From a virus (lineage: Duplodnaviria; Heunggongvirae; Uroviricota; Caudoviricetes): a stretch of DNA of 64,000 nt. The stretch lies in the IMG/VR virus record IMGVR_UViG_2609459792_000007. One strand, 5' to 3'. The position numbers were made by a program, and so were the translations under genes. Under the pieces are notes generated by a model. The model was not told where the DNA came from, searched no databases, and saw only the letters and a program-made list of their open reading frames with translations. Positions 1 through 64,000 of the stretch are shown here, piece by piece. Each line of letters starts with the position of its first letter. The stretch's first letter is position 1.

Positions 1-86
1 CAAGTTAACGTTGAGAAATTTATCGTACTTATCATCTCCCGCAAAACAAGAACCCCAGTTGGTTTATATCTAAAAGATTAACAATT

Positions 87-109
87 AGGCGACTTCTGTC
101 GCCTTTTTT
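87..109 (+). terminator. Hairpin plus T-run upstream of parA
   Basis: aggcgac-ttct-gtcgcct stem-loop followed by T6. Confidence 0.4.
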
Positions 110-257
110 GTTAACAGCCATTGATTCTCGCCTAAAAATTCTAAGGCAGCACCTACCATTTAACCTTTACACAGCAGCCGTAGGCATTTAGGCTATATCA
201 CATATAAGAAAACAAGTTGTTTCAGACAATAATAATAGACGCAAAGGGAACTCTCCA

Positions 258-926
258 ATGACCAAGATCTTTGTGGTTGGCGGCACAAAGGGCGGGCCTG
301 GCAAATCCACCGTTGCCCAGCAAATTGCCGTTTGCCTGAAAGTCAAAAAGAAGAAGAAGGTTTATATCACTGATATAGATATTCAGCGCACGACAACAAG
401 CTGGTGTGAAGACCGTCGACAGAACGAAGACCTTGAGCTGATTCCTTTTGCATACGTTCAGGATGACATCATTAAGCACCTAAAATCGCTTCAGGGTAGA
501 GCTGAGTTTGTAGTGGTAGATGCTGGTGGCTTTGACTCCGAAATTCAGCGACAAGCGATGCTGATGGCCGACGTTATCATTATCCCGCTTCGTCCTAAGC
601 GTCGTGATTTGAAATCTCTGCGTGACATCGATCCTATTATCGACAATGTTCGTAATGTAAACGATAAAGTGAAGGTCCGCGCGGTCATGAACCAGTGCCC
701 GGCTTTGCCATCACAAGTGTCTCGCATTCTGGCGGCTAAAGAGATTGTCGAGACGTTTGGCATCGAGTCTGCGCCAGTCAATCTATATAACCGCAACGTC
801 TACGATGATGCGGAAGAGTCAGGTCGTTCTATCTTTGAAATGACCGGTAGCGAGCGCGACAAAAAGGCGGAAGCCGAGTTTGAAGAATTTGTAGATTATC
901 TGTTGAGTCTGGAGGAAGAAGAATAA
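258..926 (+). CDS. parA: ParA-like partition ATPase (small, type Ib-like)
   Basis: N-terminal deviant Walker A GGTKGGPGKST; 222 aa; small overlapping downstream partner gene; acidic C-terminus. Confidence 0.7.
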   Translation: MTKIFVVGGTKGGPGKSTVAQQIAVCLKVKKKKKVYITDIDIQRTTTSWCEDRRQNEDLELIPFAYVQDDIIKHLKSLQGRAEFVVVDAGGFDSEIQRQAMLMADVIIIPLRPKRRDLKSLRDIDPIIDNVRNVNDKVKVRAVMNQCPALPSQVSRILAAKEIVETFGIESAPVNLYNRNVYDDAEESGRSIFEMTGSERDKKAEAEFEEFVDYLLSLEEEE

Positions 927-1285
927 TGTCCATGAAAATGGGTGACCTAGCAAAGCGCAAAGAGCCTGATGCACCGGCTAAGAACACAACTCCTTTGCGC
1001 CAACCAGTCAGACCACAAGGACGCCCGACTCGTGGCAAAGAGAAAATTAAAAGCCGCACTATGTCACTGGAAGACGAATACTTCGAGCTTCTGGAAATGA
1101 TGAAGTTTATCCCTCGTTTCGAGAAGTTCACCCGCTCTGATGTGATTCGTGCTGCTATTTTCCATCTGGCAGAGAAGTCACCGCAGGAAATCGAGGACAT
1201 CGTGAAACTTAACGAGGCGATCACCGCTGCCGATGTCACGATGCGTACCGATGAAATCAAACGAGAGTTGATGAAGAAAGGTTAA
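926..1285 (+). CDS. Small partition partner protein (ParG/ParB-like, putative ribbon-helix-helix)
   Basis: 119 aa; start overlaps parA stop (ATAATG); basic disordered N-terminus then short helical C-terminal domain. Confidence 0.45.
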   Translation: MSMKMGDLAKRKEPDAPAKNTTPLRQPVRPQGRPTRGKEKIKSRTMSLEDEYFELLEMMKFIPRFEKFTRSDVIRAAIFHLAEKSPQEIEDIVKLNEAITAADVTMRTDEIKRELMKKG

Positions 1286-1290
1286 AAATC

Positions 1291-1321
1291 ATGCATTGGC
1301 GCGTACATTGCGCCAATGCAT
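1291..1321. terminator. Perfect 12-bp inverted repeat hairpin (bidirectional terminator candidate)
   Basis: atgcattggcgc-gtacatt-gcgccaatgcat between convergent genes. Confidence 0.5.
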
Positions 1322-1337
1322 AACTACAGTGTCAGCT

Positions 1338-2105
1338 TTATGCCGCGCTAACACTATGTTCAGTCCTAACCACCCCAACCTTCACAAAAGGGCTACCGTA
1401 GCTTGGTGGCTTCTTGATTAATTTGCCTACATACAGTTTTCTAATATGCTCATCGGCTATTCTGCCAACAAATTCATATCGTTTTGTGTCGGGGCCAAGA
1501 GCTATATCCCTTGTAAAGTACTGCTGAGAACCGGCTTTGACCCAGCATTCAATCTGATAAACTTCCATTATTAGCCCACCATATGTAGCGTAGGCATATT
1601 TGAGATTCTCGTCTCTTGGAACCTTTGCCCATACGCCACGCGTAGCTTCATATAATGCCAGAGCGGACATTCCTGATTTGTAGGTGCTGTTTAGCAGGAA
1701 GGCAAGACCGGCGTGCTCAGGAGCAATTTCAGTTTCCTCTTGCAGCACTAAGTGATGGTAGGCGTCCAGTGATATTCTGCCCATCATGGAACCACTTCCT
1801 CGAACCTTATTCGTAAGCTCTCCGACCCCCATAAGGTCGATGCATGTCGCCTCAACAAGTTTGGCTGTGGTTTCATCCATACCATGACGAAGAATATCTA
1901 TGCCTAATTTTTTATTAGCCAAAAGTTCTTTGATCCGCATGGATTTGGGAGAGTCATCGGGATACTTGATGTGATCGAGACAACGAGTCGATTTGCCTTT
2001 TCCTATGTAAAACGGTCTTTTCATCTTGTCTTCTGTATCATAGAGACAGTAAACATAGTATTTAGCCTTATCCAAGGATCTCGCGTATACCGATAAATCG
2101 TCCAT
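1338..2105 (-). CDS. GIY-YIG-like nuclease domain protein
   Basis: N-terminal YYVYCLYD...KRPFYIGKGKSTR resembles GIY-YIG motif; one of few minus-strand genes. Confidence 0.4.
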   Translation of the reverse strand: MDDLSVYARSLDKAKYYVYCLYDTEDKMKRPFYIGKGKSTRCLDHIKYPDDSPKSMRIKELLANKKLGIDILRHGMDETTAKLVEATCIDLMGVGELTNKVRGSGSMMGRISLDAYHHLVLQEETEIAPEHAGLAFLLNSTYKSGMSALALYEATRGVWAKVPRDENLKYAYATYGGLIMEVYQIECWVKAGSQQYFTRDIALGPDTKRYEFVGRIADEHIRKLYVGKLIKKPPSYGSPFVKVGVVRTEHSVSAA

Positions 2106-2215
2106 TATTGCATCTCTTAGCTACTGACTAATGCGTTCTATTTTACACATAAGTTTTTAATCAATTTAACAGGCTCAAAGTGTAGAGCTTCTGGGCGTCT
2201 AAGACGACAAGTTAT

Positions 2216-2271
2216 GCCTGCTTCTGTATATATAAATAATAAGTAACTTATTAAATATATACGGAAGCAGG
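2216..2271. repeat. Palindromic ~55-bp element, copy 1 (contains TATAAATA)
   Basis: gcctgcttctgtatatataaata...atatacggaagcagg; near-identical copy at 48466-48522. Confidence 0.6.
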
Positions 2272-2387
2272 TCTTTTAAAAGACACCACCAGAACAACTC
2301 CCTTCCGTTTCCACTTCCAAAAACTGCCACCAGTCGCTATCATCCGCTCATTGTGATAAGTAAGTAACTACCTACCAGGTGAGCCAC

Positions 2388-3128
2388 ATGAGCCAAATCT
2401 TTTTCGATACCATCGACAACGACCAGTACGACTTCATGACAGAGTGGAATACCGCTGTTATGGACAAGTGGGTCGCTGAAAACATTGGTTTGTCGCGCTG
2501 TAAAGACGAGGCTGAACTCTTCGAGACGAAGTGGTTTGATTACCGCGACATGCATCCTCTCATGGCCACCTGTCTTTTTACGGAGGCATACAAACGTCAG
2601 TACTCAAATATCATGCTGACGCACGGTCGCGAACACTTTGAAACAGCTCCGTTCACCACCGGGTTAAAACGCCTGCCTTATCAGGAGTTGTCGACTGCCA
2701 ATAAAACGTCGCTATGGAAAGCACGCCAGTTTGCGGATCGCTATTGCTGCTCATACGACTATTTTATCTCCACCGTTCTTTCCGCAGCTGCACGACGGCT
2801 GTGGGACAAGCTGCCGCGCCCACAGCATTTATGGCAGCCAGAGCTGGTTGAGATATTCGAAGAGAAATTAGCCAGACGCGCAACAACCCGTCTGGATGAC
2901 TCTCTGGTTAGTTTTAAGCATATGGGAGACATGCAGTTCAACCCGATTCAGGAAAGCTATTTTGAGTGGATTCTGGAGCGTTTACGCGCCATCCCCCGCA
3001 GCAAGCGCATACGCGCAATTTTCTCCGCTATCTGGCTAATGGAAATCGTTCCAGAGCGCCTTATTTCCGCCCACTTTCCAGAAGAACTGGAAGAAGCACG
3101 GCGGTTTATTGATCCCCTATCTAATTAA
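2388..3128 (+). CDS. Hypothetical protein
   Basis: ORF with conserved cacATG start context at 2388 (track start 2379 is GTG); sits directly upstream of helicase. Confidence 0.5.
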   Translation: MSQIFFDTIDNDQYDFMTEWNTAVMDKWVAENIGLSRCKDEAELFETKWFDYRDMHPLMATCLFTEAYKRQYSNIMLTHGREHFETAPFTTGLKRLPYQELSTANKTSLWKARQFADRYCCSYDYFISTVLSAAARRLWDKLPRPQHLWQPELVEIFEEKLARRATTRLDDSLVSFKHMGDMQFNPIQESYFEWILERLRAIPRSKRIRAIFSAIWLMEIVPERLISAHFPEELEEARRFIDPLSN

Positions 3129-3171
3129 CTAATACTAGAAAACAATTTGTTTAAAAAACAAAGGAAAGCAC

Positions 3172-4512
3172 ATGACCGAACTTTGCCATACAGGACGCGG
3201 GCTGTCCGAAGAGTTTGATGAAGATTTCCAGAACAGACTGACGGCATATTTTTGTCGTGATCACGAGTTTCTTACTCGTGCGGGAGATCTGGTTGTGCCT
3301 AGCCAATTTGCCAATGCGGCCAATGCCATATTGGTTAATATGGTTTCGGGCTATTACCGTATGTACAAGAGCGCGCCCTCTTCATCTGCAATTCTGGATA
3401 TGCTTAAGCGTGCGAAACGCGATAAGACTATCCGTGAGGAACTATTCGCCGATGTTGTTGCTGCGTTTAAGCGCATCCTTGCAGAAAAATTGTCCGATAC
3501 CTCGTACATGGTTGACCAGGTATCAACCTTCGCAAAAAGCGTAGCGTTTGATGATGCTCTGATTAAGGCTGCTGAACTGAAAGAGAAAGGCGACTTTCAG
3601 GGGGCGATGGCAATCATGGCCAAGGTTCAGCAGATTGGATCGAACGAAGCGACCGGAATCTATGACTACTACACCTCCGCAAGTGAGCGATTGAAAGCGC
3701 GTGAATATGAGGCTTCAGAGGAGTATGTGCCAAACAGCATTACAACTGGACTCCCTCTGCTCGATAGGTTGCTGTACCAAAAAGGCTGGGCGAAGCGTGA
3801 AATGGTGCTCTTCATGGGGTTCGCTAAATCCGGTAAATCGACCGCAATGGGTGAGTTTTCCATAAACGCAACGCTTGCTGGCTACAATGTTCTGTATCTC
3901 TCGCTGGAGGTTCACACCAACATTTTGTCCGACCGTTTTGATGCAAGATTGTCGGAGACGGAAATGTCCAAGTTGGTGGAACGGCGCGATGAAGTTCATC
4001 GTAAGTTGGCAGAGTTGGGAGCCTCTAAGGGGATTGGTAGTTTGTGGGTTGTTGAGCGTCCGTCAGGAAGTATGTCACCGGCAGATCTGGACCGTATGCT
4101 TAACAGCATGAAAGCCAACGGCATGGTGCCTGACATGGTTGTTGTCGACTACGCAGATTTGATGCGTGCCAGTTATGACCTTCGTGATGATCGCGCCAAC
4201 ATTCGTAGTATCTACACCGATTTACGTGCTCTTTATGACAAGCATAACGTTGCTGGTATCACGGCGTCGCAAACAAACCGTGAAGGTGGCGCGTCAGAAG
4301 TTGCCACAATGATGCACGCTGCCGACAACATCGAAAAAGTACGTATTGCTGACCTGGTAATAACGATCAACAAAACCGAAGAAGAAGAAGCGAAAGGAGA
4401 GGCTCGTCTCTACTTTGCTGGTTCGCGTAACCAGCAGGGAGGGATCAGCATTCGCGTTAAACAAAACCTCGAACAAATGCGCTTCATTGAGCGGATCTTA
4501 GACGTTACCTAA
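3172..4512 (+). CDS. DnaB-like replicative helicase (RecA-fold ATPase)
   Basis: Walker A GFAKSGKST, Walker B-like MVVVDYADL, C-terminal RecA-like core; conserved aaaggaaagcacATG start context. Confidence 0.75.
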   Translation: MTELCHTGRGLSEEFDEDFQNRLTAYFCRDHEFLTRAGDLVVPSQFANAANAILVNMVSGYYRMYKSAPSSSAILDMLKRAKRDKTIREELFADVVAAFKRILAEKLSDTSYMVDQVSTFAKSVAFDDALIKAAELKEKGDFQGAMAIMAKVQQIGSNEATGIYDYYTSASERLKAREYEASEEYVPNSITTGLPLLDRLLYQKGWAKREMVLFMGFAKSGKSTAMGEFSINATLAGYNVLYLSLEVHTNILSDRFDARLSETEMSKLVERRDEVHRKLAELGASKGIGSLWVVERPSGSMSPADLDRMLNSMKANGMVPDMVVVDYADLMRASYDLRDDRANIRSIYTDLRALYDKHNVAGITASQTNREGGASEVATMMHAADNIEKVRIADLVITINKTEEEEAKGEARLYFAGSRNQQGGISIRVKQNLEQMRFIERILDVT

Positions 4513-4593
4513 AAAATAAGCGTGGAGAACACCTCCACGCTTGATTCATTGGTGAAACAACTTTTCTTTTGCCAAACCACAAAAGAAAAACAC

Positions 4594-5775
4594 ATGAGCC
4601 TTTATGTTATATCAACATTTAGGTTGGTCACAATATTGCCTGTTAAAAGTGGAATTATCGTGAGCGAGCTGAAAGAGCTAATTACCGAATTAGATTTTGA
4701 ACAATGGTTGGACACTGAAGGTATCGTTTATCGACGTGGAGGCGTGAGTGCTCGCGGTCGTGAAGTGAATATCAAGGAGTGTCCGGTATGCGGCAGCTCC
4801 AACTGGAAGGTATATTTCAATCTGACCAGTGGCGTCGGCAAATGCTTTGCTGGTGATCATCCCGAAGAGATTCAGTTCAATAAGCTGGTCTTCCTCAAGC
4901 ACTACAGCGGTAAATCACGACGACAGTTCGAGGAATATGTGCAGAACGCTCTTCTTTCCCAGGGGTGGGCACCAAAGAAAGAAGAGCTAGTGCTTGCAAG
5001 CACAGTCGAGTTAGAGGGGCCAGTTGCACTCCCTCGTCATTACGAGCTTCCTATAGATGGCCGTCTTCCAGACTATCTGGTTGAACGAAACATATCACCT
5101 GAAATGGCAAAGTATTTTGACCTACGATACTGCGTCGAAGGCAAGCACGCTTATGTAGATCCGTATACAGATCAGGTAAAAGGGCAGATATTCGATATGC
5201 GAGTACTGATACCGGTTTACGATCTGGATGGGGTAATGAAGACATTTCAGGGACGAGACATTACCGGTACAGCAGAACGCCGCTACCTCTTTCCTATGCA
5301 GCTTCCAGCTTCAGGTAAATTTCTCTACAACGGCCATAATGCAGTCGGCAAACAGACTGTAGTTGTCTGTGAGGGTGCGTTCGATGTTATGGGGGTCAAA
5401 CGAGCTATTTTCGACGAAGAAACATTACGTGATTACGTGGAGCCAATAGGAACGTTCGGGATGCATCTATCTGGTAACACCACTCAGGATGCAGAAGATC
5501 AGTTAGGCGCGTTCCTGACGCTCAAGGCGCGTGGGTTACGTAATGTGATCATGATGTGGGATAGTGAAAAGCAAGCTATACGCAACACTATGGCCGCAGC
5601 CAGGCGACTGACCAGTATCGGTCTTAATGTCAAAGTTGCGTGTTTGGGTGAGGAAGGACTCGACCCGGGCGGTGCAACGCCAGAACAAATTATCAAAGCC
5701 TATTATCGGGCAAAACCGTATACCAAACAGTTGGAGTTGCAAAGCAAGGTTTTGGGCATTAAGGCGCTATCGTAA
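4594..5775 (+). CDS. DNA primase (zinc-ribbon plus Toprim)
   Basis: CPVCGSS...C..GDH zinc-binding motif; Toprim-like VVVCEGAFDV and MWDSE; start chosen at cacATG 4594 rather than track start 4522. Confidence 0.65.
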   Translation: MSLYVISTFRLVTILPVKSGIIVSELKELITELDFEQWLDTEGIVYRRGGVSARGREVNIKECPVCGSSNWKVYFNLTSGVGKCFAGDHPEEIQFNKLVFLKHYSGKSRRQFEEYVQNALLSQGWAPKKEELVLASTVELEGPVALPRHYELPIDGRLPDYLVERNISPEMAKYFDLRYCVEGKHAYVDPYTDQVKGQIFDMRVLIPVYDLDGVMKTFQGRDITGTAERRYLFPMQLPASGKFLYNGHNAVGKQTVVVCEGAFDVMGVKRAIFDEETLRDYVEPIGTFGMHLSGNTTQDAEDQLGAFLTLKARGLRNVIMMWDSEKQAIRNTMAAARRLTSIGLNVKVACLGEEGLDPGGATPEQIIKAYYRAKPYTKQLELQSKVLGIKALS

Positions 5776-5850
5776 CAAGTGCCGCTAAAATAAGTAGATG
5801 ATTACTTATCTTTCTGTAAGAATACTTTCATCTGTTAGCTAGGAGTTGGT

Positions 5851-6633
5851 ATGAAAGACGAAATTCACAAATTAGCCTGCGACATCATTGATAAAACTGG
5901 TTTAGAAATCAGCGAGAGCAATCGACTAGACATCATTGAAAAAGCGGTAAAAACAGCAATGGATCATATCGCCACTCGTTTGGTTGAGATCCCGCTACCA
6001 GGGCTACCTTATCTGAAAGTTGAGTTACACGTATGGGGTGAACCTTCTTGTGCACGGCGTTCTGCATTAGTTGTTTTTATTAGCAAAGAAAACCCGCTCA
6101 GTCTTAAAGTGCAGGTTGGTGCATGGATGGATGGCAAAGTGATCTACACAAATACCGTTTTTTGTGCGCCAAACGACAGTATTATTGAAGAGGCTATTCA
6201 GGAATCACTTCTAACTATGCATAGCTTAGTTTTGCTGGAAGACAAGCAAAACTACGAAGAGTACTTACGGTCGATAAAAGGTGAGAGAACATTGTCACTT
6301 AGAGCCGATTTCGTTACCCCGACAAACCTGTTGGAAGTCTTGCTTAATAAAGGGGCTAATGATGCCGTAAATGTAATCAGAGAGAGTGAGTATGCGTCTC
6401 TTTGCGACATGTGCAAAAGCCAGTTGGATCTGGTGCATATCGTTATTGATGCTGGGAAGGCATGTGATGGCGTAATGGCGGAATTTGCTGGGAAGATGGT
6501 CAGGATTGCTAACGAATTACCGATGATAGAGCAAGAGGCTAAATCATACGCCACCAATCATGTCACAGAGCTTCTTGTCCCCTATCGCTTAGAAAGCAAT
6601 CAGCGCAAGATGATTAGCTGGGGAAGTTGGTAA
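5851..6633 (+). CDS. Hypothetical protein
   Basis: 260-aa ORF with RBS; no recognised motif. Confidence 0.45.
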   Translation: MKDEIHKLACDIIDKTGLEISESNRLDIIEKAVKTAMDHIATRLVEIPLPGLPYLKVELHVWGEPSCARRSALVVFISKENPLSLKVQVGAWMDGKVIYTNTVFCAPNDSIIEEAIQESLLTMHSLVLLEDKQNYEEYLRSIKGERTLSLRADFVTPTNLLEVLLNKGANDAVNVIRESEYASLCDMCKSQLDLVHIVIDAGKACDGVMAEFAGKMVRIANELPMIEQEAKSYATNHVTELLVPYRLESNQRKMISWGSW

Positions 6634-6689
6634 TCTCTCCGCGCGTCGTTTTTTTACGCAAACAATGATAGGTAAGTACAAGATTATTT

Positions 6690-7172
6690 ATGGCGATAGT
6701 TGTGAAAGCTGATTTGTCAAAAATCCCCTCTATTTCAGGAAATAATGGTTATTCACTTCGTTGTGAGGAAGTAAAGATAAACGGTGAGTCGGCATATTGC
6801 AGTTACTCCGTTTGCCAGCACACCATTCTTGCCTTCAAAGAAAACCGTCTTCCTCGAACTTCTTTCCAGTCGTGCGCAACCGCTATTAAAGCAGGCAAAT
6901 GCAAGGCGTTAAAAATGATGGTTGAAGAGATTCGTAAAGGAGAATCTCTGTATTTCGAAGATATGACCGCACTCATTAAGGAGGTTGAAGAACGGAATAA
7001 ACAAGCCAGAACTATAAAACGAAAACGTGACAGTGTAACGATTAATAGCATGGTTAAGAAGAGCGCCACATCACAAACAGCGATCACTGACGTGTATGCG
7101 GCGTTGCTTGAAGAAACAACAAAAGAAACACATGAGCAAATCGATCAACATATGGAGGCAAAACAACAATGA
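6690..7172 (+). CDS. Hypothetical protein (Cys-rich N-terminus)
   Basis: 160-aa ORF; overlaps ligase start. Confidence 0.4.
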   Translation: MAIVVKADLSKIPSISGNNGYSLRCEEVKINGESAYCSYSVCQHTILAFKENRLPRTSFQSCATAIKAGKCKALKMMVEEIRKGESLYFEDMTALIKEVEERNKQARTIKRKRDSVTINSMVKKSATSQTAITDVYAALLEETTKETHEQIDQHMEAKQQ

Positions 7173-8491
7173 AAAAGTTGATCGCACTTAAGCATAAGCT
7201 GGACGAAATGAAAGCTATGGGAACCAATGCAAAAAAAGAGGCATTGGCCAACATGGATGACTTTGAACAAAGCATGGTTTCATTGATGCTCAACCCTTTC
7301 ATCCGTTTTGGGGTAAAGAAATACAAAGTGGCAGAGCCGCTTAGTGAGTCCGTCCCAAGTGACGAAAAAGCCATTGATGTACTGAATAAGCTGGCCTCTC
7401 GCGAGCTGACGGGGAACGCAGCAATAGTTGCTGTTGAGTCTATCGTAGCGTCAATGTGCGCCGATGGGCAGGACGTGTTCCGTCGTTTCCTCTTAAAAGA
7501 CCCGAAAGCAGGTGTTGGGATTAGCCTATGCAACAAGGTTTTTGAGAATCCCATTCCGAAATTCGAGGTGCAGCTGGCGTCACCGTATAAAGAAAAAGGC
7601 GACAAATACCCCTTCAAGCCAAATCCTAAAGCAAAATGGCCGATGATTGGCAGTCTTAAGCTCGATGGTTTGCGAGTAATTTGCGAGGTTATTGTTGACG
7701 AGGAAGAGGTTAACTTCCTTTCTCGTACTGGTAATCCAATCACGTCTCTCGATCACCTAAAGCCAGCAATGCTCGAATTAGGCAAACTTTCAGGCCACAA
7801 ACACATCTTCTTCGATGGTGAAGGAACAGCCGGTTCATTTAACCAGTCCGTATCTGCATTGCGCAAAAAGAACGTGCAGGCAATTGGCGCTATTTATCAT
7901 GTTTTCGACTTCTTCCTACCGGAATGGCGGGCACAGGCTAAATCCAAAGAGTATGCAAAGACAGGTATGAAGCTGAAAGAGCGCCTGGCTATGCTGGTGG
8001 CGTTGTTCAAAAACGATCGCAGTGAAGGCTACGGACAAGACATTCACCTGCATCCGTTCTATATCATCCATAGCCACGAAGATTTCATCGAACGCTTTAT
8101 GAAACGCCTGGACGATAACGAAGAAGGGGAGATGGGCAAAGATCCGAACTCTGTTTACGAGTTTAAACGTACCCGCAGCTGGTGGAAGTTAAAAGACGAA
8201 GATTCAGAAGATGGTGAAATTATCGACTTTGAGCCGGGCGACCCGGACTCTGGTTTTGCCAACACACTTGGAAAAATTGTTATTCGTCTTGAAAACGGCG
8301 TCATCGTTCGTGCGAGCGGCATTAAGCATAAATATCTGGACGAGATCTGGAACAACAAAGAGAAGTACCGTGGTCGTATTGTTGAGGTTCATTGTCACGA
8401 GAAAACGCCGGATGGCAGCTTACGCCACCCACGACTGAAATGGCCGCGTTGCTTACGCGATACAGAAGATCGAATCGGAGATAAAGAATGA
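7169..8491 (+). CDS. ATP-dependent DNA ligase
   Basis: Adenylation motif KxDG in SLKLDGLRV; size 440 aa. Confidence 0.75.
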   Translation: MKKLIALKHKLDEMKAMGTNAKKEALANMDDFEQSMVSLMLNPFIRFGVKKYKVAEPLSESVPSDEKAIDVLNKLASRELTGNAAIVAVESIVASMCADGQDVFRRFLLKDPKAGVGISLCNKVFENPIPKFEVQLASPYKEKGDKYPFKPNPKAKWPMIGSLKLDGLRVICEVIVDEEEVNFLSRTGNPITSLDHLKPAMLELGKLSGHKHIFFDGEGTAGSFNQSVSALRKKNVQAIGAIYHVFDFFLPEWRAQAKSKEYAKTGMKLKERLAMLVALFKNDRSEGYGQDIHLHPFYIIHSHEDFIERFMKRLDDNEEGEMGKDPNSVYEFKRTRSWWKLKDEDSEDGEIIDFEPGDPDSGFANTLGKIVIRLENGVIVRASGIKHKYLDEIWNNKEKYRGRIVEVHCHEKTPDGSLRHPRLKWPRCLRDTEDRIGDKE

Positions 8492-8667
8492 TGCTCGGCT
8501 GGATGATTGCATTTTTAGCGGTTGGTTTTTTAATCGGTATTGTGGTGATGTCCAGTTGCATCAATGACTACATTAAAAGCGGTGTTATAGAACGACGCGG
8601 TCGTATTTATCGCATTGTAGAAATAACCCACACAGTGAAGGAGATTAAGGATGATCGTATTAAGTAA
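8488..8667 (+). CDS. Small membrane protein (paralog A)
   Basis: 59-aa ORF below track cutoff; hydrophobic segment AFLAVGFLIGIVVM then ...YRIVEITHTVKEIK; paralog of ORF at 8863. Confidence 0.4.
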   Translation: MMLGWMIAFLAVGFLIGIVVMSSCINDYIKSGVIERRGRIYRIVEITHTVKEIKDDRIK

Positions 8668-8866
8668 GCGGGAGAAGGAAACGCTTCATGAAATCAGTAA
8701 GTGGCCGGAGTTCCCTGAGTACTGGAAGCCTAAAACGCGGGCTAAGTTAGAGCGGTTAGGGTTGGTTGCAAACGTTTCTGAAACGTGGTGTTCGGCCAAC
8801 TACCAGTTAACTGATAAAGGGAAAGTATTGCTACAGCAATTAGTAGAATCAGGAGCGTTAAAATGA
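8651..8866 (+). CDS. Hypothetical small protein
   Basis: 71-aa ORF between paralogous membrane ORFs. Confidence 0.4.
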   Translation: MIVLSKREKETLHEISKWPEFPEYWKPKTRAKLERLGLVANVSETWCSANYQLTDKGKVLLQQLVESGALK

Positions 8867-9015
8867 TTCCATACATCTCATTAGCTTTTATGGGTGGCTT
8901 CCTTATTGGCTTCGGCATCTGTCGTGATTTAATTAAGCAGGAACTTAAAACCAAAACACTGTGCATCGGAAAGCGTGTGTATCGGGTAGTTCATGAAACA
9001 AAGGTTAGAAAATGA
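8863..9015 (+). CDS. Small membrane protein (paralog B)
   Basis: 50-aa ORF; AFMGGFLIGFGI then ...VYRVVHETKVRK, parallel to 8488 ORF. Confidence 0.4.
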   Translation: MIPYISLAFMGGFLIGFGICRDLIKQELKTKTLCIGKRVYRVVHETKVRK

Positions 9016-9302
9016 GCAATTTAACTTCTTGGGACTGGTGGTTGGTCACCTATTTCTTAGCGGCTGGAGTAGCATTCGCCTTTTACGTAGGTCAGTTAGT
9101 CGTAAAACTGTTGCTGATTAAATTTGCTAGTCATAAACGTATCGATGATGGTCTGTGGCGTCTTGGCACCTTGGTGGAAACTCGCTACGGGCAACTTAAG
9201 GAGAACGAAACCATTACTATCCAAGCGAAACGATTCACTGCCACCATCACAAGAACACCTAGTCGTAGAGTGGCCTTGATCAAAAAAGTCACAACCGAAT
9301 AA
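9012..9302 (+). CDS. Small membrane protein
   Basis: 96 aa; N-terminal TM segment WWLVTYFLAAGVAFAFYV. Confidence 0.4.
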   Translation: MSNLTSWDWWLVTYFLAAGVAFAFYVGQLVVKLLLIKFASHKRIDDGLWRLGTLVETRYGQLKENETITIQAKRFTATITRTPSRRVALIKKVTTE

Positions 9303-10081
9303 AAATACAATGATAAGTATTTACTTACTTATCTTATATGTATAAGATGACTTTGTTTTCGTTGAGACGCGACTGTTTGAACTTAAATACAAGTGCAAAC
9401 GAAGAAGTCTATCTGGCAGTAGCCTAATAAGCCAAACACCAGCGAGGTCAGTTTCCAGCCTCGTTACCGAAATGGGACACACTGAGCGAGTGTGATTGCA
9501 GAACGCAGGAGGGAACATTCATGTTCCCTCCGATGAAGTAACAGAATGGGCGGTTGGTATATTTTCAACTCCATATGACTCCCGGATTCTTAGCCACTGA
9601 CCGCCCATTCTGTTACGTCATTTTGTTCAATTATGTCGTTTATACTGGGTTAAAAAGCGGCGACGTAGCCCGGCTGGTATGGTCAGCCAGCACACAACGT
9701 TGAGGCCATTACATTTTTATCAATTCTAAGGTTCTATTCACAGAGATACCGGCGAGCGTTGATATGTAACATGTTGGGCAAACATTCAATCGGAGTAGTG
9801 GCCTCAACGTTGTGAAAATAGGATAGTTGTGTAGGTTTAACCACTGTTGCCATTGGTACCTGTTTTCACAACAAATGATTCCATACATCACATTGTATAA
9901 ATTACAAAGTAGGTGCTGTCCTCAGAAACATCATCTACTTAAATAATTTGCCTTCTACTATTGAGCGAAGTCGAAAGCGTCTGGCACTAACGAAAAGTGC
10001 AAGTAGCGGTGCGTTTCCTGGCAGAAACTAACACCGCCGCGATTGGCACTGTTGAGTAATAAATACTGGCAGTGCTGAATT

Positions 10082-10156
10082 GATGGTGTAGCTCAGCGGT
10101 AGAGCAGTTGGCTGTTAACCAACTGGTCGGTGGTTCGAATCCACCCACCATCGCCA
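10082..10156 (+). tRNA. tRNA-Asn (anticodon GTT)
   Basis: Hand-folded cloverleaf: acceptor gatggtg/caccatc, D-stem gctc/gagc, anticodon stem gttgg/ccaac with loop ctGTTaa, T-arm ggtgg-ttcgaat-ccacc, CCA end. Confidence 0.85.
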
Positions 10157-10161
10157 ATTTA

Positions 10162-10248
10162 GGGGAGTTAGTCCGTAGAGGTAGCGGGGTAGACTGTAAA
10201 TCTACTGTCATGGAGACTCGGGTGGTTCGACTCCATCACTCCCCACCA
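10162..10248 (+). tRNA. tRNA-Tyr (anticodon GTA), long variable arm
   Basis: Acceptor ggggagt/actcccc, anticodon stem gtaga/tctac with loop ctGTAaa, T-arm ggtgg-ttcgact-ccatc, CCA; D-arm not cleanly canonical. Confidence 0.6.
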
Positions 10249-10252
10249 AATT

Positions 10253-20300: not shown

Positions 20301-20848
20301 ACCCCAAACGATCGGCTGAAATTAACGCACTCATGACACGGATGGCGGCTGAAATGGGCTTAGGTGATGAACTAATCCGCCCCAGCATTGGTATTAAGCC
20401 GAAAATCATGATCATTCTGGACAATGCAAACGGCAATGATGCTCGAACCGGTTACTTCATGGAGAACGGATACGACGATTTTAAGGCCAAGCTGTTGACG
20501 GCTGGAGATTTGCGCATGGGCGATCTCTATGTCACAGGCGTTTGCAAAAAGGTGAAAGACAAAGAAAAGGACTACACCAAAGACGAGATCGGCCAGTTCA
20601 CCGACTTTATGCGTGAAGAGATCAATCTGGTACGTCCGACCTATGTGCTGACGTGTGGCAGTCGGGCAACGGCATTGTTTAACAACAAAAACAAGCCATC
20701 CGATTTAGTCGGTAGGAAGGAGTATCTTCCAGACCTTGACGTTACAGTCTTTTACGGGTTTAACCCCAACATTCTTTACTTCAGACCTGAAGAGGGAGAA
20801 CGACTAGAAGCGATATTAGCCGACGTAGCAGAAACTATTAAGTCGTGA
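17330..20848 (+). CDS. DNA polymerase III alpha-like replicative polymerase (PHP domain)
   Basis: 1172 aa; DnaE-type motif GPGRGSSAGSLVAWCIGIT; N-terminal PHP-like region; conserved cacATG start context. Confidence 0.85.
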   Translation: MKALMVRTDFSLGESALKAENAVKIAREAGYTAVISADSMNIASVIPLQRAAGDDMAVICGVKLNIVDDPTYEHRAKLAKESMRCMESLERGRNYSFTALIKNEQGYRDICELMTAANTREQFYFVPRLSLEQLVSTYAKGNIILLTSDIGSVFQRNDFAKIISTLITAGGKDNFYSVVYPHPTPFYDQINVRAMKVASALKIEPVAFYPAYYESIDDADIKDIAHMVTNNIKIDQPHRLRIPHQRDNAVNGRRHLLEALKAFSVRMDVPVTAAMASTTQDSIIEACTWRWHELPPALPKMADDEPATLMKLAVAGLRKRLTTKEFGYTPPASENRVYVERLKYEMDTLTRLGFCGYFLMVRDLMNHSRETGIPVGPGRGSSAGSLVAWCIGITNVDPIRHGLLFERFINPERLDLPDADLDFSQARRHEVIEYLNERYGEDYVAGIPNFTYLGAASALRDTARIYGVESADMAVSKELKNAEDDSLPLEELREQLASLDKYATKYPDAFNAACKLQSLMRGFGRHAAGMIVAGVPLTERTPVERRGDARCIAFDKRYCEAMGLIKLDVLGLATLDLLDSAKRYIKENTGEDINLDAISLEDRKVLDGFAAGYTQGVFQLESGPMRKLLKDLGGGIEPMSFKTVVATTALFRPGPIQSGMLDDYVSVAKGFMTPESLHPVLDELTAETNGVILYQEQTMNATRLLAGFTMAEADAVRSAIGKKNMEKMKSMGEKFIVQAQAGWIDVELEDGTTQRIHRAEHFKCEDGTLKTVEEALEHGAKLPINAVRVTASHPGLSEMKAKEIWTAFEKNGAYQFNKSHSVAYSLISYQSMWLKTHYPAEFFAAALTILGEDKHQGLVKDALTYGIRVLPPDVNVSSNRIEIRTLEDGSQVLYAPFSAVKGCSENGCQAIMRAREKVGGKFESLAQFEEAVEKRACNSRVRESLQKVGAFASIEPGSLPATDPERLRDQAELMGNLVIDAVKASRPFEMNPKRSAEINALMTRMAAEMGLGDELIRPSIGIKPKIMIILDNANGNDARTGYFMENGYDDFKAKLLTAGDLRMGDLYVTGVCKKVKDKEKDYTKDEIGQFTDFMREEINLVRPTYVLTCGSRATALFNNKNKPSDLVGRKEYLPDLDVTVFYGFNPNILYFRPEEGERLEAILADVAETIKS

Positions 20849-20857
20849 TCCAATAAA

Positions 20858-20882
20858 CATGGCCTCTATGGCCATGTTTTCT
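20858..20882 (+). terminator. Terminator after polymerase gene
   Basis: catggcc-tctat-ggccatg hairpin plus T-run. Confidence 0.6.
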
Positions 20883-20973
20883 CTTATCCCCTCATATCCC
20901 CTATCCTCGAACTCCTTGCCTTATCATCACAATGATATAATCAATATAAGATGATAAGTAAAAAGGAAAGCAC

Positions 20974-21405
20974 ATGATCACCGATATTTACGAGAAAATA
21001 ATGTCTGATCTCGAGTTTGACCGAGACAATCTGGAGGAAGTCTGGCGTAGACAACCCCGCCTTTTAATGGAGTATGGCTCAAAACTCGCTCATGCAGAAA
21101 GAAGTGTCGCAGAGGCAAAACTTAACCTTGAAGCTGTTGAAGCAAAGCTATACGACACAGAGCGTAAGAACTTGAGTATGAACGGCATTAAGTTCAACGA
21201 GTCTGTACTGGACGCTAAGGTTAAAACGAACCCACAGTATCTATCTAAACGGCAGAAGTTGGATGAAGCACGGCACATCGCAGACATATACAAACATGCT
21301 GTCGCCGCCTTCACGCATCGCCGAGACATGATCGTTCAGGCGTCGAAGATGGCCATCGTTGAATTAGAGCGATTAGGCTCTGAACGCTTTATTACTCCCC
21401 GTTGA
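20974..21405 (+). CDS. Hypothetical coiled-coil protein
   Basis: 143-aa ORF; conserved aaaggaaagcacATG start context. Confidence 0.45.
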   Translation: MITDIYEKIMSDLEFDRDNLEEVWRRQPRLLMEYGSKLAHAERSVAEAKLNLEAVEAKLYDTERKNLSMNGIKFNESVLDAKVKTNPQYLSKRQKLDEARHIADIYKHAVAAFTHRRDMIVQASKMAIVELERLGSERFITPR

Positions 21406-21522
21406 TTTTTGATAGATAATAAGTAAGTACTGATCTATCATTTAACAGCTCGAAAGAGCCACGAATGAACGAAAGCCCAACGCGCATAGCGCCATCGGCC
21501 AAATCACAACAAGGAGAAACAC

Positions 21523-22551
21523 ATGTCTAAGACATTACTTGATTTGCTTAACAAAACTCGTGAAGACATTGCTGCCAAACGTGGTAACAACGTTGATCTG
21601 ACTCGCTTAAAAGACGGCGTCAACTATATCCGCATCTTCCCGAATAAAGACGACCCAAACGGTAAGTTCTTCCAGACTTTCGGTATGCACTACGTTAAGT
21701 ATCAGAACGAGGAAGGTAAAGAAGCAACCAACGCTTATATTTGTGAGCAACATACTCACGGTCGCGCTTGTCAGCTATGCGAAATGGTTATGGAAGGTCG
21801 CGCTCGTCACAAGGGTAACAAAGCAATGGAAGAACGCATCGGTCAAATGCGTGCCACTCCTCGCTACCTGGTCAACGGCATTCTTTCTGCTCGTGAGGAT
21901 TTCGCAGATGCTGAGAAATGCCAGTTAATCGAGCTACCGTCTACTGTATTCGATGATATCTGCAAAGCAATCACCGAAGACATCGCTGATGATATCGGTA
22001 ATCCACTGAGCAAAGAGGAAGGCTACGCATTCCTGATTAAACGTACTGGCTCTGGTCGCGATACCAAATATGACGTCTCGCCTAAGCGTAAAGTCTACAA
22101 AGGCGATATCGAAGATAAATTCTGGAACACCCAGCATGATCTGATCGCATACGCAAATCAGGCTGATGAAACTCGTCTTCTGTCGACAGTTCGCACTATG
22201 GGTCGTCTGATTGGCATCGCTGCACCAACTGCCGCAGCATCTGCACCAGCAATTTCCTCAACCGCGAAAACATCGGCTGCGGCACTACCTGGATTTGGCT
22301 CTGTCACTGGTCATACGGAGGGTGCGACTGCTGTAGCAACCGCTCACACCCCAGCTTCTGAACCAACCAGTCTGGTTGATGAAGAAATCCTCCGTGCCGT
22401 TGAAACTGAATTTAAACCAGAAGCAAGTTCCGCTGCCGTTGCCGTATCAGTCAAAGAGTCTGAAGCAGTCGCAGCGACATCTGTAGCAACCGCATCTGCG
22501 ACGGAAGATGAAGGTCTGGATGACCTACTGAGAGAGCTGGACTCTCTGTAA
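21523..22551 (+). CDS. gp32-like single-stranded DNA-binding protein
   Basis: His/Cys cluster CEQHTHGRACQLCE (zinc-site-like), Ala/Ser/Thr-rich linker, acidic C-terminal tail DEGLDDLLRELDSL. Confidence 0.5.
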   Translation: MSKTLLDLLNKTREDIAAKRGNNVDLTRLKDGVNYIRIFPNKDDPNGKFFQTFGMHYVKYQNEEGKEATNAYICEQHTHGRACQLCEMVMEGRARHKGNKAMEERIGQMRATPRYLVNGILSAREDFADAEKCQLIELPSTVFDDICKAITEDIADDIGNPLSKEEGYAFLIKRTGSGRDTKYDVSPKRKVYKGDIEDKFWNTQHDLIAYANQADETRLLSTVRTMGRLIGIAAPTAAASAPAISSTAKTSAAALPGFGSVTGHTEGATAVATAHTPASEPTSLVDEEILRAVETEFKPEASSAAVAVSVKESEAVAATSVATASATEDEGLDDLLRELDSL

Positions 22552-22568
22552 TCCCATTACGTGACCAG

Positions 22569-22596
22569 TAAGGCGTCTACGGACGCCTTACTTTTT
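22569..22596 (+). terminator. Terminator after SSB-like gene
   Basis: taaggcgtc-tacg-gacgcctta hairpin plus T5. Confidence 0.6.
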
Positions 22597-22608
22597 GGAA
22601 GGAATGTA

Positions 22609-23556
22609 CCGGTGATTTATCTCTTCGTAGATGGCAATAGCCTGGGTTATTACCACCAACAATCTGACAAATTGCACAACGGCGAAATGGAAGTACAGGC
22701 TGCTTTCGGCTTTGTTAAGAACGTCCGTCGTTATGCCTCCATCCTCCATGCCCGACCTATGATTCTTTGGGATGGATTTAGTGACAAGCGTCGCGACTTT
22801 TACCCGGACTACAAAGCAAATCGCGACGACGATCCTGATATGAAAAAGATGAAGGAAGGCTTTGCTGTCCAGAAGCCATACATCCTCAAAATGATGACCG
22901 CGCTTGGTGTTAACCAAATCATTGCAAAAGATGCAGAAGCGGATGATCTGGCCGGGCTGCTGGTATCCCGCATGGCACCGCAGCCAACCGTTGAACACAT
23001 CTATCTGTTAACAGGCGATAGCGACTGGCTTCAGTTAGTTCGTGAAAACGTAAGCTGGGTAAGCCTGCGTGAAGACGCCAAAAACAAGCAGGTTAATTTT
23101 GAGCAATTTGCGGAGCTGACAGGATTCGCCACGCCTCGCGCATTTTTGGAAGCAAAAGCATTACAAGGCGATAACTCGGACAACATTAGCGGTGTTGGAG
23201 GCATTGGTGCTGGCGGTGCGAAAGAGCTGCTGCATGAATGGGGAAGTGTCGCAACGATGGTACGCGGCATCAACGACGGCTCAATCGTGGTTAATAAAGG
23301 GCGTCATAAGACCGCCTTCAACAAACTAGCGAAGAATGCCTTCAACGAGAAAACAGGCTGTCGAATGCTCGAAGCGTTCAAGAGAAACATCACGCTAATG
23401 AACCTGATTGAGACGAAGTTTCCGCCTACCGAAATCGAAACAATCAAAGGCAATCGTGACGTGAAAGCATTCGAGCAACTGTGCTACGAGCTGAATTTCC
23501 GTTCGTTCCTTGAAGACCTTGAAGTGTTTGTTCTTCCATTCGAAAGGTATTGCTAA
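22609..23556 (+). CDS. 5'-3' exonuclease / flap endonuclease (PIN plus H3TH)
   Basis: N-terminal IYLFVDGNSLGYY; H3TH-like GDNSDNISGVGGIGAGGAKELL; GTG start at 22609 follows RBS ggaagga (track start 22561 lies inside the terminator). Confidence 0.75.
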   Translation, partial: PVIYLFVDGNSLGYYHQQSDKLHNGEMEVQAAFGFVKNVRRYASILHARPMILWDGFSDKRRDFYPDYKANRDDDPDMKKMKEGFAVQKPYILKMMTALGVNQIIAKDAEADDLAGLLVSRMAPQPTVEHIYLLTGDSDWLQLVRENVSWVSLREDAKNKQVNFEQFAELTGFATPRAFLEAKALQGDNSDNISGVGGIGAGGAKELLHEWGSVATMVRGINDGSIVVNKGRHKTAFNKLAKNAFNEKTGCRMLEAFKRNITLMNLIETKFPPTEIETIKGNRDVKAFEQLCYELNFRSFLEDLEVFVLPFERYC

Positions 23557-23822
23557 TGCTTAAATCGATTATTAATGGCGCTACAACCACCCCTACCCAA
23601 CTGGCAAAAGAGATTGTCTTTTATCACGGTGAGTACGCTGTCATCGCACTGCCGTCAATTCTAGGCGCTGCCGGAATGAAAGCGACAGATCGCGAGTTTG
23701 GATTAGTCAGCGAGCAGGTCGTAAAAATCCTCGCTCGTGTATCCAGACTCCTTAACCACGATGCGATTGTATTCGACGAATCCGCCGCTTTAAAACGAAT
23801 CAACGAAACAAAAGGAGCCTGA
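23550..23822 (+). CDS. Hypothetical small protein
   Basis: 90-aa ORF bridging exonuclease and RecA-like genes. Confidence 0.4.
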   Translation: MLMLKSIINGATTTPTQLAKEIVFYHGEYAVIALPSILGAAGMKATDREFGLVSEQVVKILARVSRLLNHDAIVFDESAALKRINETKGA

Positions 23823-23824
23823 TC

Positions 23825-24898
23825 ATGGCAAAAGGAAAATCCGCACTGGCACTTGCTCTGAAAAAGAAAATCGGTAGCAACGACGAAATTCAGAAAGTAA
23901 CTCATTGGATTGACACAGGCTTTCCTCCGTTAAACAAAGCTATTTCCGGTCGTTACGATGGCGGTTTCCCATGTGGTCGTATCGTAGAAGTATTCGGGCC
24001 GCCAAGCGCGGGGAAAACCTTTTTGGCAACAGCAGCAATGATCTCCGCTCAGAAACAAGATGGTCTGGCGGTATTCCTCGATCATGAGAACAGTTTTGAC
24101 GTTGGCCTGGCGGTAGCCAATGGCTTGAATGCAGATGAGGATGACGGTCAGTGGGTATACAAGCAGCCAGATACCTTCGAAGACTCTGTAGAGTTGATCG
24201 GCACAATACTTAAATTGGTACGTGATGAAGAGCTTATCCCTGAATCAGCACCTATCTGTATCGTGGCTGACTCACTTGCGTCTATGGTTCCGAACTCCAA
24301 AGCCGAGAAGTTCGAAAAGATGGCTGAAGGCACTGCTAAAGACAAAGATCAGCTAAACATGAACGACAATACGGCGCTTGCTCGTGCGACGAGCGCAAAC
24401 TTCCCCACTCTGGCTTTGTGGGCACGCAAATATAACGCCTGCATTATTTTCTTGAATCAGGTTCGCACAAAAATCGGTGTAATGTTTGGCGACCCTACGA
24501 CGTCGCCAGGCGGCGATTCACCGAAGTTTTACGCTTCTGTGCGCATCCGTCTCGGTGCATCGGTGATGAAGGATGGTAAAGAGAAGATCGGTCAGGACGT
24601 AGGCGCAGAGTGCATCAAAAACAAAGTTGCACCACCGTATGGCAAGTGCACCTGGAAATTCTACTTCGATCCTACTCGTGGCCTCGACGTTATCGAATCG
24701 CTCGTCGAGTACATGCTGGAAGAAGGATACCTGCCAAAGAACGCCAGCGGTCGAGTAGAAATTGGTGACAAGAAATACACCAAATCACAGATCGTCGAGA
24801 TGTATCGGGAGAAGCCACTAGCTGAAATCATTGCGGCTTTACAGGCAATCGACGACCGGAGATCAAAAGACAATCCCACCGAGTCAGTAGAAGAGTAA
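23825..24898 (+). CDS. RecA-like recombinase
   Basis: Walker A GPPSAGKTFLA; RecA-like core VEVFGPPSAGKT...FLDHENSFD. Confidence 0.8.
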   Translation: MAKGKSALALALKKKIGSNDEIQKVTHWIDTGFPPLNKAISGRYDGGFPCGRIVEVFGPPSAGKTFLATAAMISAQKQDGLAVFLDHENSFDVGLAVANGLNADEDDGQWVYKQPDTFEDSVELIGTILKLVRDEELIPESAPICIVADSLASMVPNSKAEKFEKMAEGTAKDKDQLNMNDNTALARATSANFPTLALWARKYNACIIFLNQVRTKIGVMFGDPTTSPGGDSPKFYASVRIRLGASVMKDGKEKIGQDVGAECIKNKVAPPYGKCTWKFYFDPTRGLDVIESLVEYMLEEGYLPKNASGRVEIGDKKYTKSQIVEMYREKPLAEIIAALQAIDDRRSKDNPTESVEE

Positions 24899-24902
24899 AC
24901 AC

Positions 24903-24927
24903 AAGGCGTCCACAGGACGCCTTTTTT
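24903..24927 (+). terminator. Terminator after RecA-like gene
   Basis: aaggcgtcc-aca-ggacgcctt hairpin plus T6. Confidence 0.7.
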
Positions 24928-24990
24928 ATCTCTTGAAAATATATAAGTACTTACTTATCATTTTCACATAACAACCACATAGGAAAACAC

Positions 24991-25191
24991 ATGATCAAAA
25001 TCTATCTATTGGCAGTAGCCACAGGCCTTTCAGTGGCTCTCATCTACGGATTACTGGTTCCGTCGCTGATTTCTGCAAAGAGTGATTTGGCCGTCATGCT
25101 TGGAGTTATTGTTGGTTTTGGCGCTCCAGTAATCGGTCTTATTGGTGGTCGTAAGTTTATTAACTCATTAATCAAAGCAAAGGGGAAATAA
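24991..25191 (+). CDS. Small two-TM membrane protein
   Basis: 66 aa; two hydrophobic segments; stop 4 bp before SPFH gene start. Confidence 0.45.
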   Translation: MIKIYLLAVATGLSVALIYGLLVPSLISAKSDLAVMLGVIVGFGAPVIGLIGGRKFINSLIKAKGK

Positions 25192-25194
25192 GTA

Positions 25195-26025
25195 ATGAAG
25201 AAAGGTTTACTTGCAGTTGCTCTGGCGGCTATTTGCACAATGGGTCTTACTGGCTGTGATCGCGTAGAGCCTGGATACGTTGGCATCAAAGTAAACAAAT
25301 TAGGTGAAGACAAAGGGATTGGTGAAGTGGTTGGCGTTGGTCGCCAATGGACAGGTCTTAACACCGAACTTTACGTATTCCCGACCTTCAAACAAATGAA
25401 GACCTACGACGAGCCGTTCACATTCCAGATGAGTGACGGTACTGCTATTGGTCACAAAATTGGCGTTGCGTATCTGGTTAATCGTGACAAGGTAACGACG
25501 GTGTTCCAGACCTATCGCAAAGGCGTAGACGATATCACCGAATCAGATCTGCGTCAGAAAATTGCCGACTCTCTAAACCGTTTGGCCAGCCGTATGACCA
25601 CTGACTCATTTATCGACGGTGGTAAGGCACAATTGTTGGACAACGCACTGAAAGATATTCAGAAAGAGATGTCTCCGGTTGGTATTGAGGTACTGAGCCT
25701 GTCATGGGTTGGAAAGCCTGATTACCCAAAAACCGTCATTGAATCTATCAACGCCAAAGTAACGGCTAACCAGCGTACTCTGCAACGTCAGCAGGAAGTC
25801 GAACAGCGTAAAGCTGAGGCGAATATGCTGCGTGAACAGGCTAATGGTGAAGCTGATGCTATCCGTGCTCGTGCGCAAGCAGAAGCAGACGCCATTCGTC
25901 TGCGCGGTGAAGCTCTGCGTCAAAACCCGAACGTTATGGAACTGGAAGCCATCAATAAATGGAATGGCCAGTTACCGCAGTACATGACTCAAGGGGCTAA
26001 CACTCCTTTCATTACAGTGAAATAA
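25195..26025 (+). CDS. SPFH/band-7 (prohibitin-like) lipoprotein
   Basis: Signal peptide with lipobox LTGC; SPFH-like core; C-terminal Ala/Glu/Arg-rich coiled coil. Confidence 0.55.
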   Translation: MKKGLLAVALAAICTMGLTGCDRVEPGYVGIKVNKLGEDKGIGEVVGVGRQWTGLNTELYVFPTFKQMKTYDEPFTFQMSDGTAIGHKIGVAYLVNRDKVTTVFQTYRKGVDDITESDLRQKIADSLNRLASRMTTDSFIDGGKAQLLDNALKDIQKEMSPVGIEVLSLSWVGKPDYPKTVIESINAKVTANQRTLQRQQEVEQRKAEANMLREQANGEADAIRARAQAEADAIRLRGEALRQNPNVMELEAINKWNGQLPQYMTQGANTPFITVK

Positions 26026-26043
26026 CTCTCTTTAAGAAGATCA

Positions 26044-26066
26044 GGCGTCCAGTTGGACGCCGTTTT
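26044..26066 (+). terminator. Terminator after SPFH gene
   Basis: ggcgtcc-agtt-ggacgcc hairpin plus T-run. Confidence 0.6.
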
Positions 26067-26120
26067 ATTCTCGTTATTATCACATACAAGAAAACAATTT
26101 GTTAAAAGGTAAAGTTAATT

Positions 26121-26945
26121 ATGCCCAACCACATTACAAACGAAATCCGAGTCATAGGTGGTACAAATAAACAACGCTTAGATTTCATACGTGCCATAAC
26201 TAACAAAAAAGGTCTAATTGACTTTAATACCATTTGCAGACGTCCGAAAAGTATAGAAATGGAAGAAAACAATCATATCAGGCGCATGGCCTCTGCAATG
26301 GCGGGCGAAACAGTTTACGACTACATGTTCGGTGAATTAAAGACTCCAGAACAGGTCGAATTAGCTATGCGTGAATCTGGAATGACACGCAAGGAAATTC
26401 GCAAAATCAAAGAGCAGGCTCTTATGCGGCTTGAGAATTATCGTCGCTATGGCTATTACTCATGGTTTGACTGGTCGCGAGCTAATTGGGGAACAAAATG
26501 GAATGCCTACAACATCGAAATGCCCGTAAAACGTATCCCTACACGTATTAAGTACGGCCATAATTTCCGCCATACACACATTCGAGCATATGCAAAACGA
26601 ATCTATAAAAAACGTCTTGCAAGACATGCCGCAACTGGTGGTGAGTTGGTGATTCGCTTTGAAACAGCCTGGTCTATGCCAAAACCAATTTATCAAGCGA
26701 TGGCTAGAAAGTTCCCGCACCTTGAGTTTGTAATACGTTATGCAGACGAAGACTTCGGCAATAACTGCGGATTCATTTTACTTCGCAACGGCAAATGGGA
26801 ATATGACTACATTGCACCGGCGAATAACGAACAATCGTCAGAAGAAAAAATCAAATGGCGCAAGTTCGCCTTTGAGTTATGTTGTCCTGGTATCACTCCA
26901 CAAGAATACGGTCTAAATGAAGAATACGAATACGCCGGATATTAA
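26121..26945 (+). CDS. Hypothetical protein (Trp-rich, basic)
   Basis: 274-aa ORF in AT-rich island; no confident family assignment. Confidence 0.45.
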   Translation: MPNHITNEIRVIGGTNKQRLDFIRAITNKKGLIDFNTICRRPKSIEMEENNHIRRMASAMAGETVYDYMFGELKTPEQVELAMRESGMTRKEIRKIKEQALMRLENYRRYGYYSWFDWSRANWGTKWNAYNIEMPVKRIPTRIKYGHNFRHTHIRAYAKRIYKKRLARHAATGGELVIRFETAWSMPKPIYQAMARKFPHLEFVIRYADEDFGNNCGFILLRNGKWEYDYIAPANNEQSSEEKIKWRKFAFELCCPGITPQEYGLNEEYEYAGY

Positions 26946-26990
26946 AGAATTGTCATTTGGCTTTACGCTCGAAGCATAGTGGTTAAGAAG

Positions 26991-27731
26991 ATGAAAAGAA
27001 AAATTGAAGAACCAAAAACGACACTTAATAAACATGGGGAAAAAATTCAAACACACCCAGCGTTCGGTCTTGTGAAAACAAGCCGTGTTAGCACGACTGG
27101 CATTCGTCTATTTGATTCAGAACTGGAACATAGAGACTATATTGAAATAGGCGTTTACGAGGCTGAACTGTCCTTAGACAATGAACGAACCCGGCCACAA
27201 AGGAGTAGCAATAGACGGCCTTTAGTTGAAATTAGACTTAGCCAGGCACAATGGGCTGCTATGGTTAGCAGTTTTGGTGTGGGCGAAGGTGTGCCATGCA
27301 CTATTTCATATAAAACCATTGGCGACTCAATTAGAGTTCATGATATTGCCGAGCAAAAAAGTATTCGGCAAAAATTCAACGATCAAATAAAGGCAGCTAC
27401 GAATAGTGAGATTGATCGACTTAATCAGCAAGTTTCAGAGCTAGGTGAGCTTGTGAAAAAAGGAAGAGCTGGAAAACGTGACCTTGAAGAACTATATAGA
27501 AAACTTGCATCTGCTGTAGCTAACCTTCCTGAAAATCTGTGCTTTGCTACCGAATTAATGCAGGAGCAAATGGATGAAATTGTCTCATCTGGAAAGGCGG
27601 AGATTGAGGCGTATGTTGCAGGCACTGTTATGCGTAAAGGGTTAGCAGCATTAGGCACAGAATCATGCATTAACGATGATCCTACTGTCTCTATCACCAA
27701 AATGGAAAGCGGTAAAGAATTACTGCCATAA
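26991..27731 (+). CDS. Hypothetical protein
   Basis: ORF; ATG at 26991 preferred over GTG at 26979. Confidence 0.4.
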   Translation: MKRKIEEPKTTLNKHGEKIQTHPAFGLVKTSRVSTTGIRLFDSELEHRDYIEIGVYEAELSLDNERTRPQRSSNRRPLVEIRLSQAQWAAMVSSFGVGEGVPCTISYKTIGDSIRVHDIAEQKSIRQKFNDQIKAATNSEIDRLNQQVSELGELVKKGRAGKRDLEELYRKLASAVANLPENLCFATELMQEQMDEIVSSGKAEIEAYVAGTVMRKGLAALGTESCINDDPTVSITKMESGKELLP

Positions 27732-27751
27732 ATGCATCTGAGGTACTGACA

Positions 27752-28141
27752 ATGCTTTTAATTCAACCTGGTTTCGGTTTAAAGATAAAAAAAGGGCATA
27801 TGTTTGGTGAGCGAGATTCCAAACGAAAAATTCTGTCTATTCGATTACCATTTATCACCATTCATTGGTTAAACAGAGAGTCAACCGATTATTGGTATAA
27901 ATGCGCAAGAGCAGCATTTAACGACCCTGACTGGTTTGTAGAAAATCACCACGCGGTTCGTCAGGCAAAAAGAAAGGCTAATACGACATATATGAAGGCA
28001 TATCAGGATGCCTGGGAAGAACATCGTGGCCGATACCAAAAAAACATTGAAAAACTTGAATCAGAAAATATGGACCTAAGAAGAAAACTCGGTGAAGCAC
28101 GTCGAGACATCGAAGCATATAAACGTCTTGTATCGGAGTGA
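27752..28141 (+). CDS. Hypothetical protein with C-terminal coiled coil
   Basis: 129-aa ORF; start uncertain (alternative ATG at 27797). Confidence 0.35.
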   Translation: MLLIQPGFGLKIKKGHMFGERDSKRKILSIRLPFITIHWLNRESTDYWYKCARAAFNDPDWFVENHHAVRQAKRKANTTYMKAYQDAWEEHRGRYQKNIEKLESENMDLRRKLGEARRDIEAYKRLVSE

Positions 28142-28143
28142 AT

Positions 28144-28278
28144 ATGACTTTACGTTGTTTTTTCAAAGGGCATAGTTTTTCACTATACAGAAACAGAAAT
28201 AATAATGGGGCATTCTACATATGTAGTAAATGTGGGAGGACAAAATATCTTCCAGATGTCAAATTTGAAGGTCCTTAA
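28144..28278 (+). CDS. Small Cys-rich (zinc-ribbon-like) ORF
   Basis: 44-aa ORF below track cutoff: C-x4-H ... C-x2-C (CFFKGH...CSKCG); starts 3 bp after the previous stop. Confidence 0.3.
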   Translation: MTLRCFFKGHSFSLYRNRNNNGAFYICSKCGRTKYLPDVKFEGP

Positions 28279-28304
28279 ATGTTTGCATTAAATGGGCAAT
28301 ACAG

Positions 28305-28721
28305 ATGATCACAACAGACTTTTCTAAATTAAGTGATTTTGAAATTAACAGACGAGTATGTGAGGCTTTAGATATGGAGGAGTATTTCTTCATACCTGAT
28401 GACGAAGCAAATTTCGATTCGGAGATCCCCACTGACGAAAGAGGTCCTGTTTGGCAGACGTCAAAAAGGGATATTAATGGCTTCCGTGCTTCAAACGGAA
28501 ATTGCTTCAATCCTTGCAACAACCCGGCGGACGCAAAGCCTATTATCGTAGAGAACAGAATTGGCATTATTCCTGCGCCAGAAAATGGATTATGGAAGGC
28601 TGCGCATAGAAAGATTGGTAACGATAATACTCCATACCATATGACTCAAAATGTAAATCCACTCCGCGCCGCCATGATTGTCTTTCTGATGATGAAAGAA
28701 AGTGAGAGTTGTACCGATTAA
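28305..28721 (+). CDS. Hypothetical protein
   Basis: 138-aa ORF in AT-rich island; contains FNPCNNPADAKPIIVENRI. Confidence 0.4.
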   Translation: MITTDFSKLSDFEINRRVCEALDMEEYFFIPDDEANFDSEIPTDERGPVWQTSKRDINGFRASNGNCFNPCNNPADAKPIIVENRIGIIPAPENGLWKAAHRKIGNDNTPYHMTQNVNPLRAAMIVFLMMKESESCTD

Positions 28722-29020
28722 TGAATATATACGATTTTTTTAAAAAACCTAACACATGTGTCAGAAAAGGGTATAGACCGTCAGTCATCGATTGCTGGTC
28801 GCTATCAGCAAATAATCTCAACAATGTATTCAAAATGCATTGGGAGTTTCTTTGTGAAGCGCGCGGCGTTCTCGACATGACAGTCAGAGAAGCAATTATC
28901 TGGATTCTTTGGTTTCCGGTAAGAACATTTATGACTCTGACGTACCCATTTATCTTCTGGATTTGGGGAACCGTCCTTTATTTCATATTAAAAGGAGAAG
29001 TAAAACATGGCAGCAATTAA
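28721..29020 (+). CDS. Small membrane protein
   Basis: ATG overlaps previous stop (TAATG); hydrophobic segments IIWILWFPV and LTYPFIFWIWGTVLYFIL. Confidence 0.4.
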   Translation: MNIYDFFKKPNTCVRKGYRPSVIDCWSLSANNLNNVFKMHWEFLCEARGVLDMTVREAIIWILWFPVRTFMTLTYPFIFWIWGTVLYFILKGEVKHGSN

Positions 29021-29432
29021 GAAACTCTACGATGCCGCAAACGCGGCTCTGGATGTTATTGATGATGAAGTATCAAAAGGCTTTCCTGAACCTGATTGGG
29101 CGCATCAACTACGAAATGCTATCGCCGAAATGAATCCACCAGATCCGACCACCGACGAGACAGACTGGCAGCGATTTATCCGTATGTACGCTCAGGAAAT
29201 AGGTCCAACGCCAACGGCAGAGCAAGCAATGCTGCTGAAATACTTCAAAGAGGCGGGAGAGGATTTACCAATTGATGACTCAGCATATTGGTTCCACTGC
29301 GCATGGCGTAAGTATGACGTGATATTCACACAAGGCATGGGGAGCAAAGATATGGTTGTGTGGCATCTACTCCATATAGACACAGCCGTTGACAGAGTCA
29401 TTGAACAGTTTTTCCCTAAACAAGAAGATTGA
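29007..29432 (+). CDS. Hypothetical protein
   Basis: 141-aa ORF with RBS aaaggag. Confidence 0.45.
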   Translation: MAAIKKLYDAANAALDVIDDEVSKGFPEPDWAHQLRNAIAEMNPPDPTTDETDWQRFIRMYAQEIGPTPTAEQAMLLKYFKEAGEDLPIDDSAYWFHCAWRKYDVIFTQGMGSKDMVVWHLLHIDTAVDRVIEQFFPKQED

Positions 29433-29487
29433 TCGCCTATTCATAACTAACAAAATAAGTAAACACTAACCACAAAAGGAAAAACAC

Positions 29488-29763
29488 ATGAGAGTTTTAG
29501 TTCGAATCGTTACCAGCACTGTCTATGACGTGTTTCCGCTTTTTATGGTCAAAGCCGATGGTCTTAACGACGAAGAAACTGACGCGCTGATCCAGCGTAT
29601 TCTCGTTGAATATACAGGTCATGACGCTGATTCAGTGATGGTTGATGATGATGGTGTTTGTTGGCATAACGGCAACTGTTGGTACGTAGAAGAGACTCAA
29701 CAAATCAGTGATGAAGATGCCGCACATCTTGAGCGTATTTTAAGCATCAGCACTTTTGAGTGA
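29488..29763 (+). CDS. Hypothetical acidic small protein
   Basis: 91 aa; conserved aaaaggaaaaacacATG start context. Confidence 0.45.
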   Translation: MRVLVRIVTSTVYDVFPLFMVKADGLNDEETDALIQRILVEYTGHDADSVMVDDDGVCWHNGNCWYVEETQQISDEDAAHLERILSISTFE

Positions 29764-29978
29764 GTTTACAGTAAAATTTATATAAGTTAGTATCTACCTA
29801 TCATGAAGATTTTTATTGAATACTTGTTACTCATCGTGTCAATAGCTTTTGTCATCGACTGCATTTTCACTGGTGTCATTCGTAAAGTCTTTTCCCCGGT
29901 GAACGACGTAGTCATAAACGCTTTGGCTATCGTGCTCGTATTTAATTCAGCATTTGATGTAATCAAAGAGGTGGCAGC

Positions 29979-30314
29979 ATGAAGGCCATCCCATTTGCGC
30001 TGTTGTTCCTTTCTTCGATCGTTGTGGCCGACACCACTGTTTATCAGTGTGAAATGTCTGTAGCCGACGTTAAGAATGGCGCTCTTACCGACGTCATAAA
30101 AGCACCATATGGAGCGATGGTCGTAGACAGCGGCGACCAGTTCTATGTTGTGCGTGACGATCGAGTGTTGTCATCCCCATATCTCACAAATCGTAATGGC
30201 AAATTAACCGGCGTCGGAGAAGACCACTTCGTATACAACAAATACAAGGGCTTCTATGGCGTTCACGCTTCTCAGCAAAGCTACCTTTTCGATGACTGCA
30301 AGGAGGTTGGATAA
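29979..30314 (+). CDS. Secreted small protein (signal peptide)
   Basis: N-terminal MKAIPFALLFLSSIVVA signal-like segment; two Cys. Confidence 0.45.
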   Translation: MKAIPFALLFLSSIVVADTTVYQCEMSVADVKNGALTDVIKAPYGAMVVDSGDQFYVVRDDRVLSSPYLTNRNGKLTGVGEDHFVYNKYKGFYGVHASQQSYLFDDCKEVG

Positions 30315-30526
30315 TGGCATTAACACTGGCAGGTCTGGAAATCGAGAAAACAAGCGGCTACTGGCGTGCTAAGGGTTTCAAGCAGCCTGGCATTCTTGAG
30401 CGTCTGGAACGTGAAGATGGGTATATCGTCCACCAGCGGCGTGAATGGCGTATGTACGATCCAGAAACAGGAAAACTGACTACAAAAGCCGGAACACTTT
30501 GGGGTCTGTTGAAGAAAATACACTAA
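30314..30526 (+). CDS. Hypothetical small protein
   Basis: 70-aa ORF overlapping previous stop. Confidence 0.35.
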   Translation: MALTLAGLEIEKTSGYWRAKGFKQPGILERLEREDGYIVHQRREWRMYDPETGKLTTKAGTLWGLLKKIH

Positions 30527-30569
30527 TAGCACCAACCACTGCGGTGAGTAGTCTACTCACCGCATTCGT

Positions 30570-31012
30570 ATCCAGCTCATTATCCACTGTAGTCAGTAAC
30601 AAAACCTTCCTACATATCTGCTAACCACTGTAGCGAGTAGACAGCCTTTCATTCGCATCAAACAACCACTATGGTGAGTATTGGAGTGAGATGTCCAGCG
30701 GGTATCCACTATGGTGAGTAAGCCTTTGCTGTTTTCAGTGGATATCCACTCGCCACAGTGGATACGCTCAAAGATGAGGGCGACAACAACCACTATAGAC
30801 AGTAAATTTTCCAAGATACCCAGTGACCACTAACCTCGCAGCCCTTGTTTCATCAGTGTTAGTGATCACTAACATTTAATTCAGTATTTGCATTCTACTG
30901 CCTACAGTGGTTATCAACAGATAACGATACTCACTATAGTGGATAGCGAATTACAGATATAAGTAAGGCTCACTACAGTGGATAGTGAGTCTTACTACTA
31001 ACTACAGTGGTT
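30570..31012. repeat. Iteron array downstream of repA (incA-like), at least 10 copies
   Basis: Repeated CCACTRTRG / CYAYAGTGG cores, e.g. ccactgtagtcagtaac, ccactatggtgagta (x2), ctcactatagtggatagcg, ctcactacagtggatagtgag; orientation switches near 30900. Confidence 0.8.
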
Positions 31013-31015
31013 GGG

Positions 31016-32071
31016 CTATTTGCGAGTCTTTGCCTTGCGCAACTCTTCGAGAAGCGCCAGTTCTTCTTTACTCAACATGACCATTTTGCCTTCTTTTTCG
31101 TCAGGCACAACGTCGATAATGTCATCTTGATTCTCATCTGGGAGGCTATATTCCGTCTCATCATTATCGATTTTTGTTGATATTTGTGCCTGGCGTAACT
31201 TTGGCCGCCTATAGTGGATGACGAAGTAGACCGAGTTTCCGCGCTTAACTTCCGTGTAATCGAGATATCCTATCTCTCGCAGCTGTTCCATAGCCTTTCT
31301 TACCGTCGCATTCTGAGTAATAGTGCGACTTGTCAGATTAAGTCTGGCGCGTAAACGGGCTAGTGATATTGGTGCCGGATCAGGCGGCAAACTTTCAATA
31401 AAAGTATAAAGCGCCTGAGCGGATTCTTTTCTTGAGAGTTCGTTTATAGCCCGGAGTTGCAGAAGAACCTTTTTGTCGAACTGGTAGAGTTCGAAAATCT
31501 TGGGATCTGCTTTCAGTTCGACCGTATCGTGCTTGACACTATATTTTGCCGTTTGCACAAGATGCGTTACGTAAAACTCATCAGAGCCTTTGCTACGGAA
31601 CGAGATGGTATTTGTGGCAATACGGCTTAGCGAACTGTCCAGGCGTTTGCGTAACTTCGCTGATGACCTGGCGGTCGGAATGCCACACAGCCTTACAAAC
31701 TCAACGAACGGCAACGTGACAGTATCGCCAACGACCTTGTGTTTGGCAAACGCGTGGATTATTCCCACCCACGTTTTAAAGTCGTTATCCATATCAAGCC
31801 GAAGGCCAGAGATCCTTATGTCTTCGTACCCTTCGGCTTTTGCCAGAGACAGCTGTTTGAGTTCAGCAGAGGCATCCATAGAGACCATTTGCCCCTTTCT
31901 TCCTCTGGATGTCGATTTCAGCGTCGGAACGAAGAGGCCCAGACGCATCAAAGCAACAGGCTGAACAGTGTTATTAGTGTTAGGAACCAACGTAACAACT
32001 TCGCCTGTCTTTTTATCTGTTTCTGAAAATGCTTCAACGATCGCTATGTTTTTATTGCCGTTTTCGCTCAT
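31016..32071 (-). CDS. repA: RepA/RepE-family iteron-binding replication initiator
   Basis: 351 aa; flanked by iteron arrays on both sides; from memory resembles RepFIB/P1-type RepA (not searched). Confidence 0.75.
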
Positions 32072-32099
32072 TCCAAATGTCTCTTGTTATTCGACGGCT

Positions 32100-32240
32100 T
32101 TGGTGGCCTTTGCTGATTACAGTGGATAGTAGCACTCATCACAGCGGTTATCCTACCGTCTATAGTGGTTTTTCTCCTCTCTATAGTGGTTGCTTTGCTC
32201 CCTATAGTGGATTGTTCGCTCTCTATAGTGGATATCGATC
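32100..32240. repeat. Iteron array upstream of repA (origin/promoter-proximal), about 5 copies
   Basis: ttacagtggatag, ctatagtggtttttc, ctatagtggttgc, ctatagtggattg, ctatagtggatat at ~21-22 bp spacing. Confidence 0.8.
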
Positions 32241-32280
32241 ATGTCTGAAGGCAGATGGCACAACGGTTTGAGGTGGGCGG

Positions 32281-32500
32281 GGATCTTATTGGGTCTTTAT
32301 GGGTCTCTTTGGTTCTCTTTGTGATCTGAATTACTGGATCGGGCCTGTGGATAAAAATCAGAGAATTTCAAGAACAGGTAACTCTACTCTTCTGTGGATA
32401 TTTAAGGACATAAGAATCATGACTAAGAGTAGAGTTTAAAATATATCTATGTATATCAGTATGTTAATGAAGAATTAAGTCATTAAGTTATCCATAAAAG
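32281..32500. other. Origin-like region: GATC cluster, DnaA boxes, AT-rich unwinding stretch
   Basis: GATC sites at 32282-32340; tgtggataa (32347-32355, perfect reverse DnaA box) and tgtggatat (32393-32401); AT-rich 32437-32500; ttatccata near 32489. Confidence 0.65.
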
Positions 32501-32504
32501 ACAA

Positions 32505-32715
32505 TGTGCTCTACTCTCTACAGTGGATATATACAGCTCTCCAGAGTGGTTGTTTTACTCTTCATAGCGGTTATTCAGCTCTCTACAGAGGTTTCTTTGC
32601 TCTCCATAGTGGATGGCAACACCCTTTCAGACCAGTAACCGCAACGGCTAGAGGCGATCGGGGATCTCTTTGGATCTTCTATTTGATCTTACTTGGGATC
32701 TCTTATTTGGATCTA
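32505..32715. repeat. Second iteron set plus second GATC cluster
   Basis: ctctacagtggatat, ctccagagtggttg, ttcatagcggttat, ctctacagaggttt, ctccatagtggatgg, then six GATC within 32655-32715. Confidence 0.7.
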
Positions 32716-32814
32716 TCCAGTGGATAACTGGGATAAGTAAAACAGGCAAATGCAGATTAAGGTATGCCTAATGAGTTATCGTAGCATCGGCCAATAACTA
32801 CTGAAAAAACGATT

Positions 32815-33459
32815 ATGGATCTAAAACGCACGCGCTGGGTTCGTCGTCTTGAGGACGGCTCCTACACTATCGAATCAAATTCCAACCTGAATAAGCAGAA
32901 GTTACTTTGTGATATCTGCGGTATAGCGGCGAAGTGCCCGATCTACGAAACCAGAATTAAACTTGATAAGGCTGGTGTGAACTTTCATTTGAATAGTTGT
33001 ATCAGGTACGTTCCATTGCTCGCATTTCGTAAACCGATCATCGGATTGGATGCGCCCTACTTCAACACACTCCGTTCAGGGGTAACGTGGCGAGATCGTT
33101 TATCACCAGACAAGCTGATTTGCCTCGTATCCGCAGACACAGGGAAAATCATCCGTTTTGGGAAAGTAGACAAGGTTTACTCAGGCCCAGTTGACGAGAT
33201 GTTGCGGAAACACAGCCGGTTTAATCACCTCTGCATGGGTGGTGAGAAAATCGAGAAGGTTGAAGAAGTGATCCGCAAATCCTACGGACACTTCCTGACC
33301 AAAGATAGCCTGCTCACTGCAATCTACATCAGACATGTAAAACGTGAGTTCGACCTTGAATACCATAGCGAAGAAGAACTGAACCTTGTCGATCCACGTC
33401 CTAAAGCTGGCGTCATAAGCATAAATGCAGCGCGTAAAAAGCCCACTGACGCGCTGTAA
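32815..33459 (+). CDS. Hypothetical protein
   Basis: 214-aa ORF beside the replicon. Confidence 0.45.
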   Translation: MDLKRTRWVRRLEDGSYTIESNSNLNKQKLLCDICGIAAKCPIYETRIKLDKAGVNFHLNSCIRYVPLLAFRKPIIGLDAPYFNTLRSGVTWRDRLSPDKLICLVSADTGKIIRFGKVDKVYSGPVDEMLRKHSRFNHLCMGGEKIEKVEEVIRKSYGHFLTKDSLLTAIYIRHVKREFDLEYHSEEELNLVDPRPKAGVISINAARKKPTDAL

Positions 33460-33713
33460 CCCTCCAGATCGTATATTGGCGTAGATAGAATCTACGCCCC
33501 CTCAAAATAGCTCTCATAGCGTTCTACAGTGATCCTGTCTTATTTTTAGTCATACAGACAAGCAAAGTTGCGCCACGATAAATAGGTATATACTTACTTA
33601 TAAATTTTGTATATTAAGGCGCTCGTTTCATTCCTAACATACCGTTATGCATAGTTGTTTACCTCCTCATTGCTCTTAGAATTTGTATCAAAATAACCAC
33701 AAAGGAAAAACAC

Positions 33714-34799
33714 ATGACTTTGCCATACGGCGTCATTTCTGACTGCCACTACCACAAATGGGATGCGTTCTCCACGACGAACGCTGAGGGGCTTAACTCC
33801 AGACTTGAAATACAGTTGGAAGCAACGAAAGAAGCAGCCATCGCCATGAAGAAGGCCGGTTGTAAGTACATGTTGGTTGCCGGTGATACATTTCACGTCC
33901 GAGGAACTGTGTCCCCTTCTGTTTTGCATTACGTAACTGAAACGTACAAGTGGATTATCAACGAGCTTGATCTGACAGTAGTAATGCTGGCCGGTAATCA
34001 CGATCTTGAAACCAACGATTCAGTATATAGCGCCAACGCAGCAGCATCGCTGAGTTCTATCGGCGTGGTAATCGTATGTGGCAAGCGCCCACACTCAATA
34101 AAAATTGGTGATGTGACTGTCCACCTGATTAGCTGGCGTAACAATCATGCGGAGCTTATCAGCGATCTGAAAGCATTACGTAAGAGCGTAGAAGGTGATA
34201 ATCATGACGTTGTTATCCATACATCCATTAACAAAGCCATTCCAACAATGCCTGACGTCGGTATCGATGCGCAGGAGTTAAAGGATATCGGCTTTCGTCT
34301 CGTGCTTAGTGGGCATTACCACAACCACAAAGAGGTCATTCCTGGAGTTATCAGTGTCGGTGCACTGACTCATCAAAATTGGGGAGATGTTGGATCTCTG
34401 GCTGGCTACATGATCGTAAACCCGGACGGCAGTTTCAGTCACTACGAAACCAGTGCGCCTAAATTCATTAACCTGGAAGATGATGTTGCTGATGACCAAA
34501 TTCGCGGCAACTACGTGCGTTTCCGCGCCTTAATTGAGAACGATGAAGAAGGCATTAAGTACCAGAACATCCTCAAAACAATGGGTGCAAAAGGTGTCGT
34601 GTGCAACTTCATCCGTAAGTCATCAATGATGGAAGGTACAGCCAGCACAACTGAAACCAGCAAAATCGATAGCCTTGGAGAGTCGGTATCTGCTTATTGC
34701 AAGATTGTCCACGATACTGACGGCGGATTTGATCTGAGCAAATTGGATATTTTGTGTCAGGAAATCCTCACCGAAGCGGAGAGTTCGGAGGCTGTGTGA
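33714..34799 (+). CDS. SbcD/Mre11-like nuclease (calcineurin-like phosphoesterase)
   Basis: Motifs ISDCHYH, VAGDTFH, LAGNHD, SGHYH; conserved cacATG start context. Confidence 0.75.
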   Translation: MTLPYGVISDCHYHKWDAFSTTNAEGLNSRLEIQLEATKEAAIAMKKAGCKYMLVAGDTFHVRGTVSPSVLHYVTETYKWIINELDLTVVMLAGNHDLETNDSVYSANAAASLSSIGVVIVCGKRPHSIKIGDVTVHLISWRNNHAELISDLKALRKSVEGDNHDVVIHTSINKAIPTMPDVGIDAQELKDIGFRLVLSGHYHNHKEVIPGVISVGALTHQNWGDVGSLAGYMIVNPDGSFSHYETSAPKFINLEDDVADDQIRGNYVRFRALIENDEEGIKYQNILKTMGAKGVVCNFIRKSSMMEGTASTTETSKIDSLGESVSAYCKIVHDTDGGFDLSKLDILCQEILTEAESSEAV

Positions 34800-35028
34800 A
34801 GCAAAGTCGTTATGGGAGCTTTCGAGACTTTGCCATCACGATGAAAAGACTTGAACGAGGCCAGACGGTGATTTTTCACAAGCCCTCCCCGCCACAAGGA
34901 AATCCCGTAGCGTTTTATCTTGGAAGGTTAACAAGAAAAGGCGTATTGAGGCGCAGATCCTTCCCGGCGCATACGGAGTTCAGATTGAAAGAAGGCCAAA
35001 AGCTAACACACGGTATCAGAGGTGTTAT

Positions 35029-36945
35029 ATGAAGTTTTTAAAGCTCCAGGTTGAGAATTTTATGGCTATCGCCAGCGCGGAGGTCGAGTTAGATCAGCGT
35101 GGTTTAGTGCTTATTCAGGGTGTTAATAGTGATGATAGTTCCGCATCAAGTAATGGCTCTGGAAAGTCAACTCTAATGAATAGCCTGATGTGGTGTCTTT
35201 ATGGCGAAACAGCTCATGGTGTGAAGGGTGACGATGTGTTGTCTACCGACCATGAAAAGAACTGTCGTGTTGCAGTAACCATCGAGGATGAAGGCAAGAG
35301 ATACGCAATCATTCGTCACCGTAAACACAAAGAGTTCAAAAATCGTCTTATCGTTCGTGGTGAAGATGGCGATATGACGAAAGGCAAAGATGCGCTGACG
35401 CAGGAGTTCGTCGAGCGTCTGATCGGTGCATCTAAAGAGGTTTTCATGGCTTCCATCTATGCGAGCCAAGAAGCTATGCCAGATTTACCTGGAATGTCCG
35501 ACAAAAACCTCAAAACCATCGTAGAAGAAGCCGCTGGCGTTGACAGACTGACACGCGCCTACGCTATTGCTCGTGAGCGAGCTAATGCAGCTGCCGCACG
35601 TATGGATGTGGTTAAAACCAAATTGGAGTCGACAATCTCGACCATTGAGGCAACACAGTCAGAAATTGAGTCAGCGAAAGCCTCCTCTGAATCATGGGAG
35701 CAAGAGCGTTCTAAACGTTATGACGATGCCCTGGCTGGGCTGGCCAGTGCCGAAGTTGAGTTAACGGAAGTTGAACTTGAGATCCGCACTCTTCCCGAAC
35801 AGATACGTGATACCGAGAAGGCAATCGAAAGTGAGCGCAAAAAGTTAGCCTCAAAAGAAGAACATGACGCCAAGTTGCTCAAAGTTCGTGGTGCGATAAC
35901 TGATATTCGGGCAAGCATCAAAGCTACAGAAAATAGTCAGGCTGATGCAATGAACCGCGCGCGTAATTTTAAGACCAAAGCAGAAGAGGTTGGTACTAAA
36001 GTGGGATCACCATGCCCTACTTGTGGCAAAGCCTACTGCGAAGAAGATCTATCAACGGTGAAGGAGAGTTTCATTGAACAAGCACGTCAGGAAATTGGTC
36101 AGGCGAAGACACTTGCAGAGGCAATGGCTAAACACAAAACGAATCTTGAGAAAGCGTTAAGCATTGAGTCTGCCCTTGTTAAAACGACACCTGATGTAAC
36201 GGCTATCATTGCCCGGATTGAAGAGCTTACGAAACAACTCTCATCTTTGCGTCATCGTGAGAAGGAGGTTGTTGCTATTGAGTCTCTTGTGACTCGTGCT
36301 CGTACTGAGGTCGATCGTATATCAAAAGAGATTAATCCGTTTATTGCTCTTATCGCCAGACACGAAGATAACTTGGTATCCAGTAAGTCTACCTTCAAGT
36401 CCTTAAAAGATGAGTTGAAGGCTATTCAGGAACAAACGTTGCTATTGGAAAAAGCTCGTCAGGTCTACTCTCCTGCCGGGGTGCGTTCTCATATTTTGAC
36501 GTCTGTTACGCCTTTCCTGAATACACGCACTGCCGAGTATCTCAATACGTTGTCTGACGGGAATATTACTGCTGAGTGGTCGACGATGGATGTCACTAAA
36601 AAAGGTGAGTATCGCGACAAATTCAACATTAGTGTGCAGAAGAAAGGTTCAAGTAAGTCGTTCCAGACCCTCTCTGGTGGTGAGAAGCGGAAGGTTCGCA
36701 TTGCGTGTTCTTTGGCATTGCAGGATCTGGTTAGTAACCGGGCGAGTAAAAACATCGATTTGTTTATCGGCGACGAAATTGACGATGCACTCGATACAGC
36801 CGGTCTTGAACGCCTCATGGGTATTCTGGAGTCCAAAGCTCGCGAGCGAGGTACTGTGCTGATTATCTCCCATAAAGAGATGAAGTCATGGTTCCGGGAA
36901 ACTATTACGCTGGAAGTTAAAGAGGGGCGCAGCTATGTCGTTTAA
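35029..36945 (+). CDS. SbcC/Rad50-like ATPase
   Basis: Walker A GSGKST, long coiled coil with CPTCGK hook-like CxxC, signature LSGGEKRKV, D-loop LFIGDEIDDALD. Confidence 0.8.
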   Translation: MKFLKLQVENFMAIASAEVELDQRGLVLIQGVNSDDSSASSNGSGKSTLMNSLMWCLYGETAHGVKGDDVLSTDHEKNCRVAVTIEDEGKRYAIIRHRKHKEFKNRLIVRGEDGDMTKGKDALTQEFVERLIGASKEVFMASIYASQEAMPDLPGMSDKNLKTIVEEAAGVDRLTRAYAIARERANAAAARMDVVKTKLESTISTIEATQSEIESAKASSESWEQERSKRYDDALAGLASAEVELTEVELEIRTLPEQIRDTEKAIESERKKLASKEEHDAKLLKVRGAITDIRASIKATENSQADAMNRARNFKTKAEEVGTKVGSPCPTCGKAYCEEDLSTVKESFIEQARQEIGQAKTLAEAMAKHKTNLEKALSIESALVKTTPDVTAIIARIEELTKQLSSLRHREKEVVAIESLVTRARTEVDRISKEINPFIALIARHEDNLVSSKSTFKSLKDELKAIQEQTLLLEKARQVYSPAGVRSHILTSVTPFLNTRTAEYLNTLSDGNITAEWSTMDVTKKGEYRDKFNISVQKKGSSKSFQTLSGGEKRKVRIACSLALQDLVSNRASKNIDLFIGDEIDDALDTAGLERLMGILESKARERGTVLIISHKEMKSWFRETITLEVKEGRSYVV

Positions 36946-37678
36946 ATTAAGCCGCTCGCAGTTTTTGCAGGTATTTGCAGTGATGCAGTCGATAAAACTG
37001 ATCAATGGGCATACTTCCAATGGTGCGGCTCCACGTATTCTGTGGGGCAGCAACAATATTGACGGAGTACAATTCGCCGCGTTGCTTGGTCTAATATCCG
37101 AGACGCCATTGATGCAAAGTTTGAAATCACTACCACCTGGATGTATTGCGCCGATCCTGATTAATCCTTTTGTTGAGGGGGGATATCTTCCCAACGTCGG
37201 GCCTGGGTTTATTGCATCCCATGAAACTGAAGATCTTAACATTAATAGCGAAGGGTTCTTTGGGGGAATGGGTGCGCATCACTGTATGGCTTTCACGAAC
37301 CTTATTCGACTTGCCAATAAGCGGGTGGATAGTTTGGCATCGCCAGGTGATGCTTTTACTGGTTTCCTTATCCAAAGGAGGGATAAAAAGTACAGTGCGG
37401 ACAAACTACAGTTTGTTGGTAAGTATGGAGAAATGGTAGAAATCGAACTTCAGCTCCCTCATGTTTTAGCAAACGATAGTGCAGACAGTCGGAGGCTATT
37501 GGGCATCATGCGTCATTTCATAGCAAGTGGTGTTAAACATGCCGCAGATAAACGTGTCACGCAGGAAAATGAGTATTCAGACTTTGCAAACTATCCCCAA
37601 CCAACGTTGCAAACGGCAATAGTAGCCAATTCGTTGGAGGCGAGATTATTGGAAAACCCTATATGGGGAACATGGTAA
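36935..37678 (+). CDS. Hypothetical protein
   Basis: 247-aa ORF overlapping SbcC-like stop; no recognised motif. Confidence 0.4.
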   Translation: MSFKLSRSQFLQVFAVMQSIKLINGHTSNGAAPRILWGSNNIDGVQFAALLGLISETPLMQSLKSLPPGCIAPILINPFVEGGYLPNVGPGFIASHETEDLNINSEGFFGGMGAHHCMAFTNLIRLANKRVDSLASPGDAFTGFLIQRRDKKYSADKLQFVGKYGEMVEIELQLPHVLANDSADSRRLLGIMRHFIASGVKHAADKRVTQENEYSDFANYPQPTLQTAIVANSLEARLLENPIWGTW

Positions 37679-37687
37679 GGAGACTAT

Positions 37688-38257
37688 ATGAGTAAAAAAA
37701 TCAGCGTAGTTGGTGTTGATCCCTCAATGAGCAACTTTGGGCTTGCTGTGGGCACTTTAGACCTTGAGACGGACGAACTTGAGATTCACGGCCTTACTCT
37801 TGTTGAGACTAAAGCGGGGAGTAACAAAAAGACCGTTCGTGTGAACAGTGACGATCTGCGCCGCGCCAGTGAAATATGGCGTGTTGCGAAGCCAATCATT
37901 GATAAGGCAAATATGGTTTTTTGTGAGCTACCGGTTGGGAGCCAAAACTCTCGTTCGCAGACGTCTTACGGTATTTGTATCGGTGTACTTGCGTGTGTGG
38001 ATAAGCCATTGATCCAGGTTACTCCAAACGAAATCAAGCATTTTGTCGGCAATAAACTTACTACATCGAAAGAAGAGATTATCCAGTGGGCTACGAAAAA
38101 ACACCCTAAAGCACCGTGGCTGCGTCGTAAGCAATCTGGACAGGATGTTCTCGTGAACAAAAACGAACATTTGGCTGATGCGGTGGCTGCCATCCATACC
38201 GGTATGCAAACAGATCAGTTCCGCCAGGTGCGCGATGTTCTTAAGTCTCTCATTTGA
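37688..38257 (+). CDS. RuvC-like Holliday junction resolvase (RNase H fold)
   Basis: N-terminal VVGVDPSMSNFGLAV resembles the RuvC first catalytic motif; 189 aa. Confidence 0.5.
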   Translation: MSKKISVVGVDPSMSNFGLAVGTLDLETDELEIHGLTLVETKAGSNKKTVRVNSDDLRRASEIWRVAKPIIDKANMVFCELPVGSQNSRSQTSYGICIGVLACVDKPLIQVTPNEIKHFVGNKLTTSKEEIIQWATKKHPKAPWLRRKQSGQDVLVNKNEHLADAVAAIHTGMQTDQFRQVRDVLKSLI

Positions 38258-38291
38258 TTTCATTGATAGGTAAGTGCTTATCTATTAACAT

Positions 38292-38320
38292 GGGCCACTA
38301 TATTTAGTGGCCCTCTTTAT
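38292..38320 (+). terminator. Terminator after resolvase gene
   Basis: gggccacta-tattt-agtggccc hairpin then T-rich. Confidence 0.55.
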
Positions 38321-38330
38321 TTGGTGATAC

Positions 38331-40646
38331 ATGATAAGCATCGTAAAACGTAACGGCCAAACAGAGCCGTTATCCGAAGAAAAATACAACCGCGTCGTAA
38401 TGTATGGCGTAGAAGGCATTCGTGGTGTAAGCGCATCCGCTGTAGCAATGGGAGCTGCGGCCAGCATTTTTGATGGGATTACCACCAGCCAGTTGCATGA
38501 GGCTTTGGTTAAATCTGCCGCTGATTTGATCTCACCAGAAGCACCAAATTACTCACAGGTGGCTGCCCGCCTGAACATTTTTAAAATCCGCAAAGATGCC
38601 TTCGGTCGTTACGACTATCCGAACTTCTACCAACACATTGTCAAGAACGTTAACAAGGGCGTTTATGACAAGGATTTGCTGACACATTATTCGTTTGAAG
38701 AGATCGAAGAACTCGGCAATTACATTAAGCCGAAACGTGACGATCTTTTTGGCTATGCAGCTACGGTGCAGTTGCAAAGCAAATACCTCGTTCAAAACCG
38801 TGTTACTGGTGAGATTCATGAGGGGCCGCAACATATCTATATGCTGGTAGGCATGTGTCTGTTCCAGAATTGGGAAGACGACTGCGCTGGCAAAACACGT
38901 ATGGAGATGGTCAAAGGTTTCTATGACGTTACAAGTACGTTCAAACTGTCTCTGCCCACACCAATCATGGCCGGCGTCCGTACTCCAACCCGTCAGTTCT
39001 CCAGTTGTGTGCTGATTGAGTCTGGCGATAGTCTGAAAGGGATTAGTGCAGCTTCAGCCGCAATTATCGACTACGTTTCACGTCGTGCTGGAATTGGTAT
39101 TGGTTTTGGCCGTATCCGTGCGCTGGGCAGCGAGATCCGCAATGGTGAAGCCACCCATACTGGAGTTATTCCATTCCTGAAGCATTTCCAGACGGCTGTT
39201 AAATCTTGTTCGCAAGGTGGTGTTCGTGGTGGCGCAGCAACAGCGTTTTACCCGATCTGGCATCTTGAAGTTGAAAGTCTGCTGGTGGTGAAAAATAACC
39301 GTGGTATTGATGAAAACCGCGTTCGCCATCTTGATTACGGCGTCATGAGTAACCGTCTAATGTACCGTCGACTCGTCAGAAGCGAGAACATCACTCTGTT
39401 CAGCCCGCATGATGTGCCTGATATGTACGAAGCCTTCTTCACAGACCAGGAGCTGTTTGAAAAGCTGTACCATAAATACGAAGCCGATGATTCAATTCGC
39501 AAGAAGTCAGTACCTGCCATTGAGCTGTTCTCATCTCTGATGCAGGAACGAGCGTCCACGGGCCGAATTTATATTGCGAACGTCGATCATATTAACGAGC
39601 ATGGCGCTTTCATTCCTGCTCTTGCACCTGTTCGCCAGTCAAACCTGTGCATGGAGATCACTCTACCCACTCGTCCACTGGCATTTACCGACGACCCGAA
39701 CGGTGAGATCGCGCTATGCACTTTATCCGCTTTTAACCTCGGAGCCATCCGTTCACTGGAGTCTCTTAAAGAGGTGGCGTTCTATGCCGTTGCTGCACTG
39801 GATTCGTTACTGGATTATCAAGACTATCCGATGGAGGCAGCCGAAGTGCCTGCCAAAGCTCGTCGTAGCTTGGGAATTGGTGTAACCAACTTTGCTTATT
39901 ACCTGGCAAAGAATGGCGTTCGTTATTCTGATACCGCTGGCAATAAACTGGTGCATGAAACGTTCGAAGCTATCCAGTATTACCTTCTTGATGCCAGCTG
40001 CCGACTTGCTGAAGCAAAAGGTGAGTGTGACTGGTTTGAGCAGACCAAGTACGCAATTGGTCAGTTGCCGATCGACCATTACCGTTCTTCATTAGACGAA
40101 AGTGGCGAAACCAACTTTGAGTTAAAGATGCCGTGGGAAGAACTGCGTGAACGTATTGCAAAATACGGCCTTCGCAACTCCACACTGACGGCACAAATGC
40201 CATGCGAGACTTCCAGCCAGATCACTAATTCCACCAACGGCATCGAACCGCCTCGTGGACCGGTGTCGGTGAAATCTTCTAAGGACGGCATCGTTAAGAT
40301 GGTCGTGCCTGAGTTTGAAAAACTGAAGGAACAGTATGAATACCTGTGGGATATGCCGGACAACCGCGGCTATCTGACAAAGGTGGCGATCATCCAGAAG
40401 TTCTTTGACCAGGCTATTTCAGCCAATACCAACTATGACCCTTCTCGCTTTGAAGGCGATAAAGTCCCAATGATGACGCTACTGTCAGATTTGCTTCTCG
40501 CCTACAAGATGGGAGTTAAAACGCTTTACTACCACAACACCAGAGATGGGGCAGGAAAGCGTGATGACGACGAACCGCAGAATCCACTGACGCAAGCTGT
40601 AGCCGTCGAGCCAGAAGATGAGTGCGACGGAGCCTGCAAAATCTGA
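38331..40646 (+). CDS. nrdA: Ribonucleotide reductase class Ia large subunit
   Basis: 771 aa; N-terminal ATP-cone-like region; followed by nrdB. Confidence 0.85.
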   Translation: MISIVKRNGQTEPLSEEKYNRVVMYGVEGIRGVSASAVAMGAAASIFDGITTSQLHEALVKSAADLISPEAPNYSQVAARLNIFKIRKDAFGRYDYPNFYQHIVKNVNKGVYDKDLLTHYSFEEIEELGNYIKPKRDDLFGYAATVQLQSKYLVQNRVTGEIHEGPQHIYMLVGMCLFQNWEDDCAGKTRMEMVKGFYDVTSTFKLSLPTPIMAGVRTPTRQFSSCVLIESGDSLKGISAASAAIIDYVSRRAGIGIGFGRIRALGSEIRNGEATHTGVIPFLKHFQTAVKSCSQGGVRGGAATAFYPIWHLEVESLLVVKNNRGIDENRVRHLDYGVMSNRLMYRRLVRSENITLFSPHDVPDMYEAFFTDQELFEKLYHKYEADDSIRKKSVPAIELFSSLMQERASTGRIYIANVDHINEHGAFIPALAPVRQSNLCMEITLPTRPLAFTDDPNGEIALCTLSAFNLGAIRSLESLKEVAFYAVAALDSLLDYQDYPMEAAEVPAKARRSLGIGVTNFAYYLAKNGVRYSDTAGNKLVHETFEAIQYYLLDASCRLAEAKGECDWFEQTKYAIGQLPIDHYRSSLDESGETNFELKMPWEELRERIAKYGLRNSTLTAQMPCETSSQITNSTNGIEPPRGPVSVKSSKDGIVKMVVPEFEKLKEQYEYLWDMPDNRGYLTKVAIIQKFFDQAISANTNYDPSRFEGDKVPMMTLLSDLLLAYKMGVKTLYYHNTRDGAGKRDDDEPQNPLTQAVAVEPEDECDGACKI

Positions 40647-40752
40647 CATATGGTGGGGGATATCCCCACCTTCTCTTTGATTTGTAAGCCTTGTTTAAAC
40701 ATATAAGATAACAACTTGTTTAAACGCACCAAAAAAGAAAAAGGAAAAACAC

Positions 40753-41895
40753 ATGTCATATTCAACGTTCCGTTTGGGTGCTAATGATGCAACCAAAGAG
40801 CCTATGTTCCTCGGACAATCTGTCAACGTGGCACGTTACGATCAGCAAAAATACCGTGATTTTGAAAAGTTGATTGAACGTCAATTGTCTTTCTTCTGGC
40901 GGCCGGAAGAAGTTGATATTTCGAGCGATCGTATCGACTTCAACACGAAGCTGCGGGACCACGAACGTCACATTTTTCTGAGCAATCTCCGTTATCAAAC
41001 GTTACTCGATTCAGTTCAGGGACGTAGCCCAAATGCAACGCTGCTGCCGCTTATCTCTATTCCTGAACTGGAAACGTGGGTTGAAACATGGTCTTTCTCT
41101 GAGACTATCCATAGCCGCAGCTACACCCACATTATTCGTGGCATGGTGGACGATCCGAGCATTGTTTTTGACGGTATTGTTACGGATGAAGAAATCATCA
41201 ACCGAGCGATCAGTATCTCTGCTGAATATGACAGGCTTTATGGGATGACCTGCGAGCGCCAGTCGTTAGGTGAGAAGGAGTTTGAACGTCTGTACGTAAA
41301 TGAATATGGCTGGGAGCCATACCCTTTGCACCGTCAGCTTTTCCGCACGTTGGTGTCCATTAATGCGCTTGAGGCGATCCGTTTCTATGTAAGTTTTGCA
41401 TGTACGTTTGCCTTTGGCGAACGGAAGTTGCTTGAGGGTAACACCAAAATTATGCGCTTTATTGCCCGTGATGAAGCTCTGCATTGCGAAGGAACTGAAC
41501 GCATGATCCGCTTCATGCGTACCGGTCGCGAAGGTTTATTGTGGAAAGAGATTGCTGCTGATGAAGAAAACGTCATTTACGACACCATGAAATCAGTCGC
41601 CGAACAAGAAATGAACTGGGCAGACTATCTCTTCAAAGACGGTTCGATGATTGGTTTAAACGCGGATATTCTCAAAACCTATGTAAAATACCGCACCAAT
41701 CTGGCTATGAATCGTCTTGGCCTGAAGGCTTTATTTCCAGAGGTTACCACCGATCCGCTGGTCTGGATGAACAAGTGGTTGTTAACCGACACACTGCAAA
41801 TTGCACCACAAGAGGCAGAGCAAAGCACATATCTGGTAGGTCAGATCGATTCTACCGTGGATAAGGCTTCTCTAAGCCAGTTTGCTGACCTGTAA
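40753..41895 (+). CDS. nrdB: Ribonucleotide reductase class Ia small subunit
   Basis: 380 aa; di-iron ligand-like ExxH patterns; conserved cacATG start context. Confidence 0.85.
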
Positions 41896-41972
41896 ACCGA
41901 TACAAAGCATTATGTGGCCTGGCAACGCTGGGCCACAATGGATCACAAGAATTAAGAAGGAACAAAACTAGC

Positions 41973-42842
41973 ATGAACTTTACCAAACTGACTGACCACC
42001 TGAAACTTGCCACCGATCGACTCATTGGATTTAAGCCAGAACCATATGAGTTGCATGAAGGTCATGGTGTAGCTACTGAAAGTATTTACAAGATGGTCGA
42101 TCAGTTTCATGAACTCTTCCAGCATCCGAGACGCGTTATGCCGACACCAGAGCTGCTTCGTCTCCGTGCAAGCCTGATTCATGAAGAAGCTGTAGTGGAA
42201 GGTATTCCAGCCGCAATGAATGGGGATATTGAGCAACTGCTGGATGCAATGGCCGACTTTTTATACGTTGGTGTTGGTACGATGGTCGCCATCAAAGGTG
42301 GTATTTCTACCGGCATGACCTATTACACGCAGGAACAGAGCATTGATCGCTTTATGCAGACAATTTTTGTGCCTGGTAACACTGTTTTCGATGATATGGC
42401 AATGCCATTTCAGGAAGCTCGTGAGGCGTCATGTATGCTCGAAGAGCTGGCAGATAAACTTGAGAACAAGACTGTTAAGGATTCTGAGCTGATTCAGGAA
42501 CTGCGCCGTGTCATGAACAAAATCTATGTGGCGTGCATGATGACCTATCGACTGGCTGATTTCCTCGGTATCAATGTAGTCGAGCTGGTTGGCGAAATTC
42601 ATCGGTCTAACATGACAAAATTATGGCCTGCTGATGTTGAGGAACGTCGCCAGGCTGTGGCCAACTGCAAATACGACTCTTCAGATCTGGGATTCCGCCA
42701 TGCTGATGGCACCGATAAGATGATCGGTTTTCGAATTTCCGATGGAAAGATTCTGAAGTCTCCAACCTATAGTGATGTCGATTTATCCTCCTTTGTTGAG
42801 CAAGCTAAAGCCTCGGCAATGTACGGAATGATCAAAAAATAA
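41973..42842 (+). CDS. Putative MazG-like all-alpha NTP pyrophosphohydrolase
   Basis: EExxE...D pattern in LIHEEAVVEGIPAAMNGDIEQLLDAMAD; assignment tentative. Confidence 0.35.
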   Translation: MNFTKLTDHLKLATDRLIGFKPEPYELHEGHGVATESIYKMVDQFHELFQHPRRVMPTPELLRLRASLIHEEAVVEGIPAAMNGDIEQLLDAMADFLYVGVGTMVAIKGGISTGMTYYTQEQSIDRFMQTIFVPGNTVFDDMAMPFQEAREASCMLEELADKLENKTVKDSELIQELRRVMNKIYVACMMTYRLADFLGINVVELVGEIHRSNMTKLWPADVEERRQAVANCKYDSSDLGFRHADGTDKMIGFRISDGKILKSPTYSDVDLSSFVEQAKASAMYGMIKK

Positions 42843-42910
42843 TTGTAGGTAGTTATCTATCTGTGTATATTGCGTTGGCGCGTTAAATTTCTGAAACAAC
42901 TATTCGTTTT

Positions 42911-42937
42911 TGGTGGCCTATGGCCACCATTTTTTTA
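42911..42937 (+). terminator. Terminator after MazG-like gene
   Basis: tggtggcc-tat-ggccacca hairpin plus T7. Confidence 0.7.
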
Positions 42938-43013
42938 TCTGTCTGGTCTTGTTCTCTCAATAAATGTAAACTCACGCAATGAATAAGTGGTTACTTATCT
43001 TTGTGAGGTTTTT

Positions 43014-44117
43014 GTGTCACTCCTTTTGAATCGTGAGCATACGAACGGTCAGGTAACAAACGCATCGTATGCAAAAGTTATTGAGACGGTGCTTAAAAGC
43101 GGCGTGCAGGCTGATGATCGCACAGGCACTGGTACTTTAAGCACCTGCTACGTTCCCTCTTACTACATGCTTACTGGTGGGACTGTGCCGCTTATTTCTG
43201 GAAAGGCGGTAAATCTTAAGCCACTGCTTGTCGAACTTGAGTGGTATCTGAAAGGCACGGGCAACATCCAATTTCTCAAGGATAACGGCGTTAAGATTTG
43301 GGATGCATGGGCCGATGAGAATGGCGATTTGGGGCCGGTTTACGGTAAGCAGTGGCGTCGATGGGAAGATACCCGCATCGTGAGCCATAGTGAATATCTG
43401 AGCAAGATCGATACTTTCCGTGAACGCGGGTACAAAGTCGAGGGATACCTGGGTATCAGTGAAGATCGCGTAGTGCTGTCCCGTGAAATCGATCAGCTAC
43501 AGCGTATTGTCGATACACTGCGCACGAACCCTACCGATCGTCGCATCATGCTTAACGCATGGAACGTAGGCGAGCTTGAGGATATGAAACTGCCACCTTG
43601 CCACTTTGTCTTCTCTTTGTGGAGTCGTGAGCTTGATTTTGAAACCCGTTTAACGATGGCAACTGACATTGGTCTTCAACACAGTCGCCTCGGTTATGAG
43701 TCTATCTACACCAAGATGCTATACGATCTGGAGATGGACGGCAGTGTTACTGAAACTGAACTGGATGAACTTGGAATCCCCAAACGCATCCTCAACTCCT
43801 GCCTCGTACAGCGTAGCGTAGACACTTTTGTTGGTATGCCATTCAATATTGCTGGCTATGGCATTCTCACTCATTTTCTCGCGAAGATTACGGGTCACAT
43901 GGCCGGTGCATTTGTGCATTTTGGCTTTGACGTGCATTTATACAATAACCACATGGAAAGTGTGTGTGAGCTAATGAAACGACAGGCTCCAGAGCATTCA
44001 GATCCGGTCGTTATTTTCCCTCATGAATGGTCTGAGCTGGATGATTTCAAATGGGACGATATTCTGATTCTTGGCTATGACCCTCTACCGTGGATCAAGG
44101 TTCCAGTGGCGGTGTGA
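43014..44117 (+). CDS. thyA: Thymidylate synthase (ThyA family) with internal insertion
   Basis: WADENGDLGPVYGKQWR, active-site PPCH, RSVD...PFNIAGY with Asn retained; ~50-aa insertion between FSLW and the RSVD block; GTG start 43014 after RBS gagg. Confidence 0.8.
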   Translation: MSLLLNREHTNGQVTNASYAKVIETVLKSGVQADDRTGTGTLSTCYVPSYYMLTGGTVPLISGKAVNLKPLLVELEWYLKGTGNIQFLKDNGVKIWDAWADENGDLGPVYGKQWRRWEDTRIVSHSEYLSKIDTFRERGYKVEGYLGISEDRVVLSREIDQLQRIVDTLRTNPTDRRIMLNAWNVGELEDMKLPPCHFVFSLWSRELDFETRLTMATDIGLQHSRLGYESIYTKMLYDLEMDGSVTETELDELGIPKRILNSCLVQRSVDTFVGMPFNIAGYGILTHFLAKITGHMAGAFVHFGFDVHLYNNHMESVCELMKRQAPEHSDPVVIFPHEWSELDDFKWDDILILGYDPLPWIKVPVAV

Positions 44118-44118
44118 T

Positions 44119-44532
44119 ATGGCAAGAGGTATGTATGTCTTATGCGAAATTGAAGGTGTGCTGGCAAATACAAGCCATCGTAAATCTGTATCTGACGCGG
44201 ATGCAGGCCAGCTCATTGCCGGTGATGAACTCATTTTCCCCACCAGCCGTATGTTGCGTGGTTTTGCTCGCTCAGGGGCTGAAGTGGTGCTTATCAGTAG
44301 CCGCTCTGAAACTCTTGAAGCGCCAACTAAACGATGGCTGAAAGATTTTGGCGTTGATTATGACTGGCTTCATCTCGTACCGAATGGCACCAGTTATGAG
44401 AAGCATATTAAGCGCACATTAGCGGAGCATAAAGGCGATCTGCTTATCGCTGCGCTGGTGCACGATCCTCGACTCCGTGCCGCTTTAGCCGACTCTCACC
44501 ATCGACCGGTCATCTATGAGGTGAGCAAATGA
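44119..44532 (+). CDS. Hypothetical protein
   Basis: ORF between thyA and DHFR; ATG 44119 directly after thyA stop. Confidence 0.4.
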   Translation: MARGMYVLCEIEGVLANTSHRKSVSDADAGQLIAGDELIFPTSRMLRGFARSGAEVVLISSRSETLEAPTKRWLKDFGVDYDWLHLVPNGTSYEKHIKRTLAEHKGDLLIAALVHDPRLRAALADSHHRPVIYEVSK

Positions 44533-45005
44533 AGATGATCGCTGCTGTTGGCCGTAACTATGAGATCGGCATAGCGAATGAACTCCCCTGGCGTTGTTCT
44601 ACCGATCTGAAGCTATTTAAGAGACTCACCAAAAACGCCACTGTCGTTATGGGGCGTAAAACGATGGAAAGTCTCAAACGCCCTCTTCCAGAGCGTCATA
44701 ACCTCGTTTTGACGCGCTCTCATGGCTTTGTACCAAATGGATTCTACCCTGCTGGTGTGGATGATGTGTTGCGATTACCAGAGCCTGTGTGGGTGATTGG
44801 CGGGGAACAAATTTACTCGCTATTCATGCCGCATGTTGAAGAGATTTGGCTCTCCCACATCGGCGTTGATGTGCCAAACGCTGATGCATTCTTCCCGGCA
44901 AGCATGATGCGTAACTTAGGCTTTGTGCCTGTTGAAACAGCTTATACCCAACGAGCCAGCGAGGAAGAGCCTGGCTTTTCGCAGATCGTATACAGAAGGT
45001 CGTAA
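44529..45005 (+). CDS. Dihydrofolate reductase
   Basis: N-terminal MIAAVGRNYEIGIANELPW...LTKNATVVMGRKT..SL.RPLPERHNLVLTRS matches DHFR signature. Confidence 0.85.
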   Translation: MKMIAAVGRNYEIGIANELPWRCSTDLKLFKRLTKNATVVMGRKTMESLKRPLPERHNLVLTRSHGFVPNGFYPAGVDDVLRLPEPVWVIGGEQIYSLFMPHVEEIWLSHIGVDVPNADAFFPASMMRNLGFVPVETAYTQRASEEEPGFSQIVYRRS

Positions 45006-45649
45006 TGGATTACCGGATTGGGATCACTGGTGCTCAGGGCAGTGGGAAAACAACCCTGGCTAAATATATCGACAAACATTACGGAATCCCTTACGTGGAT
45101 GCTGGTGTCGGAAGTTTGATGAGCCGCCTCGGTGTTCGAGTAGGTGAGTCTATGACTCTATATGAGCGGCTTCAGATTCAAATGGAAATAGCAAAGCATA
45201 TAGAGCTACTTACGCGTGGTGTTGAAGGCTTTGTTATCGATCGCACACCTGCTGATGTTATGGCCTACACGTTGGATTTGGTCGGCCATACCAATGAAGA
45301 TCGGTGTATTGAGTTAGCCCTCGATATCGAAAAGTTTTGCCACAAAACTGCTATTTCAAACTTTAACGCCATTGCTGGCTTACGCCCGGGAGTCGCTCTC
45401 TCCGAGCGAGATTACTTGCGTTCACAACGAGCATCATTAGACCGTCTGTATGTCGCTCGTATTGATGCGTTGATGTGCGGGGAACTGACAAAAATTCACC
45501 TACATCCGCAAAGGGGAGATCTGCAAACCTTCGTCGTTTCCAACCGATATCGCACAGTTGAAGCAAGAGCCAGATCAGTAATGAGAATGCTAGATAACGC
45601 AGTAGAAAAGATAGAAAACCGCTTCTGTGGCCGAGTGACCGTTCATTAG
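45005..45649 (+). CDS. P-loop nucleotide/nucleoside kinase-like protein
   Basis: Walker A GITGAQGSGKTT at N-terminus; 214 aa; sits in nucleotide-metabolism cluster. Confidence 0.5.
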   Translation: MDYRIGITGAQGSGKTTLAKYIDKHYGIPYVDAGVGSLMSRLGVRVGESMTLYERLQIQMEIAKHIELLTRGVEGFVIDRTPADVMAYTLDLVGHTNEDRCIELALDIEKFCHKTAISNFNAIAGLRPGVALSERDYLRSQRASLDRLYVARIDALMCGELTKIHLHPQRGDLQTFVVSNRYRTVEARARSVMRMLDNAVEKIENRFCGRVTVH

Positions 45650-45710
45650 AAATTGTTCGCCTCTTCGACATTGCAACAATAAAACTCTCAAAATGGGTTA
45701 AGGATAAAAA

Positions 45711-46130
45711 ATGTTTAGTGAAATGTTGCTTGAAGATGAACTGGATCGGAAAACAACAGAGGCTTTGATTCGTGTAGCGGACGAACATTCCCGGTCGCTT
45801 ATGACCGATCGAGAGGCTCGTCTGGCTATTCGTGCCATATTCGAAACTGCGCAGGGGCTTGTTGGCGCACAAGTAGGTGAAGCCATTAACATCGCCATGT
45901 CTCAGTTCAGTGAAGACAGTAAAAAGCCTCTGTTTCCTATGCATTTGATGCTGGCTGGTGGCACGGTGCTTTATATCTCTGTTTGTCTGGATAGCAACCA
46001 AATCAATATTCTCAACACTGCGTCAGGTAAGTGGAAAGATCCGATTGTCTGTGAAACCAGTGAAGAAACTTTGAAAAAAGCGGCTCAATTTGTACGTAGC
46101 GCACTACTTAAGGGCGCTAAGAAGTTGTAA
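45711..46130 (+). CDS. Hypothetical protein
   Basis: 139-aa ORF. Confidence 0.4.
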   Translation: MFSEMLLEDELDRKTTEALIRVADEHSRSLMTDREARLAIRAIFETAQGLVGAQVGEAINIAMSQFSEDSKKPLFPMHLMLAGGTVLYISVCLDSNQINILNTASGKWKDPIVCETSEETLKKAAQFVRSALLKGAKKL

Positions 46131-46139
46131 GGAGTTCTG

Positions 46140-46697
46140 ATGACAACGATTGTTGCAGGCATCGATATCGAGTCTACGGGACTGGATTTCCTTGCTGGTC
46201 ATAAAATTATTGAAATCGCAATTACCCGCTATGAACTGGAGACACAGAGACATATTGATAGTCTGGAGATGCGTTTTAACCCTCGCAGAAACATAGATCC
46301 GAAAGCTCAAGCCGTTCATGGCATTTCATTGGAACAGCTCGCAGCTGAACCTTTGTTGTCAAATCATGCCAGCGAAATTGGCGCTTATATGGGGGCATGT
46401 AGTGCGTGGATTGCTCATAACGGTGAAGCGTTTGATATACCATTTATTCGACACGAGTTTTCAGGGTATGGAGTAAGACTGCCAGATGTTCCTGTTATAG
46501 ATACTATGTTATCGGGATTGTGGGCCACAGAAGACGGTAAACGTCCCCGCCTTGAAGAGTTGGCCTTCTCTCTTGGCTTTATATACGATCATGCCAAAGC
46601 ACATAGCGCCTTATATGACACAAACTTAATGATGCAATGCTTCTTTAAGGCACGTAATAAGTACGGATTTTTTAAATTACCCTCTGAAATTGTGTAA
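46140..46697 (+). CDS. DnaQ-like DEDDh 3'-5' exonuclease
   Basis: Exo I GIDIESTG, Exo II AHNGEAFDIPF, Exo III HSALYDT. Confidence 0.8.
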   Translation: MTTIVAGIDIESTGLDFLAGHKIIEIAITRYELETQRHIDSLEMRFNPRRNIDPKAQAVHGISLEQLAAEPLLSNHASEIGAYMGACSAWIAHNGEAFDIPFIRHEFSGYGVRLPDVPVIDTMLSGLWATEDGKRPRLEELAFSLGFIYDHAKAHSALYDTNLMMQCFFKARNKYGFFKLPSEIV

Positions 46698-46857
46698 AGC
46701 AAAAGCCTACTTTAAAGAGAGTTTAAAGTAGGCTTTCTTTTAAAGAACAGTCGCCTTTCAATCATTTCCTGCCTGTATTTAATACTTTTCCGCCTGATAG
46801 GTTTAGTCAAAATGTAGCCATCGAAACGCAAATGTAACCAAACAGAAGGAGACTTAC

Positions 46858-47667
46858 ATGAGTTCGGTTGAAAATGTAATGACAAATGATGATCTGGACG
46901 AACTGACAGCTATGTTGCAATCACTTGATGAACCGGTAAAAAAAGCTGCACAGGTTGAGAATACTGATGATATTGACGATCTGCTTCTAGGCCTCGATGC
47001 TGGCGTAGCCATGAGTTCTGATGATGTTGCCGAAGAACTGTTCAATGAAGAAAAAGCAGGTGATTTCAGCTCCGCTTTAAATGAGTTGGAGTTAGCGCAT
47101 GAGCCTATAAACGTAATTAACACTGAAAGTGGTGAAGCTGCCGAAAACGAGCCAGAACAATTGGGATTTATTGAGGTTGAAGATTGTGTTGAGGTTAATG
47201 ATGAATTAAAAGTTCAACAGTCAAATGATAGCAATACAAATAAAAAAGCTCGTACTGCAAGAGGTCCTCGTTTTACTTTAAGTGATAAAGATGATTCGTT
47301 TTTCAATAAAGCAGGCTTAGAAAAAGATATTTTCTTAGACGCTTACGAAAACGCGCCTGTCAAAGCAAAGGATAAGATATTAAACCTTCTTAATTGGTTT
47401 AGCGGAGGTCCAGATATTAGTGTTTACACGGTAATTTCCATGAGACACCTTCTCACAGAAAAGAAGGCTACAAGTAATAGTATTAAGATTGCTTTAATGA
47501 GCAATCCAGAAAAACCGTATCCGCTTAACACTGCGTCAACTCAGGCTGGGCAAATGATGGCTGTATTTCCAGCTACAGGAATTGCTGTTAGAGACGGTGG
47601 AAATCTAACATTGAACGAAGAATCACCGATCGTTAAGAAGTTTGTCGCGGAGTACACTATTGGATGA
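46858..47667 (+). CDS. Hypothetical protein with highly acidic N-terminal half
   Basis: 269 aa; Asp/Glu-rich first ~120 residues; directly upstream of Dam-like methyltransferase. Confidence 0.45.
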   Translation: MSSVENVMTNDDLDELTAMLQSLDEPVKKAAQVENTDDIDDLLLGLDAGVAMSSDDVAEELFNEEKAGDFSSALNELELAHEPINVINTESGEAAENEPEQLGFIEVEDCVEVNDELKVQQSNDSNTNKKARTARGPRFTLSDKDDSFFNKAGLEKDIFLDAYENAPVKAKDKILNLLNWFSGGPDISVYTVISMRHLLTEKKATSNSIKIALMSNPEKPYPLNTASTQAGQMMAVFPATGIAVRDGGNLTLNEESPIVKKFVAEYTIG

Positions 47668-47849
47668 CGTTCCCCTACTGAAAATAAAGCCCATAGAGAG
47701 CTTTATAGTGCTGGGTAAGCTAACCCATACCCAGCACCACAAAAACGCGTCAGAGAGCTTCTCGTTTGCATTTCTGGCGCGTTTTATTTGATTGCCAGAC
47801 ATAAAATCAAATGCAAAAATAGGTATTTACTTACCTATCGAGAAAGAAG

Positions 47850-48443
47850 ATGATTGCAGCCGAAAAAATCAAACAGCGAAAGCGCGACAACTCTCTTCGT
47901 GACCTCTGGAGAACACCTGATTGGCTGTTTTCTGCCATTCAACGTTATCTTGGAGTGACATTTGATGTTGACGTTGCCTGCAACAAGGACAATGCAAAGC
48001 TGCCTAATTTCATAGGCGTTGAGCGTGATGCTTTGAAATCTGAATGGGGACAGCCAGGTACAATTGCCTTCCTCAATCCACCCTACTCCAAAATCTCCCC
48101 CTGGATTGATGCGGCTATACGTGAGCAGGCTCGCGGAGTTACAACAGTGATGCTAATTCCTCAATCCCTAGATACAAAGTGGTATGAGCGTGCAACAGAG
48201 TGTGCGAATGAGACGATTATTCTGTCTGGTGGCCGCGTAGCGTTTGTCGAGCCTGACGTCAATCTGGGTCAGGTAGAAGTAAACATCAACCCAGGTGGCA
48301 GTATGCTCGTTGTTTTTCGAGGATTCTGTCAGGACGCTGGGCACTCTATAAGCAAGATCCCTTTGGACGTCATGAAAAGTCTGGGAGGGTATGATCCTGC
48401 GAATGTGATCAGGAAAAAAAGACCATCAAAGAAGGCTGCTTAG
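47850..48443 (+). CDS. DNA N6-adenine methyltransferase (phage Dam-like)
   Basis: Catalytic motif NPPYS; 197 aa. Confidence 0.7.
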   Translation: MIAAEKIKQRKRDNSLRDLWRTPDWLFSAIQRYLGVTFDVDVACNKDNAKLPNFIGVERDALKSEWGQPGTIAFLNPPYSKISPWIDAAIREQARGVTTVMLIPQSLDTKWYERATECANETIILSGGRVAFVEPDVNLGQVEVNINPGGSMLVVFRGFCQDAGHSISKIPLDVMKSLGGYDPANVIRKKRPSKKAA

Positions 48444-48465
48444 TTTGTTCTGGCGTCTGTAATTA

Positions 48466-48522
48466 GCCTGCTTCTGTATATATAAATAACTACATATTAA
48501 TTATTAATATACGGAAGCAGGC
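48466..48522. repeat. Palindromic ~55-bp element, copy 2 (contains TATAAATA)
   Basis: gcctgcttctgtatatataaata...atatacggaagcagg; matches copy at 2216-2271 including flanking tctggcgtct. Confidence 0.6.
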
Positions 48523-48604
48523 TGTTTTGTATCAGAGACTCCAGACCTGAACATCACTACAGAATCCACTAGAACCCCTTCCCAGACGCTTTAAAATCGA
48601 TTTT

Positions 48605-48859
48605 ATGAATCACTTTAAGGAAACTAACATGTCATACCCGACTAATGTCGTTGCGCTCGTAGAGAGCGATTTTCTGGCCCAGGCCCGTGAAATGATGAAA
48701 GATCGCGAGCAGGCTTTCAACTTGTACGAATGGGCAATTAAGTGCTTGCATCTTGGGGAGCATCGCGAACTTGTTGAACAGCTTTTAGGTGAGTTGATCA
48801 ACGAGGTGTTTGCCTTGAATGTTCAACTACATGGTCGAGAAAATAATCAATCGAAATGA
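48605..48859 (+). CDS. Hypothetical small protein
   Basis: 84-aa ORF; alternative ATG at 48629. Confidence 0.35.
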   Translation: MNHFKETNMSYPTNVVALVESDFLAQAREMMKDREQAFNLYEWAIKCLHLGEHRELVEQLLGELINEVFALNVQLHGRENNQSK

Positions 48860-49443
48860 TAGATAAGTACAAACTATTCATAAAGTGAATTGTAAGTGCT
48901 AAGATCTGATAGTTTCCAGTCGTAGACTGGAGACTCGACCTGATGGGTGGGGGTAAGCGTCACTGGCGTCAGGTTTAAAAAAGCTCACTACCAGCGTAGA
49001 ACCGGTGCCGTTTAGGTGTCGGGGAAGGGGGAACCAAAGTGAGCGGAGACAAGGGTCACTTTATGATTGTCGAGTCTGGGGTGTTTCGAGAGGTTGAATC
49101 CAGTACTCCCCTTCATAAAGTGTGGGAAGATCTCGGTTCTGGGGTGCTGTCATCCATAACTTCCCAAGTCTAAGCTGGCAGTAGACTTAGGCCATAACTT
49201 TTCAGGTTATGAAACGACCAGGTTGGTGAGGGATTTTTATACTCACCTCCCTGGGAGAGTATTACCTGAAAAGACAACCTCTCACTTCGTTCGAGGTGAA
49301 CTTCACTCACTTCGTTCGTTCAGTTCAGGTTTATAAAAACCTGTTCTGGGAAGTAATTTGTTTATTTTAATAATTATTAACACGCACGCGTGTGCGCACG
49401 CGCGAGGAAAAAAATCGGCGCGGCGCTTGATTCAGGAGTTTAT

Positions 49444-50034
49444 ATGACGACGAAGACACCAGCCCGATCGCAAGAAAAAACTCGCAAAAAAGCCAAAAAC
49501 AAAACTTCTCCCCGCACCAATTCCACAACGCCTGTCGTAGAGTTCAATCCCCAGCTTAAAACCGTGAAAATCTTCAGTGATGGCTCTTGCCTTAAAAATC
49601 CGGGTGGCCCGGGCGGTTACGGTATAGTTCTCCAGTATCGTGGTGAGGAACGCGAGTTCTCAGATGGTTTTCATAGCACCACCAATAACCGCATGGAGAT
49701 GATGGGGGCACTTATCGGGCTGGAGCGTTTGAAATATCCATGCAACGTTATTTTGCACTCTGATAGCCAGTATCTGAAAAACGGCATGACACTGTGGATG
49801 AAATGGTGGAAACGCAATGGATGGATGACTTCTGACAAAAAACCGGTAAAGAATGTTGATCTGTGGAAGCGTCTGGATGAGGCCGCAAGTCGACATAATG
49901 TTCGCTGGAAGTGGGTTAAAGGCCACGCCGGGCATCGTGAAAATGAAATATGTGATCGACTCGCGAAGATCGCAGCTTTTTCCGCAGCAGATATGCCTCA
50001 CAAGAAAGATATTGGTTTTGTTTATAACAAATAG
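49444..50034 (+). CDS. Ribonuclease HI
   Basis: [36 protein letters not shown]; start at ATG 49444 with RBS aggag; basic N-terminal extension. Confidence 0.85.
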
Positions 50035-50182
50035 TAAGTAAGTCTTTACCTATCATTTTAAATCATGTATCTTATCGGCGTCAGGATGACAATGTGTCGG
50101 TAAGACACAGTTCCAGGATGGAACGAGAAAGGCGGCTGGCAATCGCCAGCCGCAACTCTTTCTGACACTGGATGGAGTCCAC

Positions 50183-50677
50183 ATGGCACGTCAAACCTAT
50201 TTCACTTCTGCAACTAAACGTCCTCGTTCACTACGTCAAATTTTGGCCGAATTATTTAGCGGTCGTGTTCTGTCACGTCTTGATGAACTAGAGACTGCCG
50301 TTCGGTTGCTGAATGAACGTTTAGATAAGCAAGCGTCAGTTGTTGCGAACGTGGGGGCGATTGTTACCTCTGGTTCTTCACGCGAAGCGAAAAGTACACG
50401 GCCTTTAGTGAAGGAGAAAAACAACAAGGACAGTTCGAATGGAAAATTTTCAAAGAAAGAGGCTGAAACCAATGGCCTACGTTCTCATTATAGTTTCACT
50501 GGCGACGATAGCCGTTCCAGCCGGCCAGAGCCTTTTGATGCCGGGTTCATCCATCACCACACCTCCGTCGACGACAATTACCACCACTCCAGTAGAGCGT
50601 CCTGTCACTCTGGATGGGATGACGGTGGATGCGATACCTCAAGTTCATCCAGTTACTCAGGATCATGCTGTGACTAA
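50183..50677 (+). CDS. Hypothetical protein (low-complexity C-terminus; extent uncertain)
   Basis: ORF overlaps alternative-frame membrane ORF 50439-50690; only one frame is likely genuine over the shared stretch. Confidence 0.25.
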   Translation: MARQTYFTSATKRPRSLRQILAELFSGRVLSRLDELETAVRLLNERLDKQASVVANVGAIVTSGSSREAKSTRPLVKEKNNKDSSNGKFSKKEAETNGLRSHYSFTGDDSRSSRPEPFDAGFIHHHTSVDDNYHHSSRASCHSGWDDGGCDTSSSSSYSGSCCD

Positions 50678-50690
50678 GGCGGTTGTATGA
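50439..50690 (+). CDS. Putative small membrane protein (alternative frame)
   Basis: N-terminal TM segment AYVLIIVSLATIAVPA, Thr/Pro-rich tail; overlaps 50183 ORF. Confidence 0.3.
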   Translation: MENFQRKRLKPMAYVLIIVSLATIAVPAGQSLLMPGSSITTPPSTTITTTPVERPVTLDGMTVDAIPQVHPVTQDHAVTKAVV

Positions 50691-50884
50691 ACTGGTTTTC
50701 AAATCACTTTGGAAAAACTTGGCTGGCGATTCTGGCTTTCATAGCTCTCATGGCCGCCGGTTGGGTATCGAACATTGTAAAACTCGTTTGCTCTGGTGAT
50801 CTCCAGTTTCAGGCTGGTATGACCTTGGCTCGTGTTGTTGGGATTTTTGTTTTTCCAGTCGGTTCGGTACTTGGTTATTTCTGA
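50687..50884 (+). CDS. Small two-TM membrane protein
   Basis: 65 aa; hydrophobic segments WLAILAFIALMAAGW and VVGIFVFPVGSVLGYF. Confidence 0.4.
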   Translation: MNWFSNHFGKTWLAILAFIALMAAGWVSNIVKLVCSGDLQFQAGMTLARVVGIFVFPVGSVLGYF

Positions 50885-50977
50885 CGGTTGTTAGTGCATA
50901 TGCATTGACCGTCTTTTCGTAAGCAATTCATGTAACTAGAAAACAGCTTGTTTTAACAAATAACAAAAGGAAAGCAC

Positions 50978-51403
50978 ATGTTAGGTTTATTCAAAAAGAA
51001 AACTCGTAAAGCTGTTATCGAGGTCAAAAAAATGGAGAACCGAGATGCGGTTGAAGCCACCGTGTGGGGCGCGTACATGATCTCCTATGCCGATGGCACA
51101 TGCGACGCAAAGGAAATTTCCATTCTTGAGAAAACAATTGCAGCTCTGCCTGCGTTTTCTCCGTTTGCTGGTGAGATTGCCCAAATGAGCGCCAATATCC
51201 GTGCTCAATACGAAGCCTCACCGCGCCGCGCTAATGCCCAGGCTTTACGTGAGCTGGCTGATGTGGCCGGGACTAATGATGCAGTAGATGTACTGTGTCT
51301 GTGCCTTGATATTGCCGACCAAGACGGTATTGGCGAACAAGAAGAGCTGGCCCTGAAAAAGATCGCACAGGCGCTTCAGTTGTCACTGGATGCTTATCTC
51401 TAA
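50978..51403 (+). CDS. TerB-like domain protein
   Basis: 141 aa; ADG..D..E...L..A.. pattern and C-terminal DQDGIGEQEELALKKIA typical of TerB-like folds; assignment from motif only. Confidence 0.45.
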   Translation: MLGLFKKKTRKAVIEVKKMENRDAVEATVWGAYMISYADGTCDAKEISILEKTIAALPAFSPFAGEIAQMSANIRAQYEASPRRANAQALRELADVAGTNDAVDVLCLCLDIADQDGIGEQEELALKKIAQALQLSLDAYL

Positions 51404-51561
51404 TGCTTGAGAGATTCCGGCTTGTGACCGTCATTGCTCTTCTGGTGATGGCGGTGTTGGTGGATTTTACGGGAAAGATGATGTCTGTCATTTCTGATGG
51501 CGTCCTCATTGGTCTGGCGATCTACTTCGCTTATCCGCTAGTCCGTAAAGCAACGTGTTAA
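51403..51561 (+). CDS. Small membrane protein
   Basis: 52-aa ORF below track cutoff; overlaps TerB-like stop (TAATG); followed by hairpin gggccaaatggccc. Confidence 0.35.
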   Translation: MLERFRLVTVIALLVMAVLVDFTGKMMSVISDGVLIGLAIYFAYPLVRKATC

Positions 51562-51700
51562 TGACAAGGGCCAAATGGCCCTTGTGTTTCGTTGACCGAA
51601 ATAGAGAGTTTGCACCTTTACGTTTAGCTTGCTCCCCTTTTATGCCACATCACAATAAAGCCAATAAGAAAACAACTTGTTTAAGCATTAGGAAAAACAC

Positions 51701-52270
51701 ATGTGCAAGAAATGCAAAGCGATAGCTGATGAACAAAACGCCTTATTCGAAGAAATGGATGCTAATGAACTGGTCAAAATGTTAGCCATTCTTCGAGGAA
51801 TAGAAGACGTTTCCATATTTGAGAGAGTGGTTACAGCACTTAATTTTGAGTCCACCTTTGAAGAGCCAACTCAGGTTGTAGCTTTAGCACATCATTTCGG
51901 TGTTCATTATCTTGCTGAAAAAGAGCGCGCTGATAAGTTGCAGGCGACTTTGGATATGGTGAGCGAGACTCAACGAACTGATGACACTAACAAGAGTGAG
52001 GCGATTATTGCCAGCAAAGATCGTGAAATTGCTGGGCTTAAATCCTCTCTAACGATGTTGATGTCTGCGTTCAATCTTATGTCTTCTCAGGCGGGTTATA
52101 AAATGCCATCACTAAACAGCGATGATCCGATGGCCGTTCGTCAGCTTTTGGGAGCAATGGCCGACCAACTCGACGACACAAAGAGTCGGCTTGAAGACAT
52201 GATGCGTGAGTTAAGCCATCGACATAACCTCGCAACACAGCCACACAAAGCCTTTCAAAGCTCTAATTGA
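51701..52270 (+). CDS. Hypothetical protein (N-terminal CxxC)
   Basis: 189 aa; conserved cacATG start context; terminator-like hairpin after stop. Confidence 0.45.
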   Translation: MCKKCKAIADEQNALFEEMDANELVKMLAILRGIEDVSIFERVVTALNFESTFEEPTQVVALAHHFGVHYLAEKERADKLQATLDMVSETQRTDDTNKSEAIIASKDREIAGLKSSLTMLMSAFNLMSSQAGYKMPSLNSDDPMAVRQLLGAMADQLDDTKSRLEDMMRELSHRHNLATQPHKAFQSSN

Positions 52271-52325
52271 TCTGATATGGCCGCATGATCGGCCATATTG
52301 TGTTGATAAAAAACAAGGATGAAAA

Positions 52326-52607
52326 ATGGCATACGGTACAGGGATTTACAACAATAAAGGAATTAACGTTACTGGCTTCCTTACTCCTATTTTTTTTCTT
52401 GATCGATTTACTGCGTCATCAGGCTCTAAGACGTACTCCAATCCGCCACCGGGTAAATCGCTACATGCCGTGTGGTCATTGATGCCTCTTAACAACGACA
52501 ACTACATTAATTTACCTGTTCCAACAGTTACTATTAATGGAAATACGGTTAGTTGGTCAAATTTATATACGGGGCTTGGTTCTTACATATACACATACTG
52601 GGGATAA
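52326..52607 (+). CDS. Hypothetical Asn/Ser/Thr/Tyr-rich protein (AT-rich island)
   Basis: 93-aa ORF in low-GC segment. Confidence 0.35.
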   Translation: MAYGTGIYNNKGINVTGFLTPIFFLDRFTASSGSKTYSNPPPGKSLHAVWSLMPLNNDNYINLPVPTVTINGNTVSWSNLYTGLGSYIYTYWG

Positions 52608-52609
52608 TT

Positions 52610-53224
52610 ATGTTCGGGATGTCAATTACTCAATCAGATGGAAGTTTGTGGATGAGTCCAGAATTTACTCCGCAAAATCTGATTAATAAAGGGACAATGT
52701 CTACATCTAAAGGTTCTGTTTTTCAAACATCAATCCCATCAAACAAATCATGCTTTTTCTTCATAAAAAGCAGTAATAAGGCGAACATGATGTTTATTCA
52801 TGAGCATAGTAACGGATACAATGCTCTCAGATTGCATCAGGTAAATGGTAGCCCCGGAACAATAACAGTTTATGCTTTTTCTGATATGGTGTTACCACAT
52901 TCTGGCTATGGCATTGCCATGTATAACAGCGCAGGCGCAATGGTGTATCACGGTGAGATGATGCCCCTTGATGCGAAACTTATCACTATTTCTGACCCTC
53001 AATTTACAATAGATATGGGGTATCCATGTGCGGTAATGCCTGCTATGGTTGGGGTATATAACTATAGACGAACCGATTACGACAGACCTGTCTATGTAAC
53101 AATGACAGGTGCAACTGGAAACCAAGTATATAACGGTCAATGGTATTCCGGTAATGTCACATGGGATATTAAGAAGATTTATACAAACAAAATTCTGGTG
53201 ATAAATACCTCCAAGTATGATTAG
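52610..53224 (+). CDS. Hypothetical Asn/Ser/Thr/Tyr/Gly-rich protein (AT-rich island)
   Basis: ORF starting at ATG 52610 (track start 52553 runs back into the upstream gene); low-GC codon usage. Confidence 0.4.
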   Translation: MFGMSITQSDGSLWMSPEFTPQNLINKGTMSTSKGSVFQTSIPSNKSCFFFIKSSNKANMMFIHEHSNGYNALRLHQVNGSPGTITVYAFSDMVLPHSGYGIAMYNSAGAMVYHGEMMPLDAKLITISDPQFTIDMGYPCAVMPAMVGVYNYRRTDYDRPVYVTMTGATGNQVYNGQWYSGNVTWDIKKIYTNKILVINTSKYD

Positions 53225-53327
53225 CCAATGCCTTTATTTGAAGGATTGCCTGTTTATTTCTATTTAGTACCTTTTCATTTTTGAAATAATTGCACCATTA
53301 AACAAATCACTTCTTAATGGTGCAATT

Positions 53328-55013
53328 ATGAATACAGCCCTTTCCATCATCGACGATGCCAACTCAAACACTGCTATCGACTATCGGCAGGAAATGAACG
53401 TCATCCACGAAATTGTGGCCGAGTGCGAGAAAGAGATCGCCTTCATGTATCAGGTACACGACTTCGTTTATGGCGACGAACGCCACAACATGATTAATCG
53501 CCTGCTGAGACTAAACCATCGACCAGATGAAGATCGCTCGCGTTTAAATCGAGGTTGGTTGGATAAAGTCGATCTGGAATGGGTGAAACAGAATATTTGG
53601 GCCGAGTACTGGAGGAAGGTCACGGACATGACTAACGTTTTGCTGATCATGCCAGCTTCCCGTCGAGATGAGTGGCGCGAGCAGTTTATAGAGGGCAAAC
53701 AGGAAGTCATCAAAACTGACAGAACCGGCTACCAGATGAAGGTTAAAGAGTTCGTTGGTGTACCGGAGTTCAAAGCAGAAACGGTCATACCCACGATGCT
53801 TAATTTGCTGAATGACAGGCACAAATATCTCTCTGAGCGCGTGTATGGCTTGTTTAAGGCGCTGAGTCCTGCGCACAAGACAAATAAGACAAACGGTTTC
53901 AGCGAACGTCTGATAATCGCTGACTGCATTTCTGATTTCTGGCGGGACAGCGTTAGTGTGAACTATCGCAAAGAGGACTATATCGACGATCTGCGTGTCT
54001 TGCTTCATTTCTTCGCGCACAAAGAATTTATTACCATCAACCGCACTGCTGAGGTGCTATCAGCTGCGTATCGGGCAAACGACTGCCAGACCGGTGACTG
54101 GATGAACGTCGATGGAAATCTAATGCGCGTGAAGATGTTCAAGAACGGCAACGTTCACTTTGAAATACATCCTGACGTGGCCTGGAAGTTGAATGAGGTG
54201 CTGGCTTACAGTATGCCTGCTGCAATCCCCGCGCCATGTCGCACCGCGCCAAAAACACGGGCACCAAAGCAGTTCGGTTTAATCCAGAAGACGATCTCCG
54301 TGCCGGTTCGCACTGCGCTTCGTGACGGGCGATTGAGCAAAGACAAAGGCGTATGGTACTTCTCTGATTCAGCTCTCCAGAAGTCGCAGGTGGAAGAGCT
54401 TGAGCGCACACTGAGCTTCATTGGCGGCGTGCAGGAGAAAAAGCACTGGCAGTTCCCGTATGACATCGACCATACGCTAAATACGATTGTGGCTACCGGT
54501 TTAATACCGGATACAAAATCACACCAGTTCTACCCTACCCCACGCTTGATTGCTGAGTACGTTGCCAGAGCCACTGAATTGAAGCCTGGTGAGAAGCTGC
54601 TGGAGCCTCAAGCCGGACGTGGGGATCTTCTGGCCTATATTAACGCCGATCTGGAAGATGTTACCTGCATAGAAATCGCATCTCTCTTCGCTGATATCCT
54701 GCGTGGAAAAGGGTATACGAACACGATTTGCTGCGACTTCATAAAGTGGTCTGAGGACAACGCAGGTTATCAGTTCGACAAAATCGTTATGAACCCGCCG
54801 TACTCGCTTGGTCGTCATAAAGAGCACACGCTGGCTGCGCTGGGGCATCTGAAAGTCGGCGGGCGTCTTGTAGCAGTATTGCCGGGCACTGCGCCAATAC
54901 TGGACTGGATGACGATGGATAATTACGTTTATGCCAGAGGGAAGTCGTTTACCAACGAGTTTGAAGACACAGGGATCACAGTCAGCGTATACGTTTTCAA
55001 ACGCGTTAAATGA
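53328..55013 (+). CDS. DNA methyltransferase, NPPY-type, with large N-terminal domain of unknown function
   Basis: C-terminal AdoMet motif LEPQAGRGDL followed by IVMNPPYS; ~400-aa N-terminal region unassigned. Confidence 0.6.
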   Translation: MNTALSIIDDANSNTAIDYRQEMNVIHEIVAECEKEIAFMYQVHDFVYGDERHNMINRLLRLNHRPDEDRSRLNRGWLDKVDLEWVKQNIWAEYWRKVTDMTNVLLIMPASRRDEWREQFIEGKQEVIKTDRTGYQMKVKEFVGVPEFKAETVIPTMLNLLNDRHKYLSERVYGLFKALSPAHKTNKTNGFSERLIIADCISDFWRDSVSVNYRKEDYIDDLRVLLHFFAHKEFITINRTAEVLSAAYRANDCQTGDWMNVDGNLMRVKMFKNGNVHFEIHPDVAWKLNEVLAYSMPAAIPAPCRTAPKTRAPKQFGLIQKTISVPVRTALRDGRLSKDKGVWYFSDSALQKSQVEELERTLSFIGGVQEKKHWQFPYDIDHTLNTIVATGLIPDTKSHQFYPTPRLIAEYVARATELKPGEKLLEPQAGRGDLLAYINADLEDVTCIEIASLFADILRGKGYTNTICCDFIKWSEDNAGYQFDKIVMNPPYSLGRHKEHTLAALGHLKVGGRLVAVLPGTAPILDWMTMDNYVYARGKSFTNEFEDTGITVSVYVFKRVK

Positions 55014-55074
55014 TAGGTAAATACTTACTTAATTTGTGTAAGAATGTAATAACTAAACGATAAGAGAAAAACAC

Positions 55075-55779
55075 ATGAACAACCTCCAGTTAGAGCATTT
55101 TAACGTCACAGGCCATTCTGATTTTCCTTTCAAGTTTACATTGAAAGGTTATGCAGAGGATGCGGTAGGCCAGATCATTATTGATAAAGGCATCGTTAAG
55201 TTTGAGGGGAATTTTGATGAATCCGCGAAAACATTCATAGACTTCGTTGCCAAACGTTGGAGCGAGCAATGGAAAGACCTGGAAAAGCGCGCTAGTGAGT
55301 TTGATCGGTTCATGGATGCAATGGATACAGCAAAAGAGGCTCTTGCTGCTGGTACTCCGTTAGATCTGGAGTCACTTTTCAACGGCGAAGTGGCCTCTGC
55401 GATGTTCGCCACCATGTTCGCGGGTGAGTTCGTCCGCAGCGGTGCCAAAAACTACCTTGAGCTGGATTACAACGTCCCTGCAATTGGCGATTTCGTCGTT
55501 ACCATCCAACGCAAAGAAGGTAAGACGCCAGGTGAACGCGTCGCAGAGCTTGAGGCCGTTGTGGATCAGCGTAACGGAGAGTGTGACCGTTTGATCAACG
55601 AGCTTCATGCACTTCGGGAAGAAAGAATATGCGCGGGTAGTAATACACGTAATGCAGCGGATATCTACTTCCAGTTAGTTGAGGAATGCCAGATTCCACC
55701 AGGTGGCTCTCTTGTCGATTACGTAAGACATTTAATGGCGGAAGTTAGCTCCAGCCATAAAGATGGTGAGGTGCGCTGA
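55075..55779 (+). CDS. Hypothetical protein
   Basis: 234 aa; conserved cacATG start context. Confidence 0.45.
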   Translation: MNNLQLEHFNVTGHSDFPFKFTLKGYAEDAVGQIIIDKGIVKFEGNFDESAKTFIDFVAKRWSEQWKDLEKRASEFDRFMDAMDTAKEALAAGTPLDLESLFNGEVASAMFATMFAGEFVRSGAKNYLELDYNVPAIGDFVVTIQRKEGKTPGERVAELEAVVDQRNGECDRLINELHALREERICAGSNTRNAADIYFQLVEECQIPPGGSLVDYVRHLMAEVSSSHKDGEVR

Positions 55780-56159
55780 TGTTTGGCATTGACGCACAGC
55801 GTATAGCCGCTTTTGCAAAAAGCCCTCTTGATAATCCCTTGTCTCGTAGTGAGCAAATGGAGCTGGCAAGGCTTTTTCTTCATATTCAAAAACAGTCAGA
55901 CGTTTTCAATAACATGCCTGATCAACCTATTCTGGATGGTCACATCCAGATGGTCATTAACAGTCATGAGAAAGGCTGGGCTGCAATCGTCCCCAGCACA
56001 ATTACATACAAGTTGGCGAAAGAGGTTCAAGAGTTTCGAAAAGCCAGTGTCGAATCGGAGTCTACCAAAGCCGCAATAAACACTCTTATTCGCATGGGGT
56101 TCACATGGACCGGTGGAGCCTACTGGCAAGCACCTCACCCCATTTTATCCGGCAATTAG
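55779..56159 (+). CDS. Hypothetical protein
   Basis: 126-aa ORF overlapping previous stop. Confidence 0.4.
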   Translation: MFGIDAQRIAAFAKSPLDNPLSRSEQMELARLFLHIQKQSDVFNNMPDQPILDGHIQMVINSHEKGWAAIVPSTITYKLAKEVQEFRKASVESESTKAAINTLIRMGFTWTGGAYWQAPHPILSGN

Positions 56160-56278
56160 ACGCTACAAATCCTTCGGCATGAATAAATAAAGGCCATAAG
56201 TTGTGGCCTTAAATAAATTGTTTTCTACCTTTTCTTATTTGTGAAAATAACCACAACTAGAAAACAACGGAGTTAAGA

Positions 56279-56920
56279 ATGTCTAGTATTTCCGAAGCTC
56301 ATATGTTCGCCGCTGGCGCTCATGGTGGCGTTGGTCAGAAAAGAAAATATACCGGCGAAGACTACATCAACCACCCGGTTGCTGTCCGAGAGATTGTTGC
56401 ATTGCATGACGGAACCGTGGAGATGCAAATCGCGGCGCTTCTGCATGATGTGGTCGAAGACACCCATGTAACCATAGAGATGGTTCGTGATCACTTCGGT
56501 GAGCGCGTAGCTGAAATGGTTCAGGCTCTGACCAACATTGCAAGGCCAGAAGACGGCAATCGAATACAGCGTTTCATCATCAATGTCCGGGAGCTGGAGC
56601 AAAATCTCGACATGCAGACGCGCATGATCAAGCTGGCTGACCTGCTCGACAATACCTCTTCTATCGTGAGTCGCGATCCTGAGTTTTCAGCTATCTACCT
56701 TGCAGAGAAAGAGCTGATGCTGGACGTACTTTTTAACGGGAAGGAGATTGGTGCCAACGCTGATGTTGTCGAGTACATGGAGAGGATAGGTATAGAACAC
56801 CCGTTGTTATTAAGCGCAATGGCGAAAGTCACTGAAGGTATTGCGCTTCTGAAACCGGTACACATCAAACGTTATGAAAAACACAAATCGCTGATCTGGA
56901 GCGCGTGGGAGGCTGCATGA
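56279..56920 (+). CDS. HD-domain hydrolase, SpoT/Rel hydrolase-like (small alarmone hydrolase candidate)
   Basis: YINHPVAVREIV...AALLHDVVEDT matches the HD motif of RelA/SpoT hydrolase domains; 213 aa, no synthetase domain. Confidence 0.65.
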   Translation: MSSISEAHMFAAGAHGGVGQKRKYTGEDYINHPVAVREIVALHDGTVEMQIAALLHDVVEDTHVTIEMVRDHFGERVAEMVQALTNIARPEDGNRIQRFIINVRELEQNLDMQTRMIKLADLLDNTSSIVSRDPEFSAIYLAEKELMLDVLFNGKEIGANADVVEYMERIGIEHPLLLSAMAKVTEGIALLKPVHIKRYEKHKSLIWSAWEAA

Positions 56921-57459
56921 AGATCGAAAAAATAGATGTTCTTTCCTTTGTGCTGACGGATCTGGAACGCCTCGATCCGGTTCGAGTGATGATTGAAAAC
57001 TACGAACCTGGTAAGGGAAGAATCACCATCACCTGCTACGGAAAAGCGTGGACTGCGGCTTGGTTTGCTATGGGCGGTGATGATGTGCAGACGTTCATTA
57101 AGCGGGTCAGCAACGAGTATCTAATCGGCTATTTCGACCCTCAACTGCGAAGCACGGTCGACGATGACAACGATGCAAATCTGCTTTTCGTGAAGTCAGA
57201 AATCATAAAGTTACGAAGAGAGAGAGAAATAGACGCTGTACTGGCTCGCGAAATGTGGGACGAGGCGGAAAACGCCGATGACGTAAAAGAAAGCTGCTGC
57301 TGTTTCGGCGTCGGTAACAAACTACTGAATCTCTTTGGTGATGATCCGTGGTATGCCGACTGGCCAACGGTACCAAACCCGAAATACCAGTATCTGGAAC
57401 GCATTGTGAACTCGGTACGTGAAGGGCTGAAAGAGTTAGACAAGTTAGAGGCATCGTAA
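56917..57459 (+). CDS. Hypothetical protein
   Basis: ORF with ATG 56917 overlapping HD gene stop (ATGA). Confidence 0.4.
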   Translation: MKIEKIDVLSFVLTDLERLDPVRVMIENYEPGKGRITITCYGKAWTAAWFAMGGDDVQTFIKRVSNEYLIGYFDPQLRSTVDDDNDANLLFVKSEIIKLRREREIDAVLAREMWDEAENADDVKESCCCFGVGNKLLNLFGDDPWYADWPTVPNPKYQYLERIVNSVREGLKELDKLEAS

Positions 57460-57914
57460 TGAGAGAGAAAATCAAGAACCCGGTCGTCGTATTGTATAAG
57501 CGGGAAACCAGCGATTCTTATGCGGTATCTATCACTGATGGAAGCCAGAACATGCACGATGGTCTGCTAATGGCCTCCGTATCTCCTGATGATTCGGACT
57601 ACCCTTTCGCCACTTTCGCTATGGTTGGTTACTACATGGCTGCCGAAATTGAGAAGTTGCGGGCGCAGAGAGACGCATTAGCGGCGGAGAATGCAGCCCT
57701 GAAAGAATCTGAGCGAGCATTCGATGCGATGTGTGCCGAGGAACACGGAGATAATTGGGTTAGCGAATTAACGGAGACTCCAGCCACCGATGCTTTTCTG
57801 GCTGAAGTACGTGCGCAGGGCGTGGAGATGTTTGCTGAGTGTGCATACACACTTGAACATCATGATCACGCAGTAGCCTTCGCCGCTGATCTTCGCAAAG
57901 GAAATAAACAGTGA
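57459..57914 (+). CDS. Hypothetical protein
   Basis: 151-aa ORF, translationally coupled. Confidence 0.4.
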   Translation: MREKIKNPVVVLYKRETSDSYAVSITDGSQNMHDGLLMASVSPDDSDYPFATFAMVGYYMAAEIEKLRAQRDALAAENAALKESERAFDAMCAEEHGDNWVSELTETPATDAFLAEVRAQGVEMFAECAYTLEHHDHAVAFAADLRKGNKQ

Positions 57915-58477
57915 GTGAGATTTACTACCTGACGTTACGTGAGCGTTATTCACCAAAACCAGCGCCTAAATGCTCTGTTTGTGGCGAGGAAATGTCAATA
58001 CAGCGCATATCTGGAGCACATGTTGTTTATGCCTGTTCCGGTGAGGGTGATGACGGATATTTTAAGATAGGGCGTACTTTTGCAGACGAACATTATGAAA
58101 AATCACGCGTAACAGTAGTTGATGATAGTGATCCCGATGTGATTGCACTGCTGGACGAAATGGATAAAAGACAGCAACACATCCGACGTCTTGAGCAGGA
58201 GAACGTAGAGATGGCCCTAACGCTTGAGAAACTGCGTGTTGAGCTGGAGACCGTTAAACAGCGGGAAAAGGATCTGTTTATGGAAAATGTTCGACTTAAG
58301 TCAGGTATAGCAGGTCTGATACACCTCGGTATTCGATATGCGGATGTCGAAGTCATGAAAATAGCTGGAGATGCCCAGCTTTCTACTCCCTGTACTGACA
58401 GCATCATAAACAGTATTGCATCAGGCGTTTTCACCAAAGAGGGTCAGCATGATGAGAACAGTAGAAGTTCGCGCTGA
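57911..58477 (+). CDS. Hypothetical zinc-ribbon plus coiled-coil protein
   Basis: CSVCGEE...YACSGEGDDGYFK then coiled-coil segment. Confidence 0.4.
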   Translation: MSEIYYLTLRERYSPKPAPKCSVCGEEMSIQRISGAHVVYACSGEGDDGYFKIGRTFADEHYEKSRVTVVDDSDPDVIALLDEMDKRQQHIRRLEQENVEMALTLEKLRVELETVKQREKDLFMENVRLKSGIAGLIHLGIRYADVEVMKIAGDAQLSTPCTDSIINSIASGVFTKEGQHDENSRSSR

Positions 58478-58637
58478 AGATGTAATCCCAGGTGATGTGG
58501 TCATAACATCTAAAGGCAAACGATGTGCGGTTAAATCTTTCTGGATGGAAGGTGACAAAGTGACTCTGTTCGGTACGGATGGTTCCGAAACGGATTATGA
58601 CTACGACGAATTGCTTGTTGTTGAGAGAGCTATCTAA
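58449..58637 (+). CDS. Hypothetical small protein
   Basis: Start moved to ATG 58449 (track start 58416 is TTG). Confidence 0.3.
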   Translation: MMRTVEVRAEDVIPGDVVITSKGKRCAVKSFWMEGDKVTLFGTDGSETDYDYDELLVVERAI

Positions 58638-59305
58638 TGACCACCGTTAACAATAAGAAATGCTACCCAAGCGAGAAATATCTTAATGAGCTGATCACCA
58701 ACATTGAGTTCGCTGCAAGGGCACCAGTTGAAGTCGTGAGAGCGATTGCAGCAGAGCTACAGAAGTACCGTAAGGCCTATGCCAATACAGCCGCAACTAA
58801 GGATGGTTGGATAAGCTGTAGTGAGCAGATGCCTGTAATTGGCGAGCTAAATTGGAGAACTAGTTTTCCTTTGCTGATTACGTGTGAGATCGGCGTTATA
58901 CCTGCTTATTACGGCTTTGTAAGCATTAATGGTGAAAGACATTATGGCTTTATGGAGAGTTTTAAATACGGAGATGAGCACGGCAACCACCCTCAAACTA
59001 ATGAATATGGCTTCATTAGTAATGTCACACACTGGATGCAGCTACCAGAACGCCGCAGGAGTCGAAGAGTGAATAAAGCAGAGTTATTTCAGAAAATATC
59101 GGCTCTCGCGACTGAATGCCACGCTATAGCATCTGAGCTTGATGTTGGCGGTGAACGAACCGAGATGTTCGAAATATACAGTGTGCTGCGCAATCTCTGT
59201 CGGCGTGGCTACGCTACTCAGGTGGGGCGAATGACTAACCCACTACTCTCATCCTGTGATGAGGATGACTCGGATGAGGATGACTCGGATGAGGATGACG
59301 AATGA
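58637..59305 (+). CDS. Hypothetical protein with acidic DEDDSDEDDSDEDDE tail
   Basis: 222 aa; C-terminal Asp/Glu/Ser repeat. Confidence 0.4.
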   Translation: MTTVNNKKCYPSEKYLNELITNIEFAARAPVEVVRAIAAELQKYRKAYANTAATKDGWISCSEQMPVIGELNWRTSFPLLITCEIGVIPAYYGFVSINGERHYGFMESFKYGDEHGNHPQTNEYGFISNVTHWMQLPERRRSRRVNKAELFQKISALATECHAIASELDVGGERTEMFEIYSVLRNLCRRGYATQVGRMTNPLLSSCDEDDSDEDDSDEDDE

Positions 59306-59685
59306 TGCATAAATCAGTAGCCGGTGAGTTTCAGAAGGAAGTCGATAATACCACTGATCTATTGGACGATATTTTAAGCATTCTCGCGCTGCTTGAGGCT
59401 GGCGATTGGTCAGAACATTGCACTAAAACAGAGCTAGGCGGTCGGCTTGAAAGAGAGATTACACGACTGATTAGCGATGCCCAAAATGATTTGTCACCTG
59501 AGCATCTCCCCTGCGATGTAGTCCTTGTGCCAGGGGTGAGGATACACGAAGGCGTCAGAACGAAAACATTATTAACCGCATTACAGAGAAGAGCCGAACT
59601 AAGCTCGCGGATAAAGTTGATGCCATCCAAAATATTTGATGTCGTCAAATTTACGCCATCGCAACATACTGAGAGAGATAAATGA
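59302..59685 (+). CDS. Hypothetical protein
   Basis: 127-aa ORF, translationally coupled. Confidence 0.4.
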   Translation: MMHKSVAGEFQKEVDNTTDLLDDILSILALLEAGDWSEHCTKTELGGRLEREITRLISDAQNDLSPEHLPCDVVLVPGVRIHEGVRTKTLLTALQRRAELSSRIKLMPSKIFDVVKFTPSQHTERDK

Positions 59686-60497
59686 GCACGGTAGCGAAAG
59701 ATCTCACAGAAGATATTCTCAATGAAATTATTGCTGGTGCAAATACCTCGCTTGAGCAACTTCTTGCGTTAGCACTGAGAGCCGAACGTCGAGACAGAAA
59801 TCGTTTTTATGAGCGATTACCAGGGAAGCGACCAGATAGATCGGATGAAGAAGGTTGCGATATAGACTACATGGAGCCTTCAGAGATTTATCAACTTGGT
59901 AAAGATGACGGCTGGAACGCTTATCACGATGCTGTGATGAAGTTGGATGAAAAAGTTAAACCTCTTTCTCGACCGGTAGATCACGGTTTCCGCGATAACT
60001 GCGAATGCTCTAGTTGCCAGACCACGGCCCGTATTTGTTCCGAATTGACAGATAAGTCCAGCCTAATCTACGAAGTTAATGTAGGCGGTAATACATGGGT
60101 CGAATGCACAAGAGCTGCATACGTAAGAGCAAAAGACAAGGGTGAATTAACCAGAGTTGTTACCCATCACCCAAATAATGAGCTTAAAGATCACCAGATT
60201 CGAGAACTAGTGAACGAGTTGCGGCATATTGCGGTTACGTATCACGGAACGCAGCAATTGCGGGAGAAAATTGCCAGAGCAGTGAACAACTCGCTCAAAG
60301 GTGGACAATCCCAACCGAAACGTATACGAATTACACATATAGGTGAAAACGGAACAGAAATCCCCCAATTTTCTGTTGGGGACATCTTTGATGTACATGG
60401 AGAAGAGTTTGGCGAGCCTCACATCACTATGCCTAGTGGCCATGTTTATTGGCTAAGAGCTATGGAGAAATATGGTGATAAATGGGAAGTGTTATGA
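59682..60497 (+). CDS. Hypothetical protein
   Basis: 271-aa ORF. Confidence 0.4.
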   Translation: MSTVAKDLTEDILNEIIAGANTSLEQLLALALRAERRDRNRFYERLPGKRPDRSDEEGCDIDYMEPSEIYQLGKDDGWNAYHDAVMKLDEKVKPLSRPVDHGFRDNCECSSCQTTARICSELTDKSSLIYEVNVGGNTWVECTRAAYVRAKDKGELTRVVTHHPNNELKDHQIRELVNELRHIAVTYHGTQQLREKIARAVNNSLKGGQSQPKRIRITHIGENGTEIPQFSVGDIFDVHGEEFGEPHITMPSGHVYWLRAMEKYGDKWEVL

Positions 60498-60510
60498 GGG
60501 ATGCTAAGTT

Positions 60511-61035
60511 ATGACTAAATTTGGAAAGCTGGAAGCTCATTTGCTAACTCGTAACTACCGCCATGATGTGCATCCATATAGACAGTGGATCGATGAAAGC
60601 GAAGGAGTTGTTACATTCCCTCTATACAGGTTTGATGGGATGTTGGCCGGGTATCAGACATACAGACCAGGCGCTCCTAAGCAGCATAGCAATCCGAAGA
60701 TGGCCCGGTATTTCACACGAGCGCACGGCAGACAGCTACTATGGGGAACCTATCTTCCTTTAAAAGATGGACCGATATGGATAACTGAGTCGATTTTTAA
60801 AAGTGCAGCAGTGCACAACGCGGGCGGAAATTCGTGGGCGCTGTTAGGTTCGACTTTCTCAGCAGGATTACGTCGTCAACTGGCAATGCTGCCGTATGAC
60901 TTTCGCGTAATAGGTGACAATGATGCGGCTGGTGAATCACTTGTGAAGTCTTTCGGAAAAGGTTTTGTGGCCCCGGATCTTGACGAGCTACAACCAAATG
61001 AAGTGTCTCATTTGATTTTTAGCCATAGCCAATAA
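60511..61035 (+). CDS. Toprim-like domain protein
   Basis: ITESIFKSAAV (Glu) followed by GDNDAAG (DxD) in Toprim-like spacing; tentative. Confidence 0.35.
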   Translation: MTKFGKLEAHLLTRNYRHDVHPYRQWIDESEGVVTFPLYRFDGMLAGYQTYRPGAPKQHSNPKMARYFTRAHGRQLLWGTYLPLKDGPIWITESIFKSAAVHNAGGNSWALLGSTFSAGLRRQLAMLPYDFRVIGDNDAAGESLVKSFGKGFVAPDLDELQPNEVSHLIFSHSQ

Positions 61036-61171
61036 GCATCCCTTCTCCATTAAGGCCACTAGTTGTGGCCTTAAACAATTTGTTTTCTACCTTTTCTTGT
61101 TCGAGAAAATAACGTTCCTTTGTCTGGTGCTATGTACCGAACAGTTGCACTGAGTGAGCTTCTTTCATGTA

Positions 61172-61191
61172 TACTGTATGAATGAACAGTA
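61172..61191. promoter_or_regulatory. LexA (SOS) box
   Basis: TACTGTATGAATGAACAGTA = CTGT-N8-ACAG palindrome, 17 bp upstream of the UmuD'-like start. Confidence 0.8.
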
Positions 61192-61207
61192 TTGAGGGCA
61201 AAACGCT

Positions 61208-61597
61208 ATGGGCTTCCCTTCTCCTGCGGCGGATTATGCTGAGAGCCGTATTTCTCTTGATCAGCAGATAATTAGACATCCTTCAGCGACCTACTTCATG
61301 AGGGCAGCTGATAGTCATCATCGTGAGGGAATATTACAGGGTGCATTGCTGGTGGTCGATTCCTCACTTACCCCGGTTGATGGTTCTCTGCTTGTATGCG
61401 CTCTGGATGGGGAATATCGCGTAAAAAGATACCGGAAGTATCCACGTCAGCATCTGGAGGATTTAAGAACCGGTAAGAAGGAAGCATTGCCAAAGGATGA
61501 CGATGGGTGCACGGGCAGCAATGCCGTGTTTGGTGTGATCACTCACATTATCAACGACGCAAGAAGTGGCGAGTTTGATGATTGTCCCGTGATGTAG
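61208..61597 (+). CDS. UmuD'-like S24 peptidase-fold protein, pre-truncated, no umuC partner
   Basis: Starts MGFPSPAADYAE (UmuD residues just after the autocleavage site); SATYF..A.DS....GI..GALLVVD; LexA box upstream. Confidence 0.8.
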   Translation: MGFPSPAADYAESRISLDQQIIRHPSATYFMRAADSHHREGILQGALLVVDSSLTPVDGSLLVCALDGEYRVKRYRKYPRQHLEDLRTGKKEALPKDDDGCTGSNAVFGVITHIINDARSGEFDDCPVM

Positions 61598-61608
61598 GAG
61601 AACTGATT

Positions 61609-61633
61609 AGGCGGTGCAATGCACCGCCTTTTT
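61609..61633 (+). terminator. Terminator hairpin at element/chromosome boundary
   Basis: aggcggtgc-aat-gcaccgcct plus T5; ends 2 bp before the apbC stop codon on the opposite strand. Confidence 0.6.
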
Positions 61634-61634
61634 A

Positions 61635-62735
61635 TCACACTGCGCGGAATGCGATTTCGCCAGGTATTACTTCACCTTGCCAATACATTTGGGCAGCAAC
61701 GCGATCTGCGAGGTCACGATAAATAGCCGTAAATTCGCTATCTGGACGACTAATAACGGTTGGTGTTCCGTTATCCAGATCTTCACGAAGAGAGATATGA
61801 AGTGGCATTTGGCCTAACAACTGCGTGTTGTATTTCTCGGCCAGTTTCTCTGCGCCACCGGTGCCAAAAATTGGCTCGTGATGACCGCAGTTACTGCAAA
61901 TATGCACACTCATGTTTTCAACGATACCCAGTACCGGCACTTCGACTTTTTCGAACATCACAATGCCTTTCTTCGCATCGATCAGCGCGATGTCTTGCGG
62001 CGTAGTTACCACAACAGCACCAGTTACAGGAATGTTCTGCGCCAGCGTCAATTGAATATCACCAGTGCCCGGCGGCATATCGAGAACGAGATAGTCCAGA
62101 TCAGGCCACAGTGTTTCCTGCAACATCTGCATCAGCGCCTTGCTGGCCATCGGTCCACGCCACACCATTGCATTGTCGTCGGTGACCAGATAACCAATAG
62201 AGTTGGTTGCCAGGCCATGAGACATGATAGGTGCCATGTGAGTACCGTCCGGTGAGGTTGGACGTTGGTTTTCCGCGCCCAGCATGGTTGGAATTGATGG
62301 ACCATAGATATCGGCATCCAAAATACCAACTTTCGCACCTTCAGCAGCCAACGCCAGTGCCAAGTTTACTGCTGTGGACGATTTGCCTACACCGCCCTTG
62401 CCTGAGCTTACGGCGATAATATTCTTAACGCCATTAATGCCTGGTTGGTTTTTGACGCGCTTAAGCGTGGCAATGTTGTACGACAGCTTCCAGTCAATAG
62501 CCTTTGCGCCAGTGATACGGAGCAGATCACCACTACATTGCTCTTTCAGGTCTTCAAAAGGCTTATTCCACACGAAAGGCATGATTAGTTCGACATGCAG
62601 TGTGTCATCCATCAACGCAACATGGTGTAACGCTTTAAGCGTAGTCAGGTTGTGTTTCAGGGTTGGGTGCTGAAAATTAGCCAGCGTACCGGCTACCATT
62701 GCTCTCAGGGCATCCGGCGATTTGGACTCGCTCAT
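61635..62735 (-). CDS. apbC: Iron-sulfur cluster carrier ATPase ApbC/Mrp
   Basis: Walker A SGKGGVGKSS, C-terminal CSNCGH; near-identical in recalled motifs to enterobacterial Mrp; divergent from metG. Confidence 0.9.
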   Translation of the reverse strand: MSESKSPDALRAMVAGTLANFQHPTLKHNLTTLKALHHVALMDDTLHVELIMPFVWNKPFEDLKEQCSGDLLRITGAKAIDWKLSYNIATLKRVKNQPGINGVKNIIAVSSGKGGVGKSSTAVNLALALAAEGAKVGILDADIYGPSIPTMLGAENQRPTSPDGTHMAPIMSHGLATNSIGYLVTDDNAMVWRGPMASKALMQMLQETLWPDLDYLVLDMPPGTGDIQLTLAQNIPVTGAVVVTTPQDIALIDAKKGIVMFEKVEVPVLGIVENMSVHICSNCGHHEPIFGTGGAEKLAEKYNTQLLGQMPLHISLREDLDNGTPTVISRPDSEFTAIYRDLADRVAAQMYWQGEVIPGEIAFRAV

Positions 62736-62892
62736 CCCGTCTCCTTTATTTTAATTTGCGCAATTATCGCCTTGTAGTGTACTCCAGCTACGACATTTAA
62801 TCATTTATGAGAAATGCTGTTATCACATGGCAGACATAAGGCCATTTTGTTACTATCAAGCCCCTTTTCACTACAAAGAAGTAATGCCTACT

Positions 62893-64000
62893 ATGACCCA
62901 AGTCGCGAAGAAAATTCTGGTGACGTGCGCGCTGCCGTACGCTAACGGCTCAATCCACCTCGGCCATATGCTGGAGCACATCCAGGCTGATGTCTGGGTT
63001 CGTTACCAGCGAATGCGCGGCCACGAGGTTAATTTCATCTGTGCCGACGATGCCCACGGTACGCCGATCATGCTGAAAGCACAGCAGCTTGGTATCACAC
63101 CGGAGAAGATGATTGGCGAAATGAGTCAGGAACACCAGACTGATTTCGCAGGCTTTAACATCAGCTATGACAACTATCACTCGACGCACAGCGAAGAGAA
63201 CCGTCAGTTGTCTGAGCTTATCTATACTCGCCTGAAAGAGAACGGTTTTATTAAAAACCGCACTATCTCTCAGTTGTACGACCCGGAAAAAGGCATGTTC
63301 CTGCCGGATCGTTTTGTAAAAGGCACCTGCCCGAAATGTAAAGCGCCAGATCAATACGGCGATAACTGTGAAGTCTGCGGCGCAACATATAGCCCGACTG
63401 AATTGATCGAGCCGAAATCGGTGGTTTCTGGCGCTACCCCGGTAATGCGTGATTCCGAACACTTCTTCTTTGATCTGCCTTCTTTCAGCGAAATGTTGCA
63501 GGCATGGACCCGCAGCGGCGCGTTGCAGGAGCAGGTGGCGAACAAAATGCAGGAATGGTTTGAATCCGGCCTGCAACAGTGGGATATCTCCCGAGATGCG
63601 CCTTACTTCGGTTTTGAAATTCCGAACGCGCCGGGCAAATATTTCTACGTCTGGCTGGACGCGCCGATTGGCTACATGGGTTCCTTCAAGAATCTGTGCG
63701 ACAAGCGCGGCGATACCACCAGCTTCGATGAATACTGGAAGAAAGACTCCACCGCCGAGCTGTACCACTTCATCGGTAAAGATATTGTTTACTTCCACAG
63801 CCTGTTCTGGCCTGCCATGCTGGAAGGCAGCAACTTCCGCAAGCCGACCAACCTGTTTGTTCACGGCTATGTGACGGTGAACGGCGCGAAGATGTCCAAG
63901 TCTCGCGGCACCTTTATTAAAGCCAGCACCTGGCTGAATCATTTTGACGCCGACAGCCTGCGTTACTACTACACTGCGAAACTCTCTTCGCGCATTGATG
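62893..64000 (+). CDS. metG: Methionyl-tRNA synthetase (5' part, runs off window end)
   Basis: [26 protein letters not shown] (HIGH motif), zinc knuckle [18 protein letters not shown]; open to position 64000. Confidence 0.9.

Follow-up and report, generated by a model that had tools for sequence, protein, structure and literature searches.

A palindrome and start context reused across SSU5-like phage-plasmids as parts of a possible promoter-operator-leader cassette

In the 64,000-nucleotide stretch of caudoviricete virus DNA analyzed here (the window; IMG/VR record IMGVR_UViG_2609459792_000007), one palindrome recurs shortly before start codons and a nearly fixed sequence leads into the start codons of many genes, raising the question of whether the two belong to a single regulatory element and whether such an element would act on DNA or, as an earlier note had proposed, on RNA. 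The window represents an SSU5-like phage-plasmid with 97% identity to Escherichia phage Cyrano.

Recurrence and conservation of the palindrome

With at most one mismatch allowed, AAACAAYTTGTTT matched the window 13 times versus 0.46 expected, a count equalled or exceeded in 0 of 100 shuffles; the matches fall at nine sites, some of which were scored on both strands, and the recurrence before start codons described earlier is thus real. A 32-nt weight matrix was used to locate the strong + strand copies (n = 7), whose AGAAAACAAnnTGTTT cores are given in Table 1. The window contains seven gene-oriented AGAAAACAAnTTGTTT copies and two inverted copies adjoining terminator hairpins. All seven gene-oriented copies are intergenic, with palindrome centers 23 to 42 nt before a + strand ATG. 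For the first of them, the coordinates 217-235 in the earlier note were shifted by about 10 nt (its core occupies 207-222), and the variants that the note placed at 56211 and 61066 do exist but are of a different kind, namely, inverted copies (56211-56226 and 61073-61088) abutting terminator-like hairpins. Hairpins are found upstream of six of the nine copies, and some cassettes have a second, inverted copy 51 bp upstream.

Table 1. Coordinates of the motif copies, cassettes, and associated features in the window
Position	Strand	Feature	Basis
87..104	+	Terminator-like hairpin upstream of the parA cassette	Terminator scan
166..194	+	Candidate sigma-70 promoter of the parA operon: TTTACA, 17 nt, TAGGCT; ends 12 nt before AGAAAAC	Read from sequence
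207..222	+	Motif copy 1, AGAAAACAAGTTGTTT; palindrome 210-222, 36 nt before parA ATG 258	Weight matrix
3137..3152	+	Motif copy 2, AGAAAACAATTTGTTT, before dnaB ATG 3172	Weight matrix
3160..3174	+	Start context AAAGGAAAGCACATG	Pattern search
4596, 17332, 20976, 21525, 24993, 29490, 33716, 40755, 50980, 51703, 55077 (end positions)	+	Same context as AAAGGAAAGCACATG	
4518-4542	+	Hairpin just upstream of the primase-gene cassette	
4554..4596	+	Decayed cassette before the primase gene: GAAACAACTTTTCTTTTGCC, then leader AAACCACAAAAGAAAAACACATG	
8651..8866	+	71-aa protein, predicted winged-helix (MarR-like) DNA-binding fold, conserved; in the operon headed by motif copy 2	
13625..13691	+	cobT cassette: hairpin 13625-13657, extended -10 TGcTACATT 13658-13666, copy 3 AGTAAATAATTTGTTT 13676-13691; cobT ATG 13711	Weight matrix (core)
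26044..26104	+	Cassette: hairpin 26044-26061, -10 TATTAT 26075-26080, copy 4 26089-26104; orf ATG 26121	Weight matrix (core)
33695..33716	+	Extended CA-rich leader without palindrome, AACCACAAAGGAAAAACACATG	
4575-4596, 24972-24993, 29468-29490		Leaders resembling AACCACAAAGGAAAAACACATG	
40652..40721	+	nrdB cassette: hairpin 40652-40670, copy 5 AGATAACAACTTGTTT 40706-40721, -10 match weak; nrdB ATG 40753	Weight matrix (core)
50890..50953	+	TerB-like gene cassette: hairpin 50890-50909, copy 6 50938-50953; ATG 50978	Weight matrix (core)
51564..51682	+	Cassette: hairpin 51564-51585, -10 CACAAT 51651-51656, copy 7 51667-51682; orf ATG 51701	Weight matrix (core)
56190..56281	+	Upstream-operator-only module: hairpin 56190-56210, inverted copy 56211-56226, TGtGAAAAT 56240-56248, leader block AACCACAACTAGAAAACAAC 56249-56268 without right arm, GGAG, ATG 56279	
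61050..61114	+	Truncated module: hairpin 61050-61074, inverted copy 61073-61088, promoter remnant ACCTTTTCTTGTTCGAGAAAATAACG	

The motif is present in at least 120 IMG/VR stretches. Orthologous sites are kept in Salmonella SSU5, Klebsiella pJN2-26, and vB_Kpn_1825-KPC53 amid diverged flanks, with orthologous nrdB copies in SSU5 and pJN2-26 and with the dnaB copy lying within a footprint shared by three genomes (A2). Comparative footprints separate the -10 element and the palindrome as two distinct conserved islands, and in the footprint of the cobT cassette (A3), the upstream hairpin shows compensatory changes and GTGnTAnATT is conserved. Because orthologous copies are retained in genomes that are just 75 to 80% identical, the motif is not solely a product of recent duplication, and the alternative to that effect, which the earlier note had itself raised, can be set aside. 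Further, the copies at dnaB, cobT, nrdB, and parA are orthologous across genera, with an unchanged dyad in diverged flanks, which points to purifying selection on the dyad itself.

It is also conceivable that the cassettes are recombination modules, i.e., mobile promoter/terminator units whose similarity is kept by gene conversion and cassette spread and whose dyad has no dedicated trans-acting factor. Homology breakpoints among the window, Cyrano, and SSU5 do fall inside cassettes (26101/26109 and 56180/56253): a 2.9-kb insertion specific to the window has its left junction at the cassette at 26044..26104, and the module at 56190..56281 doubles as a recombination junction. In addition, three genomes carry three different cargoes behind the same copy, and in Cyrano, SSU5, and pJN2-26, small ORFan genes are bordered by cassettes. 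However, just 2 of about 21 window-versus-Cyrano breakpoints lie in cassettes (by our estimate, about 0.3 would be expected by chance), the four copies named above are stably orthologous, and a part in recombination and a regulatory role can coexist. As the explanation of the motif, recombination is therefore very doubtful. The model for such units is the promoter-early stem-loop (PeSL) cassette of T4-type phages, which combines a promoter with a stem-loop (PMC2839356, PMC4122927). The cassettes described here resemble PeSLs in pairing a small, repeated sigma-70-like promoter with a terminator stem-loop, in lying between small non-essential ORFs, and, at two loci, in coinciding with insertion/replacement junctions, but they reside in a temperate phage-plasmid, add a conserved dyad and a stereotyped leader, and in many cases precede core replication genes.

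Promoter geometry and the shared leader

An alignment of 29 motif copies from four genomes contains a single conserved block running from TGnGATAAT through TTGTTTA; the block is contiguous instead of having the bipartite -35/-10 form, no -35 is conserved, and T at -11 is found in all 29 copies. In this set, which includes orthologues and hence does not consist of independent samples, 23 of 29 copies have a -10-like hexamer (at least four of six matches, with A2 and T6 required) 0 to 12 nt before AGAAAAC (mean of 12.2 and maximum of 21 over 500 shuffles). An extended -10 TGn precedes the hexamer in 16 copies (mean of 0.55 and maximum of 3 in shuffles). Among the 120 IMG/VR loci listed, 109 of 137 exact cores are accompanied by such a hexamer. 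Within the window, TGn occurs at cobT only among the seven gene-oriented copies and also in the module at 56240, and -10 matches are poor at several copies (nrdB, the terB-like gene, and parA). A sigma-70 scan that needed both a -35 and a -10 element returned no promoter at the motif sites. For the parA operon, we read a candidate promoter at 166..194, a stretch that is nearly identical in SSU5 and KPC53.

The palindrome had been considered too close to the ATG for a standard promoter, an argument that fails given the hexamers in 23 of 29 copies. With a -10-like element only 0 to 12 nt upstream, the motif would lie within ~20 nt of the 5' end of an ordinary short leader; the predicted transcription start site falls just before AGAAAAC, and the palindrome is centered near +14.

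The start context AAAGGAAARCACATG, with up to two mismatches, matched the window 10 times versus 0.43 expected, and it is present at all 12 start positions for which it had been reported. Of 49 genes with an upstream gap of more than 40 nt, 12 have CAC before the start, compared with 1 of 31 tightly packed genes, and extended CA-rich leaders also occur without the palindrome (Table 1). The leaders are unstructured, with minimum free energies of -0.5 to -5.2 kcal/mol (z, -1.3 to +1.1) that are no better than those of shuffles. Such a leader, which would be common to a second promoter class, may yield unstructured and efficiently translated mRNAs.

A DNA dyad or an RNA-level site

The information content of the two palindrome arms is mirror-symmetric over the 29 copies (1.45/1.93/1.93/1.56/1.71/1.49 versus 1.45/1.93/1.71/1.56/1.93/1.21). 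Two instances of C6>T and two or three of G12>A were seen, never jointly, leaving the C6:G12 pair without compensatory changes, and as an RNA hairpin the palindrome is worth just -0.5 to -0.7 kcal/mol. The mirror-image conservation, the lack of compensation, and the negligible hairpin together favor a dimeric DNA-binding regulator over an RNA structure. An Rfam search returned three tRNAs only and matched no structured cis-regulatory RNA family. The module at 56190-56281 retains the promoter and the left block and has its palindrome solely upstream, where the palindrome cannot act via the mRNA of that promoter. A symmetric dimer leaves unexplained the asymmetric, strongly conserved left block AACACCAACAAGA and the G of AGA, which never varies.

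We therefore prefer, at about even confidence, the reading that the palindrome and the start context are parts of one reused promoter-operator-leader cassette and that the dyad is the operator of an element-encoded dimeric DNA-binding regulator. SSU5-like phage-plasmids would reuse a stereotyped intergenic cassette of ~90 bp before early, replication, nucleotide-metabolism, partition, and accessory genes. It would begin with the terminator hairpin of the upstream gene and continue with a host sigma-70 promoter relying on its -10 element (often TGnGATAAT) and having a weak or absent -35, a CA-rich start region (AACACCAACA), the 13-bp dyad AAACAAnTTGTTT, a strong Shine-Dalgarno sequence (AAGGA/GGAG), and an A-rich spacer ending in CAC before the ATG. 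From this geometry, we infer that a protein binds at the dyad and represses rather than activates: a regulator bound over +5 to +20 might block initiation or escape at all cassette promoters together, and in some cassettes, the inverted second copy, centered near -38, could allow cooperative binding or looping. Such coordinated switching of an early/replication gene set would look like a familiar kind of phage regulation.

The same site might instead be read in the transcript. If so, the transcribed AGAAAACAAnUUGUUUAAGGA would be bound on mRNA by an RNA-binding repressor of the phage-plasmid, with an FljA-like tandem-Sm protein as the candidate, and binding would occlude the Shine-Dalgarno sequence and destabilize the mRNA, in the manner of FljA with fliC mRNA and of T4 RegA with early mRNAs. 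The gene-oriented copies, all predicted to be transcribed and all located between the predicted -10 and an abutting Shine-Dalgarno sequence, fit this possibility equally well, and their A-rich and then U-rich tract resembles, in our view, Hfq-type ligands. The FljA-like protein (PF03614, E = 1e-80; tandem Sm, an RNA-binding fold) is conserved in the element family and expressed in growing lysogens at log2 7 to 8, and its clade is a core gene of ~100- to 115-kb elements in many genera, including Klebsiella. Klebsiella normally lacks flagella, and the retention of the clade across such genera suggests that its target is carried by the element and is not host fliC. Several observations nevertheless make an RNA-level operator unlikely. 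Mirror-symmetric conservation would be pointless for recognition of single-stranded RNA; the hairpin is negligible and not kept by compensatory changes; the upstream inverted copies and the upstream-only module lie outside the transcript of the promoter concerned; and the FljA-like gene is located outside the window, with no motif found in the region upstream of it. FljA has been described as blocking fliC mRNA translation (PMC2652032), and yet the fliC 5' untranslated region and the leader are not significantly similar (local alignment score of 8, reached by 28% of shuffles). In a more specific and distinctly unlikely version, the leader would be the mRNA operator of the FljA-like protein in a RegA-like translational regulon of ~15 to 20 early/replication genes, with Salmonella FljA as a domesticated offshoot; if true, the flagellar phase-variation repressor of Salmonella would derive from a phage-plasmid post-transcriptional regulator. 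The likeness to T4 RegA and FljA-fliC lies in a leader site beside the Shine-Dalgarno sequence in many early mRNAs, as well as in the FljA-family protein on the element, whereas the palindromic symmetry and the nontranscribed upstream copies set the present system apart. Hence, of the translational or RNA-level co-regulation proposed earlier, a co-regulation signal shared by many transcription units is supported, and the RNA level has no direct support from the leaders, the hairpin, the substitutions, or Rfam.

Expression, candidate regulators, and known systems

Per-gene RNA-seq of a Cyrano lysogen places the motif-promoter genes at background (5.7 to 25 versus a median of 9.8), in line with a repressor operator, with the exception of the parA operon at 50 to 89 (PMC9928086 S1 Table). 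The parA operon is thus expressed although its dyad is perfect, which counts against a repressor-operator reading. Background expression would also suit a positive element, in which a phage-encoded activator or sigma-modifying factor would recognize the conserved ~35-nt block, with the dyad as the activator site and the promoters silent until the factor is made. The contiguity of the block, the absence of a conserved -35, and the upstream copies centered near -38, where class II activators bind, are consistent with this possibility. It is nonetheless very unlikely, as the main copy follows the -10 and is centered near +14, a placement typical of repressors, and as sigma-70 can normally use an extended -10 with no activator. 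Pfam and PHROG scans of ~45 ORFs found no RNA polymerase or sigma-like gene, and the large ORFs of Cyrano and SSU5 are all otherwise annotated; the element may encode a small sigma-like factor. A promoter for a T7- or N4-like phage RNA polymerase is not supported, as neither these scans nor the large-ORF annotations showed such a gene.

The copy directly upstream of parA, where type Ib centromere/operators lie, raises the further possibility that the motif copies are dispersed centromere-like sites of the ParG-like protein encoded downstream of parA (926-1285). Dispersed partition sites have precedents in the centromeres of N15 and the KorB sites of RK2, and the 119-aa partner protein, which has no Pfam match and which we read as a probable ribbon-helix-helix protein, is expressed in the lysogen at 89. 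However, only a single dyad lies upstream of parA, without the repeat array that type Ib systems require, TAGGC-type repeats around the parA -10 seem, on reading the sequence, more suitable as ParG-like sites, and the fixed register with -10 elements at ~30 promoters indicates transcription control, making a partition function extremely improbable. For the DNA-binding regulator of the preferred reading, the predicted winged-helix protein encoded at 8651-8866, within a motif-headed operon, is a candidate palindrome binder.

Operator sequences scattered at many promoters, including those of dnaB-type helicase and partition genes, are known for P1 C1 and RK2 KorA/KorB. The present system is similar in that a short operator is dispersed over a ~100-kb plasmid/prophage and one regulator would serve many units. 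It differs in that its site, a symmetric dyad of 13 bp, occupies a fixed place after the -10 and within a conserved leader, and the sequences are unrelated: the asymmetric 17-bp C1 consensus ATTGCTCTAATAAATTT has 0 matches in the window at up to three mismatches. In its geometry, the cassette recalls lac O1, with its dyad centered between about +11 and +14 and with another copy ~5 helical turns (51 bp) upstream in some cassettes; it differs in that the start site here is a predicted one and the upstream copy overlaps the -35 region.

Distribution and conservation of the palindrome

A 13-bp palindrome recurs just upstream of start codons, as an earlier note had observed: AAACAAYTTGTTT with at most one mismatch has 13 matches in the window against 0.46 expected, and a 32-nt weight matrix sets seven strong copies (scores 34-41) apart from everything else. 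Each of the seven lies between genes, and the centre of its palindrome is 23-42 nt upstream of the ATG. The accompanying start context was present at all 12 listed ATGs, and AAAGGAAARCACATG has 10 matches against 0.43 expected; the observation of a recurrent palindrome and start context is thus confirmed. Two further sites, listed as variants at 56211 and 61066, do carry the same 16-mer, but in inverted orientation and immediately 3' of terminator-like hairpins.

Positions of the palindrome copies, related elements, and the FljA homologue (window coordinates unless stated)
Feature	Position	Strand	Downstream gene or remark
Strong copy (core), weight matrix	207	+	parA
Strong copy (core), weight matrix	3137	+	dnaB
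Strong copy (core), weight matrix	13676	+	cobT
Strong copy (core), weight matrix	26089	+	Api92-like orf
Strong copy (core), weight matrix	40706	+	nrdB
Strong copy (core), weight matrix	50938	+	TerB-like gene
Strong copy (core), weight matrix	51667	+	orf 51701
Inverted 16-mer	56211, 61073		3' of terminator-like hairpins
AACCACAAAGGAAAAACACATG leaders	4575, 24972, 29468, 33695		no dyad
TAAGTAnnTACTTA dyads	2241, 2362, 9315, 15839, 21421, 24945, 29457, 29788, 33584, 38268, 42985, 47821, 50036, 55015		also in L001 (Cyrano) and L003 (SSU5)
FljA homologue	Cyrano 100780-101301 (L002:43164-43685)	-	outside window

The window shares 97-98% identity with Escherichia phage Cyrano (pLF82), in which it corresponds to roughly 29-92 kb, and with CMS-2020a; with Salmonella phage SSU5, identity falls to about 80%. 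Its genes, nearly all on the + strand, are for partition, replication, recombination, nucleotide metabolism, and accessory functions. The motif occupies orthologous positions (parA, dnaB, cobT, nrdB, and others) in SSU5 and in Klebsiella phages pJN2-26 and vB_Kpn_1825-KPC53, so its recurrence does not reflect recent duplications only, the condition under which the note would have withdrawn its reading. In three-genome alignments, the motif is a conserved island in diverged intergenic DNA. Beyond the window, Cyrano and SSU5 have extra copies before small ORFan genes, which brings the total to about 13-20 per genome, and at least 120 IMG/VR stretches contain an exact 17-base core. A Pfam search of 10 ORFan proteins behind the best cassettes returned a DUF5983 match only.

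Predicted promoter, leader, and hairpin of the cassette

When 29 gene-oriented copies were aligned on AGAAAAC, a single conserved block emerged, consisting of TGnGATAAT, whose final T is invariant (29/29), then AACACCAACA, then AGAAAACAAnTTGTTTA, usually with AGGAG next. A -10-like hexamer (A2, T6) lies 0-12 nt upstream, mostly at 10-11 nt, in 23 of the 29 copies (shuffle mean, 12.2; maximum, 21), and TGn precedes the hexamer in 16 (shuffle mean, 0.55; maximum, 3); among the IMG/VR loci listed, such a hexamer is found at 109 of 137 cores. Since transcription usually starts 7 nt from the hexamer, the predicted start would fall in CCAACA, which places the beginning of AGAAAAC near +5 and the centre of the dyad near +14. 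A leader of 25-45 nt would result, which is an ordinary length, and the earlier argument that the motif is too close to the ATG for a promoter therefore fails. A sigma-70 scan found no promoter at the motif sites because it requires a -35 element. The contiguous conserved block resembles a phage RNA polymerase promoter, an explanation that we rejected because no RNA polymerase gene was found in the element (annotations of Cyrano and SSU5; Pfam and PHROG scans).

Terminator-like hairpins lie upstream of six of nine copies. The hairpin of the cobT cassette (13625-13657), which is outside those flagged by the terminator scan, differs between the window (CTGCGCGAA/TTCGCGCAG) and SSU5 (CTGTACGAA/TTCGTACAG) by compensatory double substitutions in its arms, which indicates a structure under selection. 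In several cassettes, the 16-20-mer recurs in inverted orientation at a distance of exactly 51 bp on the upstream side (centre near -38), so that the core promoter lies between the arms of a 20-nt inverted repeat. In both the module at 56190-56281 and the orthologous one of SSU5, the hairpin, the upstream copy, TGtGAAAAT, and the left block AACCACAACTAGAAAACAA are retained; the right arm is missing, and GGAG follows the left block directly. One double-operator cassette has an exact DnaA-box sequence, TTATCCACA, between its -10 and its upstream dyad (L005, an SSU5 stretch, ~40055-40070; SSU5 ~93.68 kb). The terS gene of SSU5 is preceded by two tandem copies of the dyad, 25 bp apart (L003 53-93, at the record start), and the same place in Cyrano has the other dyad, TAAGTAnnTACTTA.

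CAC precedes the start of 12 of 49 genes with an upstream gap of >40 nt versus 1 of 31 tightly packed genes and thus marks first genes after intergenic regions. In the leader, AAGGA serves as the Shine-Dalgarno sequence, about 7 nt away from the ATG, and the spacer is A-rich. Leaders of the AACCACAAAGGAAAAACACATG type have the CA-rich block and the Shine-Dalgarno-spacer-CAC arrangement of the palindrome cassettes without the dyad, and they also occur at TAAGTAnnTACTTA promoters. We read the start context as a stereotyped, unstructured, strong ribosome-binding leader of the same family as the palindrome cassettes. The full conserved leader, AAACCACAAAAGAAAAACACATG, precedes ATG 4594 of the primase gene, which is probably the true start; the Cyrano annotation uses an in-frame GTG 66 nt downstream (4660). 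That other dyad, TAAGTAnnTACTTA, is more abundant than the palindrome, with 51 matches where 14.6 are expected. It often lies within aTGATAAGTAnnTACTTAyCTATCAT and is intergenic, in or near promoter spacers; in Cyrano and SSU5 it is also found between late structural genes. It is probably the note's first motif and marks a separate promoter or operator class.

Level of action and candidate regulators

In the 29-copy alignment, information content is mirror-symmetric between the two palindrome arms, and substitutions at the single G:C pair, two of them C>T and two or three G>A, are never matched by a compensating change. The predicted energy of the palindrome hairpin is -0.5 to -0.7 kcal/mol, shuffled sequences fold as well as the leaders do, and Rfam returned three tRNAs only, with nothing at the cassettes; an RNA hairpin or riboswitch-like element was rejected on these grounds. 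Upstream copies, including the sole copy of the upstream-only module, lie outside their own promoter's transcript. Together, these features favor action at the DNA level. The most likely reading, at about even odds, is that a reused cassette, combining a terminator, an extended -10 promoter, a dyad operator, and a leader, defines one co-regulated early, replication, and accessory regulon.

RNA-level action of the palindrome leader, close to what the note had proposed, is without direct support and appears unlikely, even though the gene-oriented copies are all predicted to be transcribed and adjoin the Shine-Dalgarno sequence, and conservation of the asymmetric left block equals that of the dyad. 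What keeps such a model alive is an element-encoded homologue of FljA, a protein that blocks translation of fliC mRNA (PMC2652032). This gene (CYRAN_114/SSU5_121) is the only family-wide one annotated as a transcriptional repressor; its product is a full-length FljA homologue (PF03614; E 1e-80), in a predicted model of which two tandem Sm/Hfq-like domains appear without a helix-turn-helix (HTH). Its clade (53-98% identity) is found on ~100-115 kb contigs of Escherichia, Salmonella, Klebsiella, Enterobacter, Cronobacter, and Citrobacter, and matches named phase-1 flagellin repressors are about 40% identical to it. Its presence as a core gene even in elements from Klebsiella suggests that it acts on a target within the element, not on the flagellin mRNA of the host. 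However, the similarity of the E. coli fliC leader to the cassette leader is not significant, and no copy of the motif that could serve autoregulation was found upstream of the FljA-like gene.

As for a DNA-binding protein acting at the putative operator, the P1 C1 operator has no match in the window and was rejected. To our knowledge, the dyad fits no site of IHF, PhoP, OmpR, FNR, CRP, LexA, or Fur, nor the 434 operator ACAA-N6-TTGT, in spacing or sequence. The CYRAN_45-like HTH repressor (12762-13148) is an unlikely binder because SSU5 keeps the motif and has no homology to that region. A ParG-like protein (926-1285) was likewise considered unlikely; its operator or centromere may be the TAGGC/GCCTA-type repeats (ctAAGGCagcaCCTACc ... 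ccGTAGGCattTAGGCt) at 140-200, which coincide in part with the putative parA promoter and hardly differ in SSU5 and KPC53.

Expression in lysogens and cargo exchange

Expression of the genes downstream of motif promoters stays at background level in LF82 lysogens (5.7-25 versus a median of 9.8), except for the parA operon (50-89) (PMC9928086); TTTACA provides this operon with a good -35 as well. In growing cells, the FljA-like gene attains log2 values of 7-8; the gene (8651-8866) for a 71-aa protein with a predicted winged-helix fold, a candidate dyad binder, is at background (PMC9928086). This pattern agrees with motif promoters being silent in the plasmid state and does not separate the mechanisms; with almost all motif genes at background, the data are uninformative about promoter activity. 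A perfect LexA box, TACTGTATGAATGAACAGTA (61172-61191), lies 17 nt before an S24-peptidase (UmuD-like) gene (61208-61597) that in LF82 is highly expressed and raised in macrophages, and a second LexA-like box (11618-11637) lies upstream of the integrase region.

At two loci only (26101/26109 and 56180/56253), cassettes contain homology breakpoints among the window, Cyrano, and SSU5, an arrangement that resembles the promoter and stem-loop cassettes (PeSLs) of T4-type phages (PMC2839356). Downstream of the 26089 copy, the three genomes have three different cargoes; in the window, a 2.9-kb insertion (26110-28987), missing from Cyrano and SSU5, starts inside the motif, ends at ATATTAAAAGGAG, and encodes an Api92-like/DUF1281_C protein (26121-26945) and several ORFans. 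The cassettes appear to mark places where cargo genes are exchanged.

Systems of this kind are known (P1 C1 operators, RK2 Kor sites, lac-type operators, and PeSLs), and since dispersed operators and promoter cassettes are familiar from P1, RK2, and T4, the finding is useful rather than surprising. The SSU5-like instance appears undescribed in the searchable literature, in which we found nothing on gene regulation in these phage-plasmids; they are frequent in clinical Enterobacteriaceae (pHCM2, pLF82/Cyrano, and many Klebsiella, Enterobacter, and Salmonella elements), and some carry resistance genes. With its start site and operator predicted, the cassette yields a regulon map (parA, dnaB, cobT-dnaE, nrdB, and accessory/ORFan genes) and a starting point in the search for what switches the element between maintenance as a plasmid and lytic growth.

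The window also differs from Cyrano elsewhere. A stretch of ~1.3 kb inside the recA-like gene of Cyrano (L001), probably an intein, is missing at 24016-24026, as is the hicAB toxin-antitoxin cassette at 20814-20975, and a GIY-YIG (LEM-3-like) gene on the - strand (1284-2206) stands in place of CYRAN_30.

Follow-up and report, generated by a model that had tools for sequence, protein, structure and literature searches.

A conserved, paralogous family of palindromes, probably terminator hairpins, at gene-module borders of SSU5-type phage-plasmids

In phage lambda, the tI/sib region places a terminator hairpin inside a larger dyad whose distal arm lies beyond the U-run, and the full duplex forms only on read-through. 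Other large palindromes act on DNA, such as the AT-centred herpesvirus oriS/oriL and the phage N15 telRL (56 bp). Phages also use dispersed DNA sites, among them the centromeres of N15 and the C1 operators of P1. In T4-like phages, the PeSL cassettes are conserved promoter-terminator stem-loops that mediate modular shuffling (PMC2839356, PMC4122927) and bound hyperplastic regions (PMC4122927).

The element analysed here occurs twice in a 64,000-nucleotide stretch of viral DNA (the window; copies c1 and c2) and a third time in complete relatives (c3). Like intrinsic terminators, it combines a stable hairpin with an immediate U-run on one strand, follows a stop codon in relatives and, at c1 of one relative, coincides with a drop in expression. 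It departs from them in the length of its hairpin (about 27 bp including the AU-rich top), in its three paralogous copies conserved across genera, in being nested in a second inverted repeat and in the lack of a U-run at c3. Like PeSL, it is a conserved, repeated intergenic stem-loop, and c1 borders a hyperplastic region at gene-swap break-points; unlike PeSL, its three copies are fixed in position, no promoter is evident, only c1 borders variable DNA, and the element is carried by a temperate phage-plasmid instead of a T4-like phage. The likeness to lambda tI/sib, predicted from sequence and folds, lies in outer arms that are clear at c2 and c3 and co-vary in distant relatives. However, the element has three copies where lambda has one, its outer stem at c1 is weak, and RNase III cleavage and antitermination are hypothetical in this system. 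With oriS/oriL and telRL the element shares a length of about 55 bp, an AT-rich centre, conserved inverted arms and several copies per genome, but its replicons are circular plasmids, it has no known link to a protelomerase or an origin-binding protein, and its one-sided T-run and one-strand wobble bias point to a role in RNA.

Three palindromic copies and their distribution

The window shares 98-99% identity with the Escherichia phages CMS-2020a, PhiR41_1 and Cyrano, and about 80% with Salmonella phage SSU5; on this basis we assign it to an SSU5/pHCM2-type phage-plasmid. It carries two 56-bp near-perfect palindromes, both on the plus strand (Table 1), whose arms read CCTGCTTC(T/C)GTATAT and whose AT-rich centre is itself near-palindromic. 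The first-pass annotation had described a duplicated palindrome at these positions, and our analysis agrees: the 24-mer GCCTGCTTCTGTATATATAAATAA has two exact matches in the window (2216 and 48466, both plus strand) and none in 100 dinucleotide shuffles, and both copies are inverted repeats with 17-nt arms that are 94% complementary. Over 56 nt, c1 and c2 are 82% identical, with all differences confined to the AT-rich centre. The common left-flank motif pointed out in the same annotation was also recovered (TTCTGGGCGTC at 2189-2199 for c1; the corresponding c2 motif is listed in Table 1), as was TATAAATA in both copies (at 2231 and 48481).

Table 1. Positions of the palindromes and of their flanking features in the 64,000-nt window
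Feature	Position	Strand	Remark
c1 inner palindrome	2216..2271	+	arms 2217-2233 / 2255-2271
c2 inner palindrome	48466..48521	+	17-bp arms 48465-48481 / 48507-48523
c1 T-run TCTTTT	2272..2277	+	directly 3' of c1 right arm
c2 T-rich tail CTGTTTTG	48522..48529	+	directly 3' of c2 right arm
c1 outer left arm TTCTGG	2189..2194	+	weak pairing with 2289-2294 (extended fold)
c1 outer right arm CCAGAA	2289..2294	+	family flanks and extended fold
c2 outer left arm TTCTGGCGTCTG	48448..48459	+	pairs with 48533-48545 in extended fold
c2 outer right arm CAGAGACTCCAGA	48533..48545	+	beyond T-run
C-rich, G-poor untranslated tract after c1	2272..2351	+	C 30, G 7 in 80 nt
C-rich, G-poor tract after c2	48523..48602	+	C 23, G 11 in 80 nt

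The two copies had been placed just downstream of genes, which is correct for c2 and incorrect for c1. Copy c2 begins 22 nt past the stop codon of a Dam-family methylase gene (47850-48443), whereas c1 is situated between two divergently oriented genes, a minus-strand one (1338-2105) that encodes a GIY-YIG nuclease domain and a plus-strand one that starts at 2388. Unlike c1 of the window, c1 of SSU5 and Cyrano is located directly 3' of a plus-strand gene, and in relatives every copy starts 15-25 nt past the stop codon of a plus-strand gene.

A search for further copies in related elements, as suggested earlier, revealed the third copy, c3. The complete PhiR41_1 and SSU5 genomes each contain three full copies in the same three places, dispersed over about 105 kb, and these positions recur in all relatives examined. 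The c1 site is 5' of a conserved gene of 246 aa followed by DnaB-like helicase and primase genes, the c2 site is 3' of the Dam methylase gene, and the c3 site, outside the window, is about 115 nt upstream of the small-terminase gene.

Family contexts of c1, c2 and c3 were gathered from IMG/VR via the neighbouring proteins (80, 80 and 76 loci, respectively), and the c1 and c3 contexts of the most distant relatives were obtained through protein homologues. In 78 of the 80 loci, copy c1 precedes the orthologous gene at an unchanged distance of about 117 nt, the other two being contigs that start at or inside the element. Copy c2 follows the orthologous methylase gene in 68 of 80 loci; the 12 others comprise 2 truncated contigs and 10 distant relatives with diverged or partly lost arms. 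Over the three contexts, almost all loci that cover the region have the element, and its distance to the next start codon is constant, at 107-117 nt.

BLAST analysis returned 12 phage records, all SSU5-like, among 50,697, and 801 PLSDB plasmids from Klebsiella, Escherichia, Enterobacter, Yersinia, Salmonella, Citrobacter and Cronobacter. Among 5,426 complete E. coli genomes, 255 carry the element, with 394 matches and none on a chromosome; the E. coli plasmids that carry it measure about 70-140 kb, most of them about 105-115 kb among the matches listed. For the distant relatives, a 14-nt arm gave chance matches only among the IMG/VR matches listed, two-arm gapped patterns retrieved just the already known copy in each distant genome, and the two most distant c2 contexts had no megablast match in PLSDB. 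No Rfam family was matched, the only hits being generic long-hairpin (microRNA precursor) models far below threshold. The literature search returned no description of the element or of the SSU5 virion ends, and the sequence records searched contain no annotation of it.

Comparison of the c1 flanks revealed an asymmetry. Homology between the window and Cyrano, SSU5 and a second CMS-2020a record starts at window positions 2207-2217, that is, at the left edge of c1. In the c1 family, 33 distinct upstream sequences, at least 15 of them unrelated, face one conserved downstream sequence, and homology usually resumes at the outer arm. As judged from these comparisons, c1 is a recombination boundary at a hypervariable cargo slot. 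A conserved stem-loop cassette at gene-replacement break-points, as in PeSL, is found at c1 only, and a sigma-70 scan called no PeSL-like early promoter beside the c1 stem-loop.

A break of homology exactly at the edge of a palindromic repeat of about 100 bp, present in several copies with terminal inverted motifs, is also what a miniature mobile element (MITE-, REP- or ERIC-like) would produce if it transposed or were spread by a dedicated enzyme, and a small mobile or repeat element had been among the functions first suggested. The distribution described above speaks strongly against it: the same three positions are filled in every relative examined, no match is chromosomal, phage records with the element are all SSU5-like, and inspection of the listed flanks by eye showed no flanking duplications. 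We regard this explanation as highly improbable.

Signals of rightward termination

In the rightward transcript, the inner hairpins have predicted folding energies of -26 to -30 kcal/mol and z-scores of -6 to -9 relative to shuffled sequences (-29.8 kcal/mol and z = -9.0 for c1, positions 2216-2282; -26.9 kcal/mol and z = -6.2 for c2). Their stems of 15-17 bp, with CCUGC/GCAGG at the base, correspond to the G+C-rich stem-loop of an intrinsic terminator. The U-rich tract is likewise present at c1 and c2, but not at c3. In the window, the c1 right arm (...GAAGCAGG) is followed at once by its T-run. A run of at least four T occurs within 10 nt 3' of the arm in 33 of 38 distinct c1 downstream flanks and directly after the right arm in 23 of 28 distinct c2 flanks, against none of 31 distinct c3 flanks. 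No matching A-run was found upstream of the left arm in the family flanks, and the signal is therefore one-directional.

The tracts that follow the hairpins have the composition of a rut site, being C-rich, G-poor and untranslated over about 80 nt. After c1, the C-minus-G skew of these 80 nt is the highest of any 80-nt stretch in the 64-kb window; the family mean over 60 nt is 36% C and 8% G, and the tract includes a strongly conserved block, CCCTTCCGTTTCCACTTCC. The tract after c2 reaches the 98.4th percentile of C-minus-G skew in the window. On base composition, Rho loading at these tracts is a possible backup to the hairpins.

Expression data are available for a close relative. RNA-seq of an E. 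coli LF82 lysogen carrying Cyrano, reported as per-gene normalised counts (PMC9928086, Table S1), gives 49.8 for ParA, 89.1 for CYRAN_29 and 54.6 for CYRAN_30, all before c1, and 6.2, with a floor of about 5, for CYRAN_31 after it (PMC9928086). The CYRAN_30 stop codon lies about 23 nt before the inner arm. In macrophage samples, log2 values drop from about 10 to about 3 across c1, and the flanks of c2 and c3 are silent on both sides in the Cyrano lysogen (PMC9928086). At the per-gene resolution of these data from a relative, expression of the parA operon falls to background across c1. A simple promoter/terminator scan called neither c1 nor c2, because it limits the loop to 8 nt and requires at least five T in 8.

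Of the functions proposed in the first-pass annotation, that of a terminator is thus favoured for both window copies by the stable hairpin and the plus-strand T-run and, for c1, by the drop in expression in Cyrano. We consider it probable, with some reservation, that c1 and c2 are rightward intrinsic terminators that insulate gene modules; the function of c2, and termination at base resolution, we infer.

Some features of the family fit this reading poorly. The best-conserved and most perfect copy, c3, has no T-run, and therefore termination alone cannot explain the whole family. Ordinary terminators are shorter and less conserved in sequence. Finally, no plus-strand gene ends just upstream of c1 in the window.

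In the mechanism that we propose, each window copy would be the core of a nested palindrome of about 100 bp acting in RNA as a rightward, factor-independent terminator. First, in the plus-strand transcript, the arms CCUGCUUCUGUAUAU and AUAUACGGAAGCAGG and the AU-rich centre would form a long hairpin, and the U-run right after it would cause transcript release. Secondly, a polymerase that escapes would go on to transcribe the untranslated tract, rich in C and poor in G, and Rho could load on this RNA as a second barrier. Thirdly, c1 would end the parA or partition-plus-cargo unit, expressed in the plasmid state, and keep its transcription from running into the helicase-primase operon, while c2 would end the unit whose last gene encodes the Dam methylase. 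The three copies would be kept alike by gene conversion, sometimes in inverted orientation, together with selection on the hairpin. As a conserved block beside variable DNA, c1 would also act as the right-hand anchor of a cargo-swapping hotspot.

Evolution of the arms and the outer repeat

The half-site derived from 69 distinct elements is CCTG[C/T][T/G/A]T[C/T][T/C]GTATA. Nine of its 14 positions (1-3, 7 and 10-14) are invariant in 138 arms, a set selected by arm similarity, and this invariance spans genera whose flanking proteins are just 73-88% identical. Position 9 is C or T, independently in each arm. Such strong arm conservation suggests either a sequence-specific partner or strong homogenisation.

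Pairing within the arms was then considered at the RNA level. In the 69 distinct elements, 97% of arm positions form Watson-Crick or G.U pairs on the plus strand. Wobbles tolerable on plus-strand RNA number 47, against 14 on minus-strand RNA, as counted without correction for shared ancestry. Among 28 distinct arm pairs, 94.9% of cells are paired compared with 92.9% in shuffles (none of 500 reached the observed value), and six pairs changed on both sides where 1.2 were expected. Several variants also contain two or three uncompensated mid-stem mismatches, for example CCTGCGTCTG with CGAAAGCAGG, an observation that counts against the terminator reading.

Variation among the copies takes several forms. 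Rare arm variants (CGTCTG, CTTTCG and TTTCTG) recur in different copies and in opposite arms within a clade, which points to an exchange of sequence between copies by gene conversion. Gene conversion, with frequent recombination among these plasmids, may be the cause of the arm conservation. Three of the 46 distinct c1 variants have the whole core in reverse complement between unmoved flanks, and the T-run does not move with a flipped core. The (TA)n runs next to the centre differ in length among variants.

These variants bear on TATAAATA, in which the first-pass annotation had seen the core of a T4-type late promoter. As a promoter of this or another type for the downstream gene, TATAAATA would benefit from its presence on the plus strand in both window copies and in all c3 copies, and from the constant spacing to the next start codon. 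However, it is not enriched in the 64 kb (3 found, 1.9 expected), the flipped cores put it on the other strand, and some variants lack it, in addition to the length variation of the adjoining (TA)n tracts. No sigma-70-like promoter was called at c1, the sole promoter call overlapping c2 is a weak minus-strand one (9 of 12), and CYRAN_31, just after c1, is at background in the lysogen. Moreover, the genes that follow c1 and c2 are replication and accessory genes rather than late ones, and the annotations of the SSU5, Cyrano and PhiR41_1 records include no gp55-type sigma factor. The late-promoter proposal is hence abandoned, and we give a promoter in the centre next to no credence.

In more distant lineages, the arms differ from the consensus. 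The c1 arms of a Raoultella plasmid are CCTGCTCCCCAT and ATGGGAAGCAGG; the Xenorhabdus type has c2 arms GCCTTGCTCCCATA and TATGGGAGCAAGGC, with an identical right arm at c3; and in a Morganella plasmid the right arm TAT(G/C)GGAGCACGGC is common to c1 and c2. It follows that the arms change over time, and that within a lineage they change in concert. In distant relatives, something terminator-like takes the place of a lost arm. At c1 of Morganella, a TGCTCCC close by is the pairing partner of the right arm, and ATTTCTTTC follows this arm, giving a smaller hairpin and a T-run; in the clade of loci L078-L084/L087, a c2 remnant precedes a textbook hairpin and TTTTT.

The inner palindrome is nested in an outer inverted repeat. 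In most flanks, the left arm is preceded by TCTGG(GAG) at a distance of 18-27 nt, and the right arm is followed by (CTC)CCAGA at 18-25 nt. Of the distinct c1 flanks, 20 of 33 upstream ones have TCTGG at 20-34 nt from the inner arm, even next to unrelated cargo, and 32 of 38 downstream ones have a CCAGA whose end lies 22-25 nt past the inner arm. At c2, Klebsiella-type relatives show a clean outer pair of 9-11 bp, GTCTGGGAGTG / CACTCCCAGAC, and in the Xenorhabdus and Morganella types both outer arms differ, reading CCGCAGTG / CACTGCGG. In predicted folds, the extended RNAs form nearly continuous duplexes with the outer arms paired, notably at c3, and the energies are -40 to -47 kcal/mol; the values for the window are -41.5 kcal/mol for c1 (2185-2300) and -39.5 kcal/mol for c2. 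A longest-stem test against shuffles placed the outer stem above chance for c2 and c3 but not for c1, although this test is crude and too permissive, because G.U pairs were allowed.

Since the outer right arm lies beyond the T-run, it can pair in RNA only on read-through transcripts. This arrangement would suit an element that is mainly an RNA-processing or stability signal, perhaps a two-state switch like lambda sib/tI: the inner hairpin and U-run would end ordinary transcription, and read-through, for instance in lytic growth, would add the outer right arm to give a duplex of about 40 bp, whose cleavage by RNase III would separate or destabilise the flanking messages. The outer repeat completed only by read-through (TCTGGGAG / CTCCCAGA, or the Xenorhabdus and Morganella pair), the stability of the extended folds and the c3 hairpin, whose lack of a T-run fits a processing site, all agree with it. 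However, the c1 outer stem measures only 5-6 bp, a length expected by chance, and the SSU5 and Cyrano records have no annotated antiterminator gene. Such a switch overlaps with the terminator explanation without excluding it, and we hold it to be a minor possibility as the main function.

Copy c3, DNA-level function and biological meaning

Copy c3 is the most perfect of the three; it never flips, and a small canonical terminator lies about 70 nt downstream of it. The SSU5 RefSeq record is cut exactly in the c3 centre. The terS coordinate is 135 in the Cyrano record and 134 in that of SSU5, so the start of the Cyrano record was probably copied from SSU5 and is not independent evidence. We treat the cut as a probable artefact of assembly or layout.

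A cos site at c3 was considered as a candidate and rejected: many contigs break at or near these palindromes, full-length contigs start anywhere, and the large terminase is of the Terminase_6N/Terminase_3 type, which tells against cos. Large terminases of this type are associated with headful rather than cos packaging.

The palindrome could alternatively be a DNA-level site, in which two CCTGC...GTATA half-sites around an easily melted AT-rich centre would be recognised by a phage-plasmid protein or a cruciform-specific factor. It could then act as a lytic replication origin, a packaging-initiation site, a dispersed partition or condensation site, or an operator, with herpesvirus oriS/oriL, the dispersed N15 centromeres and the dispersed P1 C1 operators as analogies. 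In this case, the constancy of CCT(G) and GTATA in the 138 arms, with independent variation at positions 5, 6, 8 and 9, would reflect recognition of the half-sites, and the core flips give the function the appearance of being insensitive to orientation. The dispersal of three copies over a genome of about 105 kb, the lineage-specific arms common to c1 and c2 in Morganella and to c2 and c3 in Xenorhabdus, the position of c1 just before the helicase-primase genes, and the proximity of the perfect, T-run-less c3 to the small-terminase gene are also in its favour. Gene conversion alone can nevertheless explain the common arm variants, and a symmetric site does not account for the one-sided T-run and the C-rich tail. 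Mismatches biased to G.U on plus-strand RNA are not expected of a duplex-DNA site, and degenerate copies keep one arm, a hairpin and a T-run rather than two half-sites. In addition, no binding protein was identified, the plasmid origin with iterons lies elsewhere (about 30.5-32.6 kb), and the type of the large terminase points to headful rather than cos packaging. A DNA site is, in our estimation, unlikely.

A broader reading, which we put forward only tentatively and judge rather improbable, is that the palindromes are sequence-specific cis-acting control points across the SSU5 supergroup. In a sib-like version, by analogy with lambda, they would terminate transcription in the plasmid state, and a phage-plasmid antitermination factor would allow lytic read-through followed by RNase III cleavage. 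In a cruciform version, they would be AT-centred DNA sites for the initiation of lytic replication or packaging. If true, this reading would explain both the arm sequence frozen across genera and the perfect c3 devoid of a T-run.

Returning to the favoured reading, the element is previously undescribed but probably a conventional regulatory one, namely a conserved, paralogous family of terminator hairpins, whose evolution is unusual in some respects and which could have a second role as well. If it is only a terminator, the result is an ordinary one and still useful. Phage-plasmids of the SSU5/pHCM2/pMT1 type are common in Escherichia, Klebsiella, Salmonella, Enterobacter and Yersinia, some of them with resistance genes. 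Located at the borders of the partition-plus-cargo, replication and morphogenesis modules, the element offers concrete sites at which plasmid-state and lytic genes may be kept separate. Copy c1 also marks the right-hand edge of a slot that swaps toxin-antitoxin, nuclease and other cargo, which helps the annotation and engineering of these phage-plasmids.

Sequence around the palindrome copies

The tract that follows c1, the 56-bp palindrome copy lying before the helicase-primase operon, shows the strongest C-over-G skew of the whole window, with 30 C and 7 G in 80 nt. Within it, the block CCCTTCCGTTTCCACTTCC is near-invariant across genera, and a similar CCCTTCC block is also found downstream of c2, the copy after the Dam methylase gene. 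From its base composition, the c1 tract would qualify as rut-like, resembling a Rho-loading site.

Complete relatives carry a third copy (c3) upstream of the small-terminase gene. The linear SSU5 record (NC_018843.1; loci L008/L006) both starts and ends at the exact centre of the c3 palindrome, a break that less probably reflects a real DNA end at this site. Several assembled IMG/VR contigs likewise end at or beside palindromes of the c1/c2/c3 type, and the record ends and contig breaks are probably an artefact of assembly or record layout.

Dispersed motifs and other repeats

Coordinates of the features described here and below are collected in the following table.

Repeats, genes and transcribed region located in the window
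Feature	Position	Strand	Remark
Gene after parA	926-1285		119 aa
Cargo gene adjoining c1	1338-2105	-	255-aa protein
C-rich tract after c1	2272-2351		
(T/A)AGAAAACAANTTGTTT(A/T)A copies	206-222, 3136-3152, 13675-13691, 26088-26104, 40705-40721, 50937-50953, 51666-51682, 56211-56223, 61073-61085		
TA(A/G)GTA-N6-TAC(C/T)TA copies	2357-2374, 5791-5808, 9314-9331, 33583-33600, 47820-47837, 50035-50052, 55014-55031		
Repeat-rich stretch	9533-10719		
Inverted-repeat pairs near tRNA genes	9533/9600, 9693/9795, 10326/10389, 10642/10700		
Three tRNA genes	10082-10325		within the repeat-rich stretch
Iteron arrays	30500-32620		
Small ORF or region	49039-49173		equivalent of Cyrano CYRAN_81
65-nt direct repeat	56187-56251 and 61049-61113		88% identical

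The palindromic motif (T/A)AGAAAACAANTTGTTT(A/T)A occurs in at least nine copies in the window, seven of which lie 20-45 nt upstream of start codons on the + strand, those of parA and the helicase gene among them. The core, being palindromic, matches both strands; these seven gene-upstream copies are all oriented with their AGAAAAC side on the + strand. Two more copies are present in relatives between c3 and the terminase gene. The motif may act in transcription, as an operator or an unusual kind of promoter element, or else in translation, as a signal.

A second dispersed inverted repeat, TA(A/G)GTA-N6-TAC(C/T)TA, is present in seven copies, at least two of them about 15 nt or less from a start codon; one such copy precedes the gene that follows c1, another the Dam methylase gene. 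The motif resembles a binding site for a dimeric regulator.

In the 65-nt direct repeat, a compact hairpin, GGCCACAACTTATGGCC, occurs together with a copy of the AAACAANTTGTTT motif, which is on the opposite strand. The repeat resembles a second, unrelated cassette made up of a terminator and a motif. Around the tRNA genes, four long inverted-repeat pairs were found, with arms of 20-24 nt that are 83-95% complementary and spaced by 38-82 nt. The iterons, with a unit of about 21 nt and the core CTATAGTGGAT, form two blocks, one on each side of the replication-protein gene; this region, presumably the plasmid origin, is distinct from the c1 and c2 palindromes.

Genes left of c1 and a transcribed small region

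The product of the gene adjoining c1 has a GIY-YIG nuclease domain of the LEM-3-like type (E = 5.5e-7). The gene lies in a variable cargo slot that in relatives harbors unrelated genes; in SSU5, for instance, the slot encodes a DUF2971 protein, and in Cyrano it holds the hypothetical CYRAN_30. For the gene after parA, the Cyrano record gives a RelE/ParE toxin, a label that is doubtful because no Pfam match was found for the gene's product and because the gene occupies the place where a small ParA would be expected to have its centromere-binding partner.

Per-gene RNA-seq of the Cyrano lysogen (PMC9928086) revealed expression of CYRAN_81 at about 12-fold over background, flanked by silent neighbours. 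The equivalent region of the window may give rise to a small RNA, or to a small protein, in the plasmid state.

Follow-up and report, generated by a model that had tools for sequence, protein, structure and literature searches.

In the phage-plasmid P1 a single immunity repressor, C1, has many operators spread across the ~100-kb plasmid prophage on separate lytic promoters, and operators of this kind appear in the P1 record under the names Oref, Omat, Ossb, Oc4, OrepL and Olpa. These are asymmetric 17-mers bound by monomeric C1, while the late operons of P1 come under indirect control via Lpa, at promoters that carry a 9-bp inverted repeat (AAGTNACTT) with arms 1 nt apart and a fixed gap of 4 nt to the -10 hexamer (centre -22). 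The mycobacteriophages L5 and Bxb1 reportedly carry 'stoperators', tens of repressor sites along the genome; these are asymmetric 13-14-mers, held in one orientation to transcription, that act on elongation. The lambdoid regulators CI and Cro (HTH_XRE) use palindromic operators of 14-18 bp in one or two immunity regions, where repressor and lytic genes are divergent and the repressor's own promoter carries a site.

The window analyzed here, a stretch of 64,000 nucleotides, corresponds to that half of an SSU5-like phage-plasmid which serves replication and nucleotide metabolism, and it matches Escherichia phage Cyrano at 97%. Between its genes a palindrome recurs that is best spelled as a 7-2-7 inverted repeat, RTARGTA-NN-TACYTAY, frequently with phased GATA...TATC flanks, giving a palindrome of 16-24 bp with ~14 repeats in the window. 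The sequence-only reading had listed copies whose sequences were recovered within 1-4 nt of the positions it gave (GATAAGTATTTACTTACTTATC, for example, lies at 9312-9333 rather than 9311-9332), and its count of at least 15 is about right, with 14 strong sites and 3-6 weak or half sites; its literal consensus with a free gap, by contrast, has just one match. The refined core TARGTA-NN-TACYTA with at most one mismatch gives 15 matches, corresponding to 13 distinct sites, against 0.22 expected from dinucleotide shuffles; with up to two mismatches there are 31 matches against 4.9 expected. In intergenic DNA only, with its own AT-rich composition, the values are 13 observed and 0.13 expected. ATAAGT, TAGGTA, TAAGTA and TACTTA are among the top five hexamers for intergenic enrichment, and in a position weight matrix scan every site above 20 bits is intergenic, while the top fully coding match reaches 10 bits. 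A location 20-80 bp upstream of genes, as had been proposed, describes some sites; the distance to the next start codon in fact runs from overlap up to 226 nt, and the majority lie 0-23 nt past the stop codon of the upstream gene.

Table 1. Motif copies and the associated regulatory locus in the window. Promoters are predictions.
Feature	Sequence	Position	Strand	Context
Site	GTAAGTAACTACCTAC	2360..2375 (extended 2353-2378)		~17 nt downstream of weak predicted promoter; ATG of first helicase/primase operon gene 16 nt further on
Deviant site	ATAAGTAGATGATTACTTATC	5790..5811		Perfect arms, spacing 6; then TGtAAGAAT; 2-spaced core inside (5794-5809) with 2 mismatches
Weak or half-site	GATAGGTAAGTACAAGATTAT	6669..6690		PWM 14.6
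Site	ATAAGTATTTACTTAC	9313..9328 (extended 9312-9333)		On -35 of TTTACT-17-TAAGAT; upstream of tRNA cluster
XRE-family HTH repressor, 128 aa		12762..13148	-	Candidate binder
Perfect palindrome	GGTAAGTGCTTACC	13179..13192		2-mismatch motif variant over predicted XRE promoter start
XRE promoter	TTTACA-16-TAATAT	13222..13195	-	
70-aa acidic protein		13400..13612	+	Divergent from XRE; without DNA-binding signature
Site	ATAAGTAACTACTTAC	15837..15852		Conserved TGgTATATT (extended -10) 13 nt later; upstream of cobS
Site	ATAAGTAAGTACTGAT	21419..21434 (extended palindrome 21411-21439)		Within TAGATA-17-TATCAT; upstream of gp32-like SSB gene
Site	ATAAGTACTTACTTAT	24943..24958		Spacer and -10 of TTGAAA-17-TATCAT (24933-24961); directly past terminator 24903-24923
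Site	GTTAGTATCTACCTAT	29786..29801		Covers -10 and start of TTTACA-17-TAGTAT (29765-29793); downstream ORF appears leaderless
Site	ATAGGTATATACTTAC	33582..33597		TATATT 13 nt later; upstream of sbcD
Site	ATAGGTAAGTGCTTAT	38266..38281		Spacer of TTGATA-17-TAACAT (38263-38291); then hairpin 38292-38313; upstream of nrdA
Site	GTAGGTAGTTATCTAT	42845..42860		Spacer of TTGTAG-17-TATATT
Site	ATAAGTGGTTACTTAT	42983..42998		Second site in the intergenic region of 42845..42860; upstream of thyX
Site	ATAGGTATTTACTTAC	47819..47834		Predicted start of TTGCCA-17-(TGc)AAAAAT (47792-47820); dam ATG 16 nt on
Weak site	GATAGATAAGTACAAACTATTCAT	48860..48883		Good site in SSU5 ortholog
Site	GTAAGTAAGTCTTTACCTAT	50034..50053		Right arm is -35 of TTTACC-17-TATCTT
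Site	ATAGGTAAATACTTAC	55013..55028		Then TGtAAGAAT; upstream of ead/ea22-like genes

The matrix of the 7-2-7 repeat is symmetric and the whole element spans ~24 bp. Within it TA steps are phased every 4 nt and, because the arms hold unequal numbers of these units, the best dyad axis moves by ±2 nt between sites; at one site perfect arms are separated by 6 nt rather than 2, and one rigid dimer should not accept both spacings. The two arms vary independently, since Watson-Crick pairs at variable arm positions fall below expectation (12 against 16.5 and 15 against 18.0). No conserved element was found at a set distance on either side of the motif.

The sites overlap conserved, gene-directed promoters of sigma-70 type, which throughout this work are predictions from sequence, and they do so at variable register, lying on the -35, in the spacer, on the -10 and start, or just downstream. 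When the surroundings of the sites are scored for sigma-70 promoters, the top value on the gene strand exceeds that on the opposite one, both in Cyrano (9.25 versus 6.77, p=0.0017) and in the Salmonella phage SSU5 (10.0 versus 7.5, p=0.0004); identical hexamer pairs are conserved in the two phages, and with the predicted starts as reference the site centers lie anywhere between -45 and +17. In an independent promoter scan, 6 of the 18 plus-strand promoter-like matches fall on sites (binomial p=5e-7). The motif had been said not to resemble a -35/-10 pair, which is true of its core; its flanks (TTGATA, TATCAT) and neighboring hexamers do make pairs of this type, one of them being TTGAAA-17-TATCAT at 24933-24961.

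Orthologous intergenic positions are occupied in Cyrano and SSU5 although the flanks have diverged, and each genome holds ~23-24 sites in total with the structural operon included. SSU5, which is described as virulent, is without the int-XRE module and yet retains all the sites; as relatives with 94-95% identity carry XRE, the loss looks recent.

In published RNA-seq of Cyrano, the genes flanked by sites are at background in lysogens, while CYRAN_45, the ortholog of XRE, reaches an expression of 10x background. The Cyrano ortholog of site 2360..2375 separates the expressed CYRAN_30 from the silent CYRAN_31, and CYRAN_34, whose counterpart lies downstream of the deviant site at 5790..5811, is leaky in lysogens. 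In macrophage samples at 6 h, expression rises 6-12-fold exactly at the junctions with the best predicted promoters, across CYRAN_55 to CYRAN_56 (orthologous to site 24943..24958) and CYRAN_59 to CYRAN_60 (site 29786..29801), and CYRAN_46, the ortholog of the 70-aa acidic protein, is induced ~85-fold in macrophages. The lysogen step is -1.32 across sites and +0.11 across gaps used as controls (B6, p=0.009), with hairpin terminators at 5 of the 18 junctions and counts near the floor; roadblock action at the sites is only hinted at, being confounded by nearby terminators. XRE mRNA co-varies weakly with the genes downstream of sites, at values near the detection floor.

Of the proteins encoded in the window, the most likely binder of the sites is the XRE-family protein at 12762-13148, the sole recognizable repressor-type HTH there with lysogen expression, in scans that covered a subset of the proteins. 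It matches Pfam HTH_19 at E=0.0015, short of the curated cut-off, and PHROG 8 (transcriptional regulator) at E=7e-12; the model of its HTH domain aligns with C.AhdI and with 434 Cro at TM-scores of 0.77-0.79 (target-normalized), and the predicted fold resembles dimeric regulators of the Cro/C-protein/HigA type. Its recognition helix reads NNLSLIKSGK, without any change in 11 of the 12 homologues compared, from E. coli, E. fergusonii, Salmonella, Cronobacter, Citrobacter, Enterobacter, Klebsiella and Raoultella, at overall identities of 56-79%; the lone exception is a Klebsiella-lineage variant with three positions changed. The motif is unchanged across the same lineages. The palindrome at the predicted XRE start is also conserved across lineages and has 12 nt in common with site 38267, but as a motif match it is weak (2 mismatches, 10.9 bits), and chance alone would give ~5 two-mismatch matches over the window. 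The main divergent promoter adjoining XRE has half-sites only. The acidic protein encoded divergently is a possible antagonist of the XRE repressor.

We put at roughly 55% the probability that the motif is the DNA operator of a dimeric repressor, likely XRE, that silences most lytic operons in the plasmid state. We infer here that a protein binds, that its effect is negative and that it is XRE. Most lytic operons would have a symmetric, dimeric repressor sitting at their promoters, each an ordinary gene-directed sigma-70-type promoter covered at its -35, spacer, -10/start or first 20 nt of transcript, and host RNA polymerase would be excluded or blocked at ~25 places simultaneously. As long as the element replicates in plasmid form, its replication, nucleotide-metabolism and structural genes would thereby stay silent, and once the repressor was lost all the operons would be released jointly. 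The weaker palindrome on the transcription start of XRE itself would make autoregulation possible. An operator for an element-encoded regulator was one of two roles suggested by the sequence-only reading, and it is favored by the dyad symmetry, the independent arms, the promoter overlap and the related palindrome on the predicted XRE start. The other role, a specialized promoter class, found no support, since promoter elements keep no set distance to the motif: the gap from motif to -10 can be anything between 6 and 19 nt, and some sites coincide with the predicted start or follow it.

The same sites may be an operator or roadblock for a different protein, whether a small unannotated protein of the element, a ParB/KorB-like regulator encoded outside the window or a host factor, and we regard this as a possible but minor alternative. 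SSU5 holds every site without XRE, the palindrome on the XRE promoter is a weak match, and 4-nt phasing with two spacings is odd for a simple HTH dimer; moreover, the element encodes two ParB_N proteins, both beyond the window. Yet there are no motif copies near the parB genes, whereas KorB/ParB-type sites are typically also found near par genes; the remaining annotated 'regulators' are a FljA-like protein and a gp32-like SSB; and the XRE recognition helix is as invariant as the motif. Rather unlikely, in our judgment, is a phage-specific promoter class in which an element activator would bind the palindrome in lieu of a -35 contact and turn on middle or late genes, as with the -22 box of P1 Lpa or the -30 box of T4 MotA. 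The P1 late promoters have AAGT(G/T)ACTT 4 nt upstream of the -10, with the same half-site letters AAGT/ACTT; many sites here have no good -35 hexamer, and -10-like hexamers, in some cases with TGn, come after them; promoter-like matches are depleted across the window overall; and a lytic phage, SSU5, retains the sites. The geometry, however, is not fixed, three sites are within 16 nt of the ATG, and several lie inside complete pairs (TTGAAA-17-TATCAT, TTGATA-17-TAACAT) that need no activator. Because the promoters are overlapped at variable register, the sites read as operators rather than activator sites. A tblastn search gave no homologue of Lpa (lowest E=0.29, for a match outside the window), and a MotA-type middle promoter was rejected on geometry, the site being symmetric and its distance variable whereas the -30 box of T4, which encodes MotA and AsiA, is asymmetric and lies at a set 11-13 nt from the -10. 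It is similarly improbable that the palindrome, rather than a simple repressor operator, is a new kind of promoter-specificity or architectural element, defined by TA steps every 4 bp over ~24 bp (TAnnTAnGTAnnTACnTAnnTA) and read by some protein of the element that may be distantly analogous in function to P1 Lpa. If true, such a reader would tolerate several registers and spacings, insulating neighboring operons in the plasmid state and licensing their promoters in the lytic state.

Two readings that dispense with a DNA-binding protein appear far less plausible. A palindrome located directly past stop codons, with terminator hairpins adjoining some copies and lysogen expression that tends to drop across sites, might work as an RNA hairpin between genes in processing, stability, termination or translational control. 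Compensatory changes are absent, however, and A-C mismatches are common at variable pairs; the sequence of both arms is kept and not their pairing; the predicted folds are weak and A+U-rich (0 to -8.3 kcal/mol), with the motif unfolded at three sites; and a variant of the motif sits on the minus-strand XRE promoter. With these weak hairpins, no covariation and no match to the motif in an Rfam search, an intrinsic terminator, which would have a G+C-rich stem and a U tract, or another structured RNA was rejected. Just as remote is a gene-boundary sequence without a binding protein, such as a cassette with stops in all frames (TAAGTAAGTAA) or a module junction used in recombination. The 4-nt TAAG/TAGG repeat does put stop codons in several frames, and sites often contain or adjoin the upstream stop codon; but at the best site (9312-9333) only one plus-strand frame contains a stop, and stop codons do not require a strict GTA-NN-TAC core. 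Orthologous sites are, furthermore, conserved in place and not at mosaic junctions, and the portal gene holds one site internally in both Cyrano and SSU5.

As putative operators, the sites are dispersed as in P1, with 14 strong copies in the window and ~23 in Cyrano. They differ from those of C1 in being dyad-symmetric and unrelated in sequence, the candidate repressor is a small XRE-type HTH protein unrelated to C1, and sites also occur inside the structural operon. Like stoperators they occupy short intergenic spaces genome-wide, late genes included, and lysogen expression tends to fall across them; unlike stoperators they are symmetric and most lie on predicted promoters. The lambdoid systems share with this locus a predicted five-helix HTH, a palindromic operator of similar length and the divergent layout; the weak match described above may be a site on the repressor's own promoter as well. 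The differences are that the putative operators extend over ~25 promoters, that the XRE protein is without an S24 peptidase domain, that its divergent partner has no HTH, and that the motif and the recognition helix stay frozen from genus to genus instead of diversifying. The likeness to Lpa promoters lies in the half-site letters and in a palindrome upstream of the -10 in promoters without a -35, but the arms here are 4 nt apart (AAGT-ANNT-ACTT) and the gap to the -10 is not fixed. Dispersed prophage operators are already known from P1 C1 and the mycobacteriophage stoperators, and the present sites would add another case.

The copies of a recurrent intergenic palindrome quoted in an earlier sequence-only reading are present within a few bases of the positions it gave, and their alignment yields a constant core, RTARGTA-NN-TACYTAY. 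The literal consensus proposed there, with its gap left free, has one match in the window, and this 7-2-7 core was used in its place. With at most one mismatch, TARGTANNTACYTA is found 15 times (13 sites) against a chance expectation of 0.22, and with at most two mismatches 31 times against 4.9. In intergenic DNA alone, judged against its own first-order composition, there are 13 matches where 0.13 are expected. Motif hexamers rank within the top five for intergenic enrichment in the window, and in a position weight matrix scan all sites above 20 bits are intergenic, the top fully coding match scoring 10 bits. The proposed placement 20-80 bp upstream of genes is loose, the gap between a site and the next start codon ranging from overlap to 226 nt; 9 of 14 sites start 0-23 nt past the stop codon of the preceding gene. 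When ATAAGTANNTACTTAT was searched across 185,579 genomes, just scattered single chance matches appeared among the matches listed.

By megablast the window belongs to the SSU5 phage-plasmid group: its identity is 96-98% to Escherichia phage Cyrano (pLF82) and numerous ~110-kb plasmids from E. coli and E. albertii, ~80% to Salmonella phage SSU5 and ~79% to Klebsiella relatives. Gene order, assigned from the Cyrano annotation, begins with parA, helicase, primase and ligase genes and the tRNA cluster, followed by the integrase gene and a divergent XRE-type repressor gene (XRE), then by cobT/cobS, DNA polymerase III alpha, uvsY, a gp32-like SSB gene, recA and repA, and lastly by sbcCD, ruvC, nrdAB, thyX, dhfr and dam, with ea-type genes at the end. 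Nearly every lytic gene lies on the plus strand. Sites occur in about 12 of the 48 called intergenic gaps of at least 25 nt in the window, and none there adjoins the plasmid-state genes repA or parA. The whole Cyrano genome holds ~23 sites, six of them among the structural genes (close to the portal gene's end, following the capsid gene, and before the major tail, tail fibre and holin genes), and SSU5 holds 24 at orthologous intergenic positions. Pairwise alignments show that the element is kept while the adjoining intergenic sequence diverges, and it is likewise kept across 80 related IMG/VR loci, which encode SSB proteins with 77-100% identity to that of the window.

A matrix of base counts built from 18 Cyrano sites describes a symmetric element of ~24 bp with an invariant centre, T-A-R-G-T-A-N-N-T-A-C-Y-T-A, and weaker flanks that often read GATA...TATC; beyond it, neither side has a conserved position at fixed distance. 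TA steps recur every 4 bp throughout. RGTA/TACY units differ in number between the two arms, and the best overall dyad axis therefore shifts by +/-2 nt among sites; the site at 5790-5811 deviates in having perfect arms with a spacing of 6 rather than 2. The arms vary independently: at two variable mirrored positions, Watson-Crick combinations number 12 and 15, against 16.5 and 18.0 expected under independence, and A-C combinations are common. RNA folding of the element is weak (0 to -8.3 kcal/mol), with the motif unfolded in three sites, and an Rfam search of the window returned tRNAs only. Together these observations favour recognition of the double-stranded DNA sequence by a symmetric protein over a hairpin; an RNA element was rejected on grounds of covariation and stability. 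An all-frame stop cassette or a module junction was also rejected, as only one plus-strand frame of the best site contains a stop and neither reading fits that site or conservation in place. Two ~60-nt inverted-repeat copies (GCCTGCTTCTGTATATATAAATAA...ATATACGGAAGCAGG) elsewhere in the window hold a degenerate copy of the palindrome in an AT-rich loop.

The central result is that the palindrome, while no promoter in its own right, is positioned on predicted ones. The pairs that sigma-70 scoring finds around the sites point in the gene direction, and the element covers differing parts of them, its centre lying from ~-45 to +17 relative to the predicted start. Predicted starts include ~24968, ~29800, ~38298 and ~47827. 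The symmetry of the core makes the opposite strand a suitable control: promoter scores on the gene and opposite strands are 9.25 vs 6.77 in Cyrano (Wilcoxon p=0.0017) and 10.0 vs 7.5 in SSU5 (p=0.0004), and identical hexamer pairs are found in both. In an independent, stricter scan of 60 kb, 6 of 18 plus-strand promoter-like matches fall on sites (binomial p=5e-7); across three 20-kb scans (1-60000) sigma-70-type promoter-like matches overall occur at about half the shuffled frequency (15 vs 31, 23 vs 30 and 13 vs 31).

Located features of the window; promoters are predicted, sites are named by their start (+/-1 nt), and the part of the promoter covered by the element is given where it applies.
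Feature	Position	Sequence or strand	Remark
Promoter, spacer or -10 covered	24933-24961	TTGAAA-17-TATCAT	
Promoter, spacer or -10 covered	38263-38291	TTGATA-17-TAACAT	
Promoter, spacer or -10 covered	site 42846	TTGTAG-17-TATATT	
Promoter, -10 and start covered	29765-29793	TTTACA-17-TAGTAT	
Promoter, start covered	47792-47820	TTGCCA-17-TGcAAAAAT	before dam
Promoter, -35 covered	site 9314	TTTACT-17-TAAGAT	
Promoter, -35 covered	site 50035	TTTACC-17-TATCTT	
Promoter, -35 covered	site 15838	TGgTATATT	
Promoter, element at ~+17	site 2361		
Second motif, 8 copies	203, 5815, 9341, 11597, 15873, 20945, 40702, 55037	TRTAAGAW, plus	
Hairpin terminators	42911-42929, 50132-50153		50-80 nt or less past promoters on sites 42846, 50035
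tRNA cluster	10082-10639		Asn(gtt), Tyr(gta), Thr(tgt), Ser(tga); preceded by site 9313-9328
XRE gene	12762-13148	minus	
p13400 gene	13400-13612	plus	
Leader of gp32-like SSB gene	21440-21522		
S24 protein gene	61208-61597		UmuD-like
Inverted-repeat copies	2216-2275, 48465-48525		

The second, short motif, TRTAAGAW, may be a -10 variant: seven of its eight copies are intergenic, that at 9341 overlapping just a small, probably spurious, minus-strand ORF call; the seven copies with a start nearby lie 29-67 nt ahead of it, and four lie near a palindrome at variable distance (6, 9, 13 and 21 nt). The 59-aa ORF at 29803 lacks a Shine-Dalgarno sequence and starts with an ATG ~7-10 nt past the -10 of TTTACA-17-TAGTAT; it is probably leaderless, and this arrangement (29765-29982) is found in all lineages. 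The stretches 42866-42929 and 50068-50153, each running to a hairpin terminator, may give short RNAs or attenuators before thyX and the gene at 50183. The leader following the promoter ahead of the tRNA cluster is conserved in SSU5. Conservation between the window and SSU5 in the SSB leader is high, above that of other intergenic DNA, and by analogy with T4 gene 32 this leader may be an autoregulatory RNA.

The sites may alternatively define an activator-dependent promoter class, by analogy with the late promoters of P1, which bear AAGT(G/T)ACTT 4 nt before the -10 with the same half-site letters as the palindrome. However, the spacing and fixed geometry of the P1 promoters are not matched, and no Lpa homologue is detectable. 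An activator replacing the -35 contact requires fixed geometry, whereas a repressor is effective anywhere from -45 to +17; a fixed -10 downstream of the palindrome was ruled out, none being found. We therefore favour the reading of the palindrome as an operator on lytic promoters, for which the XRE protein is the best candidate binder, although a different protein, be it ParB-like, host-encoded or unannotated, may bind instead.

XRE is a 128-aa HTH protein with a weak Pfam HTH_19 match and a match to PHROG 8 (E=7e-12); a sequence search against solved structures gave no match, and a model of its HTH domain is similar to dimeric C-proteins, 434 Cro and HigA. At the predicted start of its own promoter, TTTACA-16-TAATAT, lies a perfect palindrome, GGTAAGTGCTTACC, which has 12 nt in common with site 38267 and persists in lineages with an XRE of just 57-69% identity; it matches the motif only with 2 mismatches, and the adjacent divergent promoter has half-sites only. 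We read 12 XRE homologues from E. coli, E. fergusonii, Salmonella, Cronobacter, Citrobacter, Enterobacter, Klebsiella and Raoultella. Overall identity goes down to 56%, yet 11 of these 12 sequences have the same recognition helix, NNLSLIKSGK, and one Klebsiella-lineage variant has 3 differences in it; the motif is unchanged across these lineages. An invariant helix and motif are what one expects of one protein reading ~25 sites, and with both invariant there is no co-variation across lineages to correlate. All 55 XRE matches belong to the same phage-plasmid group, none to unrelated elements. Two other regulators were rejected: the plasmid-annotated 'regulator' is the gp32-like SSB, and CYRAN_114 (22781-23302 in Cyrano, outside the window) is an FljA-like repressor of phase-1 flagellin (PF03614, E=1e-80).

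Per-gene RNA-seq of LF82/Cyrano lysogens is available for five conditions (PMC9928086); the values are near the detection floor and serve as supporting evidence only. In these values, genes flanked by sites are at background, and expression is seen for toxin-antitoxin genes, for parA and repA and, at 10x background, for the XRE ortholog CYRAN_45. The ortholog of the window's S24 protein is also highly expressed in lysogens. Expression of CYRAN_31 is 9-fold below that of CYRAN_30, the ortholog of site 2361 lying between the two. The 18 junctions that bear sites show a negative mean step under lysogen conditions; in B6 it is -1.32, vs +0.11 at other gaps of at least 40 nt (p=0.009), 5 of the 18 junctions also having hairpin terminators. 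The B1-B6 contrast is marginal (p=0.03), and site-downstream genes show no significant correlation with XRE mRNA (r 0.68 vs 0.61, p=0.28). Lysogens express the gene after the ortholog of the deviant site 5790-5811, which is what a weak operator would lead one to expect. In macrophages at 6 h, a state of partial induction, log2 rises of 3.6 at CYRAN_55->56, 3.65 at 59->60, 2.5 at 11->12 and 1.2 at 3->4, with another 1.6 to CYRAN_5, coincide precisely with those junctions whose predicted promoters are best, which supports the view that the sites carry real promoters, silent in the plasmid state. CYRAN_46, the ortholog of p13400, rises ~85-fold in the same samples along with XRE and integrase; p13400, divergent from XRE, encodes a 70-aa acidic protein with no HTH or Pfam match that is a candidate anti-repressor.

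SSU5, described as virulent in the literature, lacks (around its positions 42600-42760) both the integrase-XRE-p13400 module and the UmuD-like gene, both of which are in the window. Relatives 94-95% identical to SSU5 carry the module; its loss thus appears recent, and the sites that SSU5 retains argue strongly neither way. The loss fits the reported behaviour and, if the operator reading is true, would account for SSU5 behaving as a lytic phage. That reading would also predict homo-immunity between elements of different genera, since every lineage examined shares the same operator and recognition helix, and would provide a regulon map of ~25 promoter-operator modules with coordinates.

SSU5-like phage-plasmids, pHCM2 and pLF82/Cyrano among them, occur commonly in E. 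coli, Salmonella, Klebsiella, Enterobacter and Cronobacter, and resistance genes are found on some. In the searchable literature we found no account of how their ~100-kb lytic programme is silenced, nor a description of this palindrome or of regulation in the SSU5 group; the value of the analysis lies in a regulon map open to testing, with a named candidate repressor, for a group that is widespread and of clinical relevance. The palindrome does not belong to the C1, stoperator or Lpa families, since for each of them defining features proved absent when tested. Its arrangement works like that of the dispersed C1 operators of P1, its genome-wide intergenic spread resembles that of mycobacteriophage stoperators, and the likely type of protein and site is a Cro/CI-type HTH candidate with a palindromic operator.

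Follow-up and report, generated by a model that had tools for sequence, protein, structure and literature searches.

The 64,000-nucleotide stretch of DNA analysed here (the window) is an SSU5/pHCM2-type phage-plasmid of E. coli that carries, behind a recombinase gene, a discrete two-gene cassette encoding a small protein with two transmembrane (TM) helices and an SPFH/Band-7 lipoprotein. The locus is best explained as an autonomous two-gene "moron" of the phage-plasmid. The explanation that we favor as a whole, in which the moron would specify an SPFH cage with the two-helix hairpin as a subunit and with the role of a membrane guard, has about an even chance of being correct. The features of the locus are listed in Table 1.

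Table 1. Features of the two-gene cassette and of its products in the window.
Feature	Positions	Strand	Description	Basis
Left terminator-like hairpin	24903..24923	+	AAGGCGTCC-ACA-GGACGCCTT and a T tract	Terminator scan
Sigma-70-like promoter candidate	24933..24961	+	TTGAAA-17 nt-TATCAT, 10/12 matches	Consensus scan
Small ORF	24991-25191	+	66 aa, two-TM protein, PHROG 1130	ORF and hydropathy
SPFH ORF	25195-26025	+	276-aa SPFH/Band-7 lipoprotein, PHROG 200	Pfam, PHROG, AlphaFold, Foldseek
Lipoprotein signal peptide and lipobox	25195..25260	+	Residues 1-20, L-T-G-C, Cys21, Asp22	Pattern match
SPFH domain	25261..25821	+	Residues 23-209; alpha/beta core residues 21-176	Pfam (domain); model (core)
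Long A/E/R/Q-rich helix and short helix	25729..25959	+	Residues 179-243 and 245-255	AlphaFold
Conserved C-terminal motif	25948..26022	+	...A-I-N-K-W-N-G-x-L-P-x-Y-M...P-F-I-x-V-K	Alignments
Right terminator-like hairpin	26044..26061	+	GGCGTCC-AGTT-GGACGCC and a T-rich tail	Second copy of the bounding repeat

Gene structure and boundaries of the cassette

The arrangement described in the initial annotation, a 66-aa two-TM protein followed 4 bp later by the SPFH lipoprotein, was recovered on the plus strand: the small ORF encodes two hydrophobic segments, and its TAA stop codon (25189-25191) is followed by GTA and then by the ATG of the SPFH ORF at 25195. AGGA (24981-24984) and AAGGGG (about 25181-25186) are plausible ribosome-binding sites. 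The two ORFs share one reading frame, and the natural fusions described below prompted us to consider programmed read-through of the TAA codon; this was rejected as a general mechanism, since in related loci the two genes overlap by 4 nt and 20 nt and lie in other frames. An antisense ORF of 106 aa (25044-25364), which overlaps both genes, was assumed to be spurious. Judging from the database comparisons, the pair is not a chance occurrence, because the 66-aa protein matches PHROG 1130 (3.5e-25) and the two genes are met together in hundreds of phages that are not related to one another.

The gene upstream of the pair encodes a RecA/UvsX-like recombinase (PF00154, 2.3e-42), in agreement with the proposed position after recA, and the neighbors in the window are recombination genes and accessory genes. 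That the pair itself is accessory was also upheld, as it lies between two copies of a terminator hairpin and a related Klebsiella plasmid has a clean empty site. The sequence GGCGTCC-N3-6-GGACGCC occurs twice in the 64 kb (0 expected), both times as a hairpin flanking the cassette, and the left and right copies align with the single copy present at the empty site of K. pneumoniae p47733_IncFIB; the filled site is found in Y. pestis pG8786. From its sequence, the left hairpin probably marks the end of the recA transcription unit. A two-TM ORF at the equivalent place of the Klebsiella plasmid (L108:5111-5290) was examined and found to be unrelated to the hairpin protein family (HMM score -0.8); its counterpart in the window is located at 29860-29961.

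The promoter candidate sits 30 nt upstream of the small ORF. A nearly identical sequence occupies the same place in Y. pestis pG8786, where the coding DNA is only about 80-84% identical, while promoter-like sites in this region are no commoner than in shuffled sequences (4 found versus 5.2 expected). The sequence occurs a single time in the window and was thus rejected as a repeated regulatory motif. The pair is therefore a discrete cassette with presence/absence polymorphism and a promoter-like candidate site of its own, flanked by two copies of one hairpin. It is carried on phage-plasmids in about 3.6% of complete E. coli genomes and also on Y. pestis pMT1-type plasmids. The DNA of the window copy is 94-98% identical to that of phages CMS-2020a, Cyrano and PhiR41_1, and 99.7% identical to that of plasmid NZ_CP019027.1.

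The SPFH lipoprotein and its likeness to HflK and HflC

The description of the second protein as a lipoprotein with an SPFH-like core was confirmed by its lipobox (LTG|C21), by the Pfam profile, by the AlphaFold model and by Foldseek. The Band_7/SPFH profile PF01145 matched at E=2.6e-30, with 106.2 bits against a cut-off of 23.6, along profile positions 2-176 of 176. The protein also matches PHROG 200 "lipoprotein" at 3e-108, a family whose members are variously annotated as "lipoprotein", "serine protease", "transposase fusion protein", "stomatin-like" or "HflK". The AlphaFold model (pLDDT 89.8) consists of an SPFH alpha/beta fold followed by a long helix. The initial annotation had placed a coiled coil at the C-terminus; a long helix is indeed predicted there, but the confident model contains one single helix and a further short one. 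As modelled, these two helices may correspond to those that build the wall of SPFH cages. A weak Pfam Flotillin match covers residues 208-266 (E=8e-4, below the cut-off). In the C-terminal motif, W256 is invariant and G258 and P261 are nearly invariant among 78 sequences with identities down to about 31%, and pLDDT drops to 48-74 across the last 40 residues; we infer that this motif is a candidate cap or oligomerisation element.

Foldseek searches returned HflK, prohibitin, HflC, erlin, stomatin, flotillin, QmcA and MVP, with probability 1.00 and E-values down to 2.9e-14; the full-length matches (E=1e-14 to 1e-8) comprised HflK, HflC, prohibitin, erlin, stomatin, flotillin and QmcA. A sequence search of solved structures found HflK as the sole protein (E=0.007). 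Assembly of the window protein into a ring or cage is expected, because the best-matching solved SPFH proteins (HflK/C, prohibitin, erlin, stomatin, flotillin and QmcA) were deposited as large oligomeric complexes or cages.

The N-terminus of the SPFH ORF, MKKGLLAVALAAICTMGLTG followed by C21-D-R, fits the PROSITE-style lipobox pattern [LVI][ASTVI][GAS]C, the codon of Cys21 being located at 25255-25257 and Asp22 occupying position +2. The lipobox Cys is invariant in 10 diverse phage homologues, and most of the 143 representatives have it as well. The sequence C|DR is shared by about 95 of 120 close (enterobacterial) homologues, and about 14 close homologues carry Tyr, Trp or Phe in place of the Cys. 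Some of the distant SPFH representatives lack a Cys close to their N-terminal hydrophobic segment, which suggests that these homologues use an uncleaved TM anchor as in HflK/C. According to the established +2 rule, Asp is the classical E. coli residue for retention in the inner membrane (Lol avoidance), and an Arg at +3 may weaken this retention. The window protein would thus be lipidated at Cys21 and most likely retained in the inner membrane, because of its Asp at +2. The +2 residue varies outside the window clade, being mostly S or T in the representatives, Y in N4-like Moo19 and E in rv5-like 4MG, and because it is not conserved there, some relatives of the window protein could be outer-membrane lipoproteins.

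The likeness to HflK/C raises the question of whether the phage SPFH cage acts on the host protease FtsH, by capturing or shielding it from the periplasmic side. Such an HflK/C mimic would alter the turnover of phage or host substrates, for example CII-, CIII- or Xis-like regulators, membrane proteins or LpxC, and would thereby tune lysogeny or protect phage proteins. E. coli HflK and HflC, which form the FtsH-associated cage, share with the window protein an SPFH core followed by a long and a short helix and an SPFH domain on the periplasmic face of the inner membrane, the latter being the topology predicted here. HflK was the only sequence match among solved proteins, both HflK and HflC rank among the top structural matches, and they are also the best NCBIfam matches. 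Moreover, lambdoid prophages carry the pair between a CI-like repressor gene and the integrase gene, which is the part of the early-left operon where the lambda FtsH inhibitor cIII sits; FtsH is universal, which fits the very wide host range of the family, and several authors have speculated along these lines. However, the scores are far below the cut-offs of the NCBIfam equivalogs (HflC, TIGR01932, 30.2 versus 134.4 bits; HflK, TIGR01933, 18.7 versus 159.4 bits), on which ground orthology with HflK/HflC was rejected, and prohibitin and erlin fit the structure equally well, as expected from a general superfamily likeness. The window has one SPFH gene and no K/C pair, and its product is anchored by a predicted lipid in place of a TM helix and is only about 16-18% identical. 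Furthermore, strictly virulent phages (N4-like, rv5-like, FelixO1-like and phiCbK), to which control of lysogeny is irrelevant, commonly carry the pair, and the hairpin partner, which HflK/C do not have, would be left without a role. No evidence of a link between the window pair and FtsH was found, and we regard an FtsH modulator as unlikely.

The two-helix protein and its pairing with the SPFH gene

The hydrophobic segments of the 66-aa protein span about residues 4-24 and 33-52 (19-residue Kyte-Doolittle maxima of 2.14 and 2.46). They are joined by a short loop with K30 and D32 and followed by a 14-residue K/R-rich C-terminal tail; this loop and tail imply an N-in/C-in topology. The alignments revealed a signature, Y19-G-x-x-V-P24-x-L-I-S28-x-K-[DS]-[TS], that extends from the periplasmic end of helix 1 into the loop, and 13 non-redundant homologues share G38 and P46 in helix 2 and a K-rich cytoplasmic tail. 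The family (PHROG 1130) was met only in phage or prophage contexts, and the window protein had no Pfam, NCBIfam or PADLOC match.

A partner of the NfeD kind, for which the initial annotation had proposed a profile search, did not hold up: there was no match to NfeD (PF01957) or to any other Pfam or NCBIfam model, and 66 aa are too short to accommodate an OB-fold domain. The SPFH-NfeD operons (QmcA-YbbJ, YqiK-YqiJ and Pyrococcus PH1511-PH1510) resemble the window pair in that two genes encode an SPFH protein and a small membrane protein, and QmcA (8z5g) is among the structural matches of the window SPFH protein. By analogy, the hairpin protein plausibly occupies the patch of membrane beneath the cage, as the partner in those operons would. 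They differ in the NfeD/OB-fold domain of their partner, and QmcA and YqiK face the cytoplasm, unlike the window SPFH protein, which is predicted to be exported.

The initial annotation's pairing of the SPFH protein with a small two-TM protein is supported by gene order and by fusions. In 79 of 80 IMG/VR loci the gene for the small protein immediately precedes the SPFH gene in the same orientation, the 80th locus being interrupted by the contig end, and in all 5 diverse homologues of the small protein that were looked up its gene overlaps the Band_7 gene by 4 nt. In 18 of the 143 full-length family representatives the SPFH gene is fused in frame behind the two-helix unit; two of these fusion ORFs were confirmed on their own contigs. 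The small-protein profile scored 18-34 bits on the N-termini of 11-13 of the 18 fusions, compared with a maximum of 7.4 in 360 composition-matched shuffles. All 18 fusions keep the lipobox, so that signal peptidase II could cut one precursor into both subunits. The fusions also support an inner-membrane location of the SPFH protein, because the two-helix unit can only sit in that membrane.

PHROG 1130 matches the window protein, P88 gp11, Moo19 gp30 (annotated as N4 gp19-like) and an unannotated phiP27 ORF, and the pair is present in P2-like, lambdoid, N4-like (N4 gp19/gp20), Vibrio and Burkholderia phages. The PHROG 200/PHROG 1130 pairs that are homologous to coliphage N4 gp20/gp19, and those of P88 (gp12/gp11), SSU5 and phiP27 (L05), have the same families, order and coupling as the window pair, with no substantive difference; an Achromobacter N4-like "gp20" was discarded as a homologue, being an unrelated surface protein. 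According to tblastn, SPFH lipoprotein genes are found in 413 phage records, and the carriers include SSU5-like phage-plasmids, Stx-converting prophages, N4-like, rv5-like, FelixO1-like, phiCbK and crAss-like phages and Lak megaphages. In virulent phages the pair is located in early or middle gene regions. The two-helix partner is not universal: the gene upstream codes for a protein with one TM segment in Pseudomonas phage TL, with three in phiCbK and with none (a soluble protein) in phiEa104, and the SPFH gene of PhiSH19 has no upstream hairpin partner.

The hairpin protein could also be the effector of a gated pore or abortive-infection device, that is, a holin- or channel-like protein kept inactive or clustered by the SPFH cage until a trigger, for example superinfection or membrane stress, sets it free to depolarise the cell. 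T4 Imm and class II holins or pinholins such as S21 resemble the 66-aa protein in size, in having two TM helices (N-in/C-in in the holins) and in their highly charged C-terminal tail. Small-xxx-small glycine patterns abound in helix 2 of the window protein, SPFH proteins regulate channels elsewhere, and an aquaporin-1-stomatin structure is among the fold matches; the strict pairing and the fusions would fit an effector and its regulator, and the moron architecture would permit expression in the carrier state. Yet no holin, toxin or defence profile was matched, and across the family only G38, P24 and P46 are conserved, not the glycine pattern as such. There is no detectable sequence relationship to T4 Imm or S21-type proteins, and the window gene is coupled to an SPFH gene outside any lysis cassette; holin identity was accordingly rejected, the likeness being one of topology. 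In addition, abortive infection makes little sense in virulent phages, in which the pair is frequent, and an effector covalently fused to its own inhibitor would be unusual. We consider such a device decidedly improbable.

An inner-membrane protein whose gene abuts or overlaps that of a lipoprotein with a long periplasmic helix bears a superficial likeness to a spanin pair, which as a lysis accessory would bridge or disrupt the envelope at lysis. The arrangement is inverted, however: in Rz/Rz1 the membrane protein bears the coiled coil and the lipoprotein is tiny, whereas the hairpin protein has essentially no periplasmic domain and Asp at +2 predicts the inner and not the outer membrane for the lipoprotein. 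At the loci examined, the surrounding genes serve replication and recombination or are early genes, no annotated lysis gene is adjacent, and neither a spanin PHROG nor a spanin Pfam profile was matched. A spanin cassette was thus ruled out by architecture and context, and a lysis function of this kind is extremely improbable.

Possible role of the complex

In the model that we propose, both ends of the hairpin protein would be cytoplasmic, with the conserved loop P-x-L-I-S-x-K-D/S oriented toward the periplasm. The SPFH gene would be translationally coupled to the hairpin gene, and its product would be exported, lipid-modified at Cys21 and most likely held on the periplasmic face of the inner membrane. 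There, copies of it may join through the long helix and the conserved motif at the C-terminus to form a homo-oligomeric ring or cage that covers a patch of the membrane. The hairpin protein would contact the cage as its dedicated membrane-embedded subunit, replacing the TM anchor of other SPFH proteins or the NfeD partner, and would link it to the cytoplasmic side. A periplasm-facing SPFH assembly on the inner membrane with the hairpin protein as partner is probable. If it is produced early in infection or, in the plasmid state, from a promoter of its own, the complex might then condition the inner membrane for the phage as a "membrane guard", either by impeding superinfecting phage DNA on its way into the cell or by making the membrane resistant to damage by abortive-infection effectors or to premature lysis. 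A membrane-guard or exclusion role specifically is put forward tentatively, as a possible but rather doubtful function.

An exclusion role is weakly suggested by the neighborhoods of a handful of loci, where coincidence or co-transfer could also explain the associations. P22-gp17-like "superinfection exclusion" genes adjoin the SPFH gene in one Schitoviridae and one Ackermannviridae phage, both virulent, and a gene with an Acb2/Tad1-hairpin domain lies two genes away from one fusion copy; in the window, tblastn detected no P22-gp17-like gene. The initial annotation had linked some copies on mobile elements to exclusion or abortive-infection phenotypes. This claim did not find support, as neither protein of the pair matched a defence model of PADLOC-DB v2.0.0 at E<=0.1 and the literature found offers no such role. 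Full-text literature searches returned no functional study of a phage SPFH protein; where the role of phage SPFH genes is commented on, it is called unclear or a relation to HflK/C is speculated upon.

It is important to mention that the cassette might instead benefit the bacterial host rather than the phage cycle, as a lysogenic-conversion lipoprotein of the cell surface that would contribute to envelope robustness, to the cargo of outer-membrane vesicles or to TLR2 stimulation. The precedent is the prophage-encoded, HflK/C-like SPFH protein PM0222 of Pasteurella multocida, a candidate member of the window subfamily that was reported to be a secreted TLR1/2-activating virulence factor; its reported agonist role in vesicles concerns the animal host and not the phage (PMC9872710). 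A cassette with its own promoter-like site and terminator, carried on plasmids of pathogens including those of the Y. pestis pMT1 type, would suit such a function. The family is nevertheless abundant in virulent phages, which never lysogenise, and the Asp at +2, the TM-anchored variants and the fusions favor the inner membrane over the cell surface. A benefit to the host also leaves the hairpin partner unexplained, and we find this alternative highly improbable.

Returning to the inner-membrane guard, a far-reaching form of it can be envisaged, in which the lipid-anchored periplasmic SPFH cage would enclose and gate the two-helix protein, as a regulated pore or inner-membrane plug, and would exclude rival phages or neutralise membrane-acting host defences. 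Such a device would be common to hundreds of phage lineages, including those with homologues of N4 gp19/gp20; in this specific form it seems quite unlikely.

The present analysis turns the vague annotation of phage SPFH proteins into a defined two-component system with a testable topology. Its new element is a dedicated and previously unremarked two-helix partner, which is sometimes fused to the SPFH protein; the complex of the two would be seated on the inner membrane and exposed to the periplasm. Should a guarding or gating function at that membrane be borne out, conflicts between phages and between phages and their hosts would gain a mechanism based on SPFH proteins, and the complex would offer a simple homo-oligomeric bacterial model of SPFH cage function.

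The terminator-bounded cassette and its surroundings

The window belongs to the SSU5/pHCM2 type of E. coli phage-plasmids. Over the 1.2 kb around the hairpin and SPFH lipoprotein genes, its identity is 98% with Escherichia phage CMS-2020a, 94% with phages Cyrano and PhiR41_1 and 79% with Salmonella phage SSU5, and a 109-kb E. coli plasmid is 99.7% identical to the cassette region. Both ORFs of the initial annotation are present as described there. Pfam and PHROG profile matches identified the genes 5' of the cassette as encoding a gp32-like SSB, a 5'-3' exonuclease and a RecA/UvsX-like recombinase.

Features of the cassette region and of comparison loci (positions are those of the window unless a locus is named)
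Feature	Position	Strand	Description
RecA-like recombinase gene	23825-24898		357 aa
Terminator-like hairpin	24903-24923		after recA
Promoter-like site	24933-24961		TTGAAA-17-TATCAT; 3' of left hairpin
Hairpin protein gene	24991-25191	+	66 aa; two hydrophobic segments, about residues 4-24 and 33-52
SPFH lipoprotein gene	25195-26025	+	276 aa; in frame with the 66-aa ORF, three bases past its stop codon
Second terminator-like hairpin	26044-26061		after SPFH gene
Lower-G+C region	26121-27731		directly 3' of cassette; two genes
Small membrane ORF and 111-aa protein	29860-30314
Same arrangement, Klebsiella phage-plasmid	L108 5111-5622
Recombinase homologue, phage Cyrano	L001 3656-5995		annotated 779 aa
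Unannotated 62-aa ORF, phiP27 (NC_003356.1)	L003 2316-2504	-	directly 5' of 'lipoprotein' L05
gp17-like gene gp29, Shigella virus Moo19 (Schitoviridae)	L004 1891-2202		immediately 5' of SPFH gene
gp17-like gene, Salmonella phage PhiSH19 (Ackermannviridae)	L106 2638-2958		immediately 5' of SPFH gene
Acb2/Tad1-hairpin-domain gene, contig SRR31638522_16550	L110 218-520		two genes 5' of fused hairpin-SPFH gene

The accessory position after recA proposed earlier was supported: because the flanking hairpin is duplicated and a clean empty site exists in K. pneumoniae p47733_IncFIB, where the recombinase terminator joins directly to the sequence right of the window's second hairpin, the pair is an accessory "moron" unit with one copy of the terminator at each end. 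Within the 64 kb, the stem GGCGTCC...GGACGCC is confined to these two hairpins, with none expected by chance. The hairpins are alike beyond their 7-bp stems, sharing a T-rich tract and CTC downstream, which suggests gain or loss of the cassette by recombination between the terminator copies. The same order of recombinase, hairpin, promoter-like sequence, 66-aa gene, 276-aa SPFH gene and second hairpin was found in the Y. pestis pMT1-type plasmid pG8786. The cassette is present in 246 PLSDB plasmids and is plasmid-borne in 195 of 5,426 complete E. coli genomes; diverged copies occupy 101 chromosomal places in the same genomes, and these are presumably prophages.

The G+C content of the cassette (about 0.48) is like that of the conserved recombination module to its left. 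The right-hand region (0.36-0.44) is common to only 25 plasmids and is missing at that position in phage Cyrano; it encodes a 274-aa protein with a DUF1281_C/Api92-like ferredoxin-like domain (6.5e-16; PHROG 12644) and a 250-aa helical protein (PHROG 6452). The recombinase matches PHROG 9666 (779 positions) in two stretches, the main one aligning residues 65-357 with profile positions 487-779, and a 'LAGLIDADG family homing endonuclease' is annotated under the recA match in a K. pneumoniae plasmid (NZ_CP107315.1). An intein or homing-endonuclease insertion near recA residue 64 thus appears to be carried by some relatives, the window copy being without it. Further downstream, a small membrane ORF, unrelated to the hairpin family, precedes a 111-aa protein with a signal-peptide-like N-terminus; the two proteins are 44% and 59% identical to their Klebsiella counterparts, upstream of which lies a sequence similar to the cassette's promoter-like site (AAAATATATAAGT).

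Fold of the SPFH lipoprotein

The 276-aa protein matches Pfam Band_7/SPFH (E=2.6e-30) and PHROG 200 ('lipoprotein', 3e-108), and its N-terminus, MKKGLLAVALAAICTMGLTG followed by C21-D-R, is a canonical lipobox with Asp at +2, in agreement with the SPFH/band-7 lipoprotein initially proposed. AlphaFold, supplied with 78 diverse homologues, gave a confident model (pLDDT 89.8, pTM 0.70) in which a signal helix leads into an alpha/beta SPFH core (21-176), followed by a 65-residue helix (179-243), a second, short one (245-255) and a tail of lower certainty. The C-terminal motif is strongly conserved, with W256 invariant and G258 and P261 nearly so. In whole-chain Foldseek alignments against the PDB, the best match was HflK (7vhq_E, E=2.9e-14), followed by prohibitin, HflC, erlin, stomatin, flotillin, QmcA and major vault protein, each deposited as part of a large oligomeric complex or cage; a sequence-only search of solved structures returned HflK alone, weakly (E=0.007). 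The protein is therefore a genuine SPFH member with cage-forming architecture. Orthology to HflK/C was ruled out, the scores against both equivalog models being far under the cut-offs, and we consider it unlikely that the protein is an FtsH-modulating mimic of HflK/C.

The hairpin partner, fusions and predicted topology

The small two-TM upstream partner also withstood analysis. The 66-aa protein matches PHROG 1130 ('membrane protein', 3.5e-25), and its hydrophobic segments, short K30/D32 loop between the helices and K/R-rich tail indicate a hairpin with both termini in the cytoplasm. The SPFH lipoprotein was detected by tblastn in 413 highly diverse phage records, including SSU5-like phage-plasmids, phiP27, Stx2a prophages, P2-like P88, N4-like Schitoviridae, rv5-like Vequintavirinae, FelixO1-like Erwinia phages, Bruynoghevirus, phiCbK, Burkholderia and Vibrio phages, crAss-like phages and Lak megaphages, and an exhaustive SPFH profile search yielded 2,816 cluster representatives at E<=1e-3 (195 at E<=1e-30). 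The small gene lies directly upstream on the same strand in 79 of 80 IMG/VR loci, the remaining one ending at a contig edge. When diverse small-protein homologues were looked up, a Band_7 gene overlapped their stop codon by 4 nt in all five cases (lambdoid prophages in the CI-like repressor/integrase interval, P2-like early operons and Burkholderia prophages). Two-helix proteins of 60-70 aa are encoded just 5' of the SPFH gene in P88, phiP27, Moo19 (annotated as N4 gp19/gp20-like), Vibrio CKB-S1 and Burkholderia vB_PR1, and one gene removed in 4MG; they share the motif Y-G-x-x-V-P-x-L-I-S-x-K-[DS]-[TS], and PHROG 1130 independently matches those of the window, P88, phiP27 and Moo19. In phiP27, the RefSeq annotation omits the partner (PHROG 1130, E=2.5e-23). 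The linkage has exceptions: the upstream gene encodes a one-TM protein in TL, a soluble one in phiEa104 and a three-TM one in phiCbK, and PhiSH19 has no hairpin partner at its SPFH gene.

An N-terminal extension of 60-100 aa is present in 18 of 143 full-length SPFH representatives, giving the order two-helix unit, charged linker, signal-like hydrophobic segment with lipobox Cys, and SPFH domain. On 11-13 of these N-termini the small-protein profile reached 18-34 bits, whereas 360 composition-matched shuffles gave no more than 7.4 bits; two of the fusion ORFs were also verified on the contigs that carry them. The fusions serve as Rosetta-stone evidence for joint action of the hairpin and SPFH proteins, and they settle the predicted topology: with both hairpin ends cytoplasmic and a third helix following, the SPFH domain would be periplasmic and held at the inner membrane. 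In some distant relatives the N-terminal hydrophobic segment has no Cys close to it, a pattern suggestive of an uncleaved TM anchor; about 14 close relatives carry Tyr, Trp or Phe at the Cys position, and 'C-D-R' is kept in about 95 of 120 enterobacterial homologues, all of which agrees with this topology. Since the +2 residue is variable outside the enterobacterial clade, inner-membrane sorting is predicted for this clade, and sorting may differ in other hosts. One representative, P0163 (344 aa), has the two-helix unit C-terminal to the SPFH domain and lacks the usual PFIxVK motif; it is probably a reverse-gene-order locus that was read through or frameshifted.

Relation to known systems and possible role

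The locus resembles an SPFH membrane scaffold and belongs to that superfamily. It differs from HflK/HflC and from SPFH-NfeD operons, the HMM check showing that the partner is not an NfeD; the initial reading was borne out in part, for the SPFH lipoprotein, its dedicated hairpin partner and the accessory cassette. The pair falls outside the holins and the spanins, and a spanin-like lysis accessory is hardly credible. PADLOC gave no match to known defence systems, and a cage-gated pore or abortive-infection device seems quite improbable. Databases already annotate the pair as 'SPFH domain-containing protein' and 'hypothetical protein'. In the searched literature on phage SPFH genes, the role is given as unknown or linked to HflK/C by speculation, with no mention found of the small partner or the fusions.

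According to the mechanism we propose, the 276-aa protein would be lipidated and kept on the periplasmic face of the inner membrane, where it may assemble as a homo-oligomeric ring or cage via the long helix and the conserved C-terminal motif. The hairpin protein would be the integral-membrane subunit of this cage, making contact through its short conserved periplasmic loop.

As to the biological role, we tentatively favour membrane guard or exclusion, because of the early or middle location of the pair in virulent phages, its moron architecture with its own promoter-like site (putatively transcribed independently), and its neighbours. P22-gp17-like 'superinfection exclusion' genes adjoin the SPFH gene in two unrelated virulent families (Moo19 and PhiSH19; 61% identical mutually, Pfam GP17 2.9e-46); the window has no gp17 homologue. 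One fusion copy lies, among small phage ORFs, near a gene for the Acb2/Tad1 hairpin domain, known in anti-CBASS and anti-Thoeris sponges. All of this evidence for a guard role amounts to hints, not tests. A lysogenic-conversion lipoprotein appears very improbable.

What is established for the locus is its family and fold, the export signal, the strict linkage of the two genes, the fusions and the structure of the cassette. Its sequence points to a lipid-anchored, periplasm-facing SPFH protein (lipidation being predicted) with a dedicated non-NfeD hairpin partner in a terminator-bounded cassette, and its main value is that of a well-defined, very widespread two-gene system, ready for simple experiments.

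What the first reader, a model, noticed from the sequence alone, without database searches (positions are those of the whole stretch)
26100..29000. AT-rich accessory island of uncharacterised proteins, including an unannotated 44-aa zinc-ribbon-like ORF
Downstream of the SPFH gene the sequence becomes AT-rich and encodes several proteins with no recognisable enzymatic motifs, a small membrane protein, and a 44-aa Cys/His ORF (28144-28278) below the ORF-track cutoff. The island lies between the conserved replication genes and the repA replicon, a typical location for defence or anti-defence cargo.
Basis: seen in the sequence. Interest (0 to 1): 0.55.

Follow-up and report, generated by a model that had tools for sequence, protein, structure and literature searches.

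The report
Variable accessory gene cassettes in phage-plasmid
This is a real but fairly ordinary 2.9-kb swappable block of six small phage genes of unknown function, one of them a zinc-ribbon-like gene that no annotation pipeline has called, at a hotspot of a 110-kb E. coli phage-plasmid; it matches no known defence system.

Summary
Window 26113-28987 is the lowest-GC 2.9-kb stretch of the window (40.5% vs 45.8%). It carries six tightly packed, co-oriented ORFs between the SPFH gene and a conserved DUF7238 gene of an SSU5-type phage-plasmid.

The block is a true presence/absence polymorphism. About 87% of close relatives have an empty site, including Cyrano, which produces virions. Others carry sub-sets or different cassettes, giving at least seven configurations. 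Both borders lie in a 22-nt repeat over the ribosome-binding sites. No transposase, inverted repeats or integron signature is present.

The cassettes are phage early-region genes:
- a DUF1281_C/Api92-like protein
- an orphan protein confined to phage-plasmids
- a 129-aa ORF and a NinX, alternative occupants of the lambdoid ninE-ninF slot
- a 99-aa hydrophobic-tailed protein
- the 44-aa ORF

The 44-aa ORF is real. It has a Shine-Dalgarno site and five distant homologues with conserved Cys/His ligands, and its prophage homologues lie between Lar and NinB. It is absent from a 15-billion-protein collection.

No defence or anti-defence family matches. The most likely role, by inference only, is dispensable early lytic accessory genes (host takeover or counter-defence). 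This is a new member of a known kind; interest is low to moderate.

The parts
26044..26061 (+). Terminator-like hairpin (GGCGTCCAGTTGGACGCC followed by a T-run) after the SPFH gene. It belongs to the conserved backbone and the island begins about 50 nt downstream.
   Evidence: The same sequence is present in the empty-site relative L003 and in L007.
26102..26123 (+). Left border repeat TTAAAAGGTAAAGTTAATTATG, covering the ribosome-binding site and start codon of the first island gene.
   Evidence: Direct-repeat family D5, 17 of 22 identical to 28988-29009, spacing 2886 nt. The core TTAAAAGGNNAAGT occurs only at these two places in the 64 kb. Empty-site relatives join 26112 to 28988.
26121..26945 (+). 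ORF274, a DUF1281_C (Api92/YubB-type ferredoxin-like) protein of unknown function.
26991..27731 (+). ORF246 (250 aa from the GTG at 26979), an orphan family with an N-terminal beta domain and a long helical hairpin.
27752..28141 (+). ORF129, a homologue of the alternative occupant of the ninE-ninF slot in lambdoid and Stx phages, with a coiled-coil C-terminus.
   Evidence: It is 82% identical in DNA to HK630_055, VT1-Sakai H0039/40 and similar genes. phrog_1511 has E 2.7e-76. pN/pS is 0.02-0.13, and the allele is swapped (87% identity) in L029 and L034.
28144..28278 (+). A 44-aa CHCC zinc-ribbon-like small protein that is not annotated anywhere.
   Evidence: SD GGAG lies 5 nt upstream of the ATG. 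phmmer against 1.8 billion representatives finds five small homologues with E 3e-6 to 8e-4. C5, H10 and C27 are invariant and C30 is kept in 5 of 6 sequences. Prophage homologues lie between Lar and NinB. The sequence is absent from the protein collection. Matches to NF041603 and phrog_7696 are weak.
28305..28721 (+). NinX (DUF2591) family protein.
   Evidence: PF10765 scores 61.3 bits against a cutoff of 22.6. It is 87% identical in DNA to Sf101 NinX, and patches are 95% identical to chromosomal prophage NinX genes.
28721..29020 (+). ORF99, a small protein with three Cys and a hydrophobic aromatic C-terminal tail. Its start overlaps the NinX stop by 1 nt.
   Evidence: phrog_2638 has E 1.8e-17. 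tblastn finds 29-37% identity in 21 phages, namely Kagunavirus-like phages (next to the helicase-primase gene) and Dickeya jumbo phages. It is called in GenBank records but not in the RefSeq relatives examined.
28170..28977 (+). An 808-bp sub-cassette (44-aa ORF, NinX and ORF99) that is itself present or absent.
   Evidence: It is missing from p09EL50-type relatives (L002). The complete segment is present in only 8 of 5426 complete E. coli genomes, always on plasmids.
28988..29009 (+). Right border repeat TTAAAAGGAGAAGTAAAACATG, covering the ribosome-binding site and start codon of the conserved DUF7238 gene.
29007..29432 (+). DUF7238 gene, the first conserved backbone gene downstream. It is context, not part of the island.
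   Evidence: PF23885 has E 6e-38. The gene is present in all empty-site relatives.

Best explanation
Shown by the data:
- The window is an SSU5-supergroup phage-plasmid of Escherichia.
- Positions 26113-28987 are one filled state of a recombination hotspot between the SPFH gene and the DUF7238 gene.
- The hotspot holds a shuffled array of small phage early-region genes, comparable to a miniature nin region.
- Cassettes are gained, lost and exchanged by recombination at short similar sequences over the ribosome-binding sites at gene boundaries. Partners include other phage-plasmids and lambdoid prophages.
- The genes are intact and under purifying selection, yet dispensable for plasmid maintenance and virion production.

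Inferred:
- The six genes have no signals of their own and are packed with gaps of 45, 20, 2, 26, -1 and -14 nt. They are therefore probably read through with the early replication/recombination operon (gp32-like, FEN, RecA-like, SPFH, then DUF7238 and the genes after it).
- That operon is quiet in the plasmid-prophage state, so the genes would be made after infection or induction.
- Their products are most likely non-enzymatic binders: a ferredoxin-like DUF1281 protein, coiled-coil proteins, an acidic NinX, a zinc-ribbon peptide and a membrane-tailed peptide.
- They probably adjust the host to the phage in a host-strain-dependent way, through counter-defence or host takeover. That would explain why their presence is patchy.

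I put about 0.85 on the structural and evolutionary part and about 0.4 on the counter-defence or host-takeover role. The overall confidence of 0.5 is for the two parts taken together.
For: Identity of the element:
- The window matches 188 non-mobilizable plasmids of about 110 kb and the phages CMS-2020a, Cyrano and PhiR41_1.

The block is an indel with several states:
- In PLSDB, 12 records carry the full block, 13 lack the 808-bp sub-cassette and 163 show only the flanks; the ones examined have an empty site.
- A fourth state carries a different 68-aa ORF in place of ORF274 and ORF246.
- In IMG/VR, 24 of 26 close relatives are empty and 2 are partial. The Salmonella/Klebsiella-type relatives have three further configurations.
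- The Salmonella order is 274-129-NinX-250-NinX.

Junctions:
- A 22-nt border repeat is unique to the two borders in the window.
- There are no terminal inverted repeats and no integrase.

Exchange with lambdoid phages:
- ORF129 is 82% and NinX 87-95% identical in DNA to lambdoid genes. Both homologues occupy the ninE-ninF slot.
- Homologues of the 44-aa ORF lie between Lar and NinB in prophages.
- An allele swap occurs inside the island: ORF129 is 87% identical while its neighbours are 99%.

Selection:
- pN/pS is 0-0.13 for ORF246, ORF129 and NinX.

Dispensability:
- Cyrano has an empty site, produces virions and is induced by genotoxic stress (PMC9928086).

Expression context:
- Promoter-like sites are not in excess: 11 found against a mean of 13.6 in shuffles.
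- Gene spacing is operon-like.
- From established knowledge, the lambda nin region belongs to the CI-repressed pR delayed-early operon.
Against: - No island protein matches any characterised anti-defence or host-takeover protein. All PHROG hits are 'unknown function', there are no informative PDB sequence hits, and the folds are uninformative beyond Api92, itself uncharacterised.
- Expression timing is inferred from a relative that lacks the island and from a crude promoter scan. The terminator-like hairpin at 26044-26061 could block read-through, and weak internal promoter-like sites exist at 27116, 28177 and 28872.
- The direction of events (insertion versus deletion) is not resolved.
- Patchy distribution is equally expected for neutral passengers.
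Confidence: 0.5

Rival explanations
1. The island is defence or superinfection-exclusion cargo. It would be expressed from the resident plasmid-prophage and protect the lysogen against other phages, for example through the membrane-tailed 99-aa protein or an abortive-infection pair.
For: - The locus is variable, AT-rich and patchily distributed, as defence hotspots are.
- SSU5-type phage-plasmids do carry assorted defence systems elsewhere (10.1101/2025.09.12.675607).
- One product has a hydrophobic tail.
Against: - PADLOC gives no hit apart from coiled-coil noise.
- No enzymatic or NTPase domains are present.
- No promoter or terminator brackets the genes.
- The flanking operon is not among the genes expressed in the Cyrano lysogen.
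- Homologues of three cassettes lie in lambdoid nin regions, which are repressed in lysogens.
Confidence: 0.12
2. The cassettes are auxiliary factors for the element's own DNA replication and recombination, analogous to NinB/Orf and NinG/Rap of lambda. They would act on phage DNA rather than on host defences.
For: - The island is embedded in a gp32 / FEN / RecA-like / SbcCD-like neighbourhood.
- Homologous cassettes sit beside NinB and NinG in lambdoid phages.
- A zinc-ribbon peptide and basic proteins (pI 9.5-9.8 for ORF274, ORF129 and the 44-aa ORF) could bind nucleic acid.
Against: - None of the six is homologous to NinB, NinG, NinH or any known DNA-metabolism family.
- About 87% of close relatives do without them, which points away from a core replication function.
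Confidence: 0.2
3. The block is a neutral or decaying passenger with no current function, and some of its ORFs, notably the 44-aa one, are not expressed.
For: - Most relatives lack the block.
- The 44-aa ORF has very low GC (32.6%), too few substitutions for a selection test and is never annotated.
- In p09EL50-type relatives its 5' part is degenerate intergenic sequence without an ATG.
Against: - All six ORFs are intact in independent relatives.
- Purifying selection is strong on ORF246, ORF129 and NinX.
- Each family is conserved across distant phages.
- The Cys/His ligands of the 44-aa family are conserved at 36-51% identity.
Confidence: 0.1

Closest known systems
nin region of lambdoid phages (lambda, P22, HK620/HK630, Sf101, Stx phages)
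   Same: - Both are tightly packed, co-oriented small non-essential ORFs downstream of replication genes.
- Both are mosaic, with alternative cassettes exchanged at gene boundaries.
- Three island ORFs (129 aa, 44 aa, NinX) have homologues inside nin regions. ORF129 and NinX are the two alternative fillers of the ninE-ninF slot.
   Different: - The host element is an SSU5-type phage-plasmid, not a lambdoid phage.
- NinB, NinG, NinH and Q are not in or next to the block.
- ORF274, ORF246 and ORF99 are not nin-region genes.
- The block lies between an SPFH gene and the plasmid Rep gene.
P22 NinX / DUF2591 (Pfam PF10765)
   Same: The 138-aa ORF scores above the Pfam gathering threshold and shares up to 95% DNA identity in patches with prophage NinX genes.
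   Different: No function is known for the family, so membership does not explain the mechanism.
Api92 / DUF1281 (PDB 2ijr; 'YubB ferredoxin-like domain')
   Different: - Sequence identity is 14% and Foldseek TM only 0.38 over the whole chain.
- The N-terminal PF06924 model does not match.
- This subfamily is found in phages and phage-plasmids, not in conjugative-plasmid leading regions.
- Api92 itself has no known function.
Anti-defence islands of phages (e.g. the T5/SP15 'ADI' carrying Rad) and plasmid leading regions
   Same: Both are clusters of small variable early genes. Prophage homologues of the 44-aa ORF sit next to a Lar restriction-alleviation gene, and an ORF274 homologue sits next to a DNA methylase.
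   Different: No island protein matches a characterised anti-defence protein. Rad is a 189-aa TOPRIM-type protein unrelated to any island ORF. The resemblance is by context only.
PSPA7_2676-family Cys-rich small proteins (NCBIfam NF041603) and other phage zinc-ribbon peptides
   Same: They share the small size and the pattern of a Cys/His knuckle followed by CxxC.
   Different: The score of 17.2 bits is below the cutoff of 35, so the ORF is not a member. The 44-aa family has a Cx4H first knuckle and the conserved motif C-[FL]-F-x-G-H-x-F.
Prophage morons
   Same: Both are accessory, AT-rich and variable between otherwise near-identical elements.
   Different: The island has no promoter or terminator bracket of its own, is co-oriented and translationally coupled with its neighbours, and lies in an operon that is not expressed in the Cyrano lysogen.

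Membership tests
Phage_P22_NinX (PF10765 / DUF2591) | Pfam HMM match above the gathering score over the full domain | tested here: met
   ORF 28305-28721 scores 61.3 bits against a cutoff of 22.6 and covers profile positions 2-114 of 114. phrog_444 has E 3e-38.
DUF1281 / Api92-like | C-terminal ferredoxin-like domain (PF18406) above the gathering score | tested here: met
   The score is 58.5 bits against a cutoff of 22.8, and all 120 listed homologues carry PF18406 except the two partial-coverage hits P0029 and P0030.
DUF1281 / Api92-like | Fold similarity to the solved Api92 structure 2ijr | tested here: met
DUF1281 / Api92-like | N-terminal DUF1281 domain (PF06924) | tested here: not met
   No PF06924 hit appears at E <= 1.
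Known anti-phage defence systems (PADLOC-DB 2.0) | Any component HMM matches an island protein | tested here: not met
   The only hits are LmuB coiled-coil noise at E 0.007-0.015 and 12-13 bits; the other proteins have no hits.
Known anti-defence proteins | Homology to a characterised anti-defence family such as Rad, Ocr, ArdA, Lar, Ral, Gam or Abc2 | tested here: not met
   All PHROG hits are 'unknown function' and Pfam and NCBIfam show no such family. Rad, the only anti-defence system reported in SSU5-type phage-plasmids, is a 189-aa TOPRIM-type protein. DefenseFinder and dbAPIS models themselves could not be run.
Lambdoid nin region | Homologous cassettes shared with nin regions | tested here: met
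   ORF129 matches HK630_055 (82% DNA identity). NinX matches Sf101_0050 (87% DNA identity). Homologues of the 44-aa ORF lie between Lar and NinB.
Lambdoid nin region | Position between O/P-type replication genes and the Q antiterminator, together with NinB, NinG and NinH | tested here: not met
   The island and its flanks contain no NinB, NinG, NinH or Q. The host element is an SSU5-type phage-plasmid.
Zinc ribbon (44-aa ORF) | Four metal ligands in two knuckles, conserved across homologues | tested here: inconclusive
   C5, H10 and C27 are invariant in 6 of 6 sequences and C30 is kept in 5 of 6. The first knuckle is Cx4H rather than CxxC.
NCBIfam NF041603 (PSPA7_2676 Cys-rich small protein) | Score above the curated cutoff | tested here: not met
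   The score is 17.2 bits against a cutoff of 35.
Transposon, IS or integron cassette | Terminal inverted repeats, a transposase or integrase, or attC-like sites at the borders | tested here: not met
   The only border feature is a 22-nt imperfect direct repeat. No border inverted repeats are present and no recombinase domain is found.
Moron (autonomously expressed lysogenic-conversion gene) | Own promoter and terminator, and expression in the lysogen | tested here: inconclusive
   Promoter-like sites are not above chance. Flanking genes CYRAN_53-62 are not among the genes at least 5-fold above background in the LF82 lysogen. Expression of the island itself cannot be tested here.

The most novel reading that the evidence does not exclude
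The hotspot could be a counter-defence island of SSU5-type phage-plasmids in which at least one cassette is a new anti-defence family. Candidates are the DUF1281_C protein, the phage-plasmid-restricted ORF246, NinX, and the 44-aa zinc-ribbon peptide, which occupies the slot next to Lar in prophages. The combination of cassettes a given element carries would then set which host strains it can establish in.
Probability: 0.25. Interest if true: 0.6.

Novelty: new member of a known kind. Interest (0 to 1): 0.3.

Why it matters
Phage-plasmids of this group are common in E. coli, Shigella sonnei and Salmonella Typhi lineages of clinical concern, and what sets their host range is poorly understood.

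This work defines one precise, naturally polymorphic slot (26112|28988 in window coordinates) and at least seven natural configurations of it. Near-isogenic natural variants therefore already exist for testing what these 'hypothetical' early genes do.

It also shows direct gene traffic between phage-plasmids and lambdoid prophage nin regions. Finally, it adds a small zinc-ribbon-like gene that gene callers miss.

None of this is surprising to a phage genomicist, because mosaic accessory regions made of unknown small genes are the norm.

Tried and rejected
- **Rad lead.** A survey reports Rad anti-retron in 16-22% of Escherichia and Shigella SSU5-type phage-plasmids, similar to the island's frequency. 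Rad is a 189-aa TOPRIM-type protein and no island ORF fits it. The lead was rejected for the island.
- **Mobile element or integron.** There are no inverted repeats and no recombinase.
- **Non-coding RNA.** Rfam gives no hit at E <= 0.1 for 24800-33000.
- **Defence system.** PADLOC is negative.
- **Conjugative-plasmid leading-region link via 'YubB'.** tblastn of ORF274 finds 46 plasmids, of which 42 are non-mobilizable and mostly phage-plasmid-sized (100-110 kb), and no IncF plasmids. The link is at best a remote domain resemblance.
- **Tautomerase-like idea for ORF274.** The invariant Pro2 made me consider a catalytic N-terminal proline. No tautomerase appears among the fold hits, so the idea was dropped.
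- **Searches for the 44-aa ORF.** tblastn against phage genomes and the word-indexed protein search found nothing. Only the exhaustive phmmer search found relatives.
- **Literature.** Searches for DUF1281, Api92, NinX and DUF2591 gave no functional data.
Full report
**What the window is.** The region 25900-29500 matches 188 PLSDB plasmids, almost all non-mobilizable and mostly around 110 kb. They come from Escherichia, Shigella and Citrobacter and carry replicon rep_cluster_488. It also matches the deposited phages CMS-2020a, Cyrano and PhiR41_1. Upstream lie a gp32-like SSB gene, a 5'-3' exonuclease gene, a RecA-like gene, a 66-aa membrane-protein gene and an SPFH lipoprotein gene. Downstream lie DUF7238, four small ORFs and a Rep gene on the opposite strand. 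The window is therefore an SSU5-supergroup phage-plasmid, the group described in PMC7969092 and in 10.1101/2025.09.12.675607.

**Check of the observation.** The stretch 26113-28987 has 40.5% GC against 45.8% for the window. It is the lowest-GC 2.9-kb stretch present, about 3.2 sd below windows that do not overlap it. It holds six + strand ORFs of 274, 246, 129, 44, 138 and 99 aa. The gaps between them are 45, 20, 2, 26 and -1 nt, and the last ORF overlaps the DUF7238 gene by 14 nt. Pfam recognises only DUF1281_C in the first ORF and NinX in the fifth. No ORF has an enzymatic domain. Each of the six hits a PHROG family of unknown function, although the 44-aa ORF does so only weakly (E 0.0019).

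**The block is a real indel.**
- *Empty state.* Alignment with relatives shows an empty state that joins window 26112 to 28988. Examples are pRHB19-C05_2 (L003) and Cyrano (L108).
- *Second state.* p09EL50 (L002) lacks only 28170-28977, which carries the 44-aa ORF, NinX and ORF99.
- *Full state.* pMRY16-002_2 (L001) carries the whole block.
- *Fourth state.* pECOPRAWN_FPGL2 (L007) replaces ORF274 and ORF246 with an unrelated 68-aa ORF and keeps the rest.
- *PLSDB counts.* 12 records are full, 13 are p09EL50-type, and 163 show only the flanks; the ones examined have an empty site.
- *E. coli genomes.* The complete 808-bp sub-cassette is present in 8 of 5426 complete genomes, always on plasmids.
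- *IMG/VR.* Of 26 loci whose SPFH protein is at least 98.5% identical, 24 are empty, 2 are p09EL50-type and none is full.

**More distant relatives carry the same families in other arrangements.**
- A Salmonella element has SPFH-274-129-NinX-250-NinX-DUF7238.
- Klebsiella elements have SPFH-(56 or 77 aa)-250-58 aa and further small ORFs.
- Other elements carry NinX alone.
- The island proteins are 63-75% identical between E. coli and Salmonella, while RecA and SPFH are 93-96% identical.
- The locus is therefore a long-standing, fast-evolving cassette hotspot of the whole supergroup, not a recent import of foreign DNA.

**How cassettes move.**
- Both borders fall in a 22-nt imperfect direct repeat (17 of 22 identical). 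It covers the ribosome-binding site and start codon of ORF274 on the left and of the DUF7238 gene on the right, and the two copies are 2886 nt apart.
- Its 14-nt core occurs nowhere else in the 64 kb: 2 matches were found against 0.34 expected, and 5 of 100 shuffles reached 2.
- There are no terminal inverted repeats, no recombinase and no Rfam match.
- In L029 and L034, ORF129 is only 87% identical in DNA while ORF274 and ORF246 beside it are 98-99% identical. This shows recombination within the island.
- This is the gene-boundary mosaicism classically described for lambdoid phages, which I state from established knowledge. Whether the E. coli empty state arose by deletion or the filled state by insertion cannot be decided from these data.

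**What the cassettes are.**
- *ORF274.*
  - It has 847 homologues named 'YubB ferredoxin-like domain' or DUF1281.
  - Its AF2 model has pLDDT 92.9.
  - Homologues sit in prophage accessory regions, next to int/xis or next to a methylase and an HNH gene. In plasmids they occur almost only in phage-plasmid-sized replicons.
- *ORF246.*
  - It is an orphan with 56 homologues, nearly all on 100-110 kb enterobacterial contigs.
  - Its model shows a beta domain plus a long helical hairpin.
  - No informative fold or profile hit was obtained.
- *ORF129.* It is 82% identical in DNA to a gene of HK630, mEpX2, VT1-Sakai and many Stx phages that lies between ninE and ninF.
- *NinX.* It is 87% identical in DNA to Sf101 NinX, which fills the same ninE-ninF slot. 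Patches are 95% identical to chromosomal prophage NinX genes.
- *ORF99.* It has homologues of 29-37% identity in Kagunavirus-like phages, next to the helicase-primase gene, and in Dickeya jumbo phages. Its C-terminal hydrophobic stretch is only borderline for a membrane segment.

**The 44-aa ORF.**
- Its ATG at 28144 is preceded by GGAG with a 5-nt spacer, two bases after the ORF129 stop codon.
- It is intact in L001 and L007.
- The word-indexed protein search and tblastn against phages found nothing.
- An exhaustive phmmer search of 1.8 billion representatives found five proteins of 35-67 aa, with E 3e-6 to 8e-4 and 36-51% identity.
- The alignment keeps C5, G9, H10, F12, C27 and G31 in all sequences and C30 in five of six. 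This gives a Cx4H...CxxC pattern.
- In IMG/VR prophages the homologues lie in nin regions. They sit directly after a Lar restriction-alleviation gene (PF14354, E 5.5e-11) and before NinB (PF05772), with NinG- and Q-like genes downstream.
- Neither the 44-aa nor the 46-aa form is in the 15-billion-protein collection.
- The ORF is not annotated in the RefSeq relatives.
- It is a genuine, overlooked small gene. 'Zinc ribbon' remains a sequence-level inference.
- The matches to NF041603 (17.2 bits against a cutoff of 35) and to phrog_7696 are below membership level.

**Function.**
- No defence model matches, and neither does any characterised anti-defence family.
- A frequency coincidence with the Rad anti-retron system reported in these phage-plasmids was followed and rejected. 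Rad is a 189-aa TOPRIM-type protein.
- ORF246, ORF129 and NinX are under purifying selection, with pN/pS 0-0.13.
- The block is nevertheless dispensable. Cyrano has the empty site, replicates at about 5.5 copies per cell, is induced by genotoxic stress and makes virions (PMC9928086).
- The block has no excess of promoter-like sites and is translationally coupled to the conserved downstream gene.
- The lambdoid homologues lie in the CI-repressed delayed-early operon, which I state from established knowledge.
- I therefore infer that these are early lytic-cycle accessory genes and not lysogen-expressed morons or defence genes.
- Within that class, a host-strain-dependent role such as counter-defence or host takeover best fits the patchy distribution and the company kept by homologues (Lar, methylase). 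It remains untested, and I put it at about 0.4.
- Rivals are auxiliary replication or recombination factors (0.2), defence or exclusion (0.12) and neutral passengers (0.1).

**Verdict.** The reading as an 'accessory island at a variable locus' is right. The reading as 'defence or anti-defence cargo' is unproven, and its defence half is disfavoured. The feature is a new member of a known kind, a mosaic nin-like early accessory region. Its modest added value is a precisely defined hotspot with natural variants and one small gene that has never been annotated.

Noticed in passing
window 31016-32071 (-): The window's Rep protein (351 aa) is the Cyrano-type allele. It is only about 50% identical to the 405-aa RepB/Rep3-family Rep of relatives whose flanking DNA is about 98% identical (L001, L002, L007). 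The replication initiator is therefore itself swapped between close relatives.
   Followed up: partly
window 32100-32650: Repeated peptide strings in the ORF translations (HYRE..., LYSGY...) suggest iteron-like DNA repeats on both sides of the upstream end of the Rep gene. I did not check this with the repeat tools.
   Followed up: no
window 24903-24923 and 26044-26061: Two terminator-like hairpins with nearly the same GC-rich stem (GGCGTCC...GGACGCC) follow the RecA-like gene and the SPFH gene. They could be attenuators that partition the early operon.
   Followed up: no
window 37688-38257 and 51701-52270 (+): There are two 189-aa ORFs, the size of the Rad anti-retron protein reported in 16-22% of SSU5-type phage-plasmids. 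The first has no Pfam hit. Homology to Rad was not tested because no Rad sequence was available.
   Followed up: partly
L007 2879-3111 (pECOPRAWN_FPGL2): A different cassette, a 68-aa ORF (MTRLLKIKKATDEF...) with no Pfam hit, occupies the place of ORF274 and ORF246 in this close relative.
   Followed up: partly
window 25195-26025 versus L001 and L007: The SPFH gene is only 96% identical to L001 and L007, with 16 non-synonymous changes, but 99% identical with none to L002, L029 and L034. This points to a recombination patch inside a backbone gene next to the hotspot.
   Followed up: no
L008-L021 (IMG/VR prophages), around position 3500-4200 of each locus: Prophage nin regions carry runs of several different small Cys-rich ORFs next to each other: Lar-family, DUF551-like and homologues of the 44-aa ORF. 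This suggests a recurrent zinc-finger peptide sub-cluster upstream of NinB.
   Followed up: partly
window 28259-28567 (-) and 28567-28878 (-): Two ORFs of about 100 aa lie antisense to NinX and ORF99. They are probably artefacts of the AT-rich sequence. I did not examine them.
   Followed up: no
window 24991-25191 (+) and 25195-26025 (+): A strongly hydrophobic 66-aa protein is encoded immediately before the SPFH lipoprotein and is conserved across the supergroup. This recalls NfeD/SPFH-type membrane pairs. There is no Pfam hit for the small partner.
   Followed up: no
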